Assembly (NCBI GenBank): GCA_963666345.1
Contig: OY762721.1
Location: 1,344,001 to 1,408,000 of the forward strand
DNA: 64,000 nt
From: Desulfatiglandales bacterium
GTDB lineage: Bacteria > Desulfobacterota > DSM-4660 > Desulfatiglandales > Desulfatiglandaceae
Direction: 5' to 3'
Notes under the pieces: model-generated
Told to the model about the DNA's origin: nothing
What the model saw: the letters and a program-made list of their open reading frames with translations, nothing else
Database searches by the model: none
Shown: positions 1 to 64,000 of the stretch, in pieces
Position numbering within the stretch: the stretch's first letter is position 1
Layout: each line of letters begins with the position of its first letter
Made by a program: the position numbers and the translations under genes

Positions 1-81
1 AAGCAGAAATTCCCTTTTATGGCATCGGTGTGTTATATGCCATGTATAACCAGGGATAAAATGCCTTTTTGCTCTTGCCAT
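1..81 (-). mobile_element. N-terminus of REP-associated tyrosine transposase (RAYT, Y1/HUH family), partial at window edge
   Basis: Minus strand from ATG at 81 translates to MARAKRHFIPGYTWHITHRCHKREFLL, the MAR..R...PG..WHIT.R N-terminal signature of RAYT proteins. Not in the ORF track. Confidence 0.8.
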
Positions 82-82
82 C

Positions 83-321
83 ACCACAAACCTATAATGC
101 CCTTTTCGGTATCAAAAATCGCAATATAGGCCTTATTTCAGGCCCTTTTCAGACTTGTTTCTAAGTTATTTCAGAATGTTATCGTGGCCCGACCCCCAAT
201 CAACCACAAACCTATAATGCCCTTTTTGGTATCAAAAATCGCAATATAGACCCGATTTCAGACCCTTTTCAGACTTCTTTCTAAGTTATTTCAGAATGTT
301 ATCGTGGCCCGACCCCCAATC
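83..321. repeat. Tandem duplication, period 120 bp (83-201 and 203-321), upstream of RAYT; each copy ends in TGGCCCGACCCC
   Basis: Direct comparison gives 6 mismatches in 119 bp. Confidence 0.95.
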
Positions 322-330
322 CTACAGGAT

Positions 331-337
331 GTTGGGC
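331..337 (-). other. Orphan attC inverse core (R'') of the most distal cassette; rest of attC missing
   Basis: GTTGGGC at 331-337 is the exact complement of cassette start GCCCAAC (1197-1203). No L boxes or AAC core are visible to its left, where the RAYT end repeat lies. Confidence 0.6.
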
Positions 338-344
338 AGATCTG

Positions 345-587
345 TTACAATAAACTTAACGTAATTGTATTAATTTCAAAAGGTTTCCCAGTCTCTCCGA
401 AATGGCTCTTAACCTTATCTGAAAGAGAGATGGGAACTTTATGGCCGTGAATAATTTTATTCGCACCATTTCTGGAAATTCTATAATGAGTACATTTGGG
501 ACAGATCACGTGTTTGCCGTCGTATCCATTGGGCCGATCAATATTTTTAGTCCCAGCATCATTACACAAAAAACATTTTTGATTCAT
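345..587 (-). CDS. Small Cys-rich (CxxC...CxxC) zinc-ribbon-like hypothetical protein, cassette gene
   Basis: 80-aa ORF with CFLC and CPKC; GGAGG RBS just upstream. Confidence 0.7.
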   Translation of the reverse strand: MNQKCFLCNDAGTKNIDRPNGYDGKHVICPKCTHYRISRNGANKIIHGHKVPISLSDKVKSHFGETGKPFEINTITLSLL

Positions 588-623
588 TTTTTACCTCCGA
601 AAAGGGACTATCCCAATACACTC

Positions 624-1085
624 CTAAGGTTGATTAAGATAATTATCAATAACCTCCCTATGACCGTTAAATTTGGCATATAGTATTTCCTTAAGACCTC
701 TTAGCCCTGGTTCCGCAACGAGCCTATCGAATTCAGATGCCTTAAGATTCAATTGCCTGCAATATTTGTCTAAAACTGTTTGTGGAGCTATTCCACCATG
801 CATTTTTGCTACCTCTTTTGTGGCTTTTGATCTTGGAACACCCGAAAAATGAGTCATATAAACGACTTGTAAAATGTGCTCAAGAGCTTTAGGTGTGCCG
901 GCAGGAACTGGGGGAAGATTATGACTTGCCGCCTTTCTTGGTTTGAATTGAGTAAGATTTTCACTGCTGGTTTTCCCAAATAAAAGCCTACGTAAAACAT
1001 CATTAGGTGTGTCAGTGAATGGTTCAGCTTGACTTTTAAGATAATCTAATACCTCTTGATCTATATCGATCGTGTGCATACGCAT
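624..1085 (-). CDS. Hypothetical protein with SeqA-N-like (ribbon-helix-helix-like) N-terminus, cassette gene
   Basis: MHTIDIDQEVLDYLKSQAEPFTDTPNDVLRRLL resembles the SeqA N-terminal domain; GGAGG RBS before ATG 1085. Confidence 0.65.
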   Translation of the reverse strand: MRMHTIDIDQEVLDYLKSQAEPFTDTPNDVLRRLLFGKTSSENLTQFKPRKAASHNLPPVPAGTPKALEHILQVVYMTHFSGVPRSKATKEVAKMHGGIAPQTVLDKYCRQLNLKASEFDRLVAEPGLRGLKEILYAKFNGHREVIDNYLNQP

Positions 1086-1144
1086 AACAGTACCTCCTCG
1101 CAAAAATAAAAGGTTAAAGTGATCGGCGCGCCACTGTTATGCGT

Positions 1145-1173
1145 AATATACTTCAGTAATTACAGTCTGTCAA
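1145..1173 (-). promoter_or_regulatory. Cassette-internal sigma70 promoter
   Basis: TTGACA-17 bp-TATATT on the minus strand. Confidence 0.7.
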
Positions 1174-1196
1174 GTTTTTTAAGTGTAAATATTTGT

Positions 1197-1244
1197 GCCC
1201 AACGCGAAAATCACCGGTTTATCCGGTGCATTTTCTGGTTAGGA
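1197..1244 (-). other. attC site (48 bp)
   Basis: Bottom (+) strand: GCCCAAC-gcgaaa-ATCACCGG-tttat-CCGGTG(c)AT-tttctg-GTTAGGA, with an extrahelical base in L''. Confidence 0.85.
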
Positions 1245-1291
1245 ATTAAGGATTGTATCCCAGGAATTCTCTGAATTCCCGTACGTTAATT

Positions 1292-4200
1292 TCAATCTTT
1301 TTTGTGTAACTTATTTATGAAATCTGACAAGAGGTCTGCTCTCAGGAACTCTGCATTAATTCCTTCGGACGGGAAGCTGGTCCACCAATGACTGTTCCTG
1401 CTCAGGTATATTGTTATTATTTTGGGCGGGTTCTTTTCGTCTATAGGCCATCTTAGGGCTCGGGCGATTTCAGCCAGATGTTTCTTTAGGTAATCTTCCC
1501 GTCTGTTGATTTGCTCGAAATATCCTTGTGACTTGCCTGGTATGCCGAAAATTTTCTCTCTCAGCCTTCTTGCGTCTTTGAGAGAGTGCGCTTGGAGCAG
1601 GTCTTTGCATTCGATATTCAGGATGATGTTTTTATCTTGATGAAATGACAAAACGTCGTAATCGCCCAGCTCTTGAGGATGATGCCCTTTGGGTTCAAGC
1701 TTATCCAGCTTTAGGTTTTTTTGCGCAAGTGGCGTATGCCTTTTGACTATTTCAAACGTCTTGTCCGCTAAGGCATCCTCGATAAGCTTTTTTTCCGAGG
1801 CTATTACCTGTTCTATATTTGGTGACTGTAAATCTGTTGGCAACCTACCCTCCGGGATAGTTGCTGACCATAGGAGTGCTGTCCTTCTTGCGGAATATGC
1901 TCCCCAATGGAACTGATTTCCCACTTTGATTATCGGCCGCAGATTGTATCTTGCATACCTCTTCCTGTATTCCCATACCGGCAAGTCTGAACAGGGCTCT
2001 TCTTGTCCTAATACTCGGATAACATCTTCCTTCTTTAGCGTCAGGAAATCGATTATCCGGCCGGCCTCTTCTAAGCTACAATCTGGAATGTTTTTGCTAA
2101 ATATTTCGATTGTTTCCTCAGAAGCGGCTTTGTAGCTCGTGCTTTCTTCAACATCCTTGGCAAATGTTGGCCAGAAAGACAGAATTTGTAAGGCATTTAC
2201 CATATTCTTCAGACTAAATCCTAAGTCTGCGATGCTTGCCTTATCGATTTCGTTTAATAGTTCCTCAACAGGTCTTGGTGATTCCACCCGGTCCTCCGAT
2301 TTTCCGATAAGGCCTAATTCGAGTTGTGCCATCATTTCAGAATATTGTTTCTCCTTGGTTTCCATTTCGGGCTCGTACATTACCTCTAAAAGAAAGTCTC
2401 TGTCGAGCTTCATCCCAACCGGCAGGATTCCATAATGGAGGTTATCGCTTGCGCTGTACAACACATGAAGCCAGTCTATCAGCGCGATAAAATACTGGAA
2501 TTGGGTCCTGGTTATTTTTTCTTTTCCTTTCGGCTCTATCTGCACTAATTTTTCTATAATGTACCTATAGTTTTTGTGGGTCTTTATGAATTCCGTGTGC
2601 TTCTCCGCGTGTCTTACTTCCGGCTGGTAGTCTGTTTCGTGTTGTAACGAATGTTTGATTCTGTGTCGGTGGCGCTCGTTTTCCGCATTAAGAGCATCAA
2701 TTCTTGTGAGCAGAAATGGGATGGCGGTTGTAAAGTCATATTTTGACACCTCGGAGTTTATTTCGGCCACTATTGCATCTCTTAGCCTGTTAATGATTGT
2801 TTTGGCTTCCTCAAGATGGTATTCGCCTTCCTGGACGTCTAGCTGGCTTGCAATTTCCGCTATCCTTTTCTTGGCCCTTTTGAAATGCGCTTTTTCCGGC
2901 TCTAAGGGGCTTATGAATTCAGGAAAACTTGCCGGTTTATCTACGGCAAACATCTTGAAACGTGGCTTTCCCGGTTTGGTTTTTTCAAGCTTTTCTATTA
3001 TGCTTCCAATTTCTTTGTCTGGAACCAGTTCGTCTAATCGGGCTAAAACTTCCAGCAGGATATCGACTTCAAGAGAGCAATCCGTGGCGTCGTTAAAGGT
3101 CTTTCGTATTTCTTCGTCATTAAAAACGACTCTTACACCTATAGTGCCTTTTCTAATCCTGGATAGGTCAGAACACCAATATTTTTCGATTCCACAAAGA
3201 TGCCGTACATGTTTGAATTTTTCGTCCTTAACCACCATTGATAATGGGAAAAATATTATATGCAGTTTTTCTGGTCTCTTAAAAAACGCATGTTCAGTAA
3301 AGATTGACTCTCTTCTTGACATGGAATCTTCGAGGCATTCCATCAATAAATTAGACAAGCTACCTTGAGGGTAATCCATAGCATCGAATGGCGCAGTCAT
3401 AGAAACTTCAGTTGGACCGATTCTTGAATATAACGCCGAGCCGAAATATCCTCTTGCCACCAGTCTAATTCTTGTATCAGTCTCCTTTTTGACCTTCCAG
3501 CTTTGTGGATGTCCGAAAAATCCATGCTCCGGAAATTCTTCCCAAAATGAGGATAGGGTCTTGTAGCGAAGGCTCGTACCCCAATGAGGGTCAATACTTA
3601 TAAAGTCTGGCTCAAGGGCTCCTCCTATTAGTATTCCCTGAGAGTCCTTGTAGGAGGCGAACTTATCGAGCATAGTGAATCCGGTCTGTAGCTTAGGTTC
3701 TATTTCGTCCAAATATTCGAAAAAGTCAGCGAGAGTTTCTGGGTTTTCAAGCTCATCTATCATCCCGAGAAATGAATCGAGGAACATTACCCTGCCAGGC
3801 AAATCCACAGGTATTCCAAAAGATCGTATTTGGGTAGATACTTGTGGAATAATTATTAAGATTTCAGGTTGTAGAGTTCTCTTTTCGTCTTCTGAACGAA
3901 ATTGCACATTTTGCCTGTCTAAGTGGAGAGCCAGTGTTGCCGGTTGTTGGCTGGCTAGTTCTATAGCCTTGTTGAGTTCCGGCGCTATTTTTCTGAATTT
4001 TTTTTCCAGTGAATTTGAAGACACTTTCGGGGTTAAAAGGTAGATGAGTATGAGCTTGTTTCCAGCGATGAAGGCTGTAGTGAAAATTATATTATGCGGC
4101 TTTCCATCTTTTTCTACGGCGCTTGCCACGTAGAATATATTGTCTTTTGGGATACGGTATTTAACGTATTGATGCAATCTTGCGCCAATTTTAAAAAGAA

Positions 4201-5104
4201 GCCGTCGCTTGTCAGGTTCGATTTTATCGATATGATTTCTATATGTTTCTGACCATGAATCGAACAGTATCGCGGAGTACCGCCTTGGAAGTATAGGATA
4301 ATATCTTGCTTTGTTTTTGATAAAGAATGCGGGAATTAGAGTCCCATCGAATATGCTATTGCCAAAAGTTTCGTATTCCAGTGAATCTCGGGGGTATTCA
4401 CCGAGGTTTAGAGTATAAAGATTTTTGAACTGAGCAGGCTCCAACTCATCTGGTACGAATGCTGTATAAAATGTTTTAGCGTTTTCCCAGAATTCTTTCG
4501 GCGGTATCTCTATATGACCTGGTTCGATGTCTAAAGTCTTACTGTCCGGCTGTGCTGTTATCCCCTCAATTATGGTTTCTTGAAGGGTTAAGCAATATCT
4601 GAGCTCCAGGGCCGGGTCTCTATGGCAATGCCTATAATATTCTTCCTTGTATGGTCCGTAAACCATCTGGAATATTTCCAGGTATTCGTTCACGTTCGAC
4701 AACTCATTCCCGTAGAACATCTTATAATTTTTTTCATCATGATGGAATTTTATCTCTCCCCAGTCAGGTTCAGGGATGTAGTCCTCCAATGATGGGAATG
4801 CTGGAAGGAGATTATATATCTTTTCGAGGAAGGCTGAGAAGCCTTCATAAGTATTTATGATGTCTTCCGTGGAAAACTCTTCTGGCATAACAGTCGCGAA
4901 TATAGCAATAAGGAGCTGATGCTTTACTTGACTTGCGATATTCGGGAGCCACATATTTGAAACAAATAAGGATATGGCGACATCCTCAACGCTGTATTTG
5001 CGAAACTCGCTTCTGATACTCTCGACGCAATCACTGAAGGCCGCTTTTTCCTTTTCAGGATCTATGTCAAACATTCTTCTTATCGCTTCAATTCCATTTT
5101 CCAT
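1292..5104 (-). CDS. Large hypothetical protein with C-terminal PD-(D/E)xK nuclease-like motif, cassette gene
   Basis: 1270-aa ORF; GDYDVL...IECK near the C-terminus. Confidence 0.75.
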   Translation of the reverse strand: MENGIEAIRRMFDIDPEKEKAAFSDCVESIRSEFRKYSVEDVAISLFVSNMWLPNIASQVKHQLLIAIFATVMPEEFSTEDIINTYEGFSAFLEKIYNLLPAFPSLEDYIPEPDWGEIKFHHDEKNYKMFYGNELSNVNEYLEIFQMVYGPYKEEYYRHCHRDPALELRYCLTLQETIIEGITAQPDSKTLDIEPGHIEIPPKEFWENAKTFYTAFVPDELEPAQFKNLYTLNLGEYPRDSLEYETFGNSIFDGTLIPAFFIKNKARYYPILPRRYSAILFDSWSETYRNHIDKIEPDKRRLLFKIGARLHQYVKYRIPKDNIFYVASAVEKDGKPHNIIFTTAFIAGNKLILIYLLTPKVSSNSLEKKFRKIAPELNKAIELASQQPATLALHLDRQNVQFRSEDEKRTLQPEILIIIPQVSTQIRSFGIPVDLPGRVMFLDSFLGMIDELENPETLADFFEYLDEIEPKLQTGFTMLDKFASYKDSQGILIGGALEPDFISIDPHWGTSLRYKTLSSFWEEFPEHGFFGHPQSWKVKKETDTRIRLVARGYFGSALYSRIGPTEVSMTAPFDAMDYPQGSLSNLLMECLEDSMSRRESIFTEHAFFKRPEKLHIIFFPLSMVVKDEKFKHVRHLCGIEKYWCSDLSRIRKGTIGVRVVFNDEEIRKTFNDATDCSLEVDILLEVLARLDELVPDKEIGSIIEKLEKTKPGKPRFKMFAVDKPASFPEFISPLEPEKAHFKRAKKRIAEIASQLDVQEGEYHLEEAKTIINRLRDAIVAEINSEVSKYDFTTAIPFLLTRIDALNAENERHRHRIKHSLQHETDYQPEVRHAEKHTEFIKTHKNYRYIIEKLVQIEPKGKEKITRTQFQYFIALIDWLHVLYSASDNLHYGILPVGMKLDRDFLLEVMYEPEMETKEKQYSEMMAQLELGLIGKSEDRVESPRPVEELLNEIDKASIADLGFSLKNMVNALQILSFWPTFAKDVEESTSYKAASEETIEIFSKNIPDCSLEEAGRIIDFLTLKKEDVIRVLGQEEPCSDLPVWEYRKRYARYNLRPIIKVGNQFHWGAYSARRTALLWSATIPEGRLPTDLQSPNIEQVIASEKKLIEDALADKTFEIVKRHTPLAQKNLKLDKLEPKGHHPQELGDYDVLSFHQDKNIILNIECKDLLQAHSLKDARRLREKIFGIPGKSQGYFEQINRREDYLKKHLAEIARALRWPIDEKNPPKIITIYLSRNSHWWTSFPSEGINAEFLRADLLSDFINKLHKKD

Positions 5105-5133
5105 AAAGACTGCTACTCGTAATCAATTTGTGA

Positions 5134-5175
5134 ATTTTGGGGACAGTTTTTTAATTAATATCTTGTCCCCAGAAT
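5134..5175. repeat. REP-like palindrome
   Basis: ATTTTGGGGACA...TGTCCCCAGAAT inverted repeat. Confidence 0.6.
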
Positions 5176-5409
5176 ACCTTTATCTGCAGCGGCCGCAGTG
5201 CTTCGGAAGGGAAGCAGTGGAGATCACTGCTCGTTATTTCGTTCCGCGCCGAGGGTAAACCGTTGAAACAGGCCGAGGACTGTTGTCCCTTCTCTCGCGA
5301 AGGTGCTCCAGGGCTCGGAAAGGGTGATCTCCACCATGCCCGTTTGCCGCAGTGCCAATGACGGAGGCTCTAACGGTATTCTTTTAATGTCAGACCCTTC
5401 GCCCGGCGG

Positions 5410-5537
5410 AATCAACGAAAAGCTAACCAGCGGCGGGATGATTGCCAACCCTCTTGGGAAAGCTCAAACTCTGGTTAACTGCTAATTCATACAAAATGCC
5501 CCGGTTTTAGCCGTCTGAGTTAAGCGCCTGGTTAGGG
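5410..5537 (-). other. attC site (128 bp)
   Basis: AATCAAC-gaaaag-CTAACCAGCGGC...GCCG(t)CTG(a)GTT(a)AG-cgcctg-GTTAGGG. R'' GTTAGGGTG matches cassette start CACCCTAAC (6587-6595). Confidence 0.8.
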
Positions 5538-6569
5538 TGAATCGCTGGCGAGCCACTTGAATAACAATGCCGCCGCCAAGGATGCACTTGCGGCTACGAT
5601 CCAAGAAACGAGCGTTGGCCAGACTCGTTCAAAAGCGCTTGCCTTTGTCTTGGTCAGGTTGATTTTTGCATTTGGGATAAACTTTGAGTGAATCCAAAGG
5701 AACGCTGTCAAGAGTATAAAAATTGATGCTACAAATATTCCACGATTTGCCAAAGAATCAATATCGGGGATGGCCACCAGCATAGCCAAAAAGATGAATT
5801 GATTTAAATTAAGACCAAACTTTTTGTAGGTAGTTACAAGTGTGCTTTCGTTCTTTTTTATTGCAGACGCTAGCGCATTTGCTTTACCGATAACCCAAGA
5901 TTCTCGAACCCCTTGGACCCTAACTTCATTAACGCCAAATGATGATACTTCGACGGTTACCACTTTGTTTACACCATGCGCGTCAGGCTCTTGAACAAAT
6001 ATTTTAAGATATTTTAGCTCGGCAGCTTCTGGTGGATTCTTAAGAAAATCATCGGCGTATTTCGTAACATCTGGGCCACCATCATTATACGTAACGATGG
6101 CTCTTCCTGAATCGAAATCAACAAGCACGTGTCCAATTAATTTTCGAATATCCTCTTCATATAGTATTAAAGCTCCGAGTTGTATATTCTGGTTATAAAA
6201 TTGCTCTGGCACACCAGCAAGATTCTCTGCTGCTTCTTTTTGCCCTTCACCATGAGGGTATAGCGAAAACAACCCCCCTGTCCCTAGTGTTGACTCCCAT
6301 TTGCCTTTCAAATAGCCCTCGGGCGTGAGGGTTCCTTGAATCGTTAGCTCACCAAGCTCTACTCCCTCCCGAGATTGTTTTGGCTGACCTATAAGAGAAA
6401 TGGTCTCTCCATATTCACCCTCAACATGGTACACAGCAGCGCCATATTGGTCATCCAAGAAACGAAATGTCCCGGACAATTTTTCCTTGTCTTCATCAAG
6501 TGCCAAGAAAACGTTTCCGGTATTGGTCCCATAGACGCGGCCAGCCCACAGTTTTCCTAATGTGCTCAT
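5532..6569 (-). CDS. Hypothetical membrane protein (beta-rich N-terminus, C-terminal TM helices), cassette gene
   Basis: GAGGAG RBS before ATG 6569; hydrophobic C-terminal segments; stop codon lies in attC R''. Confidence 0.8.
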   Translation of the reverse strand: MSTLGKLWAGRVYGTNTGNVFLALDEDKEKLSGTFRFLDDQYGAAVYHVEGEYGETISLIGQPKQSREGVELGELTIQGTLTPEGYLKGKWESTLGTGGLFSLYPHGEGQKEAAENLAGVPEQFYNQNIQLGALILYEEDIRKLIGHVLVDFDSGRAIVTYNDGGPDVTKYADDFLKNPPEAAELKYLKIFVQEPDAHGVNKVVTVEVSSFGVNEVRVQGVRESWVIGKANALASAIKKNESTLVTTYKKFGLNLNQFIFLAMLVAIPDIDSLANRGIFVASIFILLTAFLWIHSKFIPNAKINLTKTKASAFERVWPTLVSWIVAASASLAAALLFKWLASDSP

Positions 6570-6588
6570 TCTTGGATATCTCCTCACA

Positions 6589-6645
6589 CCCTAACGAATT
6601 AATCAGCGGCCCGCTTTTTGGGTCCGCTGAATTTTCATGTTAAAT
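6589..6645 (-). other. attC site (57 bp)
   Basis: CCCTAAC-gaatta-ATCAGCGG-CCC...GGG(t)CCGCTG(a)AT-tttcat-GTTAAAT. Confidence 0.9.
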
Positions 6646-6647
6646 TC

Positions 6648-7346
6648 TTACTTTAATGACGGCATAGGCTTATGTTTAATCACTAAATATAGAACATCAG
6701 ATTGGAACCATGGAGACGTTGTTTTTTGATCTTTAGCGTCAAATGTTTCTTCCACGTGTGAGATTCCAATTAAAGATAAGGCGTCACTTAACCTTTTTGC
6801 ATCACCTAACCGTGTTCCTTCAAATATTCCAATTGAAACGCCATATTCGTTCTGCGTGTAATTCTTTATCCGCATCGTTTGCCAATGTGCCTCACGCAAA
6901 GCCACATCAAAATCATTCGCGAAATCTGAACTCTCCGCATCCATCAATGTTGAGACGATTGCGACAGTTCCCGGATCATCAGTGAGAAGCTTAATCAACT
7001 TCTCACTTTGAGCATTTGTCAAACGACGTGGCTTGACTTCGCTTTCAAGTTTATTTGCTTTAGCCTCCGTCCGTGCTAACTGATCTGATTGTGTCACAAT
7101 AAAATTTTGAAGCTCATCGACTTTCTTGTTGGAATTGTAGGTTTCCATCGAATTTATAACCATAAGCATCAATGCAAATACCGGGAGTCCCCAATTTACT
7201 AAAAGAAATTCCAAACCAGTGCGCCATTTTTCTTTTCCAATTTTAGCAGATTTGAATGCAACCCATCTCTTCCCATGATCGAAATATGCGGGAAGAAAAG
7301 AAATAAAGCAAAGAGCTATGTTTAAAAATAATGATAATTTCCACAT
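6648..7346 (-). CDS. Hypothetical membrane-anchored protein, cassette gene
   Basis: 232-aa ORF filling the cassette; two N-terminal hydrophobic segments followed by a coiled coil. Confidence 0.75.
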   Translation of the reverse strand: MWKLSLFLNIALCFISFLPAYFDHGKRWVAFKSAKIGKEKWRTGLEFLLVNWGLPVFALMLMVINSMETYNSNKKVDELQNFIVTQSDQLARTEAKANKLESEVKPRRLTNAQSEKLIKLLTDDPGTVAIVSTLMDAESSDFANDFDVALREAHWQTMRIKNYTQNEYGVSIGIFEGTRLGDAKRLSDALSLIGISHVEETFDAKDQKTTSPWFQSDVLYLVIKHKPMPSLK

Positions 7347-7365
7347 TTTTAATTTCTAATTTAAC

Positions 7366-7516
7366 GGCCCCGCGGATCAGCGGCGGGCGAACGCGCGAGC
7401 TTGCTCGCGTGGATGACCGACCGCTGCATCCGCTTGATGGCCGGCGCGCAGCGCCGGACAGCATGCGGATGATAATACGCGGGGCCGATGGCACGGCGCG
7501 TAGCGTCCGTGCCATC
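7366..7516 (-). mobile_element. 151-bp gene-less structured element, copy 1 (G variant)
   Basis: Four copies identical except for one loop base; inserted at the attC crossover. Confidence 0.85.
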
Positions 7517-7580
7517 ATCGAGATCACCTGCCGCTATGTAGCGCAGCGGAGTAGCGGTCAGGTGGAGCGCCTTGTTAGCC
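7517..7580 (-). other. attC body of the methyltransferase cassette (R' replaced by element end, ATC)
   Basis: atcgag-ATCACCTG-CCGCTA...TAGCGG(t)CAGGTG(g)AG-cgcctt-GTTAGCC. R'' matches cassette start GGGCTAAC (8229-8236). Confidence 0.85.
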
Positions 7581-8211
7581 CAGTGACGGTTCTATAAAGA
7601 CTTGCTATTACTGGAATAAATATCGGCGGTGTCAGCTTTAGAACTATTTGTCTAATCGATTTTTTATCGGCTTTCTGCCATTTTGCGTACTTTTCTGTAA
7701 ACTCTGTTAAAGAAGGCTTATCATTTTTAAAGCCAATTCCTACTATTGTATGAGGAAAACTCTCATTACCTTGAAATCCCACGAAAGACTTATCGAAGGG
7801 CTTCAAAATTGATTTGAATGCTTCAGGTGTGAATCGCCAATAATCATAGGGATGATCGTGAATAGGAAAATCCATAACAGAACTAATTACTGCAATTCCA
7901 TTAGGTTTAAGTATTCGATGTATCTCTTCTAATGCCTTACGGGGATATTCAACATGTTCCAGTGTATCAAAACACAAAACTGTTCCAACGGATTCAGAAG
8001 GGATGTCAATCGCATGTAAATCCAATATCTTATCAACGCCTAGGCCTTCTCGCATGTCACAACCAATATATTCTTTATTGCGGAATAACGGACGCAAATC
8101 CGCAAACCCTATCTGCTCAGGTACTTGAAATGAACCAAATTCATATATAGGTTCAAGGGTTGGTAACGTTATGCTTACTATGCTTGCAAAGTCTTTAACG
8201 TTCTGTCTCAT
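7558..8211 (-). CDS. Class I SAM-dependent methyltransferase, cassette gene
   Basis: EFGS motif-I variant, DTLEHVEYP, ILKPNG, HDHPYDYWRFT. Confidence 0.85.
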   Translation of the reverse strand: MRQNVKDFASIVSITLPTLEPIYEFGSFQVPEQIGFADLRPLFRNKEYIGCDMREGLGVDKILDLHAIDIPSESVGTVLCFDTLEHVEYPRKALEEIHRILKPNGIAVISSVMDFPIHDHPYDYWRFTPEAFKSILKPFDKSFVGFQGNESFPHTIVGIGFKNDKPSLTEFTEKYAKWQKADKKSIRQIVLKLTPPIFIPVIASLYRTVTGLTRRST

Positions 8212-8236
8212 ACTAATTCCTCTTTTTCGGGCTAAC

Positions 8237-8387
8237 GGCCCCGCGGATCAGCGGCGGGCGAACGCGCGAGCTTGCTCGCGTGGATGACCGACCGCTGCAT
8301 CCGCTTGATGGCCGGCGCGCAGCGCCGGACAGCATGCGGATGATAATACGCGGGGCCGATGGCACGGCGCATAGCGTCCGTGCCATC
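8237..8387 (-). mobile_element. 151-bp gene-less structured element, copy 2 (A variant)
   Basis: Same as copy 1 except A at 8371. Confidence 0.85.
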
Positions 8388-8442
8388 GCCGATCTTCAGC
8401 GGGCGCGGCTTTTTGCGATCCGCTGCAAGAGCATGGTTATGA
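8388..8442 (-). other. attC body of a cyclase-like cassette
   Basis: gccgat-CTTCAGCGG...CCGCTG(c)AAG-agcatg-GTTATGA. R'' GTTATGAAAT matches cassette start ATTTCATAAC (9428-9437). Confidence 0.85.
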
Positions 8443-8482
8443 AATAATCAGTGTTACTTGCTCAAAACGCTCTTTCCCATTC

Positions 8483-9400
8483 TTATTCACTTTGAAGGTC
8501 GATACCCCAATCCGGTAACCGTGACTCCACGTAGTTTCGAAGAAGAGTGTATCGAAATCCCAGCTTAGAGTTCCGAGCTTCTTTATGTTTAATAGATTCA
8601 TGAATGATAAAGTTGTAAGCAATGCGAACATGTTCGACGTGCTTCTGGAACGTGGATCTGATATCAGACCCCAGCCAATCAAGAAACGTGCACCCGTCAT
8701 CATCTACCGCAAGAAGTCCCAGTGCTCTCGTAGCGAGGTCAGCGTGTGCCTGCTCCTCTGCTGCGGTTATCCCTTCCAGGCCCGAGATGGACTGAAGATA
8801 GCGCACAAGCTCCTCACCGACAACTACTCTAGGGTACTGAGCCACCTTGCTTTCCAGCCTGTAAGCTCTAGCGAGGGCTGGACCATACACTTCGCCCTCT
8901 TCGATGTCCATTGCTAGACCGAGTTCGATTCCGCCCCGAATTGTCCAAGAATGCACCAGGCATGAGAGAAACGTCATGGCTGTTGCAGCCAAAACCCCAT
9001 AAATAGCGTGACATTGGAATTTACCTACGTCGTTACGCAGCGGAATATGGACTATCAGTGAATCAGAAAAATGCCGATAGAAGACGGGGGTACTCCTAAA
9101 CTGTTTCAGAAGTTCCTTTTCCAAAGGCGAAAACGCGCTCTCGTCTGAACCCCCTTCAAGGAATGGCTTGATACTGGCACTAAAGAAGCTTTGCAGGCCA
9201 TAAAGTGGTCTGTAAAGTTCGGCCACTTTCTGCTTAAAGGCGGCCACCTCTTCTTGGTTCTCGACATTAGGCAATACCGTCATTTTGCTGAGCACATCCT
9301 GCTGTCCAAGTAGGTCCAGAAATGCCACTACATACCATGCCATATGTTTCGGTTTCTGGTTCTTCGGGTCTTCTGTTCTATTCGCATCCTGATTCATCAT
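8483..9400 (-). CDS. Class III nucleotidyl-cyclase-like hypothetical protein, cassette gene
   Basis: AFLDLLG, FSDS, RGGIELG, YGPALARAYRLES..AQYPR. Confidence 0.7.
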   Translation of the reverse strand: MMNQDANRTEDPKNQKPKHMAWYVVAFLDLLGQQDVLSKMTVLPNVENQEEVAAFKQKVAELYRPLYGLQSFFSASIKPFLEGGSDESAFSPLEKELLKQFRSTPVFYRHFSDSLIVHIPLRNDVGKFQCHAIYGVLAATAMTFLSCLVHSWTIRGGIELGLAMDIEEGEVYGPALARAYRLESKVAQYPRVVVGEELVRYLQSISGLEGITAAEEQAHADLATRALGLLAVDDDGCTFLDWLGSDIRSTFQKHVEHVRIAYNFIIHESIKHKEARNSKLGFRYTLLRNYVESRLPDWGIDLQSE

Positions 9401-9437
9401 ACATTCCTGACTTCTGGCCTACTTTCTATTTCATAAC

Positions 9438-9588
9438 GGCCCCGCGGATCAGCGGCGGGCGAACGCGCGAGCTTGCTCGCGTGGATGACCGACCGCTGCA
9501 TCCGCTTGATGGCCGGCGCGCAGCGCCGGACAGCATGCGGATGATAATACGCGGGGCCGATGGCACGGCGCGTAGCGTCCGTGCCATC
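9438..9588 (-). mobile_element. 151-bp gene-less structured element, copy 3 (G variant)
   Basis: Identical to copy 1. Confidence 0.85.
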
Positions 9589-9668
9589 GTTAAAATAACT
9601 GGCAAATTAAAGCGGTGCGGCGATAGGAGCGCCGCTTTAATTTGTCCAAGTTGATTTTCTTGTTATGT
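9589..9668 (-). other. attC body of the STAND cassette
   Basis: gttaaa-ATAACTGG-CAAATTAAAGCGG...CCGCTTTAATTTG(t)CCAAGTT(g)AT-tttctt-GTTATGT. R'' matches ACACATAAC (13566-13574). Confidence 0.85.
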
Positions 9669-9740
9669 GTTGATTGCATCATCCCTGCCAGACTTTATCA
9701 TCAAAAAGCACAATAGCTGCTTACGGCCAAAATCGGACAT

Positions 9741-12700
9741 TCAGAATCTATCCTCCATAAAATCGGATTTTTTCTCAGCTTCCATCATTTTCCGATTACC
9801 TTGCACATGCCTTTCAATATAAAGCTTATGTTGAAGAAGGTCTGCGGTGTTGCACAAGGGCAAAAGCGATTCCCAATATTCAACCCGCGCTTGATACATT
9901 GGCACCGCACTTCCTGAGCCACCCCAAGTATCAGGCTCCAATGCCAACCTCTCAAAATCTTCATAACTTTTATTGTTTTCAAGAAACAACTCTATGAAGC
10001 GCTTCCGCCTTTCCGGAGCAAAATGCGATATTGGCTTAAATATTAAAGCCATTAAGTAGGAGTCTTGTGCTTGCTCCTGAATTATTGCCACCAGAAATTC
10101 ATCCTGCTTTGCTACAGCTTCCGGCGGGCATTTTTTGTTGCCATGAACACAGAAGAGCCGTTCCATATAGCTTCCTAATATATATCCCCGCCCTTTTTCA
10201 TGTTGCAGTAAGCGCTCTATTGCACGCGACATAATGGTATCACAGTCATTGTGATGCCACAGAAACGCATAATCACGTGTGTCTGCATAACTGCGCGCCC
10301 ATTCATCACCATCATATACCCGATCTGTATACTCCAGTATAAAATCAGGATTTACGGACAGTATGCGGCCAAGCGTCGCGCCGTTATAATCAGCATTTCT
10401 ATCCACCTTTATGTGAACCATGTATGCTCTTTCCAAAGAGTCTTGATGACCGTCGAAAAGATCAAAAATTTGTTTATTAGCCTCCGAAAGCGGATTGAAG
10501 AGAGAGTCCAATCCGTGGCCAAAAAAATCATCTGTCTCTGCTTTTTCTACAATTATGTTTGTAACATTCACGACAACACCACTGTCTTGCGCTGTATAAT
10601 TTAGCAGATAATCGTAATCGTATGGCAGTTCGCTGCGTTCAGCATTCCGGTAGAGTTCATACAAATTTTCTATGGTTTCAGAGTTAATATCCTCGGGTGA
10701 TAGGCATAGATAGTAACCAAAAAGCCATTGCCGTTTGGCCGGATATTCAGGCTCTTCAACAATCTTAAGCGTTTGTTTAGCGCCGCACGTTTTCAGCAAC
10801 TTATCGACGATTATAGCAGGTTGCTGTATTGCCAGAGGGTTTCCCAATTTCAAATATTCCTGGATTACCTGTACATAAAGAGGGCCGTCTCTTTCTGCAA
10901 GAGCCAGTAGGGCCTGCAGGATTCCTGTCTTAACTTCGTGCGTTTCGTGACTGCCGCTTATATAGGACATTATTTCTATAAACTGCTGAATAAGCCGTAG
11001 ATAGTCATCAAGACCAAATTTGCTTGTATAGTCCTTTATTTTTTGTTTTTTGAATTTTTCAAATTCACGAAAGCCCATATCTCCTGCATCGGAGTAATCA
11101 AAAGACAGCAATTTGTATATTTCATAAATTCCATTACGGAAGTTTTCGGAAAGCTTGTCCATATCAGGAATATCGCGGAGGTCGAGCATGGCAAGATAAT
11201 CCTGTACAATAAGGCAATGTGAAAAATTATCCGGGTCGAGCGTGTCTCTAATAAACGGAATTACAACCTCTGCATCTTTGACTGCGATCTCTTTTTGTGA
11301 CAGGTAATAGCCCGAATTGCTGTAGCTTTTCAAAACGCCCAAAGCTTCTTTTTGAAAAGAGAAGTTTTGATACAGATGAAAAATACCGTTCCAAATAGCC
11401 CTCCGTAGCTCGAAAATCGGTTCAATTGCTATGAGGTTAAACTGATGTATGGTTATAGAGTTTTTTGACGCCTCGTGGCTTTCAAACCGTGTGGGCATAT
11501 ATTTTTTTGCAACAGCAAGAAACAGCTTCGAAAACAATTCATTCCTGCCCTGATCAGCTTTTTGCCAGAGAGTTTCAATCACAATCCTTTGAATGATATA
11601 TTCCCGAAGATGAGAATGGTGCGTAAATCCAAATCTTTTTGTTAGGAGATTAAGAAATTGGGGAACAGCTTGCGGTATTTTCTCCACATAATTAAAGGCC
11701 AATTCAAGCGCAGAACGGAAAGTGCCCTTTTCATCTGCCTGTTTAAAGAGACCCAAAAGGTCTAGAAGAGGGTGCAAATCTGTATCAGGGTTTTCCGCCG
11801 CCCAGTCTATGGAAGCGAGTTCAACTGGTTTTGCCTCTACTGCTTCAATGCAGTCACGGATATAAACAAGAGCATCCGATTGAAGCAAAAACCAGAATAG
11901 CCGGATGAGCGAATGCAGATTGTTTGTATCCCCGCTATTCATTAAATCGCGCCTTTTCTTTTGTATATGAGGACGCATCTGCGCTGTGAGCCTTGCGAAG
12001 TCAAACGCGTTCAAACAGGGATAAATGGCATCTCTAAAACGGTTAGTTTGCCCAGGAAAGAAATTGTCTATGAGGGTAGTAAAGTCGAGAATCTCATCTT
12101 TGAAAAAGCAAAGATAAAATAAATAAGTGACAAAAACTTGATCACTGATTTTTACAACTTCACGTTCATAAATATTAACAACCTCACAGTCGTGAAGATG
12201 TTGGACCGCTTTCCAGAAATCTTCAGGAGCAATTCCAAAAATATTTTGTATGAGTTGCATCAATTCTGTGTTGGAGCGATCTATAGTCCTGAAAAAAGAA
12301 ATGATTCCTGCAACCTTCAAAACATTCTCATCCTGCAGGTTTCTAAGGTCATTAGATATGGAGGCAAAATATTCATCATATAGGACAGAGACATCCCTGA
12401 TGCTGTCAAAACTACCGTGTTTGACCGCTACTTTTGCTGCCATGATTGCAAGCCGTGGGTTGCCCCCGGAAATCTCAGCAATTCTGTCCAGAAATAATGG
12501 GTTTGTTATGTTGTATTGCTCCTTAACCAAATCCTTTATTTCTTGCGCCTGCATCGGTTTCAACTCTATTTCAGGGGTTGCTCCCAAGGGTTTTGCGGCC
12601 TGGTTTATTTTGTCACGTGCGTAATCGCGCACGGTTGCGATCACTTTTATCTGCTGATCTTGTCTTTGGTTTTGGATAAGATCGACAACATAATCAAACC

Positions 12701-13511
12701 GTGTGATACGGTTTGCATCATCCACTAAAATCAGAAATTGGCCGGGCTGTGAAAAATGAGTGCGTATATCTTCGAACAGGTCGGGTCCCCTGTTATATAT
12801 GCACCGCGTTTCAAAATCCGGATGTGCTTCCTCAAAATCTTGAAGAGCCTGCAGGCCAAGGCGGGATTTACCAACACCAGCTTGGCCTGATAAAACCACA
12901 AGGTTATTGTTTACCAGTCCTTCCAAAACTTGTTGTATTTCCTGCTCCCGGAAATGAAAATCTGTATCCAATGGTGTGGTAAGCTGATTTCTTCCTACAT
13001 TCGCTACAAAATCGCCCGGCTCCAAAATTTGCCCTGTATCAATGCTAATGCCCAGAAAAGCCTGCGCTAGGCCCGGATACTTTTGATAGAGGTCAAAGGA
13101 GATACTGCCTATTCCAAAAACCTGAATATTTACCCCTTTTTGCTTGCCTTCATCGTAAAGCTCTTTCTCTTCTTCAGGTGAAAGAAGAGATGTATGGCAG
13201 AAAACAATTTCCTCAATCTCAGTTAATAGAATGCCAGTTTTAGTCTCATCAAGGCATTTACTCAGATCGCCTTTTAATTTAGACGCAATATTCGTTTGGT
13301 CTGTGGTAAATTCTGCAAAAATAAGTTTGCCATTTTTCTGTCGTATATAAGTATCTGGTGTCCCTTTTCGTACTTTATTTGCACCGATCACAGAACCGAT
13401 AGGGTTGATATTGTTATAGCCTTTTTTGTGTATATAACTGTCTGCCAGTTTTTGGAACTCTCCGCATCCAATTTCTTTTAGGGCCTTTTCTATCTGGTTA
13501 ATCTTAGACAT
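9741..13511 (-). CDS. Mrr/REase-like N-terminus plus STAND P-loop NTPase (Avs-like putative antiphage protein), cassette gene
   Basis: N-terminal F..L...GTPD...E motif, Walker A GQAGVGKS, Walker B LILVDD, GGNP, long helical C-terminus; 1256 aa. Confidence 0.75.
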   Translation of the reverse strand: MSKINQIEKALKEIGCGEFQKLADSYIHKKGYNNINPIGSVIGANKVRKGTPDTYIRQKNGKLIFAEFTTDQTNIASKLKGDLSKCLDETKTGILLTEIEEIVFCHTSLLSPEEEKELYDEGKQKGVNIQVFGIGSISFDLYQKYPGLAQAFLGISIDTGQILEPGDFVANVGRNQLTTPLDTDFHFREQEIQQVLEGLVNNNLVVLSGQAGVGKSRLGLQALQDFEEAHPDFETRCIYNRGPDLFEDIRTHFSQPGQFLILVDDANRITRFDYVVDLIQNQRQDQQIKVIATVRDYARDKINQAAKPLGATPEIELKPMQAQEIKDLVKEQYNITNPLFLDRIAEISGGNPRLAIMAAKVAVKHGSFDSIRDVSVLYDEYFASISNDLRNLQDENVLKVAGIISFFRTIDRSNTELMQLIQNIFGIAPEDFWKAVQHLHDCEVVNIYEREVVKISDQVFVTYLFYLCFFKDEILDFTTLIDNFFPGQTNRFRDAIYPCLNAFDFARLTAQMRPHIQKKRRDLMNSGDTNNLHSLIRLFWFLLQSDALVYIRDCIEAVEAKPVELASIDWAAENPDTDLHPLLDLLGLFKQADEKGTFRSALELAFNYVEKIPQAVPQFLNLLTKRFGFTHHSHLREYIIQRIVIETLWQKADQGRNELFSKLFLAVAKKYMPTRFESHEASKNSITIHQFNLIAIEPIFELRRAIWNGIFHLYQNFSFQKEALGVLKSYSNSGYYLSQKEIAVKDAEVVIPFIRDTLDPDNFSHCLIVQDYLAMLDLRDIPDMDKLSENFRNGIYEIYKLLSFDYSDAGDMGFREFEKFKKQKIKDYTSKFGLDDYLRLIQQFIEIMSYISGSHETHEVKTGILQALLALAERDGPLYVQVIQEYLKLGNPLAIQQPAIIVDKLLKTCGAKQTLKIVEEPEYPAKRQWLFGYYLCLSPEDINSETIENLYELYRNAERSELPYDYDYLLNYTAQDSGVVVNVTNIIVEKAETDDFFGHGLDSLFNPLSEANKQIFDLFDGHQDSLERAYMVHIKVDRNADYNGATLGRILSVNPDFILEYTDRVYDGDEWARSYADTRDYAFLWHHNDCDTIMSRAIERLLQHEKGRGYILGSYMERLFCVHGNKKCPPEAVAKQDEFLVAIIQEQAQDSYLMALIFKPISHFAPERRKRFIELFLENNKSYEDFERLALEPDTWGGSGSAVPMYQARVEYWESLLPLCNTADLLQHKLYIERHVQGNRKMMEAEKKSDFMEDRF

Positions 13512-13567
13512 CAGAAGTTTATCCTTTCAAACGTCCGCTATGGGTCGAAAAAGGACATTCCCAAGAC

Positions 13568-13625
13568 ACATAACGATTGAACTGTGCGGCGCGTTTTTTG
13601 CGTCCGCACCAGTGACAGGTTAGCC
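13568..13625 (-). other. attC site (58 bp)
   Basis: ACATAAC-gattga-ACTGTGCGG-CGC...GCG(t)CCGCAC(c)AGT-gacag-GTTAGCC. Confidence 0.9.
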
Positions 13626-13631
13626 AAATTT

Positions 13632-14522
13632 TTAATCAACTCCCCATATTCTTTTACGTGAGTTGATATAATTTAATAACCGGAAATATCTTGAGGATAG
13701 TTTATCATTTTCAGCCTTTACGTATTTTTGATGCTGAGAGACCACAAAATCATATGCAAGATTTACTACTTCTGTATCAATGGAATTATCTGCCGTTTCC
13801 TTGGATTTTTCCCCCATAAAATCGAGCATGAAACGTCCATCTGTGTCTCTAATAATCATTTCTCTACAAAATTTGGCCATATCTTTTGCCACCAAACCAA
13901 GTCGAGTTTTACACTGTTGATTTTCAACCCATAACAAATAATTTATGAGTTCTTTTCCGACAACAAAACGAGGATACTCAGCTAAATTGCTTTCGATAAA
14001 ATATGCACGTTCAAGCGCTGGCCCATATATTTCCTGTCCTTCGATTTTTGTTCCAATCCCTACATCTAATCCAGCCCGCAAAGCAATAGTGGCAGCTAGG
14101 CTGATAAAACCAATACCACAAGTTGCTACAAGTGCAGAATAAACGCCATTAATGGCAGTACAATTCTCATCGTCACTCATTAGTGGTACAGCGACTATTA
14201 TTGAGTCAGAAAAACTATAAAAATAAACCTCAGATTTTTGTGAAGCTATAAACTCTTCACGATGTTCAGGTGGCACAAGATCGGTATTTGGAATATGCGA
14301 ACTGGAGGCTTTAAAGAAATCACTAAAAGCATTTCTAAGTCTATCAACTTTACCTACTGTTTGGCGTATTTTATCTAAAAAGACCTCTTTTTCCTCCTCA
14401 TTTGTAGGCAAATCTCTAATCTCACGCAATATGCTTCTTTGCCCAAGAATATCGAGAAAAACAATAAGATAGTGTTGAAATACCAAGTCACTTTTATTTT
14501 TTTGATTAATTTTAATATTCAT
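13632..14522 (-). CDS. Class III nucleotidyl-cyclase-like hypothetical protein, first gene cassette
   Basis: VFLDILG, FSDS, RAGLDVG, YGPALERAYFIES..AEYPR; homologous to 8483-9400. Confidence 0.7.
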   Translation of the reverse strand: MNIKINQKNKSDLVFQHYLIVFLDILGQRSILREIRDLPTNEEEKEVFLDKIRQTVGKVDRLRNAFSDFFKASSSHIPNTDLVPPEHREEFIASQKSEVYFYSFSDSIIVAVPLMSDDENCTAINGVYSALVATCGIGFISLAATIALRAGLDVGIGTKIEGQEIYGPALERAYFIESNLAEYPRFVVGKELINYLLWVENQQCKTRLGLVAKDMAKFCREMIIRDTDGRFMLDFMGEKSKETADNSIDTEVVNLAYDFVVSQHQKYVKAENDKLSSRYFRLLNYINSRKRIWGVD

Positions 14523-14538
14523 ATTTTTATTTGCTAAC

Positions 14539-14689
14539 GGCCCCGCGGATCAGCGGCGGGCGAACGCGCGAGCTTGCTCGCGTGGATGACCGACCGCTGC
14601 ATCCGCTTGATGGCCGGCGCGCAGCGCCGGACAGCATGCGGATGATAATACGCGGGGCCGATGGCACGGCGCATAGCGTCCGTGCCATC
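14539..14689 (-). mobile_element. 151-bp gene-less structured element, copy 4 (A variant), at the attI-proximal position
   Basis: Identical to copy 2; followed by non-attC sequence towards intI. Confidence 0.85.
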
Positions 14690-14780
14690 TAGTGAGTAGT
14701 GAGAATTATTTCCCGTTTAACAGTAAACGCGACTTTTTTCTCGTTTATTCAATATCCCGGAAGTAATTCTCGTTTATTGA
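14689..14780 (-). other. Putative attI region
   Basis: Lies between the first array unit and intI; no attC hairpin; three direct repeats TT(C)YCGTTTA at 14710, 14738 and 14767. Confidence 0.5.
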
Positions 14781-14810
14781 GTCCTCTTGCACCTCTGTGG
14801 AACAAGCCTT

Positions 14811-14927
14811 TGCACAAAAACCTGTGCATGATTGCCCTAAAAATTGTGCAAATTCGCCGATCATATTTGCTGTCACCTTCTTAAAGTGCTGAATTTTATG
14901 GACATTCTTATCTGGCATGTTTCATGC
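14811..14927 (+). promoter_or_regulatory. Putative sigma54 promoter with two upstream activator-like palindromes, facing intI
   Basis: TGGCATGTTTCATGC (14913-14927, GG-N10-GC); TGCACA-N6-TGTGCA (14811) and TGCCCT-N6-TGTGCA (14833). Confidence 0.5.
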
Positions 14928-15011
14928 GTTCTTTTTCTGCATGCGCATGCTGCTAAGAGGTTAATATTACATAATATCACGCCATAAAGCTCGTATATTG
15001 GATTTATTGAA

Positions 15012-15980
15012 ATGAATACCACCTCTAAACCCAAAAAGCTGCTCGACCAGGTCAGGGACGTGCTTCGAGTAAAGCACTACGCATACAGGACCGAGAAAAC
15101 CTACATATTCTGGATTCGCAGATTCATCCTTTTTCATGAAAAGAAACACCCTTCGGAAATGGGCTCAAAGCAAATCCAGGATTTTTTGACACACTTGGCA
15201 GTGGAACGTAACGTCTCCGCCTCCACCCAGAACCAAGCTTTGAACGCTTTAATTTTTCTGTATAAAAAGGTCCTCCGCATTGATTTAACGGATCCCATTG
15301 AAGCCGTCCGCGCCAGACGGCCGACCCGACTTCCGGTCGTGCTTTCCAAACCGGAGGCATTTAAGATCATCGACCTCATTTCCGGCGAGTCTCAACTCAT
15401 CGTCAAGCTCCTCTACGGAAGCGGGCTTCGCCTGATGGAATGCATGCGGCTCCGTGTAAAGGATATCGACTTTTCAATGAACCAGATCCTTGTTCGTCAC
15501 GGTAAGGGCGGAAAGGACCGTGTGACAGTGCTCCCGGCGAATGTCACAGACTCTCTTCAAATGCATTTGAAAAAGGTCAGGGCCATTCATGAAGATGATT
15601 GCAGACATGGATTTGGCCATGTCAATCTTCCCGGGGCTCTCGCCAGAAAATATCCCAATGCCTCTAGTCAATGGGCGTGGCAATTTGTTTTCCCGTCCAG
15701 ATCTCTTTGCAAAGATCCACGCTCCGGAGAAATCCGGCGGCATCACCTGCACGAAAGCTGTGTAAGAAAGGCCCTTAAAAAGGCTGTAACTCTTGCCGAC
15801 ATCCATAAGCAAGTCGGATGCCACTGCTTCCGGCACAGCTTTGCAACTCATCTCCTTGCAGACGGTTACGACATCCGCACTGTGCAGGAGCTGCTCGGGC
15901 ACAAAGACGTTTCCACAACAATGATTTACACGCACGTCCTGAACAAAGGCGGCCGTGCCGTTCGGAGCCCGATCGACTGA
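15012..15980 (+). CDS. intI: Integron integrase
   Basis: LLDQVR..LR..HY N-terminus; catalytic R (GLR), K (GKGGKDR), HCFRH, LGH and Y (TMIYTH); integron-specific insert ALARKYPNA...WQFVFPS. Confidence 0.97.
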
Positions 15981-16035
15981 GCTATTTGCTGAAGGTCTCA
16001 AAGAGCTTTCTTATTTAAAATCCACGTCATAGACA

Positions 16036-16070
16036 ACAAAAACCCCACCTCTCTATCTGAGAAACGGGGT
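16036..16070 (-). terminator. Intrinsic terminator (minus strand)
   Basis: ACCCCGTTTCTC...GAGAGGTGGGGT followed by a T run on the minus strand. Confidence 0.65.
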
Positions 16071-16205
16071 CTGATTGCCTCATGGGTGCCTCCGGTTATG
16101 TTTATTTAATGCAGATAAGCAAAAATAATTTAACGCTTGCCATGTTGATATTTTTATCTGTTTTTGTCAAGTTTTACACTTACTTGATGGACCATTCGGA
16201 GATGG

Positions 16206-16859
16206 TCAGAAAGGCTCTTCCGCAAGCCTCTGTGAGAGCCAGATCATGACCTTATTAAATTCATCCTTCAGCTCGTTCATGGCCCTTCCCCTGTGGCTTA
16301 CGCTGTTTTTTTCATCAGGCGTCATCTGTGCGAACGTCTTTTTCATGGAAGGGTAATAAAAAAGCGGATCATAGCCGAACCCCCCTTCCCCTTTCATCTC
16401 GTGTGCTATCACGCCTTCGCATTTTCCCTCATATATGAGCGCCGGCCCCCTTGGGACCGCAATCGCTATTACGCACATAAATGAGGCCCGCCTGTCTTCC
16501 ACCCCCTCCATCTCGGCCAGGAGCTTTCTGTTGTTTTTAAGGTCTCCTGCATTTTCACCCGCATATCTTGCAGAATACACCCCCGGTCTTCGGTCAAGAG
16601 CATCCACCATAAGGCCGGAATCATCAGCCAGGGCGGGAAGGCCGAGCACCCTTGCGGTGAACCTTGCCTTTTTTACCGCGTTTTCCTCAAATGTGTCCCC
16701 GTCTTCTTCGACCTCCGGGATCGGCCCGAAATCACCGAGCCCCTTTATCTCAATGGGAAAATCCTTGAGCAGCCTTTGAAACTCCTTTGCCTTTCCCATG
16801 TTTCCGGTTGCTATCACAAGCTGTCTTTTAACACCGCTTTTCACTATTGCCCCGTCCAT
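16206..16859 (-). CDS. rdgB: Non-canonical purine NTP pyrophosphatase (XTP/dITP)
   Basis: ATGN.GK, ADDSGL, PGVYSARY, GFGYDP, SHR. Confidence 0.95.
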   Translation of the reverse strand: MDGAIVKSGVKRQLVIATGNMGKAKEFQRLLKDFPIEIKGLGDFGPIPEVEEDGDTFEENAVKKARFTARVLGLPALADDSGLMVDALDRRPGVYSARYAGENAGDLKNNRKLLAEMEGVEDRRASFMCVIAIAVPRGPALIYEGKCEGVIAHEMKGEGGFGYDPLFYYPSMKKTFAQMTPDEKNSVSHRGRAMNELKDEFNKVMIWLSQRLAEEPF

Positions 16860-16868
16860 ATCCGATCC

Positions 16869-18380
16869 TTAAACCCTTACTTTTTCGATTTCTTTGATAT
16901 CTTCTTTCATATCTTGGGCGATTTCCTCATAACCCGGCTTTCCGATCATGGCGAACATCGCCTTCTTGTACGCCTCAACCCCCGGCTGTACGAACGGATT
17001 GTGCCCCATCAGATACCCGCTTATTGCAACGGATCTTTCCATCATGTAATAGAGCTGGCCCAGGTTGAAGGCGTTTCTTCGCGGGATCTCAATCGTAATG
17101 TTTGGAACGCCCCCCTTGTAATGGGCGTAGGCAGGCCCTTTGATCACCTTTCGGTTCAAAAAATTCATGTCGATCCCCTTTTCAGGCAGAAAATTGAGCC
17201 CGTCAAGGTCATCTGCTGTTGCCGGAATATCGATCCCGTTTTCATGTTCCTTAAGATAAAGAAAGGTCTCAAATATATTCCTTTCCCCGTCCTGTACCAT
17301 CTGACCGTTTGCGTGAAGTTTCTCTGAGTAAAGTGCGGGCGCGACCCACATGCCGTGACCCTCGTGGCCCTCACTTTCCGGAAAAAGCTGCTCCATCCAG
17401 CGCGCGACCGGGTACAGGTGAACCGAGTTTGTGGCAACCACCTCTATCTTTTTTCCCTTTGTCCATGCCGCGTGACGGGCCGCCGCGTGCACAAGGCAGG
17501 GGTTTTTCCAGAAATCGTCATTAAGCGCGATCTCCCTCATACGGGCAAAGCCTGCAATAAACTCCTCTATGTCGATATTTGCCATGGCAAGCCCCACAAG
17601 GCCCACATCGCTTAATACGGAAAAGCGTCCCCCTATATCGTCAGGCACCACGAACGTGCGGTATCCCTTCTTACCGGCCAGGCTCCTTAAGGCGCCCTTT
17701 TCTTTGTCGGTCGTGACAAGGATCAGATCTTGAGCCTTGTCAGGCCAGCTTTCCTCCAACAACTTTTCAATGATCCTGAAGGCGACCGCGGTCTCTGTTG
17801 TTGTGCCTGATTTTGAGATCACGTTTACTGCCACCCTTTTTTCCTCGAGCATGTCGAGCGTGTCCCTGAAACAGTCGGGATCGAGGTTGTTTCCGAGAAA
17901 ATAGATCTCAGGCGCGCCACCCCGCTCATCCCTAGAAAGCCGGTTGAAAAAGGTGTGCGTCAAGGCCCTGAAGGTTGCTTCGATACCCAGGTATGAGCCT
18001 CCTATCCCCAAAGAGACGAATGCGTCCGTCTCCCGGCCAAGCTCCTTTGTGACTGAGATAATCTCTTTTATGTGCTCCACCGGGATTGTGACAGGCAGAT
18101 CAAGCCAGCCTGTCATCGGGATACCGTTGTCAAAGATATCGCCCTGGTTGTCTTTGAGCATCCGGTCGGCCTTCATGATTTCAGGGATCAGCGCCTCAAG
18201 ATCGCCTTTTTTGATCGCACCTTTGCCCGGGGAGTCGAACAGGTAGGTGGCGTCAAGCACAATCCGGTTCGCGTTCAGAAAGGATTTTGATCCGTAAGGG
18301 TTGTTTTCACCTTCACCCCTTTTGATCCGGCGCCTTACGGTCCTGTTTTGCTCCATGCCGGTCAGTTCCAGTCCCTTCAT
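16869..18380 (-). CDS. pgi: Glucose-6-phosphate isomerase
   Basis: GIGGSYLG, SKSGTTTET, IGGRFSV, QPGVEAYK. Start reset to ATG 18380 (GGAGAG RBS). Confidence 0.9.
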   Translation of the reverse strand: MKGLELTGMEQNRTVRRRIKRGEGENNPYGSKSFLNANRIVLDATYLFDSPGKGAIKKGDLEALIPEIMKADRMLKDNQGDIFDNGIPMTGWLDLPVTIPVEHIKEIISVTKELGRETDAFVSLGIGGSYLGIEATFRALTHTFFNRLSRDERGGAPEIYFLGNNLDPDCFRDTLDMLEEKRVAVNVISKSGTTTETAVAFRIIEKLLEESWPDKAQDLILVTTDKEKGALRSLAGKKGYRTFVVPDDIGGRFSVLSDVGLVGLAMANIDIEEFIAGFARMREIALNDDFWKNPCLVHAAARHAAWTKGKKIEVVATNSVHLYPVARWMEQLFPESEGHEGHGMWVAPALYSEKLHANGQMVQDGERNIFETFLYLKEHENGIDIPATADDLDGLNFLPEKGIDMNFLNRKVIKGPAYAHYKGGVPNITIEIPRRNAFNLGQLYYMMERSVAISGYLMGHNPFVQPGVEAYKKAMFAMIGKPGYEEIAQDMKEDIKEIEKVRV

Positions 18381-18476
18381 TTCTCTCTCCTTTTTTGCCG
18401 TCAAAATCTTGTGGACATATAGCCGGCCCTGTGGGAAAAAGTAGACAAATCCGATCAATAAGATCTGCCGAGGTAT

Positions 18477-19145
18477 GTGTTGGGCCAGCTTAAGACCTTT
18501 TACAGAGAATATGAAACAGATACCACAGATGTGGCGGTAAGGGAAAGACCTTTCAAGATCCTTGTGCCCAAGACGATCGACAGGTTCATCAATCCGGACA
18601 ACTTTATGAAGGGCTTCCCTCTCTGGGCAAAGGTGTGGCAGGCCTCGATGATACTGGCCGATTACATGGCGGGCCTTGAGCCTGACCCGGACAAAACATT
18701 CCTTGAGATAGGAGCAGGCCTCGGGCTTGTGGGAATTGTCGCGGCCTCTTTCGGTCACAGGGTAACCATGACCGAGTACAACAAAGACGCGCTCAAGTTC
18801 GCAAAGGCCAACAAGGAGCTTAACATGACCGATAACAAGGCGAACCTTGAGATAAGAAAGCTTGACTGGACAAGGCCCAAGCTCAAGGGCTCATTTGACT
18901 ATATTATCGGATCGGAGGTGGCATACAAGGAAGGCAACGCTTCTCATCTGTTAGATCTGTTCAGGAAATACCTTAAGCCGGAAGGTGAGATCATACTCGC
19001 CGAAGGGGTAAGAAAGACAAGCGTTGATTTTTTCAGACAGATGTCGGAGCACTTTGACATGAAGGCACAGAAGAAGGTCCTGCGCTCAAAGGATGAGGAA
19101 ACTAGAGCGATATTCTGCACGATGTCCTGGAAAGCCTCTCGGTAA
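18477..19145 (+). CDS. METTL21/PrmA-like SAM methyltransferase
   Basis: PLWAKVW, LEIGAGLG, LDW, IGSEVAY. Confidence 0.85.
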   Translation: MLGQLKTFYREYETDTTDVAVRERPFKILVPKTIDRFINPDNFMKGFPLWAKVWQASMILADYMAGLEPDPDKTFLEIGAGLGLVGIVAASFGHRVTMTEYNKDALKFAKANKELNMTDNKANLEIRKLDWTRPKLKGSFDYIIGSEVAYKEGNASHLLDLFRKYLKPEGEIILAEGVRKTSVDFFRQMSEHFDMKAQKKVLRSKDEETRAIFCTMSWKASR

Positions 19146-20463
19146 ATATCTCCTTTATCTCCTCGAGTCTCTTTTTATCGGTTGCCTCAAAGCGAAGCAC
19201 AAGCACGGGCTGGGTGTTTGAGGCCCTGATCAGTCCCCAGCCCCCGTCAAAGATGACCCTTGCCCCGTCCACATCGATCACGGGATAGTCCTTTTTGAAG
19301 TCGCGCGCGATCTCTTTGACTACATCGAATTTTTCGTCATCAGGGCACTCGACCCTTATTTCAGGGGTATTTACCATTTGAGGGATACCGCTCAGCAGCT
19401 TACTTACCTTCACACCGCTGCCCGAGATTATCTCAAGGAGCCTTGCACCCGCGTAAAAGGCGTCGTCATATCCGAGGTAGCGTTCTTTGAAAAAGAGGTG
19501 CCCGCTCATCTCGCCTGCCAGAAGGGCCCCTTCTTCCTTCATCTTGCTCTTTATAAGGGAGTGGCCGGCCTTCCACATTATGGCCTTTCCCCCATGTCTT
19601 TCTATATCGTCGTATAGCACCTGGGAGCACTTTACCTCCCCGATTATCTTTGCGCCCGGATGCCTTTTAAGGAGATCTCTTGCAAATATTATCATAAGCT
19701 GATCCCCCCAGATAATGTTTCCTTCCCCGTCCACCACGCCCAGCCTGTCCGCGTCCCCGTCAAAGGCAAGGCCTAAAAGCGCGGATTCGCTCTTCACCCT
19801 TTTTATCATCTCAGCCAGATTTTGAGGCACGGTCGGGTCGGGGTGATGATTCGGGAACCTCCCGTCAGGCTCGCAGAACATAGGGATCACCTCAAAGCCG
19901 AGCCTCTTGTAAAGTTCGCAGGCCACAGGACCGCCCGCGCCGTTTCCCGCATCAACCACTATTCTTCCCGTAAAAGGGCCTGTGGAGATGTTTTCTTCGA
20001 CATAATCGAGATACGCGGCATCTATTTGAAACTCCTCGATACTACCCTCGCCTCTTATGAAATCACCCTTCTCTATGATTTCTCTTACCGCCTGGATCTC
20101 ATCTCCGTGGATGGAGTGCTCCCCCACGCAGATTTTGAATCCGTTGAACTCGGGCGGATTATGGCTGCCCGTTATCTGAACTCCCCCGTCAAGCTTGAGA
20201 CGGCATATGGAAAAATAGAGAAGCGGGGTGGGAACCATGCCCAGATCGACTATCTCAAGTCCCGTCTCAAGCAGGCCCTGAGTCAGATAATCACGAAGCG
20301 CAGGTGAGCTCAGCCTGCAGTCCCTTCCTACGGACACTTTCCTTACATTGTTATTTCCGTAATATGTGCCGATCCCGAGGCCGAGCCTGTAAACGGTTTC
20401 CTCGCTCAACTTATCCGGCACCGTACCCCTGATATCATATTCCCTGAAAATACCCGCATCCAT
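19102..20463 (-). CDS. Phosphomannomutase/phosphoglucomutase
   Basis: FREYDIRG, TGSHNP, DGDADR, GEMSGH, RASNT. Confidence 0.95.
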   Translation of the reverse strand: MDAGIFREYDIRGTVPDKLSEETVYRLGLGIGTYYGNNNVRKVSVGRDCRLSSPALRDYLTQGLLETGLEIVDLGMVPTPLLYFSICRLKLDGGVQITGSHNPPEFNGFKICVGEHSIHGDEIQAVREIIEKGDFIRGEGSIEEFQIDAAYLDYVEENISTGPFTGRIVVDAGNGAGGPVACELYKRLGFEVIPMFCEPDGRFPNHHPDPTVPQNLAEMIKRVKSESALLGLAFDGDADRLGVVDGEGNIIWGDQLMIIFARDLLKRHPGAKIIGEVKCSQVLYDDIERHGGKAIMWKAGHSLIKSKMKEEGALLAGEMSGHLFFKERYLGYDDAFYAGARLLEIISGSGVKVSKLLSGIPQMVNTPEIRVECPDDEKFDVVKEIARDFKKDYPVIDVDGARVIFDGGWGLIRASNTQPVLVLRFEATDKKRLEEIKEIFTERLSRTSCRISL

Positions 20464-20493
20464 ATCAAGTTCCCTTTTGGCCGCCTTCAGGCA

Positions 20494-21684
20494 TCAGCTC
20501 CTGTAGTCCGCGTTGATGGTGATATAGTCGTGAGTCAGATCGCATGTGTATATCCGGTCCTGAAATTCGCCCTTTTTAAGATCTATCCTGAGTACGAAAT
20601 CGTTTTTTTTCATCCTCCCGGATGCCTCTTTTTCCGCATCACCACCTTCTGCAAGCCCACCCTTGACGATACGGACCTCATCTATAAAGATATCCACATC
20701 TCTTTCATCAAAGACTATGTCGGACCTTCCAAGTGCCGCCATTATCCTTCCCCAGTTCGGGTCTCTTCCGCACACGGCCGTCTTTACAAGGCATGAATTG
20801 GCCACCACCCTTGCCGCCCTTTCGGCCTCGGATGCGCTGGCCGCGTTTGTCACATTCACCTGAAAGGTGCAGGAGGCCCCTTCCCCGTCTCTTACTATCA
20901 TGCGGGCCAGGTCCTCCATCACCCTTTCAAGCCCCTTTGAAAAGGCCGCGTAATCGGCCTCAGACAGGGTTTCGTTTCCCGCCTCCCCGTTTGCCAGCAC
21001 TATGACCATATCGTTTGTGCTGGTGTCGCCGTCAACGGTTATCCGGTTGAATGTGGTTTGAACCGAGGACTTGAGCGCCCTGTCCAACCGGTCATGATCT
21101 ATTGCCAGATCGGTCAGAATAAAGCTGAGCATGGTGGCCATGTTGGGCATTATCATGCCCGCGCCCTTTGCCATGCCCCGGATAAGGTAGGTTTTTCCTT
21201 CCGCCTCACCCAGATACATGCTCTCCTTTGGAAAGGAATCGGTCGTCATAAGGGCCTTTGCAACTTCCGGAAACCCATCAGGTGAAAGCGAAGACGCAAG
21301 ACCTGGTATGGCCTTTTTTAAAAGCTCCATCCTCAGCGGCTCTCCTATGACGCCTGTTGAGGCGACAAGCACCTCGTCTTCGGATATCTTGAGGCTCTCG
21401 GCCGCAAGCCTTGCGCACTCGCGCGCGTCCGCCATGCCCCGCTCCCCTGTGCAGGCGTTGGCGTTTCCCGCGTTGGCAAGTATTGCACGAACCTTTCCGT
21501 CCCGGATGTTTTCCTGCGACACCAGGACAGGCGCCGCCTTTACCCTGTTTGTGGTAAAGGCGGCAGCTGCCACAGCCTCATGTTCTGAAAAGATCATCGC
21601 CAGATCGGTTTTCCCGTCCTTTTTGAGTCCCGAGGCGACTGCCCCCGCCTTAAAGCCCCGGACCTTCATATTGTCTAAGCCCAT
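20494..21684 (-). CDS. argJ: Glutamate N-acetyltransferase / amino-acid acetyltransferase
   Basis: [28 protein letters not shown]. Confidence 0.96.
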
Positions 21685-21723
21685 CTAAATGTCCCTTTTT
21701 GGTATTATTATTTTCAACCATCT

Positions 21724-24585
21724 CTAGGCATTTCTGCCGCAACATTTCTTATACTTTTTGCCGCTGCCGCAGGGGCAGGGGTCGTTTCTGCCTATCTTCT
21801 TGCCTTCCCGCTTCACGGTAACCGGCCTTGCACCCTCGTCGCCATGGCTCATCCTGAGCTGTCTTTTTTTCTTTTCCTTTTCCTCGTCAGGAGGTCTTTT
21901 CATCATCTGCACCCTGAAGACCGTGCCGAGTGTCTCCTCCCTTATCCTGTCCATCAGTTCCCCGAACAGCGAAAAACCCTCTTTCTGATATTCCTTCAGG
22001 GGATCAAGCTGGCCGTAGCCCCTCAGGCCGATGCCGCCTTTCATATGCTCCATGTCCTGAAGGTGATTGACCCACTGGCTGTCGATGATCTGCAATATAA
22101 TGAAGCGCTCTATCTGAGCCAGATCTTCCCTGCCGAACATCTTCTCCTTTTCCTTGTAGGCCGCATGGGTCTGATCCTTGATCATTTCACCCAGCTCTTC
22201 CGGCTTTAACTGCGAAAAGGCATCATCTCCCAGGTCTTCCGGCCCTATCCTGGCAATGAAGCCGAAGAGCCTGAGCAGGTTGTCTTTCAGGCCTTGGATA
22301 TCCCAGTCCTCCGGATACGCATTCGGGTCTATCCATTTTTCGATCAGGGTCTCGACCTTTTCCTCGATCATCTCCTTGAGGATATCGCCTATCCCCTCTC
22401 CGTCCAGGATATCCCTTCTGAGGGTGTAGATAATCTCCCTGTGTTTGTTCATCACGTCGTCATATTCAAGGAGATGCTTTCTTATATCAAAATTGTGGCC
22501 CTCCACCTTTCTCTGCGCGTTTTCAATGGCCCTTGATATGAGATTGTGCTCGATCGGCTCACCCTCTTCCATCCCGAGCCGCTCCATGATGCTCGATATG
22601 CGGTCCGAGCCGAAGATTCGAAGCAGGTCGTCTTCAAGAGAGAGATAAAAGCGGGATGACCCGGGGTCTCCCTGTCTTCCGGCCCGGCCCCTCAGCTGGT
22701 TGTCCACGCGCCTGCTCTCATGCCTTTCGGTTCCCAGTATGTGAAGCCCTCCAAGGTCCACTACCCCGTCACCCAGGACTATGTCGGTTCCACGGCCCGC
22801 CATGTTGGTTGAAATGGTTACCGTGCTTTTCTGTCCAGCATTGGCAATTATCTCCGCCTCTCTTTCATGATGCTTGGCATTTAACACGGAATGGGGCACG
22901 CCCGCCCTCTTGAGCATCTTACTCAGCATCTCCGATTTTTCCACGGAGATGGTTCCGACCAGGACCGGCTGACCCTTTTCATACAGCCCCCTGATTTCAT
23001 CCACCGCGGCCTGAAATTTCTCTCTTTCCGTCTTGTAGATCATGTCGGGGTTGTCGATCCGGACCATATTCTTGTTGGTCGGCACTACCACCACGTCCAG
23101 TTTGTAGATGTCCTTGAATTCCCCAGCCTCGGTGTCCGCGGTGCCGGTCATGCCGGCAAGTTTCTCATACATCCTGAAAAAATTCTGAAAGGTAACGGTC
23201 GCAAGGGTCTGGTTTTCACCCGCCACACTGACCCCTTCCTTGGCCTCAACCGCCTGGTGAAGCCCGTCGCTCCACCTTCGGCCGACCATCATCCGGCCGG
23301 TGAATTCATCCACAATGACGATCTGCCCGTCCTTTATGACATAATGGACATCCTTTTCAAAAAGCCAGTATGCCTTTATGAGCTGCTGGGTGGAGTGAAG
23401 GAGTTCGGAGGAATTCATGTAGCCGTCCTCCAGTTCCTTCATTTTCGCGGCCTTTTCCTCATCAGACAGCGACTCGTCTTCTCTTATGTTGTGGGCCTGT
23501 TCATCCATGTCGGGAAGCGTGAAGTTGCCCAGGCCCCCGCCGGTCAGAAGCTCTATCCCCTTTTCCGTAAGCTCGACCGCGTTGCTTCTCTCATCAATGG
23601 TGCAGAAGAGGATTTCATCCAGCTCCGGCAGCATCTTCTGCGAGCTGAGCATGCTCTCAAGCCTGTCGATCTGCTTTTTCAGGGCCTGATTCTTTGAAAG
23701 TATATCCAGGAATACCGGGTTCTTGGGGTCGCCTCTTTTTACCTGAAGAAGCCTTTCTATTACCTCGTCACCCGGCTCCTCGCTGTCCAGTCCGGCGCGC
23801 ACCTCCTTGAGCAGAGAGCCAACCACACCGCTCTGCTTATTGCGCAGATTGATAACCAGCGGCTTGACCTGTTCATAGATCTTGTTCTCACTGTGCTCCA
23901 CCGGACCGCTTATTATGAGAGGGGTCCGGGCCTCATCGATCAGGATGCTGTCCACCTCATCGACTATGGCGAAGTGAAAATCTCTCTGCACATAGTCTTT
24001 CAGGTCGAATTTCATATTATCCCTGAGATAGTCGAAACCGAACTCATTGTTCGTGCCGTAGGTGATATCGCAGTCATAGGCCGCTTTTCGCTGCGGGTCA
24101 TCCAACCCGTGCACTATCACGCCGACCGACAGGCCCAGCATATTGTAGATGCCCGACATCCACTCGGCATCACGTTTTGCCAGATAATCGTTTACCGTAA
24201 CGAGATGGGCGCCTTTACCGGTAAGGGCATTGAGGTACAAGGGAAGCGTCGCGGCCAGGGTCTTTCCCTCACCGGTCTTCATTTCAGCAATCTTTCCATT
24301 GTGAAGCACCAACCCGCCTATGAGCTGGACATCAAAATGCCTCATGCCGAGAGATCTTACCGATGCCTCCCTGACCAGGGCAAAGGCCTCCGGCAGGATG
24401 TCATCCACGGTCTCCCCTTGAGACAGCCGCCCCTTGAATTCGTCGGTCCTGGCCCTTAACTGCTCATCAGACAGGGCCTTGAATTGAGGCTCAAGCTCGT
24501 TTATTCGATCAACGACGGGGGCCATCAGCTTGAGCTCCCTTTCGTTCTTGCTCCCGAAAATACCCTTTAATATTTTCCCAATCAT
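21724..24585 (-). CDS. secA: Preprotein translocase ATPase SecA
   Basis: [28 protein letters not shown]-terminal SEC-C motif. Confidence 0.98.
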
Positions 24586-24783
24586 TGTGTCCTTCCGATC
24601 ATTTTTTTATATTCATGCACTGCCGGGGTGAGACATATATCCGTAAGATACCTTAAATGCTAATTTACGGCAAAAATCAAGGTCATATATGCATTACGGC
24701 CCTGTTATTTCCGTGCCTTTACGGAAAACCCCGTCGGCTGGGTCCTACTGGCAGGCTTTATTATATTTGGCAATTGATTAGAA

Positions 24784-25752
24784 CTAATTGAGGATATACC
24801 TGAGTGGATCAACCTGCACGTTGTTGAGATGGACCTCGTAATGCAGGTGCGGCCCGGTGGATCGGCCGGTACTACCGACCAGGGCTACGGTTTCACCCCG
24901 CTTTACATGCTGGCCCTTTTTGACCAGGGCCTTTTTGAGGTGCGCATACTTGGTTTTAAGTCCATAGCCATGGGAGATTACGACTACCCTTCCATAACCC
25001 CTGTCACTGCCCACAAAACTGATTATCCCGTCTGCGGGAGATATTATGGGGGCGCCTCTGCGCGTGGAGATGTCAATGCCTTTGTGAAATTCCTTTCGGC
25101 CGGTAAATGGGCTTTTCCTGGGTCCGAACCTGGAACTGAGCCATCCCTTTGTAGGCCATATGGAAGGAGTTGACGCGAGCAGTATCTTCTGGCTCTCCAG
25201 AAATTCAAACAGGTCTTCCTTTGTCTGTTTTCCATGCACGACATTGATTTCAATCTCATCCAGTGCGCCGTGCATCTTGTCAACCACCTCTTGATGGCTT
25301 TCTTTTATCGCGCTCTTGGGATCCATTATAAGCGGATCCGAACCACCGATCCCCTGAAACTGTCCTTCCATGTCCTCTTTTTCAAGGTTTACCATAGTCC
25401 TGAGTCTATGGTCGAAATCATTAAGATCGCCAACCTGCCGGGCAAGGCTGTTTATCCTCTCGGTAAGGTGCGCAATCTGATCCTGCTTGTGCCTGTTTTC
25501 ATCTTCAAGTATCGCCAGCCTGGGGATCCGGCATTTTATATCCCTGTAATCACGGAGAGTACAGAAGAAATAGGAAAAGGAGGCAATCAGGGCCAGGATC
25601 AAGAGCAGCGGCAGGACCCGTGGAAGCCTTATCTGCCTGATCTTTTTCGTGCCTTCAGGAATCAGTATTATTGTGATCTTTTTTGGCGCCAAAGCGACCC
25701 CTTGCTGAGGGTATTGACAACGATTAATAATCCTGGAAAAATTTCTTACCAC
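24784..25752 (-). CDS. M23 family metallopeptidase (start uncertain)
   Basis: TM plus coiled coil, HKGID, TGPHLHYEV. Confidence 0.9.
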   Translation of the reverse strand: MVRNFSRIINRCQYPQQGVALAPKKITIILIPEGTKKIRQIRLPRVLPLLLILALIASFSYFFCTLRDYRDIKCRIPRLAILEDENRHKQDQIAHLTERINSLARQVGDLNDFDHRLRTMVNLEKEDMEGQFQGIGGSDPLIMDPKSAIKESHQEVVDKMHGALDEIEINVVHGKQTKEDLFEFLESQKILLASTPSIWPTKGWLSSRFGPRKSPFTGRKEFHKGIDISTRRGAPIISPADGIISFVGSDRGYGRVVVISHGYGLKTKYAHLKKALVKKGQHVKRGETVALVGSTGRSTGPHLHYEVHLNNVQVDPLRYILN

Positions 25753-25758
25753 AATGAA

Positions 25759-27609
25759 TCACCGGGTGTCAACCCGCTCGATTTTACCCTGACCTGACAG
25801 ATATCCAAGAATTCCTTCAGCCATGCCGCGGCTGATGCCGGGGACCTTGATCAGTTCATCCAGTCCCGCATGGCTGATTGCGTTTATATCCTTGAAATAA
25901 TTAAGCAATAGTCGCTTTCTCTTCCTGCCTATGCCGGGGATACGGTCAAGATCAGACTCGGTCAACTGCTTCCGCATCAGCCTTCTGTGGTAGGAAATCG
26001 CCCTTCTGTGAGCCTCATCCCGTATCCTCATCATGAGGAGAAGCACCGGATGATCAGAGGCAAGCCTTACAGGGTTTTTCCTGCCGGGAAGGAAAATCCT
26101 GTCTGTTGATCCCTCTTTTTCCTTATCAGCCTTTGCAATCGATATCACCTGCGGCGCACGGTCCGCCACGGTATCGAGAACCCTCTTTACAGTGGCAAGG
26201 TGCCCTTTCCCGCCGTCAATCAGGAAAAGGTCGGGAAGAGGGCTCCTTGAAAGCCTTCTTTCCACAAGCTCCTTCATCATGGCATAGTCATTGATGCCCT
26301 CAACGCCCCTTATCCTGTAATTCCTGTATCCCGCCTTATGGGGAAGGCCCTCCACAAAAGAGACCACCGTGCCCACGGCCATGCCGCCGTAGAGGTTCGA
26401 TATATCAAAGCCCTCTATTGTCCTTGGCCTTGATTTCAGCCTCAGTACCGATCCGACAGACTCCGTCAGATCGATCATCTTCTCATCCTCGTGGCCTGCA
26501 AGGACCTCTTCCGCGTTTACAAGGGCCATCTTCACCATGTTGAGTTTTTCGCCCCTAAGGGGCACTGTTATCTCCACCCTTTTTGAGGCCACCCCGCTCA
26601 AATATCCCTTTATGGAATCAAGGTCTTCGATTTTGTCCGACAGAAGTATCTGTCCGGGGATAAATGAATCGACCCTGTAAAACTGCTTGACAAATGCCTC
26701 CAGGACTTCGCCCTTCCCGGCGTCTTCATCCCTGAAAAGAAAGTTCCTGCTCCCCAGGAGCTGGCCCTTGCGCACAAACAATACGACAACCTGGTTTAAT
26801 TGACCTTTTCGCTTGATTCCTATGACATCAAGATCCTCAAGGCGCTTTGAAACGACATGCTGACGCTCCACCACCCTGTCTATCGACCTTATCTGATCCC
26901 TCAGCTGGGCCGCCTTTTCGAAATCCATACGCCTTGAGGCATCTTCCATGTCTTTTTTCAATCCGGCTATGAGTTCCCTGTTCCTGCCTTCAAGAAACAA
27001 CCTCACCCGTGTCACTATACCCCTGTACTGCGGGAAAGGGACATGGTTGGCGCATGGTCCCAGGCAGCGTCCCATCTGGTAATTGAGGCAGGGTCTGGAC
27101 ATCTTCGGGAGCCTGCCCCCTTTGCATTTTCTCAGCTGAAACACCCTGTCCACCAGCTTAACCGTGTTTCTCACGGCATAGGCCGATGAAAACGGTCCGA
27201 AGTAGAGTGATCCGTCCTTTTTGATCTTTCTCACTATGCTCAGTCTGGGATATGGTTCATTTATGCTGAGCCGCAGGCAGGGGTATCTCTTATCGTCCCT
27301 TAAGACGACATTGTAGCGGGGCATATGCCTCTTTATCAGGTTGCTCTCAAGGATGAAGGCCTCCTGCTCGGTGGATGTCACGATAAAATCAAGAGAAGCG
27401 GCCCTTTCAAGCATAATGGAGGTCTTATCCGGAATCTCCGACGCGGATCTGAAATAGGAAAGGACCCTCTTTTTTAGATTTTTGGCCTTTCCCACATATA
27501 TGGGGCGAGCCCCGGGATCCTTGAAAAGATACACCCCGGGAAGATCGGGAAGCTGCCTTCGCAGATGGCCCGGTTCGATCCTCAACCGTCCCTGTACCTC
27601 CGTTTCCAT
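25759..27609 (-). CDS. uvrC: Excinuclease ABC subunit C
   Basis: GIY-YIG (PGVY..YVGKA), UVR domain, RDEAHR, HhH motifs. Confidence 0.97.
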   Translation of the reverse strand: METEVQGRLRIEPGHLRRQLPDLPGVYLFKDPGARPIYVGKAKNLKKRVLSYFRSASEIPDKTSIMLERAASLDFIVTSTEQEAFILESNLIKRHMPRYNVVLRDDKRYPCLRLSINEPYPRLSIVRKIKKDGSLYFGPFSSAYAVRNTVKLVDRVFQLRKCKGGRLPKMSRPCLNYQMGRCLGPCANHVPFPQYRGIVTRVRLFLEGRNRELIAGLKKDMEDASRRMDFEKAAQLRDQIRSIDRVVERQHVVSKRLEDLDVIGIKRKGQLNQVVVLFVRKGQLLGSRNFLFRDEDAGKGEVLEAFVKQFYRVDSFIPGQILLSDKIEDLDSIKGYLSGVASKRVEITVPLRGEKLNMVKMALVNAEEVLAGHEDEKMIDLTESVGSVLRLKSRPRTIEGFDISNLYGGMAVGTVVSFVEGLPHKAGYRNYRIRGVEGINDYAMMKELVERRLSRSPLPDLFLIDGGKGHLATVKRVLDTVADRAPQVISIAKADKEKEGSTDRIFLPGRKNPVRLASDHPVLLLMMRIRDEAHRRAISYHRRLMRKQLTESDLDRIPGIGRKRKRLLLNYFKDINAISHAGLDELIKVPGISRGMAEGILGYLSGQGKIERVDTR

Positions 27610-27613
27610 GTCA

Positions 27614-28207
27614 TCACACCTGCGGCAGAGTCTTGGTCATTATCACCAGGTCGTGGGGATTCCCATCACTGTCAAGGACATAGTCCTCCAGGTTCGCCTC
27701 TTCAGTAAAACCCAGTTTTTGAACCGCCTTTATTATCGAGTCGTCCCTGTCGGAAACGAGCCTCATAACGAGCCTTCCGAGCCCCAGGGACATACCGAGA
27801 TTGACCAGATCCAGGAGCAGCCATGTGGCGAGTCTTTTCCCCCTGAATAAAGGATCAACCGCTATCCTTATCTTTCCTATGTGGCTCCTGGCGCCGTAGC
27901 GTTTCATCATCATGGCGGCATTTGCTATTATTCTTCCTTCCAGAATTGCCACAAGAGATATTATCCTCTTTGGATCCAGATGCCTCAACCATCTGCCTAT
28001 GAGCGCGGGATCGGAAAGGTCGTGATTGAGGAACCACAGATCCTCTTCTGAAAATCTTTTGAACATGGCCGCAAGCGCATCCCTGTCGCCATCATCAAGC
28101 GGCCTTATGGTCACGCCTGTGCCGTCGTTGAGGATGAATTCCTTGGGATACGCGCCGATCGCTTCAAACGTGCTCTCCGATTTTTTCATCTTTCTTTTAT
28201 CCTTCAT
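27614..28207 (-). CDS. GNAT family N-acetyltransferase
   Basis: VDP.FRGK.LA motif A. Confidence 0.85.
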   Translation of the reverse strand: MKDKRKMKKSESTFEAIGAYPKEFILNDGTGVTIRPLDDGDRDALAAMFKRFSEEDLWFLNHDLSDPALIGRWLRHLDPKRIISLVAILEGRIIANAAMMMKRYGARSHIGKIRIAVDPLFRGKRLATWLLLDLVNLGMSLGLGRLVMRLVSDRDDSIIKAVQKLGFTEEANLEDYVLDSDGNPHDLVIMTKTLPQV

Positions 28208-28306
28208 TTTGTGCCATAAAAAGGGAGGCTTGCATCCGGTAAGGGTAAATGATAGTCATTACACCAGTCAAGGCCAATGTCCGAAAGAAAATCGCGGAGC
28301 TTTACC

Positions 28307-29263
28307 ATGAAAAAAAGTGCCGGTCTGTTATGCCTCTTTTTCCTGCTGTTGGTAATTTCAGGAGGCTGCACCGCCGGGAGGCCTAAAATGCCCCCTGTTG
28401 CCACCCTTGAAGGGTCTGATGCCCATTTTTTTGCCGGACAGATTATCGATACATCCACCGGCGGGAAAATTACCTTTGATGAGCTTATATCAAGGCTTTC
28501 GGAGAAAAGGCTTGTATTTATAGGTGAAACGCACAGCAACCCCGAGCACCACCTTATCCAGACGCAGCTGCTTCAGTCTCTTTTTTCAGCTCATAAGGGC
28601 CGCATCTGCGTTGCCATGGAATCCTTTGAAGGCGATCAGCAGGATGCCATAGACCGTTACCTTGAAGGAACCACTCACGAGGAAGAGTTTTTAAGGGAAT
28701 CCGACTGGTACCGTACATGGAGATTCGACTACAGCCTCTACAGGCCTCTGATCCTTGCGGTTAAGGAAAACCGGGGAGGGCTTTTTGCCGTAAACGCCCC
28801 GGCAAAGATAGTGAAAAAGGTCGCAAGAAAAGGTCTTGAAGGCCTGGAGCCACAGGAAAGAAAACGGCTTGCCTGGCACATCGACCTTAAGGATAAAGAT
28901 CATCGCGCATATCTGAAGTCTATATTCGGAAAACATGATCACAAGGGACTTGAAAACTTCGAGTATTTCTATCAGGCCCAGTGCGTATGGGAAGATACCA
29001 TGGCTGAAAACATCGCCCGGCTGCTTGTGAAAGGGTGCGAAAGGATCATAGTAATTACCGGAAACGGGCACATAATCAACAGGTTCGGAATCCCTTCAAG
29101 AACCGCGAAAAGATACCCGTCGGATTACGCCACGGTCATGCCCTTTCCCATCCGGGGAAAAGAGGCGTTAAAAGTCCAAATCGCCGATTTCATATGGCTT
29201 ACCGACGGCTGCTCCATCAGGAGATTTACCCATATGCTTCAGATGAAGGCGCCTCCGGATTAG
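28307..29263 (+). CDS. ChaN-like (haem uptake/TIKI) lipoprotein
   Basis: Lipobox SGGC, GETH, HH..Q, MES, G.GH. Confidence 0.8.
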   Translation: MKKSAGLLCLFFLLLVISGGCTAGRPKMPPVATLEGSDAHFFAGQIIDTSTGGKITFDELISRLSEKRLVFIGETHSNPEHHLIQTQLLQSLFSAHKGRICVAMESFEGDQQDAIDRYLEGTTHEEEFLRESDWYRTWRFDYSLYRPLILAVKENRGGLFAVNAPAKIVKKVARKGLEGLEPQERKRLAWHIDLKDKDHRAYLKSIFGKHDHKGLENFEYFYQAQCVWEDTMAENIARLLVKGCERIIVITGNGHIINRFGIPSRTAKRYPSDYATVMPFPIRGKEALKVQIADFIWLTDGCSIRRFTHMLQMKAPPD

Positions 29264-29372
29264 CCGGCCGTATTTTCCGACCTGGTTCAAAAGTGCCGGG
29301 TTTTCCATGAAGAACCGCATAATAAAAGACTTTGACATTTTTTTGTCTTGAATTCTCAAAAGGAAAAATCAG

Positions 29373-29909
29373 ATGGGCCACTTTCACGATCAGTTAAAGC
29401 TGAGCTTCTGCCCTGTGTGCGGCGGCAGTCTCAGGCATGAGCTATTAAAGGAAAACGAACCTGCCAGGCTTAATTGCCCTGATTGCGGGTTTATCTTTTA
29501 TCAGGACCCTAAGGTAGTGGCCTGTTCGGTCGTTGAAATGCCGGACGGGATTGTCCTGCTCAAAAGGGGGATCAATCCTCAGAAGGGCAAATGGGTCATG
29601 CCGGGAGGCTACGTGGAGCGGGGCGAAAAGGTGGAAAACGCGGCCCTGCGTGAAACAGAAGAGGAATGCGGCTTAAGATGCACAATAGACAGGCCGCTTG
29701 GCGTGTATTCCTACACTGGAAGCATTCCTGTCGTTATAGTATATGTGGCACTCCCTGTTTCAGGGGAGCTTTCGGCCTGCGACGAAACCCTTGAAGCGGC
29801 CGTCTTCAGCCTGGAAAACATACCATGGGCTGATCTTGCCTTTAAGAGCACTGAAGAGGCCCTAAGGGATTATCTCAGGACCGGAAAAACCGGAAAGATG
29901 GAGGATTAG
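29373..29909 (+). CDS. NUDIX hydrolase with N-terminal zinc ribbon
   Basis: CPVCG...CPDC; PGG...GE....AALRETEEE.G. Confidence 0.92.
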   Translation: MGHFHDQLKLSFCPVCGGSLRHELLKENEPARLNCPDCGFIFYQDPKVVACSVVEMPDGIVLLKRGINPQKGKWVMPGGYVERGEKVENAALRETEEECGLRCTIDRPLGVYSYTGSIPVVIVYVALPVSGELSACDETLEAAVFSLENIPWADLAFKSTEEALRDYLRTGKTGKMED

Positions 29910-29915
29910 AAAAAG

Positions 29916-31214
29916 ATGAAGATTATACCTGAAAGGATAGACCGGCTGGGCCCTGAAAGAAGGGCCTCGATCATGAGAAGATCCATGGAAGAGCTTACAT
30001 CTATCTATGAAGATATGAAAGGGATCGTGGAGGATGTAAGAAAAAGGGGAGATGCCGCGCTCCTTGATTCCTGTCTTGAGTACAAGGACAAGGTGGAACC
30101 GGATGAGATGGTGGTAACGGATGAGGAGATCATAAGGGCCTACGACCGGGTGGATACCGAAGTGGTCGACGCCCTCAAAAAGGCCGCAGACAATATAAGG
30201 CGTTTTCATGAGGCACAGCTTGAAAGGGACATGTGGAGCATGGAGCTCTGCCCGGGCGTTCTCGCAGGGAGGATAACCAGGCCCCTTGACCGAGTCGGCT
30301 GCTACATACCGGGGGGAAGGGCCGTCTATCCGAGCACCATATTGATGACCATTCTGCCCGCGATTGCGGCAGGGGTAAAAGAGATATTCGCCACGACCCC
30401 GCCGAGAAAGGGGATGATCGTTCCCCCGGCCACACTCGTTGCGGCCGACATCGCGGGATGTCACAGGCTTTACAAGGTTGGAGGCCCCTGGGGTATCGCG
30501 GCCCTTGCCTATGGAACTGATACCGTACAAAAGGTTGACAAGATAGTTGGCCCGGGAAACAAATATGTGACCGCGGCTAAGATGATCGTTTACGGTGAAG
30601 TGGATATAGACTCACCGGCAGGCCCGAGTGAGTCTCTCATACTCTGTGATCAAACAGGAGATCCCAGGCTAATCGCGTTCGATTTTCTCTCCCAGACCGA
30701 GCACGATCCCGACTCGGCCGCGGTAATCGTGACCACGGATCAAAACATAGCTGAAAAGGTCTGCCGGATAATAGAGGAAGAATTTGACACCCTGCCCAGA
30801 AAGGAGATCATGGAATCTGCGGTAAGGGGACATTCCGCCGTTCTCATAGCGCAAGACCTGGATGAAGCGATCAGGTTCACGAATGAATACGCACCCGAGC
30901 ATCTGGAGATAATCACGGAGGACCCGTTTATCACCCTTAACAGGATAAGACACGCAGGGTCCATATTTATGGGCCGCTACGCGCCCGTGCCTGTGGGAGA
31001 TTACGCCTCCGGCACGAATCATGTGCTCCCCACCGGGCAATGCGCCAGGATGTTTTCCGGGCTTTCCGTGGATGACTTCCTGAAAAAACCGACTTTTCAA
31101 TATCTAAGCAGGGAAGGCCTCGATTCACTCAAGGACACGGTCGTAACCCTTGCAGAGGCCGAAGGTCTTCCCATGCATGCAAGGGCGGTTAAGGAAAGAT
31201 TCAGACAGGGATAA
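29916..31214 (+). CDS. hisD: Histidinol dehydrogenase
   Basis: YIPGG, GPGN.YV, AGPSE, SQ.EH, APEHL, GDY.SGTNHVLPT. Confidence 0.92.
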   Translation: MKIIPERIDRLGPERRASIMRRSMEELTSIYEDMKGIVEDVRKRGDAALLDSCLEYKDKVEPDEMVVTDEEIIRAYDRVDTEVVDALKKAADNIRRFHEAQLERDMWSMELCPGVLAGRITRPLDRVGCYIPGGRAVYPSTILMTILPAIAAGVKEIFATTPPRKGMIVPPATLVAADIAGCHRLYKVGGPWGIAALAYGTDTVQKVDKIVGPGNKYVTAAKMIVYGEVDIDSPAGPSESLILCDQTGDPRLIAFDFLSQTEHDPDSAAVIVTTDQNIAEKVCRIIEEEFDTLPRKEIMESAVRGHSAVLIAQDLDEAIRFTNEYAPEHLEIITEDPFITLNRIRHAGSIFMGRYAPVPVGDYASGTNHVLPTGQCARMFSGLSVDDFLKKPTFQYLSREGLDSLKDTVVTLAEAEGLPMHARAVKERFRQG

Positions 31215-31584
31215 TCCTTGATTCAGTGTCCGATAACTGCTAAACAGTGTTCATTCATAGATTAAGATTTATGGACTCATGCTATCAGCTCTCAGCCGTC
31301 AGACACCTGGAATATCAGCTTATCGGCTACCTGCCGATGGCTGACGCTTGCCCGCCGTGAATGTGGCGGGGCTGAAAGCTGCATCCGGAAATGATCCCCG
31401 GATCGGCACTAATTGATGCACAGCAACAGCTTCAGGATTTCAGCAGCCGTTTCAAGCACTCGCGCTTAATCAAATCAGATCAGTGAGTAAAGGATTTTTC
31501 TTCCGGTAGCATCGCCTAACCCGTTTTTATTCTTTATCATCCAGAACCGGCCCCGGCCGGTCAGATTCAAAAGGGAGGTGAAAA

Positions 31585-32022
31585 ATGGCCGACATCAAAG
31601 GTTACAACATGCCTGACGAACTCTATTACAACAAGGATCACAGCTGGGCCAGGGTCGATGGGACAACCGTAACGGTGGGTATGGATGATTTCTTTCAAAA
31701 AGAGGCTGGAGACATTGTGTTCGTGGATCTTCCCGAGGAGGAAGAGGAAGTGGAGCAGGGAGAGGTGTGCGGCAAGATCCAGTCAAGGAAATGGATCGGG
31801 AAGCTGGTTTCCCCTGTCTCGGGAGAAATCACGGAGATAAACGAGGAGATCGAAGAGGACACAAGCTTTATCAATTCAGACCCTTACGGGGCAGGCTGGA
31901 TACTCATGATAGAGGCTGAAAATCTGGATGAAGAGCTCAAAAATCTCATGCAGGGGGATGCCCTTGTCGAGTTCATCGAATCGGAAATAAAGGTCGCTGA
32001 AGAGGAAAAGGCCAAGGAGTAA
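31585..32022 (+). CDS. gcvH: GcvH-like lipoyl carrier protein
   Basis: H.W, GDIVFVDLP, QSRKW (lipoyl Lys), SPVSG, N.DPYG.GW. Confidence 0.88.
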   Translation: MADIKGYNMPDELYYNKDHSWARVDGTTVTVGMDDFFQKEAGDIVFVDLPEEEEEVEQGEVCGKIQSRKWIGKLVSPVSGEITEINEEIEEDTSFINSDPYGAGWILMIEAENLDEELKNLMQGDALVEFIESEIKVAEEEKAKE

Positions 32023-32034
32023 GCGGATATCCCT

Positions 32035-33102
32035 ATGCCCGAGCCCTGGCGACTGTTCATAGACCTTGAAAACAACCTCTCCACGGCGCAGGGGCTTGCC
32101 GTCGACGACACCCTTCCAAGGTCCGTCGCGCAAAACGGCTCCCCTCCCGTTCTTCATCTCTACACCTTTGCGCCCTCCGCCATCGTGGGTAAATACCAGG
32201 ACATGGACGCGGCCCTGAGACTCGACCGGTGCAAGGCGCGCGGGATCGAGTACAACAGGAGAAGCACGGGCGGCGGCACGGTCATCATGGGTCCTGAAGT
32301 GGTCGCGCTCGGTCTCGGAATAAACGTTGACTATCCGGGACTGAAAAAAGGCGTGGGCGGGGTCTTTAAATCTCTATCCCTTGTGCTCAAGGGGGCGCTT
32401 CAAAGACTCGGAATATCCTCCATTTTCCGGCCGAAAAACGACCTGGAGGTAAACGGAAAAAAGATCGCGGGCCTTTCCGCCTCCCATGAGACTGACAAGG
32501 CGCTCCTATTTCATACCAGCCTGCTTGTGGATTTTGACATAGGGCTCATGACCGACATAATGAAGACCCCTCTTATAAAGGTGCGGGACAAGGGTTATAA
32601 CTGCTTCAGTCAGAGGATGACCACGGTCAGGCAGGAGACGGGGAAAAAGATTTCACCCGCGCTGGTCATGGATGCCATAAGGGACGCCTTTGAAGAGGAA
32701 TTCCGCATAAAATTCAGGGAAGACACGCCTGACGGCTGGGAAAAAGCCTCCATCAGGGAGCTGATTGATAACAGGTACACAAAAAAGGAGTGGATATTTT
32801 CTCACAAACACCCCAGGTCGCGCATGGGCGTAGGACAGCTCAAGACAAGGGGGGGGCTTCTTGAGGTCTATCTGGCCCTTTCAGGCGCATCAATAGAAAG
32901 CGTGGTCATAACGGGTGATTTCTTCTCCACCTCAAAGGATATAAACAGGCTTGAAAATGCCCTCAAATGGTCCTCTTCAAGGAGGCAGAGCATAGAGCAA
33001 AAGCTTTCTTCCGTGTGGAGGCAGGACATGATCTACGGCATGGACGTGGGTTCGCTCACAGACGCGATTATGCTGGCAAAGGAGAACCAGGTGAGATTGT
33101 AA
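32035..33102 (+). CDS. lplA: Lipoate-protein ligase family protein
   Basis: RRSTGGGTV, NDL...GKKIAG, C-terminal ITGDFF domain. Confidence 0.88.
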   Translation: MPEPWRLFIDLENNLSTAQGLAVDDTLPRSVAQNGSPPVLHLYTFAPSAIVGKYQDMDAALRLDRCKARGIEYNRRSTGGGTVIMGPEVVALGLGINVDYPGLKKGVGGVFKSLSLVLKGALQRLGISSIFRPKNDLEVNGKKIAGLSASHETDKALLFHTSLLVDFDIGLMTDIMKTPLIKVRDKGYNCFSQRMTTVRQETGKKISPALVMDAIRDAFEEEFRIKFREDTPDGWEKASIRELIDNRYTKKEWIFSHKHPRSRMGVGQLKTRGGLLEVYLALSGASIESVVITGDFFSTSKDINRLENALKWSSSRRQSIEQKLSSVWRQDMIYGMDVGSLTDAIMLAKENQVRL

Positions 33103-33141
33103 AAAAAGCTGTCAGTCGTCAGCTGATCGCTGACAGCTTTT
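33103..33141. terminator. Palindromic hairpin built from GCTGAC/TA-type repeats
   Basis: AAAAGCTGTCAG...CTGACAGCTTTT. Confidence 0.55.
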
Positions 33142-33201
33142 AATCACTTCCCCTGAATTGAGATACTTTCCCGGCCTTAACTATTATTAAAAAGGTTTTG
33201 C

Positions 33202-34242
33202 ATGTCTGAGAAACTTGAATCCCCTGACTATGTCAAAATGAGCACGGCCTCGGCCATCTCTCTCGGTCTTACAAGGGGAAGGATGCACAAAGGGGCCGTG
33301 AACCGCTGCGTCAACCTTCTGGTCCACTACCCTGAAGGATGTTCCGCCAACTGCGCCTACTGCGGTCTTGCAAAAAAAAGGCCCGGCACATACAGGGAAA
33401 AAAGCTTCATCCATGTCGACTGGCCCGTCTTTTCAATGGATGAGACGATTTCGGCCATAAACGACGCGCCCTCCTATGTGACAAGGACATGCATCTCCAT
33501 GATCACAAACGGCAAGTGCCGGGCCGCCACTCTCGATATGACGGGGAGACTCAGCTCCAAGACCCGTATCCCCATCTCCATCCTCATAAGCCCTACCATA
33601 CTCACAAAAAACGACCTCCTGGCCATGAAGGAGGCAGGGGCTGACAAGATAGGCCTTGCCATAGATCTTGCCACGCCTGAACTCTTTGACAGATACAGGG
33701 GAAGCGGGGTCTCCGGACCTCACAAATGGGAAAAGTACTGGGAGATAATGAAAGACGGCCTTGAGGTCTTCTCCCCCCGCAATGTTGGCGCGCACCTTAT
33801 GGTAGGAATGGGGGAAACCGAAAAGGAGATGGTCTCGCTCATGGACAGGTTCCGTAAAATGGGTGTGGAAAACCATCTGTTTTCCTTTTTTGCTGAGGAA
33901 GGCTCACGACTTGCCGAAAGGCCCCAGCCGCCCTGGTCAACGTATCTCAGGGTCCAGCTTGCTCGTTATATCATAGAGGAGGATATCAGCGGTTTTGAGC
34001 AGATGGACTTTGATGAGGCGGGAAGGATAAGCTCTTTCGGTATCGATCCGGGCAGGCTTAACGGCATAATCAACCTGGGCAAACCTTTCATGACAACCGG
34101 TTGTCTCGGCCCCGACGGGGAGGTGGCCTGTAACCGCCCCTTCGGAAACTGCCTTCCCGGTGTCAGGCAGTGGAACTACCCCTACCTGCCGGACGAGGAA
34201 GAACTTGCCCTCATAGGAGAACAGATTTTTAAGACTTCATGA
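33202..34242 (+). CDS. Radical SAM protein, LipS2-like (non-canonical lipoyl synthase component)
   Basis: CSANCAYC; C-terminal TTGC...CNRP; adjacent to gcvH-lplA. Confidence 0.8.
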   Translation: MSEKLESPDYVKMSTASAISLGLTRGRMHKGAVNRCVNLLVHYPEGCSANCAYCGLAKKRPGTYREKSFIHVDWPVFSMDETISAINDAPSYVTRTCISMITNGKCRAATLDMTGRLSSKTRIPISILISPTILTKNDLLAMKEAGADKIGLAIDLATPELFDRYRGSGVSGPHKWEKYWEIMKDGLEVFSPRNVGAHLMVGMGETEKEMVSLMDRFRKMGVENHLFSFFAEEGSRLAERPQPPWSTYLRVQLARYIIEEDISGFEQMDFDEAGRISSFGIDPGRLNGIINLGKPFMTTGCLGPDGEVACNRPFGNCLPGVRQWNYPYLPDEEELALIGEQIFKTS

Positions 34243-34342
34243 TTTTTCTGTCTCCGTGGCCTCTGTGTACTCTGCGAGAAAATAACGAAAAAATATTTTG
34301 ACATTGAAAAATGCCGATGATAGATATATCTTTTTGCTGACA

Positions 34343-34419
34343 GGGCCGTTAGCTCAGTCCGGTAGAGCAGCGGACTTTTAATCCGTTGGCCACAGGTTCG
34401 ATCCCTGTACGGCCCACCA
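34343..34419 (+). tRNA. tRNA-Lys(TTT)
   Basis: Cloverleaf GGGCCGT...ACGGCCC-ACCA, anticodon loop CT-TTT-AA, GGTTCGA. Confidence 0.97.
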
Positions 34420-34605
34420 ATAGTGAAAAACACATATCCTTCCTGTAAAAGTCCGCAGGAGGTGCTTTTTTGGCAAAGCATCAGGATATGGACCTCTATT
34501 GTCCGGCCGGTTTCAAGACAGCACCGGGATCAAAAGGGCATTTGAGTTTTAAAACACGAAAAGGACCATCTCTGGGTTTTATACCCGACGGTGACCATAA
34601 GCTCC

Positions 34606-34683
34606 GTCCCCATCGTCTAGCCAGGTCCAGGACACCGGCCTTTCACGCCGGCAACACCGGTTCGAATCCGGTTGGGGACGCCA
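34606..34683 (+). tRNA. tRNA-Glu(TTC)
   Basis: GTCCCCA...TGGGGAC-GCCA, anticodon loop CT-TTC-AC, GGTTCGAATCC. Confidence 0.97.
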
Positions 34684-34692
34684 AGTAATTTC

Positions 34693-34724
34693 AAGGGGTT
34701 GCGAGATATTTTGCAACCCCTTTT
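34693..34724 (+). terminator. Terminator after tRNA-Glu
   Basis: AAGGGGTTGC...GCAACCCCTTTT. Confidence 0.8.
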
Positions 34725-34795
34725 ATTTTGTTTAAAAAATTTCCAACCCTATTTCCAACCTTAATAGATACAATATAATGCCACAATAGCAGAAG

Positions 34796-35695
34796 TTATA
34801 TTAAAAAACCAGAACGATAATAATCAATTAAACCCTTTTCAAATGAATATTCGGAAACGAAACCGATTTTTTCTTTTGCGAGATTCATGTCGCATTCCGT
34901 ATAACTTTGATATGCTCCCTTAAAGGGATTATCTATGTATTCAGGTTCTCTACTCAGGCCAAGAATAGGGTTTAATAGTTCAACAATTTTGTTAAAGGAA
35001 ATTGCTTTACCTGACCCGCAATTTACGACACAACTCTCTTTTGCTTCCGATGCTAGCATATTGGCTTTTACGACATCCTTGACATAGATGTAGTCTCTTC
35101 TTTGATCTCCAAATTTGAAAAGTTTTGGATTCCCTTTTAGCATTTGTTGCGCAAACTGATACACCATTGTGGCTCTTGTTCCTTTATGATTTTCTCGTGG
35201 TCCAAATATATTACAATACCGAAGTCCAACAATAGTGACATCCGAATGTTCAGATGCAAGCTTCATAGAGTAGTCATCCAGCAGTTTTTTTGATTCCGCA
35301 TATGGAGTTTGTGGGTCAAGTTGGTCACTTTCGTGATATGGAGCAGGATTATTGCCATATACAGCTGTTGATGAAGCGTAAACAATTTTTTTGCATCCAT
35401 GCTCTATGACATATTTGAATAGTTCTATTGACGATTCGAGATTAGCTCTCATGATCTCTTTTTCATCCTTTACTCTTGTTCCATTAATTGCAGCTTGATG
35501 AAAAAGAACATCGATTTTTTCAATTGCTTCCCAATCAATCCCGAGAATCCCTGGGTATAAGCACTTTCCATTGAATTCAGGCATGACTTGTTCAGATTCA
35601 TGTCCTGTAATAATTATTTCGTTTCCTTGTTCTTGAAGTGTTAAAGCCAAATTGGAACCTACAAGTCCAGTCCCTCCTGTTACTAAACATCTCAT
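34796..35695 (-). CDS. NAD-dependent epimerase/dehydratase (HldD/RfaD-like)
   Basis: TGGTGLVG, YASS.AVYG, YAESK, RY.N.FGPRE.HKG; AT-rich. Confidence 0.88.
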   Translation of the reverse strand: MRCLVTGGTGLVGSNLALTLQEQGNEIIITGHESEQVMPEFNGKCLYPGILGIDWEAIEKIDVLFHQAAINGTRVKDEKEIMRANLESSIELFKYVIEHGCKKIVYASSTAVYGNNPAPYHESDQLDPQTPYAESKKLLDDYSMKLASEHSDVTIVGLRYCNIFGPRENHKGTRATMVYQFAQQMLKGNPKLFKFGDQRRDYIYVKDVVKANMLASEAKESCVVNCGSGKAISFNKIVELLNPILGLSREPEYIDNPFKGAYQSYTECDMNLAKEKIGFVSEYSFEKGLIDYYRSGFLI

Positions 35696-35744
35696 AAGCT
35701 TTACCTGTTTATTTCCTAATATTGTGATTCTTGAATTCAAAAGA

Positions 35745-35930
35745 TAAGTGCAACAGTTAACGTCATGCAGCTTGATTCATGACTGTCTGGGAAAATACCT
35801 CAATCGGAGTTTTATATCCAAGAGTTTTTCGCGGCCTATTATTAAGCCGACCCATAGCCATCTGAACATGCTGTTTCTGGATATTTTCGAAACTCATCCC
35901 TTTAGGGAAGTATTGACGAATCAAGCCAGC
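35745..35930 (-). pseudogene. IS30-family transposase C-terminal remnant
   Basis: GLIRQYFPKG...LNNRPRKTLGYKTP; no N-terminal part. Confidence 0.85.
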
Positions 35931-36325
35931 TAAGTGGGACCATAAGGGCACAGGTGTATCCTGGGATGCCATTCATTGGTTGCCCCGAGCACACTACGCC
36001 TCAGATAGCTTCCGGCTGAACCCTGAGAACCTGCCGGAGATTTTTTTAACCGCTAGACGCGCACACTACCAGTTCCATCAAAATCAATCGCGGATTTTGG
36101 GACCAGCTTTCTTCCTCTACTTTTTTAACCAAGTCCTCATATAATCAATGTGTTACCGGCAAAAAGTCCCACTTTTGCACATTTTTCTGTGCGTGAATGC
36201 ACATTTAATTGGGCAATTTTTGCCGTAATCGCATCTCTTTAATCCTTTCTATGTTTACAACTTATTGAATTTACTGAAATGTCTTCAAGTGGCACATTTC
36301 TTGAGTATTACCTCTTATAAAGGGG

Positions 36326-36538
36326 GTGATGAAAATGGCAGGGTTGTCTCGTGAGCAGCTGCTTTCGGCTCGCGAAAGGGCGATGGAGTATAACAGGGGC
36401 CTCGAGATGGGGCTTTGGGCGTTTAAGGAAAGTCGGAATCTCTGTCCCGAAGCGGTCAATTTCATAATCAAGGCGATAGAACAGGAGATAAATGATAATG
36501 AGATAAAGTTTACCTTTATGTCTTTAATGGCAAAATGA
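36326..36538 (+). CDS. Small hypothetical protein
   Basis: 70-aa ORF with a G-rich RBS. Confidence 0.4.
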   Translation: MMKMAGLSREQLLSARERAMEYNRGLEMGLWAFKESRNLCPEAVNFIIKAIEQEINDNEIKFTFMSLMAK

Positions 36539-36965
36539 AAGAAAAGGTTGCTTATATTTTATATACCATATCCTGGATACAAGCTATCCTGTCGTTCTCT
36601 ATTTGGCCCTTTGGGAGTTTGTAACGAATAAATGGTGAAGCCAAAATAGAAACAATGCCACTATGATTAGTTTGTTTAATATTTACCATTTTCAAGATGA
36701 CAATTTGACAAAAATAGCAATTTCTATGATTATAACAAGTAATAACCTATGAATAATTTAATACACATAGGTTTAGAATGGCTTTATTATTTTCTTTGAT
36801 GGATTGTCCGGCTCCCCGGTTAATTCCTCTTTTAGGTGATTATTCCCTATCTTTACAAGTTTCTGATCGGGTATCTCCCTTATAATAAAGCAGTTAAATG
36901 ATGCGACCCTTTCCAGGTCGGCATGGCTTATATTCTTTACAGCCTCCACAAAGGAGAAAAAAGGC

Positions 36966-38630
36966 TTGAAAACTGCACTGAGTTTTGAATGGATCGAGCG
37001 ACATTACAATTCGATAAAGTCTTCAGCTATTTTGATGATTATACTTTCCATCCCAGCCGTTTACGGACTCGTCTATCTGACGGGTGGGGCAAATGCATAT
37101 TCACATTCCATGTATGCGCCGATCCTTTTTGCCGGTTTTGTTTTTGGGATAAAAGGAGGTGTTATAGTCGGAGTGATTGCGGGCGTTACGCTTGGTCCTT
37201 TCATGCCGATTGACACCGTAACAATGGAGCCTCAGCAGGCCGTAAACTGGATTTACCGAAGCGGATTTTTTGTTATCATCGGATTTTTGAGCGGTGCGGC
37301 AAGCGACAGTACCAGGCGGTATATGAAACACGTCAAATGGCTCACCCAGCACGATGCGGTTTCAGGGCTTTCAAACAGATCAGCCCTGATAGACAGTCTG
37401 AAAACGCTGAAGCATGGTAGGCACACCAAAGGAGCAGGGACGCTTGCCGTTATATCTATAGAAAACGTGCTCGAGCTGGAAACCGCCTTTGGTCCCGATG
37501 TCACAGGTGAGGCAGTCATGCAGCTGGCTACAGGCATTGGTGGGCTTCTGGGTGATAAAGCAGAGGTATACCGCATCAGCACCTATCATATTGCTGTCCT
37601 GTTTTTTGTTAAAGAGCAGGGGATAGAGAGTCTGCACACGTTACTTGAAGAAGAATTCCGGAGGCCCGTCTCATTTAAGGGCATACCATTACATGCTGAC
37701 ATTAGAGTCGGGTATGCCGACGTATCCAAACCCAGGCAGGAGCCAGGGCAATATCTGCGGGAGGCTGAAACCGCATTAAGGGCTGCTTCTGAAAGAACGC
37801 ACCCCTGGGTGGTCTTCGGCCCTGAACTCGATAGTACTTCTGCCAGAGAAAACCTGGAACTGCTCGGTGAGTTAATGGAAGCTGTGAACAGAAAGCAATT
37901 AGCCCTCCATTATCAACCCAAAGTCTCACTAAGCTCCGGAGCAGTACTTGGCGTGGAGGCACTCATGCGGTGGACACATCCAAAACTTGGTAATGTGCCT
38001 CCCGGAAAGTTCATACCTCGCGCTGAACAGAGCACCCTTATAGACATGTTAACCGAATGGGCCATTGATACCGCACTGGCCCAGCTGGTAGAGTGGAAGA
38101 AATCGGGTATTGTGCTTTCAGTAGCTGTAAACATCTCCACACGGAACTTATTGCAGCCCGATTTTGCCGTAAAGGTCCTGAAGCTGCTGGATCGCCATAA
38201 GGTTAAAGGTGCTTCACTTGAGCTTGAGGTCACGGAATGGGCATTGATGAAGGACCTAAGATATGCATCCGCCAATATGGCTCAATTGACCAATGCAGGT
38301 ATTTTTTTCTCTATCGATGATTTCGGCACGGGATACGCTTCACTTCAATACCTTAAGGATTTTCCCGCCTCTTCCATCAAGATCGACCAGGTATTTATAC
38401 GCAGGATCTGCGAAAGGAAACGCCCGGAGCTTATTGTTGCGTCTTCAGTTGACCTGGCCCACGGGCTTGAAATGGAAGCTGTCGCAGAAGGTGTCGAAGA
38501 CATTGCCTCATATAAGCTGCTTTGCGGTTTAGGATGCGATATCGCACAGGGCTATTTTATAAGCAGGCCTGCTCCGGCGCCGGAGTTTGCTGAATGGTAT
38601 AAGAAATCTGGTGGGATGTTTAAAGCATAA
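36966..38630 (+). CDS. Membrane-anchored degenerate-GGDEF / EAL phosphodiesterase
   Basis: N-terminal TMs; YQPK, EALMRW, DDFGTGY, KID, AEGVE, QGY; no intact GGDEF motif. Confidence 0.92.
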   Translation: MKTALSFEWIERHYNSIKSSAILMIILSIPAVYGLVYLTGGANAYSHSMYAPILFAGFVFGIKGGVIVGVIAGVTLGPFMPIDTVTMEPQQAVNWIYRSGFFVIIGFLSGAASDSTRRYMKHVKWLTQHDAVSGLSNRSALIDSLKTLKHGRHTKGAGTLAVISIENVLELETAFGPDVTGEAVMQLATGIGGLLGDKAEVYRISTYHIAVLFFVKEQGIESLHTLLEEEFRRPVSFKGIPLHADIRVGYADVSKPRQEPGQYLREAETALRAASERTHPWVVFGPELDSTSARENLELLGELMEAVNRKQLALHYQPKVSLSSGAVLGVEALMRWTHPKLGNVPPGKFIPRAEQSTLIDMLTEWAIDTALAQLVEWKKSGIVLSVAVNISTRNLLQPDFAVKVLKLLDRHKVKGASLELEVTEWALMKDLRYASANMAQLTNAGIFFSIDDFGTGYASLQYLKDFPASSIKIDQVFIRRICERKRPELIVASSVDLAHGLEMEAVAEGVEDIASYKLLCGLGCDIAQGYFISRPAPAPEFAEWYKKSGGMFKA

Positions 38631-38949
38631 GTCAACAGCTGATCCACAGCAACCTGATGAAATCTCAAAAAACGATTTGACTCTAAAATATTGGATGTTC
38701 CCCAAGTATTTTTAATCATCAGGATTTTTGATGTTAAACTTAAGCGCTTTTGAGTCTGCGGCACACCCTGCTCCCAAAGACGACTCTATGGCGAAATGGT
38801 TATATAACCTATTGATATTATTAATTATAATTTCTAAGACATGACGTATTTTACCGTGTCATAACGCCAAAACGTTGACAAATGTTAGACAAAACGACTT
38901 CGATACCTTCTTTGTATTTAATTTTCTTCATTTTACCTAACAGACTGTT

Positions 38950-39300
38950 TTGCTGATCATCACAAAGCAGTCAAAAGCCTTTTATCCGATCGTCCATTTC
39001 CCATCTACCATGACAATCAGATGGAAAGCCGGGCCTGCCATTTCCTACCCATACAATATCACCATGCAAAGCTACATGCCCAATGGCGTGAGGATTGTTC
39101 AAACAATTTTGCCCAATTGTTTCTTCCGCCTTACAGCCTGGAACTGAATCCGATCGAACGTGTTTGGAAACTGACCAGACGATTGGCAACCCATAACCGT
39201 TATTTTGAAAAATCGACCAAGTGGCTGAATCTGTAGAAACCCAGTTCAATTTATGGAATAAACCAAATAAAATATTGAAGCGTTTATGCACAATTATTTA
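38950..39300 (+). pseudogene. IS630-family transposase remnant (frameshifted)
   Basis: YHHA...FLPPYS.ELNPIERVWK...THNRYF. Confidence 0.8.
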
Positions 39301-39378
39301 AGGCATTAATTCCCTATTATATGGGTCGAGCGTATTTTACGAACAAAATATTGTCAAGGAGATGCGTCTAAATTACCA

Positions 39379-41244
39379 TTATCCTGCAGGCTTGTCTGAA
39401 ACACCCACATCGTTGATACGTGCCAATCGGGCTGAATTGAGCACAACCAAGACGGAACTGATATGATGAAAAAGCGCGGCAAGCCATGGACTGAGCATAC
39501 CTGAGGTAGCCAGGGCGATACCTGCCGCATTGAAACCTATGGCCCAGGCGTAATTCTGTTTTATTACGTGAATCAATTTCCTGCCCGTTCGGATAATGGT
39601 CAACAGGCTTGAGGTATCGTCCCTGAGCACGATGATGTCGGATGATTTAATGGCCAGATCAGCCTTGGAGCGACCGATCGAAATCCCCACATCCGCTGAG
39701 GCCAACGAGGTTGCATCGTTGACCCCGTCGCCAACCATCACAGTAACTCCTTTAGATCTCAGCTCTTTCACGACGGAGATCTTGTCCTTCGGCCTCAAAC
39801 CCCAGTGGTACCCATCCGCTCCGATAAGCTCGGCCACGCGCCGCGCTTCGGCCTCCTCGTTATCTCCGGTCGCCAGCTCGACCCTTTTTACCCCTAAGCC
39901 ATGAAGCGACCGTCCAAGGCCTCGGGCATATTCTCTAAGCTCGTCCTGGATTACGATAGCCCCCACAACTTTGCCGTCAAGGCCGATCCATGTGGCCCGT
40001 CCGTTGAGCTCAATGTCCGCAGGCACGGTCATGCCCTGCGCCTTCACGGTTTCGGTCGATCCCAAAACCACCTCGCGTTCTCCCACAGAGGACTTTATTC
40101 CAAGGCCCGGAAGGTATTCGGAGCCCTCCGCCTTCAAAGGGCACACACCTTTGGCTGATGCGTAAGATACGATTGCGTTGGCAATGGGATGGTTGAATCC
40201 CGCTTCAACTGATGCGGCGATCTGAAGTAGTTCATCGCGAGTAGCCCCGAACGTCTCGATACCCACCACCTTAGGCTCGGCTAATGTGACCGTACCCGTC
40301 TTATCGAGCACAACATTAGATGCCCTGCCAGCCACCTCCAGGGGCGTCCCGCCGCGTACCAGGATGCCGCGACCGCTCAACCCCCCGATTGCCGCGGCAA
40401 AGGCCGTGGGTACTGACAACGCCCACGCGCACGGACATGCCACCGCAGTCACGGCGGCCATACGAATAAGGCCTGTGGCAAAATCGCCTTCAAGCCCACC
40501 GGCAAAGAGAAACACGCCGAATGCGTAAAGGACCACGCCGGAAATGAAAAGTTGAACAATTATGTCAGCTGTCCGGTGAATTTTAGGTTTCACTTTCAGG
40601 GATTTTTCAATTTCCTTGGCCATAACATAGAGGAATCCCTTGTCGCCCTCTTTGGAAGCCCGGATCTTCAACTGCGAGCTAATGCTGATGGCCCCCGATG
40701 TTACGGAATCGCCAACCCTTTTGAACACAGAGAAGGGTTCACCCGTTATCACAGATTCGTCAATGGAAGAAGCCCCTTCCACAATCTCCCCGTCCACAGG
40801 TATCATTTCGCCCTGGGGCACAATGGCTGTATCTCCAACGCAAATCTGCTCAATGGGTAGCTTCATGATTTTTCCGTTTCTTATAACCCGGACAACCGTA
40901 CCTTTCTCTTTTGTAAGGGCATCGATTTTCCGCTTGGTCCTTTCTATAATGGTAAAGGAAATGGCAAGGCCCATGCTGATAAACCACGCCACCAGCGCGC
41001 CACTCATCGGTTGCCCGGCCAGAAACGAAACCACCATGACCGTTACGACCAACAGATCAGCCGTAACCCTTTTTGTTTGGGTCAGCGCAATGAATAAGGT
41101 CCTCATGTACATAGCGAAACAGATAAAATAAAAAATCAGGCCAAGCCACATGGCCGGGTCAAAGGCCGACCATTTATGGATGGCTAGGCATATGACGGCG
41201 GTCAAAGCCACCGATGTTCGAATTATGAACGTTTTTGCAGACAT
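39379..41244 (-). CDS. Heavy-metal P1B-type ATPase lacking N-terminal metal-binding domain
   Basis: TGE, ACPC, DKTGT, HP, GDGVND. Confidence 0.93.
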   Translation of the reverse strand: MSAKTFIIRTSVALTAVICLAIHKWSAFDPAMWLGLIFYFICFAMYMRTLFIALTQTKRVTADLLVVTVMVVSFLAGQPMSGALVAWFISMGLAISFTIIERTKRKIDALTKEKGTVVRVIRNGKIMKLPIEQICVGDTAIVPQGEMIPVDGEIVEGASSIDESVITGEPFSVFKRVGDSVTSGAISISSQLKIRASKEGDKGFLYVMAKEIEKSLKVKPKIHRTADIIVQLFISGVVLYAFGVFLFAGGLEGDFATGLIRMAAVTAVACPCAWALSVPTAFAAAIGGLSGRGILVRGGTPLEVAGRASNVVLDKTGTVTLAEPKVVGIETFGATRDELLQIAASVEAGFNHPIANAIVSYASAKGVCPLKAEGSEYLPGLGIKSSVGEREVVLGSTETVKAQGMTVPADIELNGRATWIGLDGKVVGAIVIQDELREYARGLGRSLHGLGVKRVELATGDNEEAEARRVAELIGADGYHWGLRPKDKISVVKELRSKGVTVMVGDGVNDATSLASADVGISIGRSKADLAIKSSDIIVLRDDTSSLLTIIRTGRKLIHVIKQNYAWAIGFNAAGIALATSGMLSPWLAALFHHISSVLVVLNSARLARINDVGVSDKPAG

Positions 41245-41437
41245 CTATCCACTCCGTTTCATCTCTTTTATTTCATCATAGAAAAACCGGCACCATGAGA
41301 CTGGTTTGAAGAAAAACGGCTCTGCCATGATGGATCGAGTAAGTGGCTGGAAATGCCGACTCGCTTAGCTCGGTCATCTCAAAAAATACCAAAATGCCTT
41401 TGTCACAGATATAGTGACCGCCGACCAACACGGCAAC

Positions 41438-41527
41438 AAAAAAGGCGCAAGAGTCTTTGTTTTTCAACAAATCCCATTGCACCTTCACTTCTTTACGCAC
41501 CGTGAGTCAGCCGAAAGCCGTAAGGAA
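41438..41527 (-). ncRNA. Candidate attenuator RNA, copy C (ATPase leader)
   Basis: CCUUACGG-[CUUU..AAAG stem]-AAGUGAAGGUGCAA...UUGCGCC-U6. Confidence 0.7.
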
Positions 41528-41716
41528 CTAAACATAAAGCTAGTTTACTTTAATATTGTGGCCCATTTTTATACCAAAATCGATCTGGTGTCAAGACCCA
41601 TCCAGAAAAATCCATCAACAAGACATATGGTTTATCGCCTGAACAGCTCTGATCACTGCGCATAAGATATGATTCGTTTCTCAGCCAAAGCCGCATCTAC
41701 TTTTTTATTTTTTTTG

Positions 41717-41791
41717 TTGACATTATAATTAAGAAGCTTTACTGTTTTATTGCATTAGTTAGCATCTCAAAACATCCTTAGTGATATCTAA
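41717..41791 (+). promoter_or_regulatory. sigma70 promoter with MarR-type operator and DtxR/Sir-like boxes
   Basis: TTGACA-17-TACTGT; TTAAGAAGCTTTA in the spacer; TTAGTGATATCTAA at 41778. Confidence 0.65.
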
Positions 41792-41919
41792 TTAATTCTA
41801 ATTGGCAATATAATATTAATGATAACAAGGTTACATTTCAGACTGGCAAGATAATTGAGGAATGCTTTTTCCTATAGCGTTAATTAAGTAGGTTAACTTA
41901 TAATCAAAGGAGCTTTTTC

Positions 41920-44900
41920 ATGTACATCATTGGACTCGATATCGGATATTCTTCTGCAAAAATGGTGCTGATTGATGAGCATGCACGGATAAGTTATTCA
42001 AATTATAGGCTTCATAAAGGCGACGCAGCAGGCGTAATCAGGCAATTTTTAGATGAGGCATCAAAGTCTTATCCCTTGTCTCAAATAGGGTATGGCGCCA
42101 TAACCGGCACCTGTGCCAGAATTTTGGGCAAATCAAAGGAAATCAACATAGTCAATGAGGTTGCAGCCCTTGTGGAGGGTGCCTTGGCAAGCCGGACAGG
42201 GGCACGCTCCATAATTGAAATAGGAGGTCAAAGCGCCAAATACATCACAGGCCTTAATTCTGATGACCGGTCCAGGATCAAGATCGCAATGAATTCGAAT
42301 TGCTCCTCAGGTACAGGATCATTTCTGGAGGAGCAGGTATCGCGCCTCAATCTGAGGCTTGAAGACTATTCCAGATATGCTGCAAGGGCCCGGACAATAC
42401 CCAGGATTGCCGGCCGTTGCAGCGTGTTTGCCAAAACTGATATCACCCATCACCAGCAGGAGGGGGTACCGGTTGAGGACATACTGCTGGGGCTCGCCTA
42501 TTCAGTTGTCAGGAACTACAGGGTGTCAGTCATGAGGAAACTTTCAATGGAAAAGCCGATCCTGCTTGCAGGCGGGGTTGCCCACAACAATGGAATACGC
42601 GCTGCCCTAAGAGATGTCCTTGATCTTGACAACGGGAAACTGATCATCCCCGAGCATATGGACTGCATTGCTGCGCTTGGCGCAGCAATGATAGCCCGGA
42701 ATGATATGCTTCACATTGACCTTGAACAGCTGGGCTCCAGGCTGAATCGGTCAAAAGGAACAATCGATATAACAGAAGACGGGACCACCCTGCCGCCCTT
42801 ATCTCTTTTCGGAAGCAATGACAGTTCGGGCAGACATAGAATCGTTGATACACAGACACGCTCCCTGGATTGCTATCTCGGGGTGGATGTGGGCTCAACA
42901 AGTACGAACCTTGTAGCCTCAGATAGGCAGGACCGGATCATCGGATTTCGCTATCTGAGAACGCATGGTAATCCTTTAGAGGCGGTCCGCAGCGGACTGA
43001 AATCTCTGGAAGATCAATTCAAGGGAAAGCTCAAAGTCCTTGGTGCATGCACCACCGGTTCAGGTCGCTATATGACGGCGAGGCTCATAGGAGCTGATCT
43101 GATAAAGGATGAAATCACTGCCCAGGCAAGGGCGGCCGTAACCATAGATCCTGATGTGGATACCATCTTTGAAATCGGGGGGCAAGATTCAAAGTATATA
43201 TCGATCAAAGACAGGGTGGTGACGGACTTTCAGATGAACAAAATCTGTGCTGCCGGCACCGGCTCATTTATAGAGGAGCAGGCAAAAAAATTCAATATCC
43301 CTCTAAACGAGATTGGGAGAAAGGCCCTGGTCGGTTTCCATCCGGTCAACCTGGGTGAACGGTGCACCGTGTTCATAGAATCAAGCATTGCGGCTCATCT
43401 GGCTAGTGGAGCGAAAATGGAGGATATCACGGCAGGACTCTGCTATTCCATTGTCAAGAACTACCTTAACCGGGTAGTCGGCCAAAAAAAAGTCGGGGAA
43501 AAGGTCCTTTTTCAGGGAGGAGTCGCCTACAACCAGGGAGTGGTGAACGCTTTCCGATGCCTTACAGGGAAAGAGATTCTCGTCCCACCCTTTTTTAGTG
43601 TCACAGGGGCATACGGAGCGGCTATCCTTGCCAGAGAATCAATGAAAGAAAGTGAAACAACCTTCAAAGGATTTCACCTGGAATCAAATGAGATCTTTTT
43701 ACAGAACGACAAGAGGCGAAAGGCAAAAAAGAAACGGGTTTCGAGATTCAACAGATCAGTTGAAGAGCTTATTTTTGAAGGATATACCAAAGAGCTTGAT
43801 CCGCGGAAAAAGACCGTGGGTATTCCAAGGGCGCTTTTTACTTATGGCATGTTCAGCATGTTTTACCGGATTTTCTCAGAACTTGGATTCAACGTGCTTT
43901 TATCCGACCCTACCAGCGAAAGGACCATCAGCCTGGGCCAGGAATACTCCCTGGAAGAGGCCTGCTATCCGGTCAAGCTTATAAACGGACATGTGGCCGA
44001 ACTGATCGATAAAAAGGTCGATTTCATCTTCTTCCCAGACCTTTATACTGTGGATCACCCCGGCTCACCCTCAAGGCAGAACTATGGGTGCGCGTATATG
44101 CAGCTTGCATTTAAGGTGGTAAATCAGGCCATGGACCTCGAAAGCAAAGGCATACAACTGCTCTCCCCTACCATTGCCTTCAGCCTGGGTAAGGAATTTA
44201 TGATGAACAGTTTCGCAGAACTTGGACGCCAGCTGGACAAAACCCCTCAGGAAACGATCCTTGCGCTGCAAAAAGGGGTAAAGGCGTTCCATGATTTCGA
44301 GGCAAGGATTGAAAGAGAGGGGAAAGAGGCCCTCAGGAAACTGGAGCCTAACAGTAAGGCCTTCGTTCTCATATCAAAGATCTACGGCATAGCCGACCCG
44401 GTATTGAACATGGGCATTCCGGACAAGCTGATGGATATGGGGTATCAGGTATTGCCCTTTTATTTTTTGCCTGAAGGGGACCTGTCAAAAGAACATCCCA
44501 ACATGTACTGGCCCTTTGGACAGCATATACTTGAGCCTGCGCAACTCGTGAGGGAGCATCCCAATCTCTATGCGATTCTGCTTACACACCACGGCTGCGG
44601 ACCTGATTCGGTCATGGCCCACTTTTTCAGAGAAGAGATGCAGGGAAAACCATATCTTCACATCGAGGTCGACGAACACTCCTCCGGGGTCGGAATCATC
44701 ACGCGGGTGGAGGCATTTGTAAACAGCCTGGACAATCTTGCCACAAAGACAGCCGAAGATGTAAATGTATATCTGAATAAAGTTTCCCACAAGGATGAAA
44801 ATATCAAAGAAAAATGTCTCAAGCCAAAACAAGCCACCACAATTTATCTTCCCTGCATCCACCCCTATTCGCAAATCGCCAAAGAACTCTTGGTCTCAAA

Positions 44901-45903
44901 AGGCATTGCAGCTGATGTACTGCCTCAGACCAGCCTGGACACGATCGACATTGGTAGAAAATTTACCATGGCCGAGGAGTATTTTTCACTCACCGCACTT
45001 ATAGGGGATATCTTGAGCAAATGCACCTTTGAGGGTAACGGGCAGTATGCCTTTTTTATCCCGAAAACGGAAGGGGCTGAGGTGGAAGGACAGTACAGCC
45101 GGATGCTCCGGATGAAACTTGATGAAGAAGGCTATTCCCATGTTGACATTATTTCTCCTTTTATGGAAGACCTTCTGGACAAAGAGGATGAAGGAGGACA
45201 TTCTCTGTTTATGTGCCTTATTGCTGGAGATATCATCCTTGCAGCACCGGCAGAAAAGCGTGATAAATATCTCCATCGCATATATGAACTTGCAAGGAAT
45301 CACAGCCTCAGGATAGATGAGCTTAAACTCATAGCAAAGGAAATACGCGGGGAGGTGCAAAAACGCCAATGGACAAAACAGATCCTTGCCATTGGCGAAC
45401 CATTGGTACTTTACAATGACTTTATGAATAATTTTACCTTTAAAGAAATTGAAAACAAGGGATATCGTGTTATCTACGCCCCTTTCAGTGAGGCCATGTG
45501 GCTGTTCTGGCGAGACCATGTTTATCAAAACGGCAGAGATGAAATGCGCTTGAACATATTGAGCAGACTCAGTGACGTCATTAAGGTAATTTCAAAATGC
45601 CTTGGTATGGAGGGACCGTTTGAAAGGGGTCCGGAGTCTCTCGCTAGCATTGCGGACGACAACGTCGGTTACTATGCCGGTGCATTCGGCCGATACAGGG
45701 GTTCCAAGATCCTGGGAGAACTCCGACTCGTGGACGGCATCATCACTGTCACATCCACATATGAGAACACGGGCATTTCGCTCAACATTCTGCAGAAAGG
45801 CCTTACAGGGAAAAGCCTGAAACCGATCCTCAACCTTGCATTTGATGGAAACCGCAATGAAAACGATGTTACCAAGCGCGAATCCTTTATCTATTATCTT
45901 TAG
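41920..45903 (+). CDS. Acyl-CoA dehydratase activase-like protein (two ASKHA/BcrAD ATPase domains plus DUF2229-type region)
   Basis: GLDIG/GVDVGSTST, EIGGQ twice, MN..C..GTGSF twice, RC.VF twice, GCGPD. Confidence 0.9.
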   Translation: MYIIGLDIGYSSAKMVLIDEHARISYSNYRLHKGDAAGVIRQFLDEASKSYPLSQIGYGAITGTCARILGKSKEINIVNEVAALVEGALASRTGARSIIEIGGQSAKYITGLNSDDRSRIKIAMNSNCSSGTGSFLEEQVSRLNLRLEDYSRYAARARTIPRIAGRCSVFAKTDITHHQQEGVPVEDILLGLAYSVVRNYRVSVMRKLSMEKPILLAGGVAHNNGIRAALRDVLDLDNGKLIIPEHMDCIAALGAAMIARNDMLHIDLEQLGSRLNRSKGTIDITEDGTTLPPLSLFGSNDSSGRHRIVDTQTRSLDCYLGVDVGSTSTNLVASDRQDRIIGFRYLRTHGNPLEAVRSGLKSLEDQFKGKLKVLGACTTGSGRYMTARLIGADLIKDEITAQARAAVTIDPDVDTIFEIGGQDSKYISIKDRVVTDFQMNKICAAGTGSFIEEQAKKFNIPLNEIGRKALVGFHPVNLGERCTVFIESSIAAHLASGAKMEDITAGLCYSIVKNYLNRVVGQKKVGEKVLFQGGVAYNQGVVNAFRCLTGKEILVPPFFSVTGAYGAAILARESMKESETTFKGFHLESNEIFLQNDKRRKAKKKRVSRFNRSVEELIFEGYTKELDPRKKTVGIPRALFTYGMFSMFYRIFSELGFNVLLSDPTSERTISLGQEYSLEEACYPVKLINGHVAELIDKKVDFIFFPDLYTVDHPGSPSRQNYGCAYMQLAFKVVNQAMDLESKGIQLLSPTIAFSLGKEFMMNSFAELGRQLDKTPQETILALQKGVKAFHDFEARIEREGKEALRKLEPNSKAFVLISKIYGIADPVLNMGIPDKLMDMGYQVLPFYFLPEGDLSKEHPNMYWPFGQHILEPAQLVREHPNLYAILLTHHGCGPDSVMAHFFREEMQGKPYLHIEVDEHSSGVGIITRVEAFVNSLDNLATKTAEDVNVYLNKVSHKDENIKEKCLKPKQATTIYLPCIHPYSQIAKELLVSKGIAADVLPQTSLDTIDIGRKFTMAEEYFSLTALIGDILSKCTFEGNGQYAFFIPKTEGAEVEGQYSRMLRMKLDEEGYSHVDIISPFMEDLLDKEDEGGHSLFMCLIAGDIILAAPAEKRDKYLHRIYELARNHSLRIDELKLIAKEIRGEVQKRQWTKQILAIGEPLVLYNDFMNNFTFKEIENKGYRVIYAPFSEAMWLFWRDHVYQNGRDEMRLNILSRLSDVIKVISKCLGMEGPFERGPESLASIADDNVGYYAGAFGRYRGSKILGELRLVDGIITVTSTYENTGISLNILQKGLTGKSLKPILNLAFDGNRNENDVTKRESFIYYL

Positions 45904-45919
45904 ATGTTTAAGATTGATC

Positions 45920-45948
45920 TTGACATAATATTTAAGCGGCTTTACCAT
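45920..45948 (+). promoter_or_regulatory. marR promoter with operator
   Basis: TTGACA-17-TACCAT with TTAAGCGGCTTTA inside. Confidence 0.7.
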
Positions 45949-45956
45949 ACTTCTGT

Positions 45957-46424
45957 ATGGAAAACAAAGAAGACCTTATAGAATCCATCCTGCGCCGGCT
46001 GATGAGGATAATCAACAAACAGAGGCGCATTGAGGAAATGCCGGTACGCATTGATAAGGACATTGAGGTGACTCCGACAGAGAGCCATACTGTTCAGACC
46101 ATCGGAGAGCGTAAATCAGTGAATGTTACTGATCTGGCTGCCCATTTCGGAGTCACCAAGAGTGCGGCATCACAAATAGTAACCAAACTTGCAAAAAAAG
46201 GTTTTGTTAAAAAAAGCGTGTCTGACCGCAGCGGTAAAGAATTACAATTGACTCTTACAGAGCTGGGTCGGCGCGCGTTCGAAGCGCACGAAAGATGTCA
46301 CGGACGGCATCTGGCTGACATTGTAACCCGTCTGGGTTCCTTTTCACTCTCGCAGATCGCAATTGCGGACGTCATGCTGGACGTTGTAGAAGACGTGATA
46401 AATGAGCGCCTTAAGAAGAAGTGA
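45957..46424 (+). CDS. MarR family regulator
   Basis: wHTH VTDLAAHFGVTKSAASQIVTKL.KKG...LTELG. Confidence 0.9.
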   Translation: MENKEDLIESILRRLMRIINKQRRIEEMPVRIDKDIEVTPTESHTVQTIGERKSVNVTDLAAHFGVTKSAASQIVTKLAKKGFVKKSVSDRSGKELQLTLTELGRRAFEAHERCHGRHLADIVTRLGSFSLSQIAIADVMLDVVEDVINERLKKK

Positions 46425-46512
46425 TATTTTTTTGGCCATATAGTTAAGTAGCTTAATCACTGGCAGGTTAATTTATTAACGAAGCAGCCCCAGGGTGGGA
46501 GGAGTTAAGATC

Positions 46513-47289
46513 TTGATCTCAATAACGAGCCTTCACGTAAACATCATGGGCAAAAAGATCCTTCGCGGCGTAGATCTTGAGATCCCTGACGGAGAAATTC
46601 ACGCCCTGTTAGGGCCGAACGGTTCCGGCAAAAGCGTCATGATGATGACCATTATGGGCTATCCTGAGTATGAAGTCTTAAGCGGGAGCATTGTCTTTAA
46701 CGGCAGGAATATCACCCGTCTGCCCATAGATGAAAGGGCTAGGCTGGGAATCGGGATATCAGAACAACATCCCCCGGAAATAAAAGAAGTCAAGCTCAGA
46801 AACCTGATAAATAGCATGCCCCTGGCTAATGATCTGAAGGACAAGCGCAATATCAGGCTTGGTTCCACGATTAGAATAGGCCGGTTCCTTGACCGGGGCA
46901 TAAACCATGGGCTCTCAGGAGGTGAAAGCAAACAGGCTGAGCTGTTCCTCCTGCTGCTTTCAAATCCTAACCTGCTGCTTCTGGATGAGCCTGATTCAGG
47001 AGTGGATCCAGAGCAGCTGAAGCTGGTCGGAGGGATGATCAATTCATCACTTCGCAATACGCCGGGGGCTGCCCCCCCGGGAAAGGGAAAGGCACACCGA
47101 AATGGAAGTCCAAAGGCGGCCCTGATATCAACGCATTCGGCCGCTATACTTGAATATCTGAAAGTGGACAAGGCACACCTGATGATGAACGGAAAAATAA
47201 AGTGCAGCGGCGAACCCTTACTTATGATGACTCATATAGTTAATCAGGGCTACGACCACTGCATCAGTTGTCTGGCACCGCTTAAATAA
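46513..47289 (+). CDS. sufC: SufC-like ABC ATPase
   Basis: GPNGSGKS, ERARLG, LSGGE, LDEPDSG; TTG start after GGAGGAG. Confidence 0.85.
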   Translation: MISITSLHVNIMGKKILRGVDLEIPDGEIHALLGPNGSGKSVMMMTIMGYPEYEVLSGSIVFNGRNITRLPIDERARLGIGISEQHPPEIKEVKLRNLINSMPLANDLKDKRNIRLGSTIRIGRFLDRGINHGLSGGESKQAELFLLLLSNPNLLLLDEPDSGVDPEQLKLVGGMINSSLRNTPGAAPPGKGKAHRNGSPKAALISTHSAAILEYLKVDKAHLMMNGKIKCSGEPLLMMTHIVNQGYDHCISCLAPLK

Positions 47290-47329
47290 CAGCTATGAGG
47301 CACGGGACCCATTAAAAGAGTTTAACGAA

Positions 47330-48499
47330 ATGAATCAGATAGACTTTGAAGAATACCGGTTTTCATTATGGCAGGAGGAAAGGGGAACCATGCTGTCCTC
47401 CATTGATCGATTTGGCAACAAGGAGAGAGCCGCCCTGAGGTCGGTCGGCGTGGATTTTAACAGGATAAGAGATGCTGGAGGCTTTCTGCAACATGATCAC
47501 GATTTTCTAACACTGCCTCCTAAGGTCCCGGGAATCGAGATCCTGCCTGTGGAAACAGCCCTCAGCCGATATCCCGAAATAGGGAAAAAATTCTGTTTCA
47601 AGGCGATTAGCCCTGATGAGGACAGATATACAAAGGCTGTTTCCGGCACATTACCACACGGCTACTTCATCCGCGTCAAAGAGGGGGTCAGGATTGAAAG
47701 GCCTGTCATGGCCGGGCTTTTAATGCCTAAGGAAAGATGCTCCATGAGCCTTCATAACATAGTGGTGCTGGAGCAGGGAGCGGGCCTTAACCTTGTGACA
47801 GGCTGCACCTCCTGCGGGGAGGTAAACTCCGGTCTGCATGTTTCGGTAAGCGAGCACTTTGTAGGAGAAAACGCAAGCCTTGTGAATACGACGATCCACT
47901 GCTGGGGGCCGGAGTTCATAGTCAGACCCAAATCCGCAACCGTTGTGGCTGACAAAGGAAATTACATGGAAAACTACTACTGCCTCCAACCGCCGATGGA
48001 TCTGGATATGAGCCCTGTCACCCATCTGAGTGGGGAAAGGGCCTCTGCCCGATTCATGGCCGCGGCCGTGTGCCTGCCTGGGACCCGTTGTGACATCGGC
48101 GGAACGGTATATCTCACTGGGGTAGGCTCAAGCGCCGAACTGGTGGCAAGGTCGGTAAACCATGGCGGTGATTTGATTCAGAAGGGCCTGCTCGTGGGCG
48201 CAGCAAAAGGGTGCAAGGCCCATGTGGATTGCTCCGGTTTGATGCTCAACCATAAGGGCAGCATAGAAGCGGTTCCAGGTCTAAAATCCATGCACCCGGA
48301 TGCCAGGATGTCGCACGAAGCGGCCATAGGAAGAATCGATACAGGCGCCCTGAATTACCTACGATCAAAAGGGTTGACGGAGGCAGAGGCAATTTCTCTG
48401 ATAGTCAGGGGTTTTTTGGATATCAGCCCTGAAATCGAACGGCTTTCTCCGCAATTGGAAAGAAGCATTAAGAAGATAGCATCATTTTCAGGGCATTGA
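47330..48499 (+). CDS. sufB: SufB/SufD family Fe-S assembly protein
   Basis: GYFIRV, TGC, AHVDC.GL, SHEAAIG, YL.S.G, IVRGFL. Confidence 0.85.
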   Translation: MNQIDFEEYRFSLWQEERGTMLSSIDRFGNKERAALRSVGVDFNRIRDAGGFLQHDHDFLTLPPKVPGIEILPVETALSRYPEIGKKFCFKAISPDEDRYTKAVSGTLPHGYFIRVKEGVRIERPVMAGLLMPKERCSMSLHNIVVLEQGAGLNLVTGCTSCGEVNSGLHVSVSEHFVGENASLVNTTIHCWGPEFIVRPKSATVVADKGNYMENYYCLQPPMDLDMSPVTHLSGERASARFMAAAVCLPGTRCDIGGTVYLTGVGSSAELVARSVNHGGDLIQKGLLVGAAKGCKAHVDCSGLMLNHKGSIEAVPGLKSMHPDARMSHEAAIGRIDTGALNYLRSKGLTEAEAISLIVRGFLDISPEIERLSPQLERSIKKIASFSGH

Positions 48500-48581
48500 A
48501 GGCCGGTTGCCTGACAAAAACATGCTGACGCAGAAGCGGGATAGCAGTTAAGAAACACATATGAACTAAAGGAGGAGACAG

Positions 48582-49388
48582 ATGAAACTGGCGGTTTGTG
48601 GCAAAGGTGGCAGCGGGAAAAGCACTGTGGCGGCCCTGCTTGCAAAGGAATTTCAACGCAGGTCCAATCAGATTATCGTAATCGACTCGGACGAATCAAA
48701 TTCGGGGCTTCACTGGATGCTTGGGATCGAAAAATTACCCCTTCCACTCATGGAATTGGTTGGAGGGAAAAGAAAAATACAGGATAAGATGACCGTGGGC
48801 TTTTCAATTGAGGGAGGCGAGGAAGCCCTGTCCATATGGAAGGCTGGCACAATTTCCGTGGCTGATATTCCATCGGCACATGTGGCTGGAAACGATGCCT
48901 GTAGGCTCGTGGTAACAGGCAAGATCGACAGGACCTTCGAGGGTTGTGCCTGCCCCATGGGAGTTGTAACCCGTGAATTTCTCAAGAAGCTTAAAGTCGA
49001 TTACAACCAGATCGCCATTGTGGACATGGAGGCGGGAGTAGAACATTTCGGTCGAGGTATAGAGACCAGCTTGGATGCGGTTTTCGTTGTGGTTGAGCCG
49101 TCACTCGAATCACTTTCGCTTGCGCAAAAGATAAAAGAATTGACTCACTGGGCCGGGGCCCATTTTGCAGGTGCGGTTATAAATAAAGTCATGACGGAAA
49201 GCACCCTGGCCCGCATATCGGATGAATTAAAGAATCGGGAAATACGGTCTCTGGGCTGTCTGAGATATAACAACACGATTTTGAATGACGGACTATTCGG
49301 CAGGCCTGTTGATTTGGACGAAAAATCAGATGAAGTGGTCCTCATCGCAGACAATATCCTGGATGCGATTATAAAAAGAGGGCTCTGA
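48582..49388 (+). CDS. cooC: CooC/AcsF-like nickel-insertion ATPase
   Basis: GKGGSGKST, GCACP, DMEAGVEHFGRG. Confidence 0.85.
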   Translation: MKLAVCGKGGSGKSTVAALLAKEFQRRSNQIIVIDSDESNSGLHWMLGIEKLPLPLMELVGGKRKIQDKMTVGFSIEGGEEALSIWKAGTISVADIPSAHVAGNDACRLVVTGKIDRTFEGCACPMGVVTREFLKKLKVDYNQIAIVDMEAGVEHFGRGIETSLDAVFVVVEPSLESLSLAQKIKELTHWAGAHFAGAVINKVMTESTLARISDELKNREIRSLGCLRYNNTILNDGLFGRPVDLDEKSDEVVLIADNILDAIIKRGL

Positions 49389-49475
49389 TATTGAAACCAC
49401 TTACCATGCCAGCCCAAGATCAAAAAGGGTGATTCAGGACATGGGTAAAAGCTGAAAACCAGAAAGGATATTGAC

Positions 49476-50213
49476 ATGGCACCGGAACAATTCGAGCAAT
49501 TCAAACAAAACCCCAGGCATCTTTTTATCAAAGCGGTGGAAAAGAAGGACATGGAAACCTGCCTAGTCAAAGCAGCGGAATTCCACGGCCATTTTTGTCC
49601 GGGCGTGGCATTGGGAGTCATGGCATCGGTGTGCGGACTCTGGGAGCTCGATGTCGCCTCTGTTTTCTTCGACGGAATAATGGAGGATCTTATGGCTGTA
49701 GTAGAAGTCAATGCATGTTTCGCTGACGGAGTCCAGGCCGTTACCGGGTGTACCTTTGGAAACAACGCACTGGTCTATCGCGATCTGGGTCGCATTGCAG
49801 TAACATTTGCTCAGAGGGGACGCAAAAACGGAGTTCGTATAAGAGCCGTTCCAGATTACCGCGACCATGTAAACAAGGCGGCCCCTCAATTTTACAAACT
49901 CATGGAAAAGGTTATTATTAAAAGAAAAGGAAGCGCAGACGATATCATCGCTTTTCGCCTGGAAGCCAGAAAGGCGGCCTTTTGCCTTGTCAAACAACCT
50001 TTTGAGAAGATTCTGATCACTGAGAAGGTAAAACCTATTCTCCCGAAACAGGCGCCGGTCAAACCGAGCATCGTGTGCCCTGAATGCGGGGAGGAGATCA
50101 TGGGGAGCAAAATAGTTCAGGCAGGAAAACATAAAGGCCTATGTTTCACCTGCAGCAGACACCCATATCTTGAAGTGGAAGGACAGGGCATAGTCCAAAG
50201 GAACGGAATCTAA
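49476..50213 (+). CDS. FmdE family protein with C-terminal zinc finger
   Basis: FHGHFCPG, CFADGVQ..TGCT.GN, CPECGE...CFTC. Confidence 0.9.
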   Translation: MAPEQFEQFKQNPRHLFIKAVEKKDMETCLVKAAEFHGHFCPGVALGVMASVCGLWELDVASVFFDGIMEDLMAVVEVNACFADGVQAVTGCTFGNNALVYRDLGRIAVTFAQRGRKNGVRIRAVPDYRDHVNKAAPQFYKLMEKVIIKRKGSADDIIAFRLEARKAAFCLVKQPFEKILITEKVKPILPKQAPVKPSIVCPECGEEIMGSKIVQAGKHKGLCFTCSRHPYLEVEGQGIVQRNGI

Positions 50214-50241
50214 GATCTGATACGTAAAATGGATAAGGCGC

Positions 50242-50853
50242 ATGACAGATAAAAGAAATGATACGTGCAAACAAAGGCATATACCCGGCAGAGGACACAA
50301 AGGTCATGGCCCCTCCAGCGCTTGGATGCATGACCCGAAAACAGTACTCGATCTCATCCCGCTTAAAGAGGGGCAAGTCTTTGCAGACCTGGGTTGCGGC
50401 ACGGGTGATTACGCAATTGAGGCATCGACCATAGTCGGAACAACCGGCAGGGTCTACGCATTGGACAAGTTGCCCTATTTGATAGACAATCTCTCAAACA
50501 CCATTAAATCCCCGGGTTTGAAAAACATCACACCCATAACGGCGGACATCACAGAGCCTCTACCCATAGACGACAAGAGTGTGGATGTGGCTTTCATCGC
50601 TACCGTGCTCCACATCTTCGATTTGAAGCGGATCGCAGTCACCCTTTTTGTCGAAGTCTCCAGGATACTCAAACCGTCAGGCCGCCTGGCTGTAGTCGAG
50701 TGCAAAAAAGAGGACCAGCCCTTTGGGCCGCCGGAACACATGCGGAATTCCCCGGAAGAGCTAATAGCGGCCCTGTCTCCCTGCGGGTTCATACAGAGAA
50801 CCTACACCGATCTGGGCTACAACTATATAATTCAAGTTGAAAAACGGCAATAG
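50242..50853 (+). CDS. Class I SAM methyltransferase with His-rich N-terminus
   Basis: DLGCGTG, LKPSG, GPP. Confidence 0.88.
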   Translation: MTDKRNDTCKQRHIPGRGHKGHGPSSAWMHDPKTVLDLIPLKEGQVFADLGCGTGDYAIEASTIVGTTGRVYALDKLPYLIDNLSNTIKSPGLKNITPITADITEPLPIDDKSVDVAFIATVLHIFDLKRIAVTLFVEVSRILKPSGRLAVVECKKEDQPFGPPEHMRNSPEELIAALSPCGFIQRTYTDLGYNYIIQVEKRQ

Positions 50854-50878
50854 GTTCCACAACCTCAGAGTTAATGCC

Positions 50879-51334
50879 ATGGGGACGCAATCCGAAAAAC
50901 AGAATAATAATAGCGGCCTGATTTCATCCACCATGGAAGACTACCTCAAGGCCATATTCGAACTGGATAAGCTCAAGAGGGTTGTCAGAGTAAAGGACAT
51001 CGCCAAAAAACTCGAGGTAAAGATGCCAACAGTGACCGGCATGCTCAAAAAGCTGGAAGAACGCGGGCTGGTCAGGCACAAAAAATATGAATTCGTTGAA
51101 TTGACAGTTACAGGGGCCTTCTTCGGAAATGAAATGCGGCGGCGGCATGCCATACTGCTCAGGTTTCTCACTGAGATCCTGAAAGTTGAAATAAAAACAG
51201 CTGCAGAGGAGGCATGCAAACTGGAGCATTTTCTAAGCAAGGGCACATTGGAAAACCTCATAGATTTTATGGATTTTGTGGAAGCCTGCCCGAGAGCTCA
51301 AGAAAGATGGCCTGACCGGTCAAAGGACTGCTGA
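50879..51334 (+). CDS. DtxR/MntR family metal-dependent repressor
   Basis: MEDYLKAI, RRH..L..FL, EACKLEH. Confidence 0.92.
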   Translation: MGTQSEKQNNNSGLISSTMEDYLKAIFELDKLKRVVRVKDIAKKLEVKMPTVTGMLKKLEERGLVRHKKYEFVELTVTGAFFGNEMRRRHAILLRFLTEILKVEIKTAAEEACKLEHFLSKGTLENLIDFMDFVEACPRAQERWPDRSKDC

Positions 51335-51395
51335 TGAAAGGATCTTGAGAAGTTTAAGCTCACTGTTCAAAGTTTGAGGAATCCGGTTTTAGGGG

Positions 51396-52700
51396 TTAAT
51401 CACATCCTTTGTCTTCAGGTTGACCGGGCTGTCGTTTGAAGAGCGATTGGACTCGAAATTGTATGATAATTTCCGAGACGACAAATCCGGCAAGGGTAAA
51501 AAAAACCAAAAGAGTGTATAAACCGGCTACACCCAGGTGATCTCCTACGGCACCAAAGGCAGGGGCTGTAGCCAATGGAAAGATGATGAAGAGGCTACTG
51601 AGAACCGCAAAACCTGTGCCCGACTGATGTCCCGCACTGACACGCATCATAATGGTAAAGGCCCATACATGAATAGCGCCGATTAGGATATTGTCCAGGG
51701 ACAGAATTAGGCCGGCCTGCCATAAGGACATGCTGTGTTTTGCTCCACAAATGGCTGTAAAACCTGCAAGTATAATTGATATCATACAAAAACATCGAAG
51801 GAATATCCTGTTTCCGGTTCGATATAAAAGCCATCCCGAAACAGCTGTTCCAGTCAAGCCAGCCGGGTAGGCAAAGCTCATAAGAAGGGTCCCGATTTCT
51901 TTGGGGCACAAACCAAGATCCGCCAGAACAGGCATCCGCATTTGAAACCCTGTAAAGGCAAAGGTGGTCGAAGCTATCAGCACCGCAATTAACCAGTAGA
52001 CCTTATCGCGCCGAAGGAAGGCAAGGATGCCGAACGCCTTTTCCTTTTTATCGCTCTGGCCTTCCTCCCGGACAGGAGGGATCTCCCGATGAAAAAATAT
52101 CGGAAGGCTGAGCAGAAAGGCTGCCCCGGCCAGAAATATACACAGGGCTTTCCAACTCATAAAGGAATAGAGGAAAAGCATCAGCCCCCCTCCCATCATC
52201 ATGCCGGCGAATCTGGCGCCTGCCTGGATTGTATTGCCCCAGGGGCGTTCTTCAGGATAAAGGATATCGGTTGCATACCCGTCAACCGCAATGTCATTGG
52301 TCGCCATGACCATATTAAGCAGAAGCAGAATCAGGTACATCGTGCTGAAATGAGTCTCCGGAGGGGTAAAAGAGACGCAAAGTAAGAGAACCGCCCCAAG
52401 CCACTGCAGGGGAAATATCCATGTTCGCCGTCTACCTATTGAAGGGATATAGATGCGGTCCACCCATGGGGCCCACAGGAATTTTATGGCCCATGGAAGA
52501 TGGAGGATAAAAAGAGCGCCTATTCCTTTCAGCGGCATATGAAGCTGTCGCATAATTACGGGAAGACTTCCGAACACAAAGCCCAAAGAAATTGTCTGAC
52601 ATAGATACATGGAAGTCAGAAGTCCAGCCTTGAACTCTCTGGGATGGTCTGACATCCATTTCTTTAAAAAATGCCTCATGTTATAGTCCTTTAAAAGCAA
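51396..52700 (-). CDS. MFS transporter, AmpG/RhtX/FptX-like
   Basis: LPWAIKFLWAPWVD, GRRR.W, AT.DIAVDG. Confidence 0.88.
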   Translation of the reverse strand: MLLKDYNMRHFLKKWMSDHPREFKAGLLTSMYLCQTISLGFVFGSLPVIMRQLHMPLKGIGALFILHLPWAIKFLWAPWVDRIYIPSIGRRRTWIFPLQWLGAVLLLCVSFTPPETHFSTMYLILLLLNMVMATNDIAVDGYATDILYPEERPWGNTIQAGARFAGMMMGGGLMLFLYSFMSWKALCIFLAGAAFLLSLPIFFHREIPPVREEGQSDKKEKAFGILAFLRRDKVYWLIAVLIASTTFAFTGFQMRMPVLADLGLCPKEIGTLLMSFAYPAGLTGTAVSGWLLYRTGNRIFLRCFCMISIILAGFTAICGAKHSMSLWQAGLILSLDNILIGAIHVWAFTIMMRVSAGHQSGTGFAVLSSLFIIFPLATAPAFGAVGDHLGVAGLYTLLVFFTLAGFVVSEIIIQFRVQSLFKRQPGQPEDKGCD

Positions 52701-52740
52701 TAAATGGCGAGAATCAGTGAGGTATTTTCCTTGATCATTT

Positions 52741-53640
52741 TTACGCCTCAGTTAAAGAAATGAAAGGGGATAACTCGTCCGAATTCAATGCCAAAGTAAT
52801 TGAAGGAAGGGCTGCCATGTCAACATGGAATAGATCATAAAATACAGGCGGGGATAAGTGGATGTAGACCATATGGGCATGGGTTTGGCCGGGGATGATC
52901 AGGTCCCCTTCCTGACGGTGAAGATATAATATGCCGCTTGTACCTTCGTGATTTGAAAAACCCTGCCCGGTAAGGTCCTGTGCCTTTATCAGGTTGATAT
53001 AGTGCCCCGAAAGTAGAAAACCTAAATTCAGGGTGGGCTGATTTTTTTCATATTCAAGCCTGAGTTTTTCCCTAGGCTCAATGTCCAAACGGCTGAGCCA
53101 GAATCCTTCTTTAATTCGATACACCCATCGATTTTGAGAGGGCAGTACCACCCCGGTTTTTTTATGGGAAAGGAGCTGCCAAAGGTGTCCCAGCATGATG
53201 CCCGGTTTGGTATGTTCATGTGTCATTCCGTCCTGAAAACTTATAAAAAACCCCTTGTCTTCAAGCTCGGTGGGACCACCCTTTACGAGGTCAACCAGGC
53301 TATCGAGAGGTTCGATGGACATCGATCTGAACATCTTCAGCAATCCTCCGAGGTGGGCAGGTGTGCAGCTTACGAAAAACTCTGCCGCCTCAGGACCGTT
53401 TCCGTACAAGCCGTATCGCTTTTCGACAATATCAATGGTCACAAGGGCGTTTAAGAACCTCTCCGTATTGCCCGCATGCGCATTGATGGAGGATGCGATA
53501 TCGGCTGCAGAGCGAAAACTGGTCATCTCATCATAAATGTTCAGCTCGATGCCTGCCATGAGCAGCCGTGTGCGTATGGGGGGCAGTGGCGATTTCATGA
53601 AGCGGTCCGTAACTGTTTTCAACCGCGGAAAGTTTTTCAT
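52741..53640 (-). pseudogene. Chimeric ORF: deleted O-methyltransferase fused to a truncated AraC (PchR-like) N-terminus
   Basis: O-MTase dimerisation domain without a SAM-binding motif, followed by an AraC-like N-region without an HTH. Confidence 0.55.
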
Positions 53641-53745
53641 TTTAACTTACATTATCCATTAAGTATCCTTTCGACTGCGGGCCGCTTGTCTTTGCTAAAA
53701 TACCCGCTAGGGCCGAAATATTCTAAGGTGAAGGTTTCTCAGCGC

Positions 53746-54147
53746 CTAGTCCACCATAAAGGCATTATGTTTCAACTTCGCTTGCGCGTAGAGCCTGAGC
53801 GCCTCGTCAATATCCTTTATATCGGTTGCTATCACCCTGACGCCGCGGCTTGAAAAGTGCCGGTAGGCACCGATGCCTATCATATTCACAATAAGCGCCT
53901 CGCAGTCCTTGAAAACATCAAACATGTCGTTATGCCTCTGCTCGGTGTCGGGGCCGAAGCCGTGCCTCCCCTTTTCATCCGTCTGGGGATGGGTCTCAAT
54001 GGCTGAAAAAATCTCATGCCCGGGCTTTTCCCTCTCCTCTTTGTCCACGATACTTCCTTCATCCAGGGTGTATACATGGATGCGGCCGCTGCCGCCGAAG
54101 TGCGTGGCTATATTTAACCCGTCATCCGTTGCCACCGCGATTTTCAT
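53746..54147 (-). CDS. NifB/NifX family metallocluster-binding protein
   Basis: MKIAVATDDG...HFG, IG.GA; His-rich insert. Confidence 0.85.
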   Translation of the reverse strand: MKIAVATDDGLNIATHFGGSGRIHVYTLDEGSIVDKEEREKPGHEIFSAIETHPQTDEKGRHGFGPDTEQRHNDMFDVFKDCEALIVNMIGIGAYRHFSSRGVRVIATDIKDIDEALRLYAQAKLKHNAFMVD

Positions 54148-54227
54148 ATCCCGCTCCTTTATCTGATAAGCGGGCGCGCCTTACTTAAGGCACGCCCGCA
54201 CAGGTTAAGCAAAAAAAAGGCTGGTCT

Positions 54228-55496
54228 CTAAAACTCCACAGCCAGTTTGACCGTAAACAGATTCCTGTCATCGGCTATCATGCCGGTGCCGTCCTGGTTG
54301 TCCTCATCATATTCGCCGTGCAGAAACTCCCCGGACAGGGTCATATTCTCGAAAAGATCATAGTTGCCCACGATTCCGTACTGTTTCTCAGGCACAAGGC
54401 CGTACATATCGCTGGTCCCCTCATACCTGAGGCCCACCTGAAGGGGTTCAATGGGTCTCATGGCAAGTTCCAGGTTATAGGCCGAGGGTTTTGTCTTCAT
54501 AGCCGTGCCCACACGGTTTACAGAGTAACCCATTTCACCCGCCCTGAAGTCATCGAGTGCTGTTATATACTCAGCGCCAAAGCTGTATATGCCGAATTCG
54601 CAGACAAAGTACGCAGCCACGCCACCCACAGTATCATCCAGATCGTTTAAAGCACCGTCTATATTGATATCCTGGACCTCGTCCTGAAGGGTGTCGCTGT
54701 CGGCCACGTTGTTGATATATGAAAGGCCCATGAGAAGGTTTACTCCTCCCAGGGTACCCTCGGGATTATGGATATTTACATCACCGAAAAACCCGTTTAT
54801 CCTGCCGTCGTCTTCAAAGTCATCCTCGATATCCCCGTGGTACACACCGGCTCCCAACGAAACCCATTCCCCCTCAAAGCCTGCCTCAAGAGCCGTTTCT
54901 CCCGCCTCAAAGACCACCTGGGTTACAGGGTCCGATACGAACCAGGTGTTAAGCTCCCCGAAGTGCGGACAGTATTTTCCGGCCAGGAGATAAAATCCTT
55001 TTGTATCCTCTGTTCCGCCCAGAAGAAGGGTGGCCTCATCGACCCTTAGCCTGTCCGCGTCCTCATCTTCCTCATACAGGAGGGTAACGTGCCCCTTGGC
55101 ATACCTGTTTATGTCCATGTCAAGACCCAGTTCAAATGTTGAAAGGGCTATGTCGTCGTTTGTCACGCTGTCTGACTGAAGAGTTACAGGATTGATGGTA
55201 TCTGCCTTTTCACTTCCGAATTCCACTTCAATGGCACCGGACAGTCCTATCTTTTCGGTCCATTCCACCCCCTCTTTTACCGCATCGGAAAAAGTGGCCT
55301 TTTCATTAAGATCGGCCATCTGCCTCTCTTTTTTCTGAAGCTCTTCTTCAAGTTGCCCCATTCTTTCCTTCATATCCTTTATTTCCTGCATAAGCTCATA
55401 GTTTGACATCTCGCCTGCAAATGCCGGAATGCATGGCATGGCGCCGCACAACGAAATACACATAATCAGCTTTAATAGCTTTTTCATCTTCTGCAC
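54228..55496 (-). CDS. LbtU-like outer-membrane (siderophore) porin
   Basis: Signal peptide, coiled coil, SG.IEVE, LLYEE, SDP, terminal Phe. Confidence 0.75.
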   Translation of the reverse strand: MQKMKKLLKLIMCISLCGAMPCIPAFAGEMSNYELMQEIKDMKERMGQLEEELQKKERQMADLNEKATFSDAVKEGVEWTEKIGLSGAIEVEFGSEKADTINPVTLQSDSVTNDDIALSTFELGLDMDINRYAKGHVTLLYEEDEDADRLRVDEATLLLGGTEDTKGFYLLAGKYCPHFGELNTWFVSDPVTQVVFEAGETALEAGFEGEWVSLGAGVYHGDIEDDFEDDGRINGFFGDVNIHNPEGTLGGVNLLMGLSYINNVADSDTLQDEVQDINIDGALNDLDDTVGGVAAYFVCEFGIYSFGAEYITALDDFRAGEMGYSVNRVGTAMKTKPSAYNLELAMRPIEPLQVGLRYEGTSDMYGLVPEKQYGIVGNYDLFENMTLSGEFLHGEYDEDNQDGTGMIADDRNLFTVKLAVEF

Positions 55497-55541
55497 ACTC
55501 CTTTCCTCTTTTCATAGTTCATTGACATGTCCGCAAATGAA

Positions 55542-56549
55542 TTATCCGGCGAATGCCTTTATCCATTTTAAGAGAACGACCGGATACTCAAGCACACCCG
55601 AATCGGCATAAAAAGGCAGGTTATAAAGGGCCATCTCTTTGACCGCCTTTACCTTCATGATCTCAGGGTGTTCTTTTGAATAGGTCCTTATCGTCTTCTG
55701 CACGGCAAAGGCGTCACCCGTCATAACGATCACGTCAGGGTTGGCCTTGATTATAGGGGCCAGGTCCATCCCTTTCCTTGTCTTGCGCACCAAGTAATGG
55801 CCCTTTTCAGTTTTACCGCCCGCAGGCATGAAGCAGTCCCCGACATTGACGCAACCCAGGGGTCCAAGCAGAAACCTGTCTGAATATCCTCCAGGGGCCT
55901 CCACCCTCAACAGGCACTTCCCGGTTGAAGGCTGATATGTGCCGCTTAGGATAATTACCTTGTTACCCAGTTTCCGTGCAGGAAGTTTTGTCTTTGCCGC
56001 TGCCAGATCCTTTTTGTATCTTTCAATCACCACTTCGGCCTTTGCTTCCCGTCCCACAAGTCGGCCAACCTTCAGTACCGCCTGCTCCAACCCGGCTGAA
56101 AAATCAACAAACTCTATCTTGACACCCTGCTTTTCCATGATCGGAACAATGTTTTCCGGTTTCACCTTCGGCATGTAGAGGCAGAAGGGATCGCTTTTTT
56201 CAACAATGATCCGGCTTATACCCATCTTTTTGCACGCATTCGGAACCACCTGCTTTTTTATGGATACACATCGCGGGCACCCCAGCATCTGGGATGCGGT
56301 CTTGAGCCTTTTCGCCATGGGCCACAGCGACCCCCTTACCGACATTGCCTCGGGAATCACGCCAAGGTTAAAGGCGATATCAACCACCCGGTCCCCTATG
56401 ATGATGGTCTTTATCTTCTCGGGTGGCGGGGATTTCATCCCCGCCTCAGCCTTTACAGGCAGAAGCGTCACAGCAAAGATAAGGGCCAGTGCAGCCGCCC
56501 ATGACGCAACAACCTTGAAATAAAACCGTTTTTTCAAATTCTCTTTCAT
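55542..56549 (-). CDS. Periplasmic metal/siderophore-type substrate-binding protein
   Basis: Signal peptide, NPDVI, AVK...Y.LP pattern; CPRC. Confidence 0.65.
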   Translation of the reverse strand: MKENLKKRFYFKVVASWAAALALIFAVTLLPVKAEAGMKSPPPEKIKTIIIGDRVVDIAFNLGVIPEAMSVRGSLWPMAKRLKTASQMLGCPRCVSIKKQVVPNACKKMGISRIIVEKSDPFCLYMPKVKPENIVPIMEKQGVKIEFVDFSAGLEQAVLKVGRLVGREAKAEVVIERYKKDLAAAKTKLPARKLGNKVIILSGTYQPSTGKCLLRVEAPGGYSDRFLLGPLGCVNVGDCFMPAGGKTEKGHYLVRKTRKGMDLAPIIKANPDVIVMTGDAFAVQKTIRTYSKEHPEIMKVKAVKEMALYNLPFYADSGVLEYPVVLLKWIKAFAG

Positions 56550-56568
56550 GATAGTCTTCTCCGATTCT

Positions 56569-57600
56569 TTAAAATTTCATTGCCAGCTTGACCACGACCT
56601 GGAAATCCTCTGAAAGCTGGGTGCCGTTCAGATCCCGGTAGACCGGAATCGGAACGCAGGCGTCAAGATGCATCCCCTTGTGAAACTTGAAATGAACGCC
56701 GGGGGATAGGTATATGACATGGCCGCCAGTGTTTTCCTGCTTTTGGCCGTCAAGTTTTGCCTTTCCCTTTACATCCCCGTTCAGCTCAAGTCCCAGATCA
56801 AACAGCCTTGATACTGCATAGCCGTAGGCAAAGTTATATTTAAACCGATCCGGTTTCTCATAATCCCTGCTCCCCAGCTCACCTTCAGTGGAGAGCTTGC
56901 ACATGAAATAGCTTGACAGCCAGTGCCGGCCGATAACCTTGTGAGCGCCAAGCTCCACTATCGGATCCCACGAACCTGAACCGGTCTGCAAAAATCCGGG
57001 CAGGAACACGCCTGCCTCGTCTTTCTCGTCTGTTTCCCCGGTAGGCATCTTCACTCCCACGCCGACAGCCATATTAAGAGGGTCTTTTCGCTTCTGCGAC
57101 ATGATCCTGTACCTGGAAATGAGTTTTATGTCGCCTACCCCTGAATTGCTGTCTGCAAAGTCCTTTGTCTTGGAATGCCTGTACATATGCTTGTCAAGAA
57201 ATGGAACCACCACACGAGCATCAAAGTTCTCAAATATCCCGGCTCGCAGGGTGAGCTGATACTTATCCGTAGTCTTTTTACTCACCTTTTTGCCTGGCCC
57301 TGTGGGCCTTGCAAAATCTACCTCATCGTCTCCTTGGTAAAGCTGGTCCTCTATGACGTTGATATATTTAAGTATGATCCCACATTCGCCCTTCTCATAG
57401 ACTCCTCCATTGCTTTGATTCACCGGCCCCACAGGCCTGGGCCCCTTTGCCTGCTTATCCTTCTGAGCAGCACCCGCTGGCTCGACCTGGACGATGAGCA
57501 GACACAGGGCAAGAAAAAGGCCCTGCACAATCCACGGTATCAGCTTGGATCTATTTGATCTGATTTTACACATCTGACGTGATTCTCCTTTTCGTTTCAT
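56569..57600 (-). CDS. Outer-membrane beta-barrel 'transporter' (MetA-pathway-like)
   Basis: G.GDI, K.PTG, Q.GSGSWD, NG.Q, terminal Phe. Confidence 0.75.
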   Translation of the reverse strand: MKRKGESRQMCKIRSNRSKLIPWIVQGLFLALCLLIVQVEPAGAAQKDKQAKGPRPVGPVNQSNGGVYEKGECGIILKYINVIEDQLYQGDDEVDFARPTGPGKKVSKKTTDKYQLTLRAGIFENFDARVVVPFLDKHMYRHSKTKDFADSNSGVGDIKLISRYRIMSQKRKDPLNMAVGVGVKMPTGETDEKDEAGVFLPGFLQTGSGSWDPIVELGAHKVIGRHWLSSYFMCKLSTEGELGSRDYEKPDRFKYNFAYGYAVSRLFDLGLELNGDVKGKAKLDGQKQENTGGHVIYLSPGVHFKFHKGMHLDACVPIPVYRDLNGTQLSEDFQVVVKLAMKF

Positions 57601-57602
57601 TT

Positions 57603-57682
57603 AAAAAGGCGCAAAGGGGCTGTATAGTACAGACCCTGTTGCGCCTTCACTTGTCCCGCCTGTTATCGGGACCCGTAAGACA
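57603..57682 (-). ncRNA. Candidate attenuator RNA, copy B
   Basis: UGUCUUACGG-[GUCCCG/CGGGAC]-AAGUGAAGGCGCAA...UUGCGCC-U5. Confidence 0.7.
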
Positions 57683-57786
57683 GCCTCCTTAAAATCTTCA
57701 GAGACCTTGCATCAGTTTTTTCTTCTCTTTTCGGTGCCGCCGGGAATCAGACCATTTTCTGATGCCGGCCGCCCTTTGCGCCCATA

Positions 57787-58584
57787 TTATTTCATGTCAC
57801 GCGCCTGCACCCATATCACTGCGTCCTGGGACAACTCTTTACCCTTAAATTTATCAGCCGGACCCGCGCCGAGCGCGCAAAAGCCCCACCATCCGGCCCT
57901 GGGGATGCCGAAGGAAAACTCACCGTTTACATTAGCCTTGATGGTCATGGTTACAAAGGCATCCTGTGGGGCCTCGACCTGAGCCTCTTTTGCAAATGCG
58001 TTTTTTTCCATCATCGGCATGTGGTTCATGTACTCCACCTCTATCTCGGCATACGGTACCGGTTTTCCGTCCCCTTTTACGATTCCCCTGAATACGTTGC
58101 CTGTCCAGAGCGCATAAGGCTTGTCAAGGGGCACGATTTCCGCGGGCATGCCTAACTCAGCATCCCAGTCGGTCGGGAAACCGCCCGTGTTGACTATTAC
58201 CTTGCTTATCTGCTGTATGTAGCAGTCTTCTTCCTTTTCATAATACGGAGAAGGCACAAGACAGAACACATTGTCACCCATACCTCTCAGCTTATAGTCA
58301 GCTTCATAGGCCTTTCCGCTGTTTGTAAGGCTTACCCAGTTAATGGGCCTGAGGGTATCTAAGAGGTCCTTTTTCTTTCCCTTTCGAACGACAAAGAACT
58401 GCTCCGGCTCTCCCATGTCCATGGTGTGCCCCGCCTCAAAGGGGTGAGTGAAGACAAGCTTCATGTCTATATTCTCAGCCTTATCAAGGGCCGCATCAGG
58501 TGTGTAGATCATCTGGAAATGGGCAAACGCCGGAGCCGCCGTCATCAGGAACAATCCTGCCAGTAAAACGATCGCTTTTTTCAT
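57787..58584 (-). CDS. DUF4198 (NikM/CbiK-like) periplasmic protein
   Basis: AHFQMIY, FTHPF, EIVPL.KPY, GWWGF. Confidence 0.85.
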   Translation of the reverse strand: MKKAIVLLAGLFLMTAAPAFAHFQMIYTPDAALDKAENIDMKLVFTHPFEAGHTMDMGEPEQFFVVRKGKKKDLLDTLRPINWVSLTNSGKAYEADYKLRGMGDNVFCLVPSPYYEKEEDCYIQQISKVIVNTGGFPTDWDAELGMPAEIVPLDKPYALWTGNVFRGIVKGDGKPVPYAEIEVEYMNHMPMMEKNAFAKEAQVEAPQDAFVTMTIKANVNGEFSFGIPRAGWWGFCALGAGPADKFKGKELSQDAVIWVQARDMK

Positions 58585-58705
58585 GCTGTTATCTCCTTTT
58601 GTCTTCTGATTTTGTAAATTGTCGATTAATCAAATAGTTGAATAATGTACCTGTTTTAAGAGCATAGGAAATAGACTGACAGCTGATAGCTGACAGCTTG
58701 TTCAA

Positions 58706-59023
58706 TCACTCGGTTATCTCGCTTCCCTTGACCTCTATCTCGTGGCCGGGGCCTGCATCAAAGATCACCTTGTAGTCGCCCTGAGGCTTGTCAAAGGTAA
58801 ATTCACTGTCCTGGTCCATCTTGCCTTCGAGCAGAACCTTTTCCCCGCTCTTAACTCTCATCTTTACCCCCGCCGCAGAAGAGCCGTCCGAGAAGCCCCC
58901 CTCGCAGGTGATCGAGCCGTCCCCGTTGTCATAGCAGGAACAAAGCGGAGTGTGAGCCAAGGCAAAACCGTAAAAGCCCAGAAAAAGCCCAACCATGGCG
59001 ACTAAAAATACTTTTTTGAACAT
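58706..59023 (-). CDS. Small periplasmic protein, N-terminal His, putative metal binding
   Basis: AHTPLCSC...GGFSDGS...DAGPGH. Confidence 0.75.
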   Translation of the reverse strand: MFKKVFLVAMVGLFLGFYGFALAHTPLCSCYDNGDGSITCEGGFSDGSSAAGVKMRVKSGEKVLLEGKMDQDSEFTFDKPQGDYKVIFDAGPGHEIEVKGSEITE

Positions 59024-59043
59024 TTTGAAATCCTCCTTTTTTG

Positions 59044-61503
59044 TTAATATTCAGACCTGTTTTTGATAAATCCCATCAAAATTGTGAAACTCAACGCCAG
59101 ACCGTAAAATGCCATCATCGCCTGGACTCCCGTCAGCCCCAGGGCGCTTCCCCCTGAAAAGACGAGTACTGCCACAAATAGCCCCAGAATCATCGGGTAT
59201 ATCATGGAAAAAAGCATCCATTTGACCGACCCGGTCTGTATCTTTACGGCGATCGTAGTAGCGATACAGGGCGGATAGAGCACCATAAAGAGCATCAGGG
59301 CAAGGGCGTGAAGCGAGGTAAAGGCCCCCTCCTGCTTTTCCATGCGCTTTTCCAGACTTTCACCTTCATCCTCCTGCTGGTAAAGGGCACCCAGCGTTGC
59401 CACACTGCTCTCCTTGGCTGCAAAGGCGCTCAAAAGGGCCACGTTCACCCGCCAGTTAAAACCGGCCCACCTGCTCGCGGGCTCAAGCACTCTGCCCAGC
59501 CTTCCGAGAAAACTGTTGTCGATATTCTCCTTTCTGATCTCCCTTAAAAGCCTTTTTCTGGCCTTAAAGAGTTTTTTAAAGGCACGGTTGACCTTTTTGG
59601 CCTCTTTGTCCTTTCCCGGCCTTACGATCCTGAAAAAACCAGGATTCTTCTCCCTGAATTTCTCGTTCAGGGCGGCTGTGGCCTCCTTACCCTTTGTACC
59701 CATCTTTGCGCCCTTGTAGTCATCCCAGTAAAGGACAAGCGGCATGAGGTTTTCTTTGTTTAGCCTGTCCGCATAGACCGTTCCCTGAATCTTCTTCAGG
59801 AATGAACCGACCGCCCTTTCTTTTTCACCCTCGTAATATTGAACCCTCTGCGCATCCAGCCTTGGGAACTGAAGGAGCACGAATATGACGACAGCCACAG
59901 CAGCCACAATGGTGGTTATCTTCCTGATGAAGAGCCACACCCTCTCGGTCGCCCTTTTGAGAACGCTTCTTACGGAAGGGATATGGTAGGGAGGCATCTC
60001 CATCACAAAGGGGGCGGTATGCCTTTTCCTTAAGACGGTAAGGGTCAGAAGCTTTGATATCGGCAGCACGCAGAGCAGGCTTATGGTGGAGATAAAAAGC
60101 ATGGCAAGGGTTTTGTGCTCGGCAAAGTAGATATTTATGAGAAGCACGTAAAGCGGGACCTTGGCAAGGCAGTTTAAGAGCGGAATTATCAGTATGGTCG
60201 CAAACCTTGATCTCTCGTCAGGGATCCCCTTGCACGACATGACCGCGGGAACCGCGCATCCTCCCACATACACACCCCCGAGCACCATCGGGAGGGTTGA
60301 TTGCCCGTGAAGGCCGAAGCGGCTGAAAAGCCTGTCCATGATAAAGGCCATCCTGGGCATATAGCCGCTGTCCTCCAGGATGGCTATAAGGCTGAAGAGT
60401 ATGAAAAATATCGGGATATAGTTTAAAAGTGCGTTTATGCTGTCAACAAACCAGAGCGCAAAAGCGCGTATGACGGGCACATCGATAAAACCGGGCGTAG
60501 GAGAAACGGCCTCCGTGAAGCTTCTTATCTGGGCCAGAAGGGGCCAGGTATAATTTGTGACCCTGTATCCCTGGACAATGGAAAGGTAGTAGAGAAGCCA
60601 TATCACACCGATCAGAACAACAGGCCCCATAAAACGGTTGCACACGACCCTGTCTATTCTTTCAGACAAGGGCACCTTCCAGGTATCCTTGCTTGTACAT
60701 GACCTTATGATTTCATCGGCTGTCTCATATCTCCTGTGGGCGATATGAACCGCCGGCAGCTCACCGTGGCGGGCCTCAAAATCAGACCTGAGTCTTTCCA
60801 CCTTCTCAAGGAACTCGTCCGCATCCGCATGGTGCTCCCTTATGAGCCTTTGGACCTCACCGTCTCCCTCCATAAGCTTTATTGCCAGCCACCGGCCGGG
60901 CAGATCGGACGGACCGGCCTTCTCCGCTGAGATCATCTCCTCTAACTTGCGGATAAACTCCTCCATTTCGCCGTAATCGATCCTGGATCCCGCACGTCTT
61001 TCCTTTTTGCCGACGATATTGTTGATCGCCTTAAGGACTTCTTTTTTACCCTTGCCTTTCTTGATCGAGGTAGGCACCACCGGCAGGTTGAGTCTCTCGG
61101 AAAGCCTGTTCACGTCGATCTTTAGTCCCCTTCCCTCGGCCACATCCATCATGTTGAGTTCGAATAACAGGGGGATGTCCATTTCTATGAGCTGAAAGGT
61201 AAGATAGAGGCTTCTTTTAAGGGTGGCGGCATCTGCAATATTTATTATCAGATTCGGCTTTTCACTGATGATAAAATCCCTTGAAACCCTTTCTTCAAGG
61301 CTGTAGGAGGTGAGGCTGTAGGTGCCAGGAAGGTCCACTACTTCTATCTTTTTCCCGTTATGCCTGTACCAGCCCGACATCTTATCGACCGTTACACCCG
61401 GGTAATTGGCCACATGCTGGCTTGCGCCTGTAAGCGAATTGAACAGGGTGGATTTTCCGCAGTTCGGCTGTCCTGCAAGGGCTATGACCGCATCCTTTTT
61501 CAT
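59044..61503 (-). CDS. feoB: Ferrous iron transporter B
   Basis: GQPNCGKS, NYPGVTV, DLPG.YSL, NMMD, LEDSGY, ME.PPY. Confidence 0.96.
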   Translation of the reverse strand: MKKDAVIALAGQPNCGKSTLFNSLTGASQHVANYPGVTVDKMSGWYRHNGKKIEVVDLPGTYSLTSYSLEERVSRDFIISEKPNLIINIADAATLKRSLYLTFQLIEMDIPLLFELNMMDVAEGRGLKIDVNRLSERLNLPVVPTSIKKGKGKKEVLKAINNIVGKKERRAGSRIDYGEMEEFIRKLEEMISAEKAGPSDLPGRWLAIKLMEGDGEVQRLIREHHADADEFLEKVERLRSDFEARHGELPAVHIAHRRYETADEIIRSCTSKDTWKVPLSERIDRVVCNRFMGPVVLIGVIWLLYYLSIVQGYRVTNYTWPLLAQIRSFTEAVSPTPGFIDVPVIRAFALWFVDSINALLNYIPIFFILFSLIAILEDSGYMPRMAFIMDRLFSRFGLHGQSTLPMVLGGVYVGGCAVPAVMSCKGIPDERSRFATILIIPLLNCLAKVPLYVLLINIYFAEHKTLAMLFISTISLLCVLPISKLLTLTVLRKRHTAPFVMEMPPYHIPSVRSVLKRATERVWLFIRKITTIVAAVAVVIFVLLQFPRLDAQRVQYYEGEKERAVGSFLKKIQGTVYADRLNKENLMPLVLYWDDYKGAKMGTKGKEATAALNEKFREKNPGFFRIVRPGKDKEAKKVNRAFKKLFKARKRLLREIRKENIDNSFLGRLGRVLEPASRWAGFNWRVNVALLSAFAAKESSVATLGALYQQEDEGESLEKRMEKQEGAFTSLHALALMLFMVLYPPCIATTIAVKIQTGSVKWMLFSMIYPMILGLFVAVLVFSGGSALGLTGVQAMMAFYGLALSFTILMGFIKNRSEY

Positions 61504-61724
61504 CGCAGAGTCACCTCCACAAACCTTGCCTCGTCATGTCTCAGGCTCACGAAATTGCCATCCAGATCCAGTTCCATCGGATCATTTAGCGGCGCGTTCC
61601 TTATTACCTTCACGCTCAGGCCCGGATACACGCCCATATCGAGCAGTCTCTGCCCCAGTTTATCGATTGCCGACAGTTTCTTGATTACACATTCATCACC
61701 CGGTTTCATCTGATCCAGCGTCAT
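61500..61724 (-). CDS. feoA: Ferrous iron transport protein A
   Basis: RLLDMG..PG...APL.DP...LR..EA; AAGGAG RBS before ATG 61724. Confidence 0.93.
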   Translation of the reverse strand: MTLDQMKPGDECVIKKLSAIDKLGQRLLDMGVYPGLSVKVIRNAPLNDPMELDLDGNFVSLRHDEARFVEVTLR

Positions 61725-61740
61725 TACCTGCTCCTTTTCA

Positions 61741-61828
61741 AAAAAAAAGGCGAAACAGGACACATGCATGTGCCCTTGTTCCGCCTTCACTTCTCACGCG
61801 CCGTTTAAAGGCCGCGAGCCGTAAGACA
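61741..61828 (-). ncRNA. Candidate attenuator RNA, copy A (feoA leader)
   Basis: UGUCUUACGG-[CUC..GAG stem]-AAGUGAAGGCGG...UCGCC-U8. Confidence 0.7.
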
Positions 61829-61900
61829 TTCCTAATTATATTAGACAATACAAACTTACTTAGCCTTTTCTAATAATATGCATGGGAATTCCCTTGTCAA
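61822..61900 (-). promoter_or_regulatory. feoA promoter with three DtxR/Sir-like boxes
   Basis: TTGACA-16-TATTAT; TTAG-N6-CTAA-like boxes at 61822, 61841 and 61860. Confidence 0.65.
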
Positions 61901-61982
61901 GCTATTTTTAGGATTTTTTCGTTTTGTTCATGTTTTGCCGGCGGTTCATTTGAAAACTCCATGAAACCCATATATAGCTTAT

Positions 61983-63047
61983 TCATGAGCCTACACCTAA
62001 AGGAGCCATCAAATCATCGGCGGCCTTTTCCGAGACACGCTCCACTATGATGCGTCTGATCGCGCCTGACGCAGCATCAGCCCTCTCCGGCCCTGACCTG
62101 TAAATGGCGGCGTCTTTGCCCACAGGGGATGCAGGGCGTGTGTGCCTTTTACTTTTCAACAGCCGCCACGCCTCTTTGAACTTTGCATACTTGCTGCTGT
62201 TCAGTCTAAAATCCGGTGAAAGGGTTACGCTTCTCACAGGGAGCGAACTCCTCGGGATAATAAATGAAGTCACCTTTTCCTCACCTGTAAGCCGGCATAT
62301 CACAAAGTCACATTCGCTCCAGCCTGATCTGCCGTCATGGGATATCCTGTAATATTTTTTCTTCCCTATACACACCGGCCCCGTACTTGTCTTTACGGCA
62401 ATATCCCTGCCGTTTGAACGAATCATGCGCACCCTGCCCTTTTTTATGATACAGGCATCAAGTCCCATGGACTCTAGCTTCTTTCTTACGCGAATCAAAG
62501 GACTCAGTTTTTCCGCAGACAGCCTTTCCGCCGAGTCGCGCTCAAGTCTCCTTCTCTCGCACTTTTCTCTGTATACGCCAGTGTATGGCCGGCCGGACAG
62601 GTTCCTGTAGACCTGCCTTGCGTACTCCCTTGAAAAGCCGAAGCGCCTTCCCAGACCGGAAAGCGAGCTTTCGGTCGAATTGGCCATCTCCATAAAGGAG
62701 GCAGCGGACCCCTTGCCATATTTTCGTTCAAATCTTGATGAAAAACCCTTGGACCTTTGTAGACCGTAGGCCTTCCGCAAATCGCTTATCACCCGGATAG
62801 GCACCCCGAGAAAATCGGCTATCTGGTAGTCAAAGAGGGCCTCTTTCTCGATTTTTTCCTTTATGAACTCATCAAGCCCCATCTTGTAGTGCTCTCTTAC
62901 ATAAGCGTCCAGCAGTTCTCTTTCCATTCCTTGTAAATCCCTCTTTTTGCAGACAATTCGACGCCGATTTTCAGCAGTGGGTCGTTTTACATACCCCGCA
63001 GTTTTCAAGACATAATCGCCAAAGGCTTTTTTTTGACTCCCGGTCAA
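61983..63047 (-). CDS. Basic hypothetical protein with HTH-like segments
   Basis: 354-aa ORF; YQIADFLGV and LGRRFGFSREYARQ. Confidence 0.6.
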   Translation of the reverse strand: MTGSQKKAFGDYVLKTAGYVKRPTAENRRRIVCKKRDLQGMERELLDAYVREHYKMGLDEFIKEKIEKEALFDYQIADFLGVPIRVISDLRKAYGLQRSKGFSSRFERKYGKGSAASFMEMANSTESSLSGLGRRFGFSREYARQVYRNLSGRPYTGVYREKCERRRLERDSAERLSAEKLSPLIRVRKKLESMGLDACIIKKGRVRMIRSNGRDIAVKTSTGPVCIGKKKYYRISHDGRSGWSECDFVICRLTGEEKVTSFIIPRSSLPVRSVTLSPDFRLNSSKYAKFKEAWRLLKSKRHTRPASPVGKDAAIYRSGPERADAASGAIRRIIVERVSEKAADDLMAPLGVGS

Positions 63048-63161
63048 GGCAGCGGAAATCCGACACCCCCACCATTCCTGTCCTCAAGATACGGTCCAGG
63101 GTCTTTTCGCTCAGTTCAAGACGAAGCCTTTTTCCCGTTTCGGTTTCCACTGCCGACCTTA

Positions 63162-63542
63162 TTACATCTCTTTTTCCCGTTTTTTATTTCGCCCGCAACA
63201 GGGGCAGTTGGCGCAGTCTCCTTTGCACCCGCCCTGTTTGTCTGCACAGGCTATTATCACCCTGCTTCCGTCGGGAGCGATCTCAAAACCCTTTTTCCCT
63301 TTAAACACAAGGCTGTCCGCCGGCACCTTTTTTCTGTCAAGCACACTGCGGAAAGTACTGCATCCGAATTCACACAGATCGCACAGGCTGTGGGTGTCTA
63401 TAAAAACCAAGCCGCTTCCGTCATATCCGCTGTGAATTCTTTCCGCCAGCTGGCAGGCTGAATTTCCGTCAAAATACCCCTTGAGCCGCACATGCAGGTT
63501 TCCATTGCTTTTTCTTAGCTCAATCTGAAATTCCGTACTCAT
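63162..63542 (-). CDS. STAS-like protein with Cys-rich tail
   Basis: LHVRLKG.FDG.SA..L; C-terminal C..GC.G.C..CPCC. Confidence 0.7.
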   Translation of the reverse strand: MSTEFQIELRKSNGNLHVRLKGYFDGNSACQLAERIHSGYDGSGLVFIDTHSLCDLCEFGCSTFRSVLDRKKVPADSLVFKGKKGFEIAPDGSRVIIACADKQGGCKGDCANCPCCGRNKKREKEM

Positions 63543-63634
63543 TTTCTTCCTTTCTACAATTTTTTTGTTAGACTTATTGTTTCCGTGTGAGACCTGTCTT
63601 CTAAATCATCCCGGCTGATCACCGCCTACAGGCC

Positions 63635-64000
63635 TTAATTGATGGGACCCTGAGTGTCACCCGCTTTCCGTATCACCTGGGTTATGGCGCTCAGGCTTGA
63701 GTTGGCGAGCATGTGAACCGGTTTGTTGTGCTTTTTGGCCAGGTTTTTCACAGTTGAACAGGCCGCGTGACTGTTACAGCTTACAGGGCAGAGAACCAGG
63801 TCCGCCCTCAGAAAACGGTTTTCAAGCCCCCTTGCCCCCCCTTTCATATAGCCGTCATGGTACTCGAATATACCGCCGATGCCTTCGATAAGCCTACGGT
63901 ACAAAGATTCCATGCGTGTAATGCCCCCAACTATCAGGACACGCTTTTTGCACAGATCAAAGGAAGGGCAGTTTTTGTCGCAACGGTTCAGGCAGGAGAG
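63635..64000 (-). CDS. DUF2325-type domain protein, partial (extends beyond window)
   Basis: C-rich region, RVLIVGG, ADLVLCPV.CNSH.AC..VK. Confidence 0.75.
   Translation of the reverse strand, partial: LSCLNRCDKNCPSFDLCKKRVLIVGGITRMESLYRRLIEGIGGIFEYHDGYMKGGARGLENRFLRADLVLCPVSCNSHAACSTVKNLAKKHNKPVHMLANSSLSAITQVIRKAGDTQGPIN

Follow-up and report, generated by a model that had tools for sequence, protein, structure and literature searches.

Within the 64,000-nucleotide stretch of Desulfatiglandales DNA analysed here (the window), a gene-less 151-bp element, which we call X, occurs four times in an integron cassette array. We consider X probably to be a cargo-less integron cassette that is moved by the integron integrase (IntI). 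The original prediction of four copies with one variable base agrees with the copies that we located:

7366..7516, minus strand, X copy 1, 151 bp
8237..8387, minus strand, X copy 2, with a variant base in the H1 loop that it has in common with copy 4
9438..9588, minus strand, X copy 3, same sequence as copy 1
14539..14689, minus strand, X copy 4, which opens the array and adjoins attI directly

The single difference is a G or an A at + strand position 135, where copies 2 and 4 are alike. The predicted G+C count of 108/151 holds for copies 1 and 3, but is 107/151 in copies 2 and 4; the resulting G+C content of 71% compares with 41.7% for the array without X. On the + strand, the copies are preceded, in order, by TTTAAC, GCTAAC, CATAAC and GCTAAC, each with TAAC at the place of the anticipated YAAC core, and all four end in GTGCCATC. 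As also anticipated, X contains no transposase ORF (indeed, no ORF at all in its 151 bp), and no target duplication was found beyond one ambiguous base. A rough count by reading gives roughly eight ORF cassettes and four X, which fits the proposed share of four in 12 array units. The repeat is not a product of chance, since the BLAST E-value in the 4.16-Mb genome is 4e-74. Three more copies were located beyond the window, each within cassette arrays:

G000:C1:3098499-3098649, X copy with 100% identity
G000:C1:3278073-3278223, variant X copy with 86% identity
G000:C1:3534940-3535064, decayed X copy of a different subtype

All seven copies in this genome sit at an attC or attI in cassette arrays. 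The claim that X always lies at integron crossover points is correct for this genome, but not elsewhere, where a few copies occupy non-integron GAT sites. Gene conversion could be partly behind the sameness of the copies.

The recombination sites surrounding the four copies, together with the integrase gene, are as follows:

6590..6650, minus strand, attC without X, cassette 6648-7346
7517..7580, minus strand, attC of a methyltransferase cassette (7558-8211), with X copy 1 between its R' and L'
8388..8440, minus strand, attC of the 8483-9400 cassette, with X copy 2 at its 3' end
9589..9672, minus strand, attC of the 9741-13511 cassette (STAND-like NTPase), bearing X copy 3
13570..13628, minus strand, attC without X, cassette 13632-14522
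14690..15011, no strand assigned, attI with promoter region, separating X copy 4 from intI
15012..15980, plus strand, intI, integron integrase (TIGR02249, 471.6 bits against a cut-off of 265)

In-silico deletion of copies 1-3 leaves AAC...GTT hairpin sites, that is, restores attC as foreseen. In the site of copy 3, R'' CATAAC then becomes complementary to R' GTTATG, and the fold has an energy of -24.7 kcal/mol. Copy 4 does adjoin attI, 323 bp from intI. Paralogues of the first ~150 bp of this attI at G000:C1 ~3.10 Mb and ~3.77 Mb are free of X and supply the empty site, which reads ..CTAAC|TAGTGAG. The methyltransferase cassette is duplicated with its attC at ~3.10 Mb of G000:C1 (99.5% over window 7507-8236). 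The intI gene encodes the sole integron integrase over the family cut-off in the genome, and the only intact IntI.

Numbered along the cassette (minus) strand, X consists of an H1 hairpin (p1-30; 7516-7487 in copy 1), the 5' arm of a stem P1 (p31-39; 7486-7478), two stem-loops, SL-A (p46-90; 7471-7427) and SL-B (p91-139; 7426-7378), and the 3' arm of P1 (p143-151; 7374-7366). Taken in the IntI frame, the cassette runs from p2 to p152 (7515-7365 for copy 1). This fold, with its attC-like layout, is strongly supported by covariation. Compensatory changes occur in 29 of 58 pairs, compared to 18.8 ± 2.0 in shuffles, and the paired cells over the 58 pairs amount to 90.4%, compared to 83.7 ± 0.2; none of 500 shuffles reaches the observed values. 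When the partners are shifted by 1-3 columns as a control, 27-43% of cells pair. The imperfect-palindrome pairing of attC type is conserved in X, and the sequence of SL-A and SL-B is unusually conserved too, across phyla far beyond the needs of an attC variable region or of pairing. Additionally, the R arms are copied in, and covary with, the arms of SL-A. The IntI model explains neither this conservation nor this copying, and another protein or an RNA role may be involved.

Canonical attC sites have R''/R' boxes of the form RYYYAAC/GTTRRRY and, between their R and L boxes, an unpaired central spacer of ~5-6 nt along with extrahelical bases. X and canonical attC (59-be) share the R''-L''...L'-R' order of inverted repeats, and both are covarying folded palindromes that can close an ORF cassette at its 3' end (L029 and L154, see below) and cross over behind base one of the R' triplet. 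The core triplet, however, is GAT/ATC in 84/95 sites of X, rather than GTT/AAC. Its spacer P1 is 9 bp long and fully paired in the consensus, and its variable region is formed by two sequence-conserved hairpins, both unlike canonical attC; the X site is ~128 nt in length. No extrahelical or conserved bulged bases were seen at P1 in the consensus fold, and asymmetric unpaired stretches instead border the GAT/ATC extension.

The junctions could be parsed for 95 of 101 distinct sites. The bases at (p1, p30, p152) are G,C,G in 84 of these, G,T,A in six and T,T,A in one, with four exceptions, and alignment columns 35:176 hold CG in 65 cases and AU in nine. This pattern indicates that p152 covaries with the R'' arm of X, while p1 is the G of the target. 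The left-junction triplets are GAT (84), GTT (8), AAT (2) and TTT (1), and the main subfamily is therefore ATC/GAT, with canonical triplets only in the minor subfamilies GTTGT, GTTGG and GTTCG. At the right junction, the triplets are GTT (79), ATT (7), GAT (6) and other (3). The unit boundary falls between the first and second bases of the core triplet, as seen in p1, p30 and p152, in the X-free attIs and in the reading frame of an interrupted RloB gene. Judged from sequence, the junctions put the crossover of X at precisely the point used by IntI, N|WT.

The RloB gene belongs to another genome (L084), where an X copy splits it at the target G|ATGGC. Its left and right halves correspond to positions 1-97 and 99-195 of PF13707, and taking out p2-p152 restores a single RloB frame of 225 residues. 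This copy and five others have G|AT right junctions. IntI1-3 are reported to insert cassettes into the genome at GWT, with the cut falling between G and W (bioRxiv 10.1101/2022.09.11.507474), and the GWT consensus and G/W cleavage described there for attG or secondary sites fit L084 and the five other junctions. The experiments of that report concern resistance cassettes and IntI1-3 in E. coli, whereas the evidence for X consists of natural insertions. Ordinary ORF cassettes, too, end in the same folded X module, which they use as attC. P1 is flanked by R'' ..TCCAAC and R' GTTGGA.. in L154, and ..TCTAAC and GTTAAAC frame the X body after a 190-aa ORF in L029; L022, L161 and L224 are further ORF cassettes terminated by an X-type site. 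The suggestion, made at the outset, that X is a minimal "empty cassette" relying on IntI and a G|AT core is backed by the N|WT pattern of the 95 sites and, further, by the X-free attI, the use of the X body as an ORF-cassette attC and the RloB insertion.

A transposase encoded elsewhere might instead move X as a non-autonomous transposable element, either a MITE derived from an IS1111/IS110 element that targets attC, with the guide (seek/bridge) RNA kept, or a hairpin-ended derivative of IS200/IS605 type; taking the two forms together, we regard this as improbable. IS1111-attC elements are described as targeting attC and using an RNA from their own non-coding region (PMC11187229, PMC3001079), and X is strongly structured, with two stem-loops that contain internal loops. 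There is covariation between the 5 proximal nt of SL-A and the 5' end of X itself, such as a donor guide would show, and 3-6 nt are common to the target and the X end at secondary sites. However, the X body is found nowhere else in the 4.16-Mb genome, its terminal 25-40 nt have no partner there (the best hits are at chance level, E >= 0.88), and no autonomous element in the genome shares its body or its ends; such sharing of ends had been named earlier as evidence that would speak against an empty cassette. A transposon would be expected neither to show the pattern of p1 from the target G and p152 from the element, nor to serve as the attC of ORF cassettes. X is, like IS1111-attC elements and group IIC-attC introns, a specific occupant of attC sites, but these have their own enzyme and, as described in PMC3001079, lie near the attC 5' end in antisense, whereas X carries none and occupies the 3' crossover point in sense orientation. 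IS1111-attC elements have subterminal inverted repeats of 11-13 bp, set 7 and 3 nt in from their termini, whereas those of X are at p31-39 and p143-151. Membership of X in the IS1111-attC group was rejected on its length of 151 bp, the lack of a DEDD transposase ORF, the placement of the repeats, the 3' location and the sense orientation.

Group II introns, whose retromobility targets the position after DNA hairpins, could have left X as a relic or passenger. In two arrays of the genome, sequences resembling group II introns do lie where X lies, in sense and following the L' hairpin and spacer. In one of these cases, in a paralogous array, the attC is the very one that bears X in the window, and a location behind the L' hairpin is thus not peculiar to IntI. 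Nevertheless, such an origin seems very unlikely. No Rfam group II model matches X, although those models hit two other places in the genome, and membership in the group IIC-attC introns was rejected on this ground. X is also unlike intron ends and too short for a ribozyme, and its junction pattern fits a G|WT exchange.

X belongs to a large family, and many sediment and groundwater bacteria carry relatives of it in their integrons. Among 209 genomes from the order to which this one belongs, 15 have X; it also occurs at 38 confirmed loci in MAGs whose titles name eight phyla or more, and at no fewer than 127 loci in metagenomes. The search of genome and metagenomes first proposed adds these loci to the three extra genomic copies. 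With regard to mobility, the 106 full copies with sufficient flank have 99 distinct left flanks. Fifty-six of the 99 fold as hairpins (z < -2), and ~19 are of attI type by reading, six of which are adjoined by an intI gene. In contigs from three sediment metagenome runs, X is joined to at least six more sequences that are not in this genome; an excised circle or an X-free allele of the four window sites was not seen in these contigs. Within the order, X occurrence does not follow intI occurrence, with intI matches (E <= 1e-40) in 7 of 14 other X-positive genomes compared to 111 of 208 overall, a weak test on fragmented MAGs.

These flanks bear on the second reading offered originally, in which X is an attI-derived leader, a piece of the integron platform copied before several cassettes. 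Copy 4 adjoins attI, and X or mini forms of it lie beside attI in many genomes. Most X sites are attCs, however, as are most of the 99 left flanks by their hairpins, and X occurs beside two unrelated attI types, divergent from and co-directional with intI. As the two paralogous attIs of the same genome lack X and one copy lies inside the RloB gene, we give this reading hardly any weight.

Whether X is kept mainly for its effect on adjacent cassettes, as a mobile promoter, 5' leader or structured RNA, concerns its function, with a role of the hairpins beyond recombination, and is compatible with mobility by IntI; we consider it rather unlikely. The four window copies end 20-37 nt before the start codon of a cassette, in sense, and about one fifth of the distinct X sites are the first slot beside attI; placement before an ORF is, however, an automatic outcome of cassette architecture. 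Gene-less Vibrionaceae cassettes (PMC11014356) and ORF-less Treponema cassettes (PMC6557892) likewise lie in sense upstream of cassettes. Promoter function is described as demonstrated for these, and most of the gene-less Vibrionaceae cassettes assayed are reported to show sense-strand activity that is unpredictable in silico (PMC11014356). In contrast, a simple scan of 14450-15050 found no sigma-70-like site inside X; the one site in this span lies outside X, compared to 1.6 expected. The conservation of SL-A and SL-B across phyla, well above pairing needs, would suit an RNA or protein-binding role. Yet the G-U and A-C exceptions lack a clear strand bias, as a fold at the DNA level predicts, and the Rfam check suggested earlier gave no family at the gathering threshold on X (best hit E = 0.34 over 19 nt), the window hits being two tRNAs only.

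Amplified gene-less cassettes have a precedent in the non-coding cassettes of Vibrio, which resemble X in their repetition (up to 45 copies per array, >80% identical between species) and were discussed by Boucher et al. 2006 as selfish or useful to the integron (PMC1382264). As these were already published, X is less new than initially assumed. That report describes the Vibrio cassettes as having no homologues outside vibrios, whereas X is found across phyla. By the description given there, X also differs in being almost only a recombination site, in its branched, conserved fold and in having GAT, not GTT, as its core.

In the proposed mechanism for the cargo-less cassette, circularised X would present on its cassette strand the R'' arm (..GCCATC), then P1, a 9-bp stem extended by the conserved GAT/ATC triplet, then the two conserved hairpins, SL-A and SL-B, in the role of a branched variable region, followed by the returning P1 strand and the R' arm (N|ATGGC..). 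Its only "cargo" would be the 8-10-nt loop linking R' to R''. The integron integrase would recombine the folded X with attI, attC or a GWT-type secondary site, presumably crossing over between bases one and two of the core triplet, at G|AT for the majority of members and at G|TT or A|TT for the rest. Insertion would leave the target G followed by ATGG.. at the left junction, and the last base of X followed by the TT.. of the target at the right; once integrated, the new R' of the upstream site would pair with the R'' of X in a perfect H1 hairpin. We infer that IntI is the enzyme, that X is excised as a circle and that its spread is selfish; a benefit, such as promoter activity, could conceivably accompany this.

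The usual picture of an integron is that of a device for capturing genes. Elements reduced to the capture site would imply that the integron system has its own parasites or regulators. The X family offers a tiny test case, with about a hundred natural variants, clear covariation and natural insertions that map the crossover to one phosphodiester. The family has a non-canonical GAT core, a paired spacer and a branched region that is conserved, which together lead to specific, testable predictions on the sites that an integron integrase accepts. Since its sequence is conserved across phyla, X is also a convenient marker for cassette exchange among uncultured anaerobes. Software based on canonical attC may overlook X-type sites and misplace cassette boundaries. 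Tentatively, and with a modest chance for the pair as a whole, one of two bolder readings may apply. X may be an integron hyperparasite, a site that shed its gene and, with a branched architecture conserved in sequence (the R box duplicated in SL-A, the GAT core and the paired spacer), outcompetes ordinary cassettes for IntI and crosses phyla. Alternatively, SL-A and SL-B may together make up a further functional module that binds protein or works as RNA, which would turn X into a portable regulatory unit for arrays. If either is true, X would represent a new attC class with its own recognition rules.

The integron integrase gene of the window, intI (15012-15980, + strand), matches TIGR02249 with 471.6 bits (cut-off 265) and is the only one above cut-off in the 4.16-Mb genome (G000). 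The cassettes of the window array run leftwards, on the - strand, and X, the 151-bp repeat, is therefore described on that strand (p1 to p151, with p152 the base that follows). The four copies of X in the window lie exactly at the coordinates of the original prediction, and three further copies are located elsewhere in G000, each in another cassette array behind an attC-like hairpin:

7366-7516, - strand: X copy 1, 151 bp
8237-8387, - strand: X copy 2, 151 bp, variant base as in copy 4
9438-9588, - strand: X copy 3, 151 bp
14539-14689, - strand: X copy 4, 151 bp, variant base as in copy 2
G000:C1:3098499-3098649, outside the window: identical copy
G000:C1:3278073-3278223, outside the window: 86% variant
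G000:C1:3534940-3535064, outside the window: decayed copy of a different subtype

X encodes no protein. Of the 151 bases, 108 or 107 are G+C in the window copies, which differ from one another in a single base (G/A, + strand position 135); the array around them has 41.7% G+C. On the + strand, each is preceded by TAAC and ends in GTGCCATC; on the - strand, X starts GATGGCAC and is followed by GTT.

Several other features of the platform were observed. Two more copies of the window attI region (G000:C1 ~3100885-3101037 and ~3774926) have no intact intI adjoining; the first cassette of the former is a 99.5% duplicate of the window methyltransferase cassette, and a C-terminal intI fragment lies at G000:C1:3097163-3097258 in the opposite direction. 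The cassette proteins encoded at 8483-9400 and 13632-14522, each with an X copy directly upstream, are paralogues (34% identity, E = 1e-49) with no Pfam match. A ~400-bp, G+C-rich, non-coding and apparently structured stretch between two cassettes (5105-5530) does not match Rfam at gathering thresholds. A tandem pair of a 119-bp unit (83-321, 95% identical) is found at the array's possible far end.

In this genome X both starts with G and has G after it, which leaves a one-base ambiguity in its frame. Junctions were parsed for 95 of 101 distinct sites across the family. The base p152 pairs with p30, the last base of the R'' arm, and the combination (p1, p30, p152) is G,C,G at 84 sites, G,T,A at six and T,T,A at one, with four exceptions. 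The A-type elements have a right junction ATT and retain G at the left. This pattern fits the predicted exchange between p1 and p2, in which p1 would be the G of the target and p152 the element's own base. A transposon inserting before GTT is disfavoured, because a non-canonical ATT would then have to be present at seven independent targets. Right junctions are GTT at 79 sites, ATT at seven, GAT at six and other at three, and those with GAT include sites that are not attC-like (loci L084, L042, L150 and L033). IntI1, IntI2 and IntI3 are described in a preprint (bioRxiv 10.1101/2022.09.11.507474) as inserting cassettes into genomic sites of GWT consensus, with cleavage between G and W.

Two comparisons with empty sites agree with this frame. 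In the X-free paralogous attIs of G000 the sequence is ..CTAAC|TAGTGAGTAG..; the window has the 151 bp at this point. In a Chlorobiota MAG (L084:1174-2002), X splits an RloB-like gene into halves matching PF13707 positions 1-97 and 99-195; removal of p2-p152 restores a single frame of 225 residues, the target being ..CTTG|ATGGCAAAC, showing that ordinary genes can be disrupted by the X family at GATGGC sites. Contigs of runs X1, X3, X5 and X6 gave no joint that skips X at the window sites, and the loose contig ends in run X1 are paralogous loci of G000 itself. The X-free attIs, together with the variety of targets, contradict the alternative that X is a leader derived from attI and copied in front of cassettes, which the original prediction had also offered.

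The body of X also serves as the attC of ordinary cassettes. In locus L154 it lies directly between ..TCCAAC and the complementary GTTGGA.., and in L029 between ..TCTAAC and GTTAAAC, behind a 190-aa ORF; L022, L161 and L224 are similar. X is therefore a cargo-less member of an attC type, and not a foreign insert in attCs. A simple AAC...GTT search for attC sites missed known sites and matched coding DNA, and thus gives no counts. With the junction pattern and the empty sites, these cassettes support the main reading of the original prediction, and we consider it probable that X is a gene-less cassette mobilised by IntI.

Position at an attC is by itself no proof of IntI, since group-II-intron-like sequences hold the same attC position in two arrays of G000, in one case within a duplicate of the attC of X copy 1:

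L152:757-1165 (G000:C1 ~3101756-3102164), cassette sense: group-II-intron-like, Rfam group-II-D1D4-3 83.7 bits, D1D4-1 37.8 bits
L153:~1000-1370 (G000:C1 ~3279000-3279370), cassette sense: group-II-intron-like, Rfam D1D4-6 105.2 bits

Both begin directly after the attC L' hairpin and spacer, in the orientation opposite to that of published IIC-attC introns; no large RT ORF was found behind the L152 sequence. X is unlikely to be a MITE derived from an IS1111-attC or IS200/IS605 element: its body and ends are shared by no other sequence of the genome, the junction pattern matches site-specific exchange, and published attC-targeting IS elements and IIC-attC introns lie near the attC 5' end in antisense (PMC3001079). 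An IS200/IS605-type reading was rejected, both X hairpins being in one half, unlike LE/RE hairpins. A bridge/seek-RNA reading was also rejected; loop A fits the X 5' end, but neither its 3' end nor the target is matched by any loop, and a partner IS is absent from the genome.

The fold was analyzed on an alignment of ninety distinct full copies. RNAalifold proposes 31 pairs, with compensatory changes in 18, and a fuller model has 58 pairs in four parts:

p2-29: H1
p30/31-39 with p143-151/152: P1, plus a GAT/ATC extension
p46-90: SL-A
p91-139: SL-B

In the 58-pair model, 90.4% of cells are paired, compared to 83.7 +/- 0.2 in shuffles, and 29 pairs change on both sides, compared to 18.8 +/- 2.0. 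None of 500 shuffles attained any of the five observed measures, and sliding the partners by 1-3 columns lowers pairing to 27-43%. As G-U and A-C exceptions are about equally frequent, the fold suits either DNA strand. In a closed circle the order would be R'' arm (..GCCATC), P1, GAT, SL-A, SL-B, ATC, P1 return strand and R' arm (N|ATGGC..), the same order of parts as in attC; X differs in that its spacer is paired (9 bp) and its variable region is branched and sequence-conserved. In its distal part SL-A is a degenerate H1 copy, and its five proximal bases covary with those of H1 (classes GATGG/CCATC, GATAG/CTATC, GATGT/ACATC, GTTGT/ACAAC, GTTGG/CCAAC and GTTCG/CGAAC).

The conservation of SL-A and SL-B seems to exceed the needs of recombination, and X may have a regulatory or RNA role alongside IntI mobility. 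In Vibrionaceae, the majority of the gene-less cassettes tested are sense promoters missed by software (PMC11014356). Against such a role, a simple sigma-70 scan found no sites inside X, and Rfam has no match to X, at gathering thresholds or, for one copy, at E <= 10. A sigma-54 idea, based on TGGCAC at the X 5' end, was dropped, the motif being missing from other subfamilies.

Of the full copies, 106 have enough flanking sequence, and 99 distinct left flanks occur among them; 56 of these fold as hairpins (z < -2) and about 19, counted by reading the sorted flank list, are of attI type (AT-rich or like the window's own attI). In L004 and L011, the intI beside X and the cassettes are divergent; in L123, L189, L203, L225, L222 and L229, intI is co-directional and ends 175-290 nt upstream of X. 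The first slot is thus over-represented, which would fit attI as the favoured point of entry. In contigs of three sediment metagenome runs, the cassette side of X is joined to at least six sequences absent from G000. Mini forms of about 40-58 nt, consisting of H1 and a short P1 hairpin, also adjoin attI, the first two with a co-directional intI:

L009:1501-1558: mini form beside attI
L021:737-790: mini form beside attI
L031:1501-1540: mini form beside attI

A deletion from one (C/G)ATCCGC direct repeat of X to the other explains them. In L185 (~696-905), the 3' part of the X body is joined straight to the N-terminal coding region of intI (tblastn residues 4-49), which appears to be a rearrangement or an insertion that truncates intI.

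X matches (BLAST, E <= 0.01) occur in 15 of 209 genomes of the order, including G000. TIGR02249 matches above cut-off occur in 101 of the 209, with up to seven in some. X is not enriched with intI across the order (seven of the 14 X-positive genomes besides G000, compared to 111 of 208), a comparison that fragmented MAGs make uninformative. One genome per species was scanned for the pattern, giving at least 120 loci; at least 38 of these were confirmed by a profile of the X alignment to be full-length relatives, and 82 are chance matches in G+C-rich genomes. The MAG titles of the 38 include Desulfobacteraceae/-ales, Syntrophobacteria, Syntrophus, Latescibacterota, Patescibacteria, Peribacteraceae, Spirochaetaceae, Chlorobiota, Omnitrophota, Gallionellaceae, Planctomycetota, PVC, Bacteroidales and others. 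A metagenome scan, whose motif comes from the X 3' half and is hence blind to the 5' hairpin, gave at least 137 loci. At least 127 profile matches extend to the X 3' end: in 62 the 5' hairpin is complete, in 16 the match starts between profile positions 4 and 20, and in 49 it starts further in, with contig borders cutting several of these 49 short.

Amplified, conserved non-coding cassettes are already known from Vibrio integrons and are discussed as selfish or useful (PMC1382264). X itself was found undescribed in a limited search, which leaves absence unproven, of the literature on attC/MITE, IS1111-attC, ORF-less cassettes and secondary sites. IntI catalysis and circle excision of X are proposed, and X may affect neighbouring genes. 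What is new here is the X family itself, its cross-phylum spread and its near lack of content beyond the site, together with the GAT core, the paired spacer and a branched, conserved region in which the R box is duplicated.

Follow-up and report, generated by a model that had tools for sequence, protein, structure and literature searches.

What kind of unit is a short, G+C-rich stretch without a gene that recurs beside an integron integrase gene and can pair almost entirely with itself? The question is raised by element E, which occupies positions 7366-7516 of the window (the whole 64,000-nt stretch of DNA analysed). E is 151 nt long, has 71% G+C, and forms an island amid AT-rich genes. It contains no ORF and is a gene-less unit. 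The initial annotation described it as a circularised, viroid-like DNA whose joined ends match its own interior. The match is exact: the joined ends, CCGTGCCATC followed by GGCCCCGCG, are the reverse complement of window 7478-7496, and the same relation between the last ten plus first nine bases and the internal 19-mer (8349, 9550, and 14651) is found in the three other copies. The reading preferred here, with a probability of about 0.7, is that E is an integron cassette in miniature, gene-less and self-complementary, which the integron integrase (IntI) moves.

Copies and edges of E in the integron array

The array and its E copies comprise the following features.

7363..7365, + strand: AAC core (bottom-strand R' of the array) 5' of E; present at all 6 copies, AA| in relatives
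7366..7516, + strand: E copy 1, a 151-nt gene-less cassette, defined by repeat family, sharp edges, fold, and covariation
7517..7580, + strand: attC body of the upstream (methyltransferase) cassette, with the end GTTAGCC (7574-7580), as read from the sequence
8237..8387, + strand: E copy 2, with 1 difference (G/A at position 135)
Directly 3' of 8237..8387, + strand: attC after E copy 2, GCC-GATCTT-CAGCGG..CCGCTG-C-AAGAGC-ATG-GTTATGA
9438..9588, + strand: E copy 3, followed by a long-stem attC with the end GTTATGT
14539..14689, + strand: E copy 4, the first unit of the array, abutting the attI/promoter region
14690..15011, no strand assigned: presumed attI and promoter region between copy 4 and intI, placed by position only
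15012..15980, + strand: integron integrase gene intI (NCBIfam TIGR02249, 471.6 bits against a cut-off of 265; Pfam SAM_4 and Phage_integrase)

The intI gene at 15012-15980 is the sole full copy in the genome. To the left of intI, every array gene lies on the minus strand, and short hairpin sites separate the genes. The sites free of E (1195-1245, 6590-6645, and 13570-13625) have, on the + strand, the layout AAC, 3-nt spacer, 5-6 bp, 6 bp, loop, 6 bp, one extra base, 5-6 bp, 3-nt spacer, and GTTAGSM. The extra base of these local attCs lies on the arm opposite AAC, and extrahelical bases opposite AAC mark the recombinogenic bottom strand of attC (PMC5027507). This indicates that the + strand of the window is the bottom strand, and E always lies on it. 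All four E copies of the window are in bottom-strand orientation and no more than 7.6 kb from intI.

The genome contains six copies of E, four of them inside the window. Five are 99-100% identical and one, L006, is 86% identical; L006 lies outside the window together with L001, which is identical. The four copies in the window have a single variable position and razor-sharp ends. Flanks differ among all six copies, and for the five 99-100% copies they differ on both sides. Every copy starts directly after the AAC of an attC or attI core (AAC in 6/6 copies, TAAC in 4 of them). The left edge is AA|C in 6/6 genomic copies, and the right edge is AT|C in this genome. The IntI cleavage points of copy 1 probably lie at 7364|7365 on the left and at 7515|7516 on the right. 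In the cleavage-point register the unit would run from 7365 to 7515 and carry its own core, AT|C.

Removal of E in silico leaves an ordinary attC at copies 1-3 and at L006, for example TAAC | GCC GATCTT CAGCGG ... CCGCTG C AAGAGC ATG GTTATGA. An attC with the architecture of the 7517..7580 body is also found after copies 2 and 3. Among relatives of E in other genomes, the right flank together with the left AAC gives a normal attC (AAC, 3-nt spacer, stem, extrahelical base, and GTTRRRY) in at least 20 of about 35 contexts, as judged by eye.

E is the first unit beside intI in this genome and, independently, on contig C89 of genome G079, where it lies at 13986-14155, 127 nt from a broken intI. 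The orientations of E and intI agree in 6 of the 7 cases among relatives in which both are on the same contig, the exception being G124 (intI at 1.485 Mb). Matches to intI (E<=1e-40) are present in 13 of 19 E-bearing genomes and in 48 of 86 other genomes of the family, no clear enrichment among MAGs that are fragmentary; one genome, G103, was scored without intI since it is not among the matches listed.

Several other features of the array were recorded. The attC body after copy 2 (window 8393-8441, TCTTCAGCGG..CCGCTGCAAGAG) has a very high word depth in four sediment/culture runs, with many flanks. The same body also lies 3' of E relatives of all three core types (L038, L043), and it seems to be the dominant attC type of the community. 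Two very large cassette-like ORFs of 1256 and 1270 aa are located in the array on the minus strand (9741-13511 and 1292-5104, respectively). The former has weak STAND NTPase matches below the Pfam cut-offs, which suggests a defence-type cassette. Between two minus-strand array ORFs lies a 430-nt non-coding region (5105-5531) with 53-55% G+C, which is single-copy in the genome, has no Rfam match, and contains AAC..GTT-like motifs with no clear attC. Outside the window, L001 165-260 (genome 3097163-3097258) has a 32-residue match to the C-terminus of an integron integrase. The sixth E copy is 1.3 kb away from this fragment and an IS200-like element is nearby, and the region may be a decayed second integron.

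The closed Y fold of the + strand

Folding of both strands as circular and linear molecules, which the initial annotation had proposed, gives a closed Y on the + strand. The DNA MFE is -72.5 kcal/mol for the linear and -73.1 kcal/mol for the circular form, with the same pairs in both. The z-score of this fold is -9.88 (-9.9 when rounded), and 0/200 dinucleotide shuffles were as stable. The minus strand of E, also folded as DNA, has a weaker fold of -62.1 kcal/mol. The parts of the closed Y (fold A) are listed below.

7366..7374, + strand: 5' strand of helix A (GGCCCCGCG); partner 7478-7486; unpaired spacer in the canonical attC fold
7384..7420, + strand: arm 1, variable terminal structure; tip CGCGAGC-TT-GCTCGCG (7394-7409); all pairs of helices 2-6 covary
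7441..7457, + strand: arm 2 tip; contains GCGCAGC (7446-7452), a GCGNAGC mini-hairpin motif
7478..7496, + strand: internal 19-mer CGCGGGGCC|GATGGCACGG; 3' strand of helix A, box 2, and 5' arm of hairpin B
7497..7506, + strand: loop CGCGTAGCGT; contains the mini-hairpin motif GCGTAGC (7498-7504), CGCGWAGCGT in most relatives
7507..7516, + strand: 3' arm of hairpin B, corresponding to the R' of E itself (..GCCAT|C); contig matches end at 7516

The closing helix consists of 9 bp (7366-7374 with 7478-7486). It leads to arm 1, CAGCGG..CGCGAGC-TT-GCTCGCG..CCGCTG, and arm 2, CATCCGC..CCGGCGC-GCA-GCGCCGG..GCGGATG. The terminal hairpin comprises 10 bp (7487-7496 with 7507-7516) and a 10-nt loop, and abuts the closing helix. 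The arms of the three-way junction and the 10-nt-loop cap reported in the initial annotation are thus present in the computed MFE. Its statement that the 19-bp helix exists only in the circle does not hold, as the 9-bp and 10-bp halves pair identically in the integrated linear strand. The circle-specific part of the helix is only the covalent continuity of one strand. Since the pairs are identical in the linear and circular forms, the 19-bp helix is also found in the integrated strand, as two stacked halves.

A covariance model was built from six sequences and searched in the genomes of the family and the order. Relatives of E occur in 19/105 family genomes and in 13/45 genera. Across the order, they occur in 25/151 sampled genomes from three families, often as several copies per genome. 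A plain MAFFT alignment of 6 sequences has compensatory double changes in 22/55 predicted pairs. The model-fitted alignment contains 42 matches, 38 of them distinct; its fit to the structure inflates pairing and its cells are not independent events, and in it 92.5% of cells are paired, compared to 64.9% after shuffling and 34-42% after the partners are displaced by 1-3 columns. Both sides have changed in 53/55 pairs of this alignment. For helix 1, compensatory change is present at 9/9 pairs and 97.1% of cells are paired. The homologue comparison suggested with the initial annotation therefore strongly supports the Y fold, with 53 of the 55 pairs being compensatory.

The strand under selection is indicated by two further properties. 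On the + strand there are 94 G·T cells and 37 A·C cells, and a G·T bias of this kind is reported for folded attC bottom strands (PMC5027507). Over the 38 distinct relatives, there are 45 GCGNAGC motifs on the + strand compared to 8 on the minus strand, and 31/38 have at least one on the + strand. Two of the three hairpin tips of E are GCGCAGC and GCGTAGC, members of the motif GCGNAGC, whose mini-hairpins in DNA are described as extraordinarily stable (PMC13037366). The sequence evidence thus supports selection on the + strand (the bottom strand of attC) in its folded, single-stranded state. The earlier proposal had placed this selection on a single-stranded circle. Covariation, G·T bias, and GCGNAGC agree with the single-strand fold, and the circle is not needed, as all Y pairs form linearly. 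In addition, the diverged copy L006 keeps its terminal hairpin pair by using a flank-side base, which fits the integrated form and not the circle.

In several lineages (G013, L058, L062, L063, L050, L051, and L041) the arm 2 tip is GGCGCTTCGCGCC, the reverse complement of GGCGCGAAGCGCC. The tip is thus flipped in these lineages, and the GNA loop lies on the other strand there.

The strand bias also bears on the possibility that the fold acts mainly as RNA, either as a structured spacer on the sense cassette transcript or as an antisense small RNA, with mobility being only its vehicle. Such a spacer could be an mRNA stabiliser, a processing site, or a roadblock. The sense-strand RNA of E folds strongly (-99.2 kcal/mol, z -7.55), E lies about 20 nt upstream of the next ORF, and gene-less cassettes elsewhere act on transcription (PMC11014356, PMC6557892). 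The G·T bias and the orientation of GCGNAGC, however, favour the + strand, which is antisense to the cassettes, and GCGNAGC is a DNA motif. Rfam 15 gave no match over E at the gathering threshold, nor at E<=1 in a search of 5000-15100, and a scan of 7250-7650 found no promoter-like or terminator-like site inside E. A main role as RNA is improbable on these grounds.

The attC-like half of E and the position of the crossover

The initial annotation reported a second pairing, exclusive of the Y, that mimics the local attC L box. This pairing is real. It joins GCGGATCAGCGG (7372-7383) to CCGCTG-c-ATCCGC (7421-7433) with an extrahelical C7427, and on its 3' side lies the GATGGC that the annotation had counted as the second (7436-7441; box 1 below). 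The following features belong to this fold (fold B).

7372..7383, + strand: L' (GCGGAT-CAGCGG); its CAGCGG part forms the base of arm 1 when fold A is adopted
7421..7433, + strand: L'' (CCGCTG-c-ATCCGC); C7427 is extrahelical and located on the arm facing the cleaved triplet, the arrangement of bottom-strand attC sites
7436..7441, + strand: box 1, the first GATGGC, an R''-like partner of the 3'-terminal GCCATC

Constrained folding confirms two mutually exclusive folds of E. Fold B forced in the circle has -48.1 kcal/mol, compared to -73.1 for the closed Y. The bottom strand thus favours the closed Y over the recombinogenic attC hairpin, the canonical fold being 25 kcal/mol less stable. The closed Y has a 19-bp helix without an unpaired spacer or an extrahelical base, and is therefore not a canonical IntI substrate.

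In bottom-strand order, the attC-style parts of E are R' GCCAT|C (at the 3' end), the spacer GGCCCC, L', arm 1, L'', TT, and box 1. The L box has the attC arrangement, with 7372-7383 paired to 7421-7433 and C7427 unpaired opposite the cleaved triplet. The resemblance to local attCs extends to sequence, as the CAGCGG/CCGCTG core is common to E and the attCs at 6604-6630 and 8397-8425. The R'/R'' triplet AAC/GTT is absent from E of this genome and is replaced by GCCATC/GATGGC. The spacer of fold B is asymmetric, GGCCCC against TT (6 nt vs 2 nt), while the local attCs have 3 nt vs 3 nt. In the MFE of the attC part alone, the spacer becomes a 4-nt bulge. A spacer of 10 nt instead of 6 between AAC and L', as annotated earlier, could not be reproduced, the distance from AAC to CAGCGG being 12 nt in E and 8-9 nt in local attCs.

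In the rest of E, about 70 nt (7442-7506), GCGGAT and GATGGC each occur a second time (the latter as box 2), together with the complement of the spacer. This portion is in effect antisense to the attC and gives rise to the closed Y. R', box 1, and box 2 co-vary across types (GATGGC, GATAGG, TTGTCG, TTCCCG, and TTACCC). A per-sequence script finds box 2 in 25/25 and box 1 (at most 1 mismatch) in about 15-18 of the 25 full-length relatives whose boundaries could be called; this count leaves out 8 sequences whose boundaries could not be called, as well as 5 minis or truncated rows. The three types align one column out of register, and the column-based covariation of R' and box 1 was not used. The stem specific to the canonical fold is paired in 75.6% of cells and has little covariation, which makes this fold plausible, with support weaker than that of the Y.

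The relatives differ in their cores as follows.

Core type 1 (includes this genome): left ..AA|C, right ..CAT|C, internal box G-ATGG..
Core types 2 and 3: left ..AA|T, right ..AA|C, internal box A-TT..

The boxes of type 2 and 3 relatives are GTT.. (box 1) and ATT.. (box 2). The constant T after AA in types 2 and 3 cannot be obtained from canonical AAC targets, and so this T belongs to the element. Together with the complementarity to the internal A-TT box, this places the crossover after the second base of the triplet, which is the IntI cut. The AAC triplet has been called "not important per se" (PMC5027507), and an ATC core is accordingly unusual yet conceivable. Four mini relatives of 53-58 nt consist of two adjacent hairpins without the attC half, apparently the outcome of a deletion from one GCGGAT repeat to the other.

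Some flanks deviate from this pattern. L019 (G013:C30) and L039 (G124:C3:1493809) have the left flank ..CAT|C instead of ..AA|C, which hints at recombination between two ATC-type elements or at a secondary site. At no fewer than seven loci from several genera, an AT-rich motif (..TA[TG][AT]TAGTTTC[TC].. or ..TATAGTTTCT..) lies directly 3' of the E relative. These loci include L008/L019, L018 (first copy), L020, L037 (mini copy), L060, and L062. The motif may represent a conserved attI type or another gene-less cassette; no intI was found near L020.

The junctions also have to be weighed against a transposon. IS200/IS605-type elements insert 3' of a short target on single-stranded DNA, and this target would be AAC here. 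E could accordingly be a non-autonomous, for example palindrome-associated, transposon moved by a Y1 transposase of this type, with its preference for attC being incidental. Its left cleavage motif in the flank, right motif inside the element, lack of target duplication, structured ends, and strand-specific insertion all follow this logic. With 17 Y1_Tnp matches in the genome, including one at a distance of 2.4 kb from L001, such a miniature element deserves serious consideration. Nevertheless, the multi-copy 620-nt IS200-like element, the sole Y1 family compared, has unrelated ends (CCACCAG..CTGGTGG on the left and CCACCCC..GGGGTGG on the right), and no longer element with the ends of E is present in the genome. 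Furthermore, the crossover is the IntI cut, the flanks rebuild attCs, and E contains an attC homologous to the local ones (CAGCGG/CCGCTG with an extrahelical base), with AA|C cores in types 2 and 3. A Y1 transposase is thus a very improbable mover of E.

A Y1-transposase match (genome 1343746-1344045, extending past the window start) lies beside tandem 119-nt repeats at window 83-321, which are 95% identical.

Movement, proposed mechanism and meaning

Sequencing data of other samples were available as contigs from four runs, a form in which rare variants drop out. On metagenome contigs, similarity to the window stops exactly at 7516 and 8236, and the methyltransferase cassette is bordered by unlike sequence beyond these two points. 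In runs X4 and X5, contigs carry E with 0-1 differences in other flanks. Neither a circle junction nor an excision product of E was seen among these contigs. A candidate filled/empty pair, in which an X3 contig has an E variant and then a TAATCAGCGGCCCG.. attC resembling the E-free site 6590-6645, was rejected because it shares only the common attC type.

These contigs bear on whether E moves as a unit of its own. It could instead be an insertion or expansion within a long composite attC, between R' and the spacer, that travels only with the upstream cassette, and its Y would then keep the AAC of the host attC beside its spacer so that the host site still works. The fold does join the ends of E, and the left AAC and right attC body could consequently still form one hairpin; the pairing kept in L006 with a flank-side base also agrees. 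Against this, identical E copies precede four different attC/attI bodies in one array, one copy abuts attI, where no upstream cassette exists, and the contigs show both the methyltransferase cassette with different sequence beyond its borders and E with other neighbours. Both the composite site as a whole and the idea that its Y preserves a working host attC are highly unlikely in view of these arrangements.

The independent miniature cassette remains the preferred reading. IntI is its probable mover, judging from the sequence of the junctions. The viroid comparison of the initial annotation is not borne out, as there is no sign of autonomous replication and the behaviour of E is that of an integron cassette with IntI cleavage points at its edges. 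Its description of E as essentially all recombination site is upheld. The left end of E would be the canonical AA|C of the neighbouring attC or attI, and the right end E's own AT|C paired with GAT. The first ~76 nt and the 3'-terminal GCCATC, which are joined only in the circle, would form a canonical-style attC, in which GCCAT|C and the first GATGGC make up the R box; the spacer, the L box with its extrahelical C, and a terminal hairpin complete this site. The "anti-attC" of ~70 nt would use its second GATGGC, spacer complement, and second GCGGAT to pair with the R', spacer, and L'' of this attC. The bottom strand could thus adopt either the canonical attC fold or the closed Y, which is far more stable and brings the two ends together on the 19-bp helix. 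On this model the closed fold would serve E, either as a compact nuclease-resistant strand or by gating or templating recombination.

A more specific and tentative proposal, which is possible but rather unlikely, is that E is to integrons what a MITE is to transposons, a parasitic "mini-cassette", with the anti-attC half as a functional device. In the excised single-stranded circle, the anti-attC would zip up a nuclease-resistant Y (a dumbbell in the 53-58-nt minis), and the Y shape would present the cleavage point within a perfect helix. In the integrated strand, it would stack the two helices of E against the R and L stems of the neighbouring attC. The result would be a pre-formed four-way, Holliday-junction-like substrate that IntI might resolve at AA|C and AT|C. 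The movement of E, and perhaps of the adjacent cassette, would then be gated by switching of the strand between closed Y and canonical attC hairpin.

Compared to known systems, E is closest in setting to the gene-less cassettes of Vibrionaceae superintegrons and oral Treponema integrons, which are likewise ORF-less, bounded by cores, located in arrays, and sometimes repeated. Those characterised are promoters (PMC11014356, PMC6557892). E differs from promoter cassettes in its 151 nt, its 71% G+C, the lack of a promoter-like site, and its almost full base pairing. It differs from known gene-less cassettes in general in that its non-attC half complements its own attC, with covariation across three families of the order. 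With the canonical attC (59-base element) E has in common the bottom-strand hairpin, R box, spacer, L box with extrahelical base, and variable terminal structure. In contrast, the core of E is ATC/GAT instead of AAC/GTT, its spacer is asymmetric (6 nt vs 2 nt), and R', the spacer, and part of L''/R'' are tied up in a competing fold of much greater stability.

Group IIC-attC introns target attC sites, as do the IS1111-attC insertion sequences, and the elements of these two groups are 1.3-2 kb long and encode their own transposase or reverse transcriptase. E, in contrast, encodes nothing, and its junctions coincide with the IntI cut. CTX-type phages have an attP in which a region of ~150 nt of the single-stranded circle folds into a forked hairpin, the recombination site for XerCD, a tyrosine recombinase of the host. 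The recombinase and the target (dif) differ from those of E, and the phage has genes and replicates, whereas E is only a site. The insertion of IS1111-attC elements into the attC sites of cassette arrays is orientation-specific (PMC3001079), a property that E shares.

In the open full texts, with subscription journals lying outside them, no description was found of a cassette made up solely of an attC and the antisense of that attC, combined with an ATC/GAT core and a closed fold that is conserved. The GCGNAGC mini-hairpin is known from oligonucleotide chemistry and some origins, and no description of it as a conserved part of integron cassettes was found in the open literature.

Integron recombination depends on the folding of single-stranded attC DNA, and no description of natural attC sites with a built-in competing fold was found in the open literature. 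E permits testing whether the accessibility of attC is switchable. It is also a natural minimal substrate for what IntI needs, with its non-AAC triplet, the lack of a spacer or extrahelical base in its stable fold, and dumbbells of 55 nt. Since units like E would escape attC finders based on AAC/GTT, arrays in these sediment bacteria may be mis-segmented. If E is indeed a selfish mini-cassette, integrons would, like transposons, have miniature parasites of their own.

Follow-up and report, generated by a model that had tools for sequence, protein, structure and literature searches.

Gene content of the locus and architecture of the leaders

The window, by which we mean the whole 64,000-nucleotide stretch of Desulfatiglandales DNA analysed here, carries three leaders of a common design, and all features described below lie on its minus strand unless stated otherwise (contig positions carry the prefix G000:C1). 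Leader 1 (61739..61839) precedes feoA (61500-61724) and feoB (59044-61503), which specify a ferrous iron transporter (Pfam FeoA, 2e-18; FeoB_N, 1.2e-62) and are followed by genes for a 105-aa NikL-like protein (58706-59023; NCBIfam NF058648 at 1e-12, below its cut-off) and a DUF4198 periplasmic protein (57787-58584; Pfam DUF4198, 2.4e-56). Leader 2 (57602..57693) is situated within the operon, between the DUF4198 gene and that of an outer-membrane barrel (56569-57552), behind which lie genes for a Peripla_BP_2 binding protein (55542-56549), an LbtU-family siderophore porin (54228-55496; LbtU_sider_porin, 1.2e-63), a NifX-like protein (53746-54147), a 299-aa protein (52741-53640) and an MFS transporter (51396-52700). 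Leader 3 (41437..41538) stands before the gene for a heavy-metal P1B-type ATPase (39379..41244; Pfam E1-E2_ATPase, 3e-39; TIGR01525, 2.1e-136). On the plus strand, a 167-aa frame (50837..51334) encodes a DtxR-family iron-dependent repressor (PF01325 at G000:C1:1394924-1395091, 69.4 bits, over the cut-off). The end of the window (61983..64000) holds the tail of a promoter-X-leader 4 unit that starts outside it: the C-terminal part of a DUF2325 protein, running off the window (63638-64000), and open reading frames of 126 aa (63162-63542) and 354 aa (61983-63047). Leader 4 (G000:C1:1408939-1409035) lies beyond, at a distance of about 0.9 kb, with gene X (G000:C1:1409048-1409335) farther out.

The three window leaders, each supported by a sequence pattern, a covariance model and a predicted fold, are built from the same parts. 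In leader 1, the 5' strand of an outer helix, P1 (AUGUCUUAC, 61829-61821), is followed by GG (61820-61819), an inner hairpin, P2 (61818-61793), AA (61792-61791) and the 3' strand of P1 (GUGAAGGCGG, 61790-61781), and then by a terminator hairpin (61786-61748) with its U-run (61747-61739). Leader 2 has its P1 strands at 57683-57675 (CUGUCUUAC) and 57650-57641 (GUGAAGGCGC), enclosing GG (57674-57673), P2 (57672-57653) and AA (57652-57651), with the terminator at 57646-57607 and the U-run at 57606-57602. In leader 3, CCUUAC (41525-41520), GG (41519-41518), P2 (41517-41491), AA (41490-41489) and the P1 3' strand (GUGAAGGUGC, 41488-41479) lead into a terminator (41484-41443) and U-run (41442-41437). 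Upstream of leader 1 is a putative promoter region (61832..61900) with a -35 TTGACA (61900-61895) and a palindrome of the CTAA-N5-TTAG type (CTAATATAATTAG, 61844-61832). Leader 3 has promoter-like TTGACA (41594-41589) and TATAAA (41573-41568) elements and no TTAG/CTAA palindrome, so that the RNA would be the sole iron-linked control there.

Detection of the motif and its distribution

The initial annotation had reported an unrecognised motif in three minus-strand leaders, and we recover exactly these: the pattern CTTACGG-N8-38-AAGTGAAGG matches three times in the window (41482-41524, 57644-57679 and 61784-61825), against zero matches, with zero expected, in 100 dinucleotide shuffles of the window, and across the whole 4.16 Mb genome it finds the same three sites and no others. 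A covariance model, R1, scores leaders 1, 2 and 3 at 88.6, 74.9 and 69 bits and also matches leader 4; the next-best match elsewhere in the genome reaches 16.5 bits. A one-mismatch pattern search of relatives was dropped as noise, control counts being as high as the real ones, and relatives were searched afterwards solely by exact pattern matches and the covariance model. The annotation had suggested such a covariance search of other genomes, and of 151 genomes assigned to the same order (titled Desulfobacterales) 45 contain the motif, before feoAB and other iron-uptake genes, with matches in other phyla as well; hairpin and strand orientation are kept across phyla among these matches.

The view that the motif belongs to no described RNA family also held. 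Rfam 15 applied to the whole window at gathering score returned two tRNAs only, families such as czcD/NiCo, yybP-ykoY, M-box, Moco and cobalamin failing to reach their gathering thresholds, and the three 351-nt leader regions searched at E <= 10 gave chance matches only (8-16 bits, to miRNA, snoRNA and plastid models). Full-text literature searches found no description of the RNA motif or of the protein X introduced below. The RNA family is widespread and undescribed, and its predicted structure indicates that it can halt transcription ahead of iron-uptake genes.

Two mutually exclusive folds

Each window copy folds into P1, the GG/AA loop and P2, followed by a hairpin and U-run (z = -5.7, -5.3 and -3.0), and all have the hairpin with U5-9 expected of an intrinsic (Rho-independent) terminator. 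A pairing of the 5' strand with GUGAAGG had been proposed; this pairing is supported, but P1 is longer than proposed, AUGUCUUAC pairing with GUGA-A-GGCGU and so overlapping the 5' arm of the terminator. Pairing in the antiterminator structure reaches 86.5% across 83 distinct homologues versus 74.2% in shuffles, and its covariation is 0.393 versus 0.187, with none of 500 shuffles as high. The earlier suggestion that the inner hairpin covaries is confirmed on these homologues, P2 covarying strongly and its outer pairs showing three to six standard pair types each, while inner P1 (CUUAC/GUGA-AG) is almost without variation. The pairs of the added P1 extension form in 79, 78, 69 and 54 of the 83 sequences and show both GC-to-AU and AU-to-GC double changes, which at pairs 13-81 and 11-83 preserve the pairing of the 5' strand with the terminator 5' arm. 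The terminator pairs covary too. The consensus RNA is a single P1-loop-P2 hairpin with a terminal loop of variable length.

GGCG(U) has two partners, AUGUC (pairs 11-14 with 80-83) or the terminator 3' arm. The two helices share a strand, and forcing one excludes the other, which bears out the claim that the folds are mutually exclusive and gives the leaders the form of antiterminator/terminator attenuators. In 79 of the 83 distinct copies the terminator fold has the lowest energy, and forcing the antiterminator fold costs a mean of +7.0 kcal/mol; read-through therefore needs a helper. A further helix, P0 (UAAG with CUUG past a second GR/AA loop), was ruled out at only 59.8% paired, and a leader-peptide reading (AUG UCU UAC ...) was rejected because leaders 2 and 3 have no AUG. 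The RNA also has a conserved GG eight to nine bases upstream of CUUAC, which P0 does not account for.

A conserved protein encoded beside the leaders

Approximately 50 of 128 distinct leaders begin 0-47 nt past the stop codon of a gene for a protein that we call X. X is conserved and helical, measures about 97 aa and contains a basic helix that hardly varies (..ETIEVLEESRKAFKSKRLEALRKKL..). Of the 151 genomes searched for the RNA, 45 have it, 44 have X and 38 have both, a co-occurrence that is not independent evidence of interaction because X and the RNA are physically adjacent. X is mostly single-copy and the RNA is present in one to six copies per genome. The culturable relative Desulfosarcina alkanivorans PL12 is among the carriers of both leaders and X. 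Among the genomes scored as having X only, G159 yields a variant RNA with search filters off and G333 has a degenerate copy immediately after X; in G123, X is directly followed by a DUF2325 gene with no leader between them. Four strongly RNA-positive genomes gave no X even at E <= 10: G015 (95% complete, four RNA copies), G026 (87%), G070 (89%) and G182 (96%). Assembly gaps could account for roughly four X-negative genomes, G015 being a real worry.

Known families give X no label. It has no Pfam hit above any cut-off, the sole hit being IraP at 17.7 bits, below its 23.2-bit cut-off; a PDB sequence search returned one match at E = 0.31, and its ESM Atlas matches are clusters of 'hypothetical protein' only. 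The AlphaFold model is all-helical (pLDDT 81, pTM 0.43), and Foldseek with this model found no PDB match at E <= 0.001 and no known RNA-binding fold. X is probably the RNA-binding partner of the leader RNA.

X is also the output domain of response regulators of about 245 aa (REC-X): all 104 longer X homologues found are response regulators in which REC is the only Pfam domain. Going by source names, REC-X occurs in Nitrospinota, Gemmatimonadales and 'Xenobiia', among others. Of the metagenomic REC-X loci, 72 extend 150 nt or more downstream. At 32 of these 72, the iron-class model matches on the gene's strand, 34-561 nt past the stop codon, and 37 of all 39 matches of that model share the strand of the gene; a second model adds about 10 loci, and neither model matches at about 30. 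The RNAs behind REC-X genes form a sister class. AAGUGA(A/G)GG is present in 77 of 83 iron-set RNAs versus 1 of 53 RNAs beside REC-X, 46 of which have the one-base-longer AGNNGAAGG, so that RNA subclass appears to follow protein subclass (stand-alone X or REC-X), in a comparison that is partly circular because each set was gathered with the model of its own class.

Genes behind the leaders and putative promoter-level control

A link to metal genes had been claimed from the window alone, and gene context supports it for iron-uptake genes. Among 50 examined leaders, 25 precede feoA/feoB; the others precede porin genes (8), DUF3450 genes of ExbB-ExbD-TonB units (4), DUF2325 genes (4), genes for TonB-dependent receptors (2), and single genes for TonB, a P1B ATPase, a DUF1007 protein, an FmdE protein and a response regulator, with two before proteins without a family. 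A flavodoxin gene occurs within one operon downstream of a leader. The DUF2325 papers found deal with an unrelated Campylobacter protein and an encapsulin cargo.

Upstream sequence of 100 nt or more was available for 149 leaders; of these, 38 have a TTAG-N6-CTAA or CTAA-N5-TTAG palindrome upstream, compared with 0 in control windows; a TTGACA-like -35 box accompanies 35 of these 38, and none has an X gene directly upstream. We infer that the palindromes are operators, with the DtxR-family protein of the window as candidate binder, and that the adjoining sequence is a promoter. The IdeR consensus has a spacing unlike that of these palindromes. In two clusters belonging to different families (G135 and G213), the gene immediately upstream of X is of the DtxR family, and these clusters, the candidate operators and the repressor gene in the window agree with the initial annotation's suggestion that the element is layered on DtxR-type control.

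A proposed mechanism and its alternatives

What the analysis establishes is the RNA family itself, the two exclusive folds open to it, the genes it precedes and the way it is coupled to X and REC-X fusions. On balance, we lean towards the explanation that the leaders are attenuators in an iron-starvation regulon, with X most likely the factor for read-through. Each nascent leader would fold an antiterminator hairpin (P1, the GG/AA loop and a variable P2) whose 3' strand doubles as the 5' arm of an intrinsic terminator; unaided, the RNA would prefer the terminator and RNA polymerase would stop ahead of the iron-acquisition genes, read-through requiring a trans-acting factor, most likely X, to hold the antiterminator hairpin. 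The core module is ordered promoter, X as first gene, leader and feoAB, an arrangement also known for hutP, glcT and bglG, and its promoter would be iron-repressed. When iron is scarce, a DtxR-type repressor would leave the operators and X would be made, enabling RNA polymerase to read through the leaders that precede feoAB, TonB-dependent receptors, ExbBD-TonB, porins and the P1B ATPase, so that control by X would act as a feed-forward second gate.

The annotation had left the choice between a riboswitch and a protein-bound antiterminator open, and the protein-bound side is now favoured because X is a dedicated family of small proteins whose distribution, like that of its response-regulator fusions, matches that of the RNA and of the RNA subclasses. 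A true riboswitch, in which P1 and the GG/AA loops would bind a metal ion or small molecule and so stabilise the antiterminator as an ON switch, X being merely a co-regulated iron-starvation protein, is in our estimation unlikely but deserves to be taken seriously. Purine-purine internal loops can bind divalent metals, and conserved bases lie in and around such loops here; four RNA-positive genomes lack a detectable X, and at leader 3, with no operator, the RNA itself must carry the signal. ModE acting over the Moco RNA provides a known case of a metalloregulator layered over a riboswitch (PMC11672702). Against this, the putative aptamer directly overlaps the terminator arm, meaning that the ligand would turn genes ON, an awkward design for Fe2+ at iron-uptake genes: for feoAB, TonB-dependent receptors and flavodoxin, the ligand must signal the need for iron rather than iron. 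A single hairpin with a near-invariant helix sequence is, in our judgement, more typical of protein sites, and a ligand leaves unexplained the class-matched RNAs behind X-domain genes, response-regulator fusions included, in many phyla.

We give a somewhat lower probability again to a real switch set by something other than X, either another protein or the ribosome finishing X, with X having a different job, for instance as a DtxR or Feo partner. X does adjoin DtxR genes in two clusters, at many loci its stop codon precedes the P1 5' strand by just 10-15 nt or so, and the gap from stop codon to model start is 0-10 nt in many type-2 loci, such that a terminating ribosome could cover the AUGU of P1. 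A ribosome effect in cis cannot be general, however, because the 38 of 149 leaders with an operator palindrome have no X gene directly upstream and leader 2 comes after a different gene; the DUF2325 protein, found in only 18 of 151 genomes and in RNA-negative ones among them, is not the factor. That the leaders are constitutive partial terminators (insulators or fixed-strength attenuators) or DNA-level operators, with no signal-dependent switching, fits the terminator being the stable state in nearly all copies, but we regard it as very improbable. A fixed terminator has no use for a conserved 5' partner strand, let alone for one whose pairing with the terminator arm is preserved by double changes, the hairpin and its orientation are kept across phyla, and P2 covariation would be unnecessary in a DNA operator.

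Relation to described regulatory systems

The layout of X and its RNA parallels those of ANTAR and BglG/RAT, without detectable homology. ANTAR regulators (AmiR, NasR, EutV, NasT) have a small helical RNA-binding output domain, either without a receiver or REC-fused via a helical linker, and one regulator serves several leaders, at each of which it stabilises an antiterminator in competition with an intrinsic terminator (PMC12591593), much as we propose for X. ANTAR targets are two tandem hairpins with hexanucleotide loops, whereas the X-associated RNA is one long hairpin with a GG/AA loop and a bulge. A Pfam search for the ANTAR domain (PF03861) is negative for X (E <= 1) and for REC-X (E <= 0.1), and hhalign gives the X alignment a probability of 0.1% against this genome's own GAF-ANTAR protein. 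In the BglG/SacY/LicT/GlcT (CAT)-RAT and HutP systems, the regulator likewise comes first, then the terminator/antiterminator and the structural genes, and the antiterminator, a hairpin with conserved sequence and internal loops, overlaps the terminator 5' arm and cannot outcompete the terminator without help. About 50 of 128 loci show the HutP-type operon order, promoter-X-leader-feoAB or DUF2325, a resemblance confined to layout. X lacks CAT, PRD and HutP domains and REC-X has only REC by Pfam; the signals there are sugars or histidine, whereas iron starvation (stand-alone X) or phosphorylation (REC-X) is proposed here, and the X system is found in Desulfobacterota and other Gram-negative phyla.

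Known metal riboswitches, czcD (NiCo/Fe(II)) and yybP-ykoY (Mn2+), resemble our leaders in being terminator-platform leaders beside metal transport genes, P1B ATPases among them. They differ in turning on exporters at high metal and in folding into multi-helix junctions (PMC11672702), whereas the leader RNA here is a single hairpin before uptake genes with no credible Rfam match at E <= 10. The Moco riboswitch downstream of ModE operators similarly combines a metal-sensing repressor at the promoter with an RNA element in the leader (PMC11672702), but it is an OFF switch for a cofactor, with another structure, and Rfam does not match it to our leaders.

Implications

Bacterial iron uptake is taught as promoter control (Fur, DtxR) plus small RNAs, and sulfate reducers live where sulfide strips iron from solution. 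If our explanation is true, an antitermination gate on feoAB, TonB-dependent receptors and TonB-ExbBD is a new regulatory layer. The broader idea, that the X domain and its hairpin would join CAT/PRD and ANTAR as a third large family of RNA-binding antiterminators under signal control, comprising a stand-alone second iron-starvation gate (Desulfobacterota and scattered other phyla) and the output domain of numerous orphan response regulators, we hold tentatively, at a little short of an even chance. As part of that idea, REC-X regulators would control kinases, regulators, [2Fe-2S] ferredoxin-like proteins and CsbD stress proteins. Semi-conserved His and Cys residues of X (ELHxxIDMH, C-x4-CP) might let it sense iron or redox state itself.

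An unannotated RNA family is linked here to an unannotated protein domain that ends many response regulators; if the domain binds this RNA, those regulators gain a function and a new RNA-protein recognition module is added. With about 50 nt of RNA and about 60-100 aa of protein, such a module is compact, which recommends it to structural biologists and to designers of synthetic termination control. At present, many REC-X proteins are annotated at source as no more than 'CheY-like' or 'OmpR family'.

Occurrence and spread of the leader RNA

The initial annotation proposed three copies of an RNA motif on the minus strand of the window, before feoA (leader 1, 61741-61828), an outer-membrane barrel gene (leader 2, 57603-57682) and a P1B ATPase gene (leader 3, 41438-41527), and all three are present at these positions. 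The pattern CTTACGG-N8-38-AAGTGAAGG matches the window three times, against zero matches in 100 shuffles, and the window sites are its only occurrences in the 4.16-Mb genome. The motif's suspected absence from Rfam is confirmed for the window leaders: at the gathering score of Rfam 15 the whole window yields nothing except two plus-strand tRNA genes (34343-34416 and 34606-34680), and the three leader regions searched at E <= 10 give chance matches of 8-16 bits only. In the literature accessible without subscription, neither the RNA nor X, the conserved protein of about 97 aa proposed below as its partner, was found to be described.

A covariance model (R1) trained on the three window copies and nine exact-pattern matches from relatives recovers four copies in the window's own genome at 69-89 bits, with the next match at 16.5 bits; the fourth (leader 4, contig positions 1408939-1409035) is about 0.9 kb beyond the end of the window. 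R1 is positive in 44/105 genomes of the family (E <= 0.01), 45/151 of the order (E <= 0.001) and 51/151 of the class, the class sample comprising the same six families as the order sample, and in 8/151 genomes of a phylum-wide sample, four other families among them. Searching the exact pattern in one genome per species returned at least 125 stretches; the matches listed come, by title, from Desulfobacteraceae, Desulfosarcina, Desulfonema, Desulfatiglans, Syntrophobacteraceae and Syntrophaceae, and also include single MAGs labelled Acidobacteriota, Omnitrophota, Planctomycetaceae and WOR-3. A lone Raoultella match is probably due to chance.

Two mutually exclusive folds

In all three window copies the predicted fold places a GG/AA internal loop between a short helix P1 and the hairpin P2; a strong hairpin and its U-run come next. 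Pairs were counted over 90 model matches from genomes, 83 of them distinct. Across these 83 sequences the antiterminator is paired at 86.5%, compared to 74.2% in shuffles, and its covariation score is 0.393 compared to 0.187, with 0/500 shuffles scoring as high. P2 covaries heavily (first pair UA in 33, CG in 27 and GC in 18), and inner P1, in which CUUAC pairs with GUGA-AG around one bulged A, is near-invariant, remaining paired in a CCUAC/GUGAGGG variant at three loci (L085, L051 and L216). The P1 pairing first annotated stands, but the helix is longer than described, AUGU ahead of CUUAC pairing with GGCGU. In alignment columns, this extension consists of pairs 14-80 (UG 65, CG 13, UA 1; unpaired in 4/83), 13-81 (GC 71, AU 4, GU 3; unpaired in 5/83), 12-82 (UG 55, CG 8, UA 6; unpaired in 14/83) and 11-83 (AU 41, GC 9, GU 4; unpaired in 29/83).

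The GGCG(U) strand doubles as the terminator 5' arm, and the terminator pairs covary too. Because one strand serves as both the 3' strand of P1 and the terminator 5' arm, the two folds exclude one another, as had been suggested. In 79/83 sequences the lowest-energy structure is the terminator fold, and forcing the antiterminator costs 7.0 kcal/mol on average; a leader on its own should, on these energies, terminate.

An additional helix, P0, was rejected as only 59.8% paired. A conserved GG lies 8-9 bases 5' of CUUAC (consensus W-AGG-R; window 61829-61840, 57684-57693 and homologues), and no pairing tried accounts for it. Conservation of GGCG(U/C)AAC in the terminator stem exceeds what a terminator needs. 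In one high-GC relative (G333, L243:1765-1900), the leader behind X is degenerate, UUUACGG..AGUGAAAGCGCAAC, and its hairpin is without a clear U-run; it could have decayed, or could be a variant acting other than through an intrinsic terminator.

Genes downstream of leaders

Leader 1 of the window stands before feoAB, a NikL-like gene and DUF4198. Leader 2 lies within the same transcription direction, and the genes after it encode an outer-membrane barrel, a binding protein and an LbtU-family siderophore porin, among others; leader 3 precedes the P1B ATPase gene. For 50 leaders whose downstream gene was inspected, this was feoA/feoB in 25, a porin in eight, DUF3450 (head of ExbB-ExbD-TonB units) in four, a DUF2325 protein in four, a TonB-dependent receptor in two, a gene without a Pfam family in two, and TonB, a P1B ATPase with HMA_2, DUF1007, FmdE and a response regulator in one each. 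The link to metal genes drawn from three loci is supported, and the leader-controlled genes are an iron-acquisition and iron-starvation set. Bigger clusters also hold ECF sigma-FecR-receptor units and periplasmic binding proteins, with a flavodoxin farther down one operon.

The LbtU-family porin (54228-55496, minus strand; NCBIfam 1.2e-63) and the 105-aa NikL-like protein beside DUF4198 (58706-59023, minus strand) point to metal uptake in the feo locus by a composite route across outer membrane and periplasm. Metalloregulator-FeoA fusions occur inside leader-controlled iron clusters, namely Fur-FeoA (G135, L220:12525-13208) and DtxR-FeoA (G213, L226:14575-15345).

Upstream context

Two contexts are prominent upstream of leaders, an own promoter or gene X, while the remaining loci have other genes, e.g. 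DUF4198. Upstream sequence of 100 nt or more was available for 149 distinct leaders. In 38 of them it contains the palindrome TTAG-N6-CTAA or CTAA-N5-TTAG, in 35 together with a TTGACA-like -35 box; neither palindrome occurs in any control window. That of leader 1 is CTAATATAATTAG (window 61844-61832). The stop codon of X, a conserved ORF, falls 0-47 nt before the leader start in about 50 of 128 distinct leaders. In the window's own genome, X lies just beyond the window, ahead of leader 4 and the DUF2325 gene, with a promoter comprising TTGACA and TTAGATCCATCTAA.

In two clusters, each from a different family, the gene immediately ahead of X encodes a DtxR-family repressor, giving the orders dtxR-X-leader-feoAB and dtxR-X-leader-DUF2325. 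Together with a DtxR-family gene in the window (50837-51334), this makes the DtxR-type control put forward in the initial annotation plausible, the pairing of repressor with operator being putative. The iron locus is bordered by two genes of the phage-integrase family, immediately 5' of the X promoter (L237:3778-5610, contig 1409777-1411609); acquisition or rearrangement of the locus is possible.

Protein X and its response-regulator homologues

X matches no family in Pfam or NCBIfam (sole match IraP, sub-threshold, E 0.0058) and no fold or sequence in the PDB. Homologues of about the same length number 620, and among the 120 listed the source name is "hypothetical protein" wherever one is given. 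The structure prediction (pLDDT 81, pTM 0.43) contains helices only, and the C-terminal helix, ..ETIEVLEESRKAFKSKRLEALRKKL.., is near-invariant with one strongly basic face.

Across the same 151 order genomes the RNA occurs in 45, X in 44 and both in 38. Since X adjoins a leader, this co-occurrence cannot count as independent proof that the two interact. Three of the seven RNA-only genomes have weak terminator-like matches only; the remaining four (G015, G026, G070 and G182) are draft MAGs with strong matches, in which no X is found even at E <= 10. The chief evidence against X being obligatory comes from G015, which is 95% complete and has four leaders but no X. Among six X-only genomes, G159 has a variant RNA when search filters are off, and in the others the X copies are partial, broken, weak or at a contig edge. 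X is mostly single-copy and the RNA reaches six copies per genome, which looks like one regulator with several targets.

A further 104 homologues are longer (about 245 aa), with REC as the only Pfam domain in all of them. All 104 end in the X signature C-x4-CP ... ETIEVLExTKSAFKSKxLGELRKKLE; X is thus also a response-regulator output domain, the position that ANTAR holds in AmiR and EutV. These REC-X proteins make up a large family, which sources label only as "CheY-like", "OmpR family" or "FixJ family" (metagenome loci L268-L347; L249 and L250). Two order genomes carry a REC-X gene, with variant leaders beside it in both. At 80 metagenome REC-X loci, the iron-class model R1 gives 39 matches, 37 on the gene's strand. 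Of the 72 loci that extend 150 nt or more downstream, 32 have a match 34-561 nt past the REC-X stop codon. A second model (R2), built from these matches, adds about 10 loci, and about 30 have no match with either model.

The RNAs beside REC-X genes make up a sister class; its consensus is GGGUCGCCUUGUCG-[P2]-AAGUCGAAGGCACAA plus terminator, also given as GCCUUGNCG..AAGUCGAAGGCAC plus terminator. AAGUGA(A/G)GG is present in 77/83 iron-set RNAs compared to 1/53 of the REC set, and a one-base-longer form in 46/53 of the latter, counts that are partly circular as each set was gathered with its own model. Behind REC-class leaders lie regulators, kinases, [2Fe-2S] thioredoxin-like (NuoE-like) ferredoxins, CsbD stress proteins and others.

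A proposed factor-dependent antiterminator

The best reading of the leader is a factor-dependent antiterminator. Its P1-loop-P2 hairpin would compete with the terminator, losing by about 7 kcal/mol when alone and winning when held. The most likely holder is the X domain, since X is the first cistron ahead of a leader, as with hutP, glcT and bglG, since it is single-copy while the RNA is multi-copy, and since class-matched RNA again comes after X where X is a response-regulator output domain. CAT, ANTAR and HutP proteins are among the RNA-binding antiterminators reviewed in PMC12591593. X resembles none of these three by sequence. Given the putative DtxR-type operator carried by the promoters of X and of many targets, a shortage of iron would lead first to synthesis of X, which would then bind and open the leaders. 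The leader 3 promoter is without a palindrome, so the iron signal there would come only through X.

Of the two options originally offered, riboswitch or protein-bound antiterminator, the latter is favoured. A riboswitch is possible, although the design is that of an ON switch, which fits a signal of iron need and not Fe2+, and the synteny with X and REC-X would be left unexplained. Nor can a ribosome terminating at the X stop codon be the general means of setting the switch, because many leaders have no X upstream, and a fixed terminator does not account for the conserved, covarying 5' partner strand.

The DUF2325 protein (about 420 aa; minus strand, window 63638-64000 and beyond, contig 1407638-1408888) was rejected as the factor: it is present in 18/151 genomes, RNA-negative ones included, and is not coupled to the RNA. 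It has a Cys-containing domain at the N-terminus and DUF2325 at the C-terminus, along with a long coiled coil, and its gene often comes after X, with or without a leader between.
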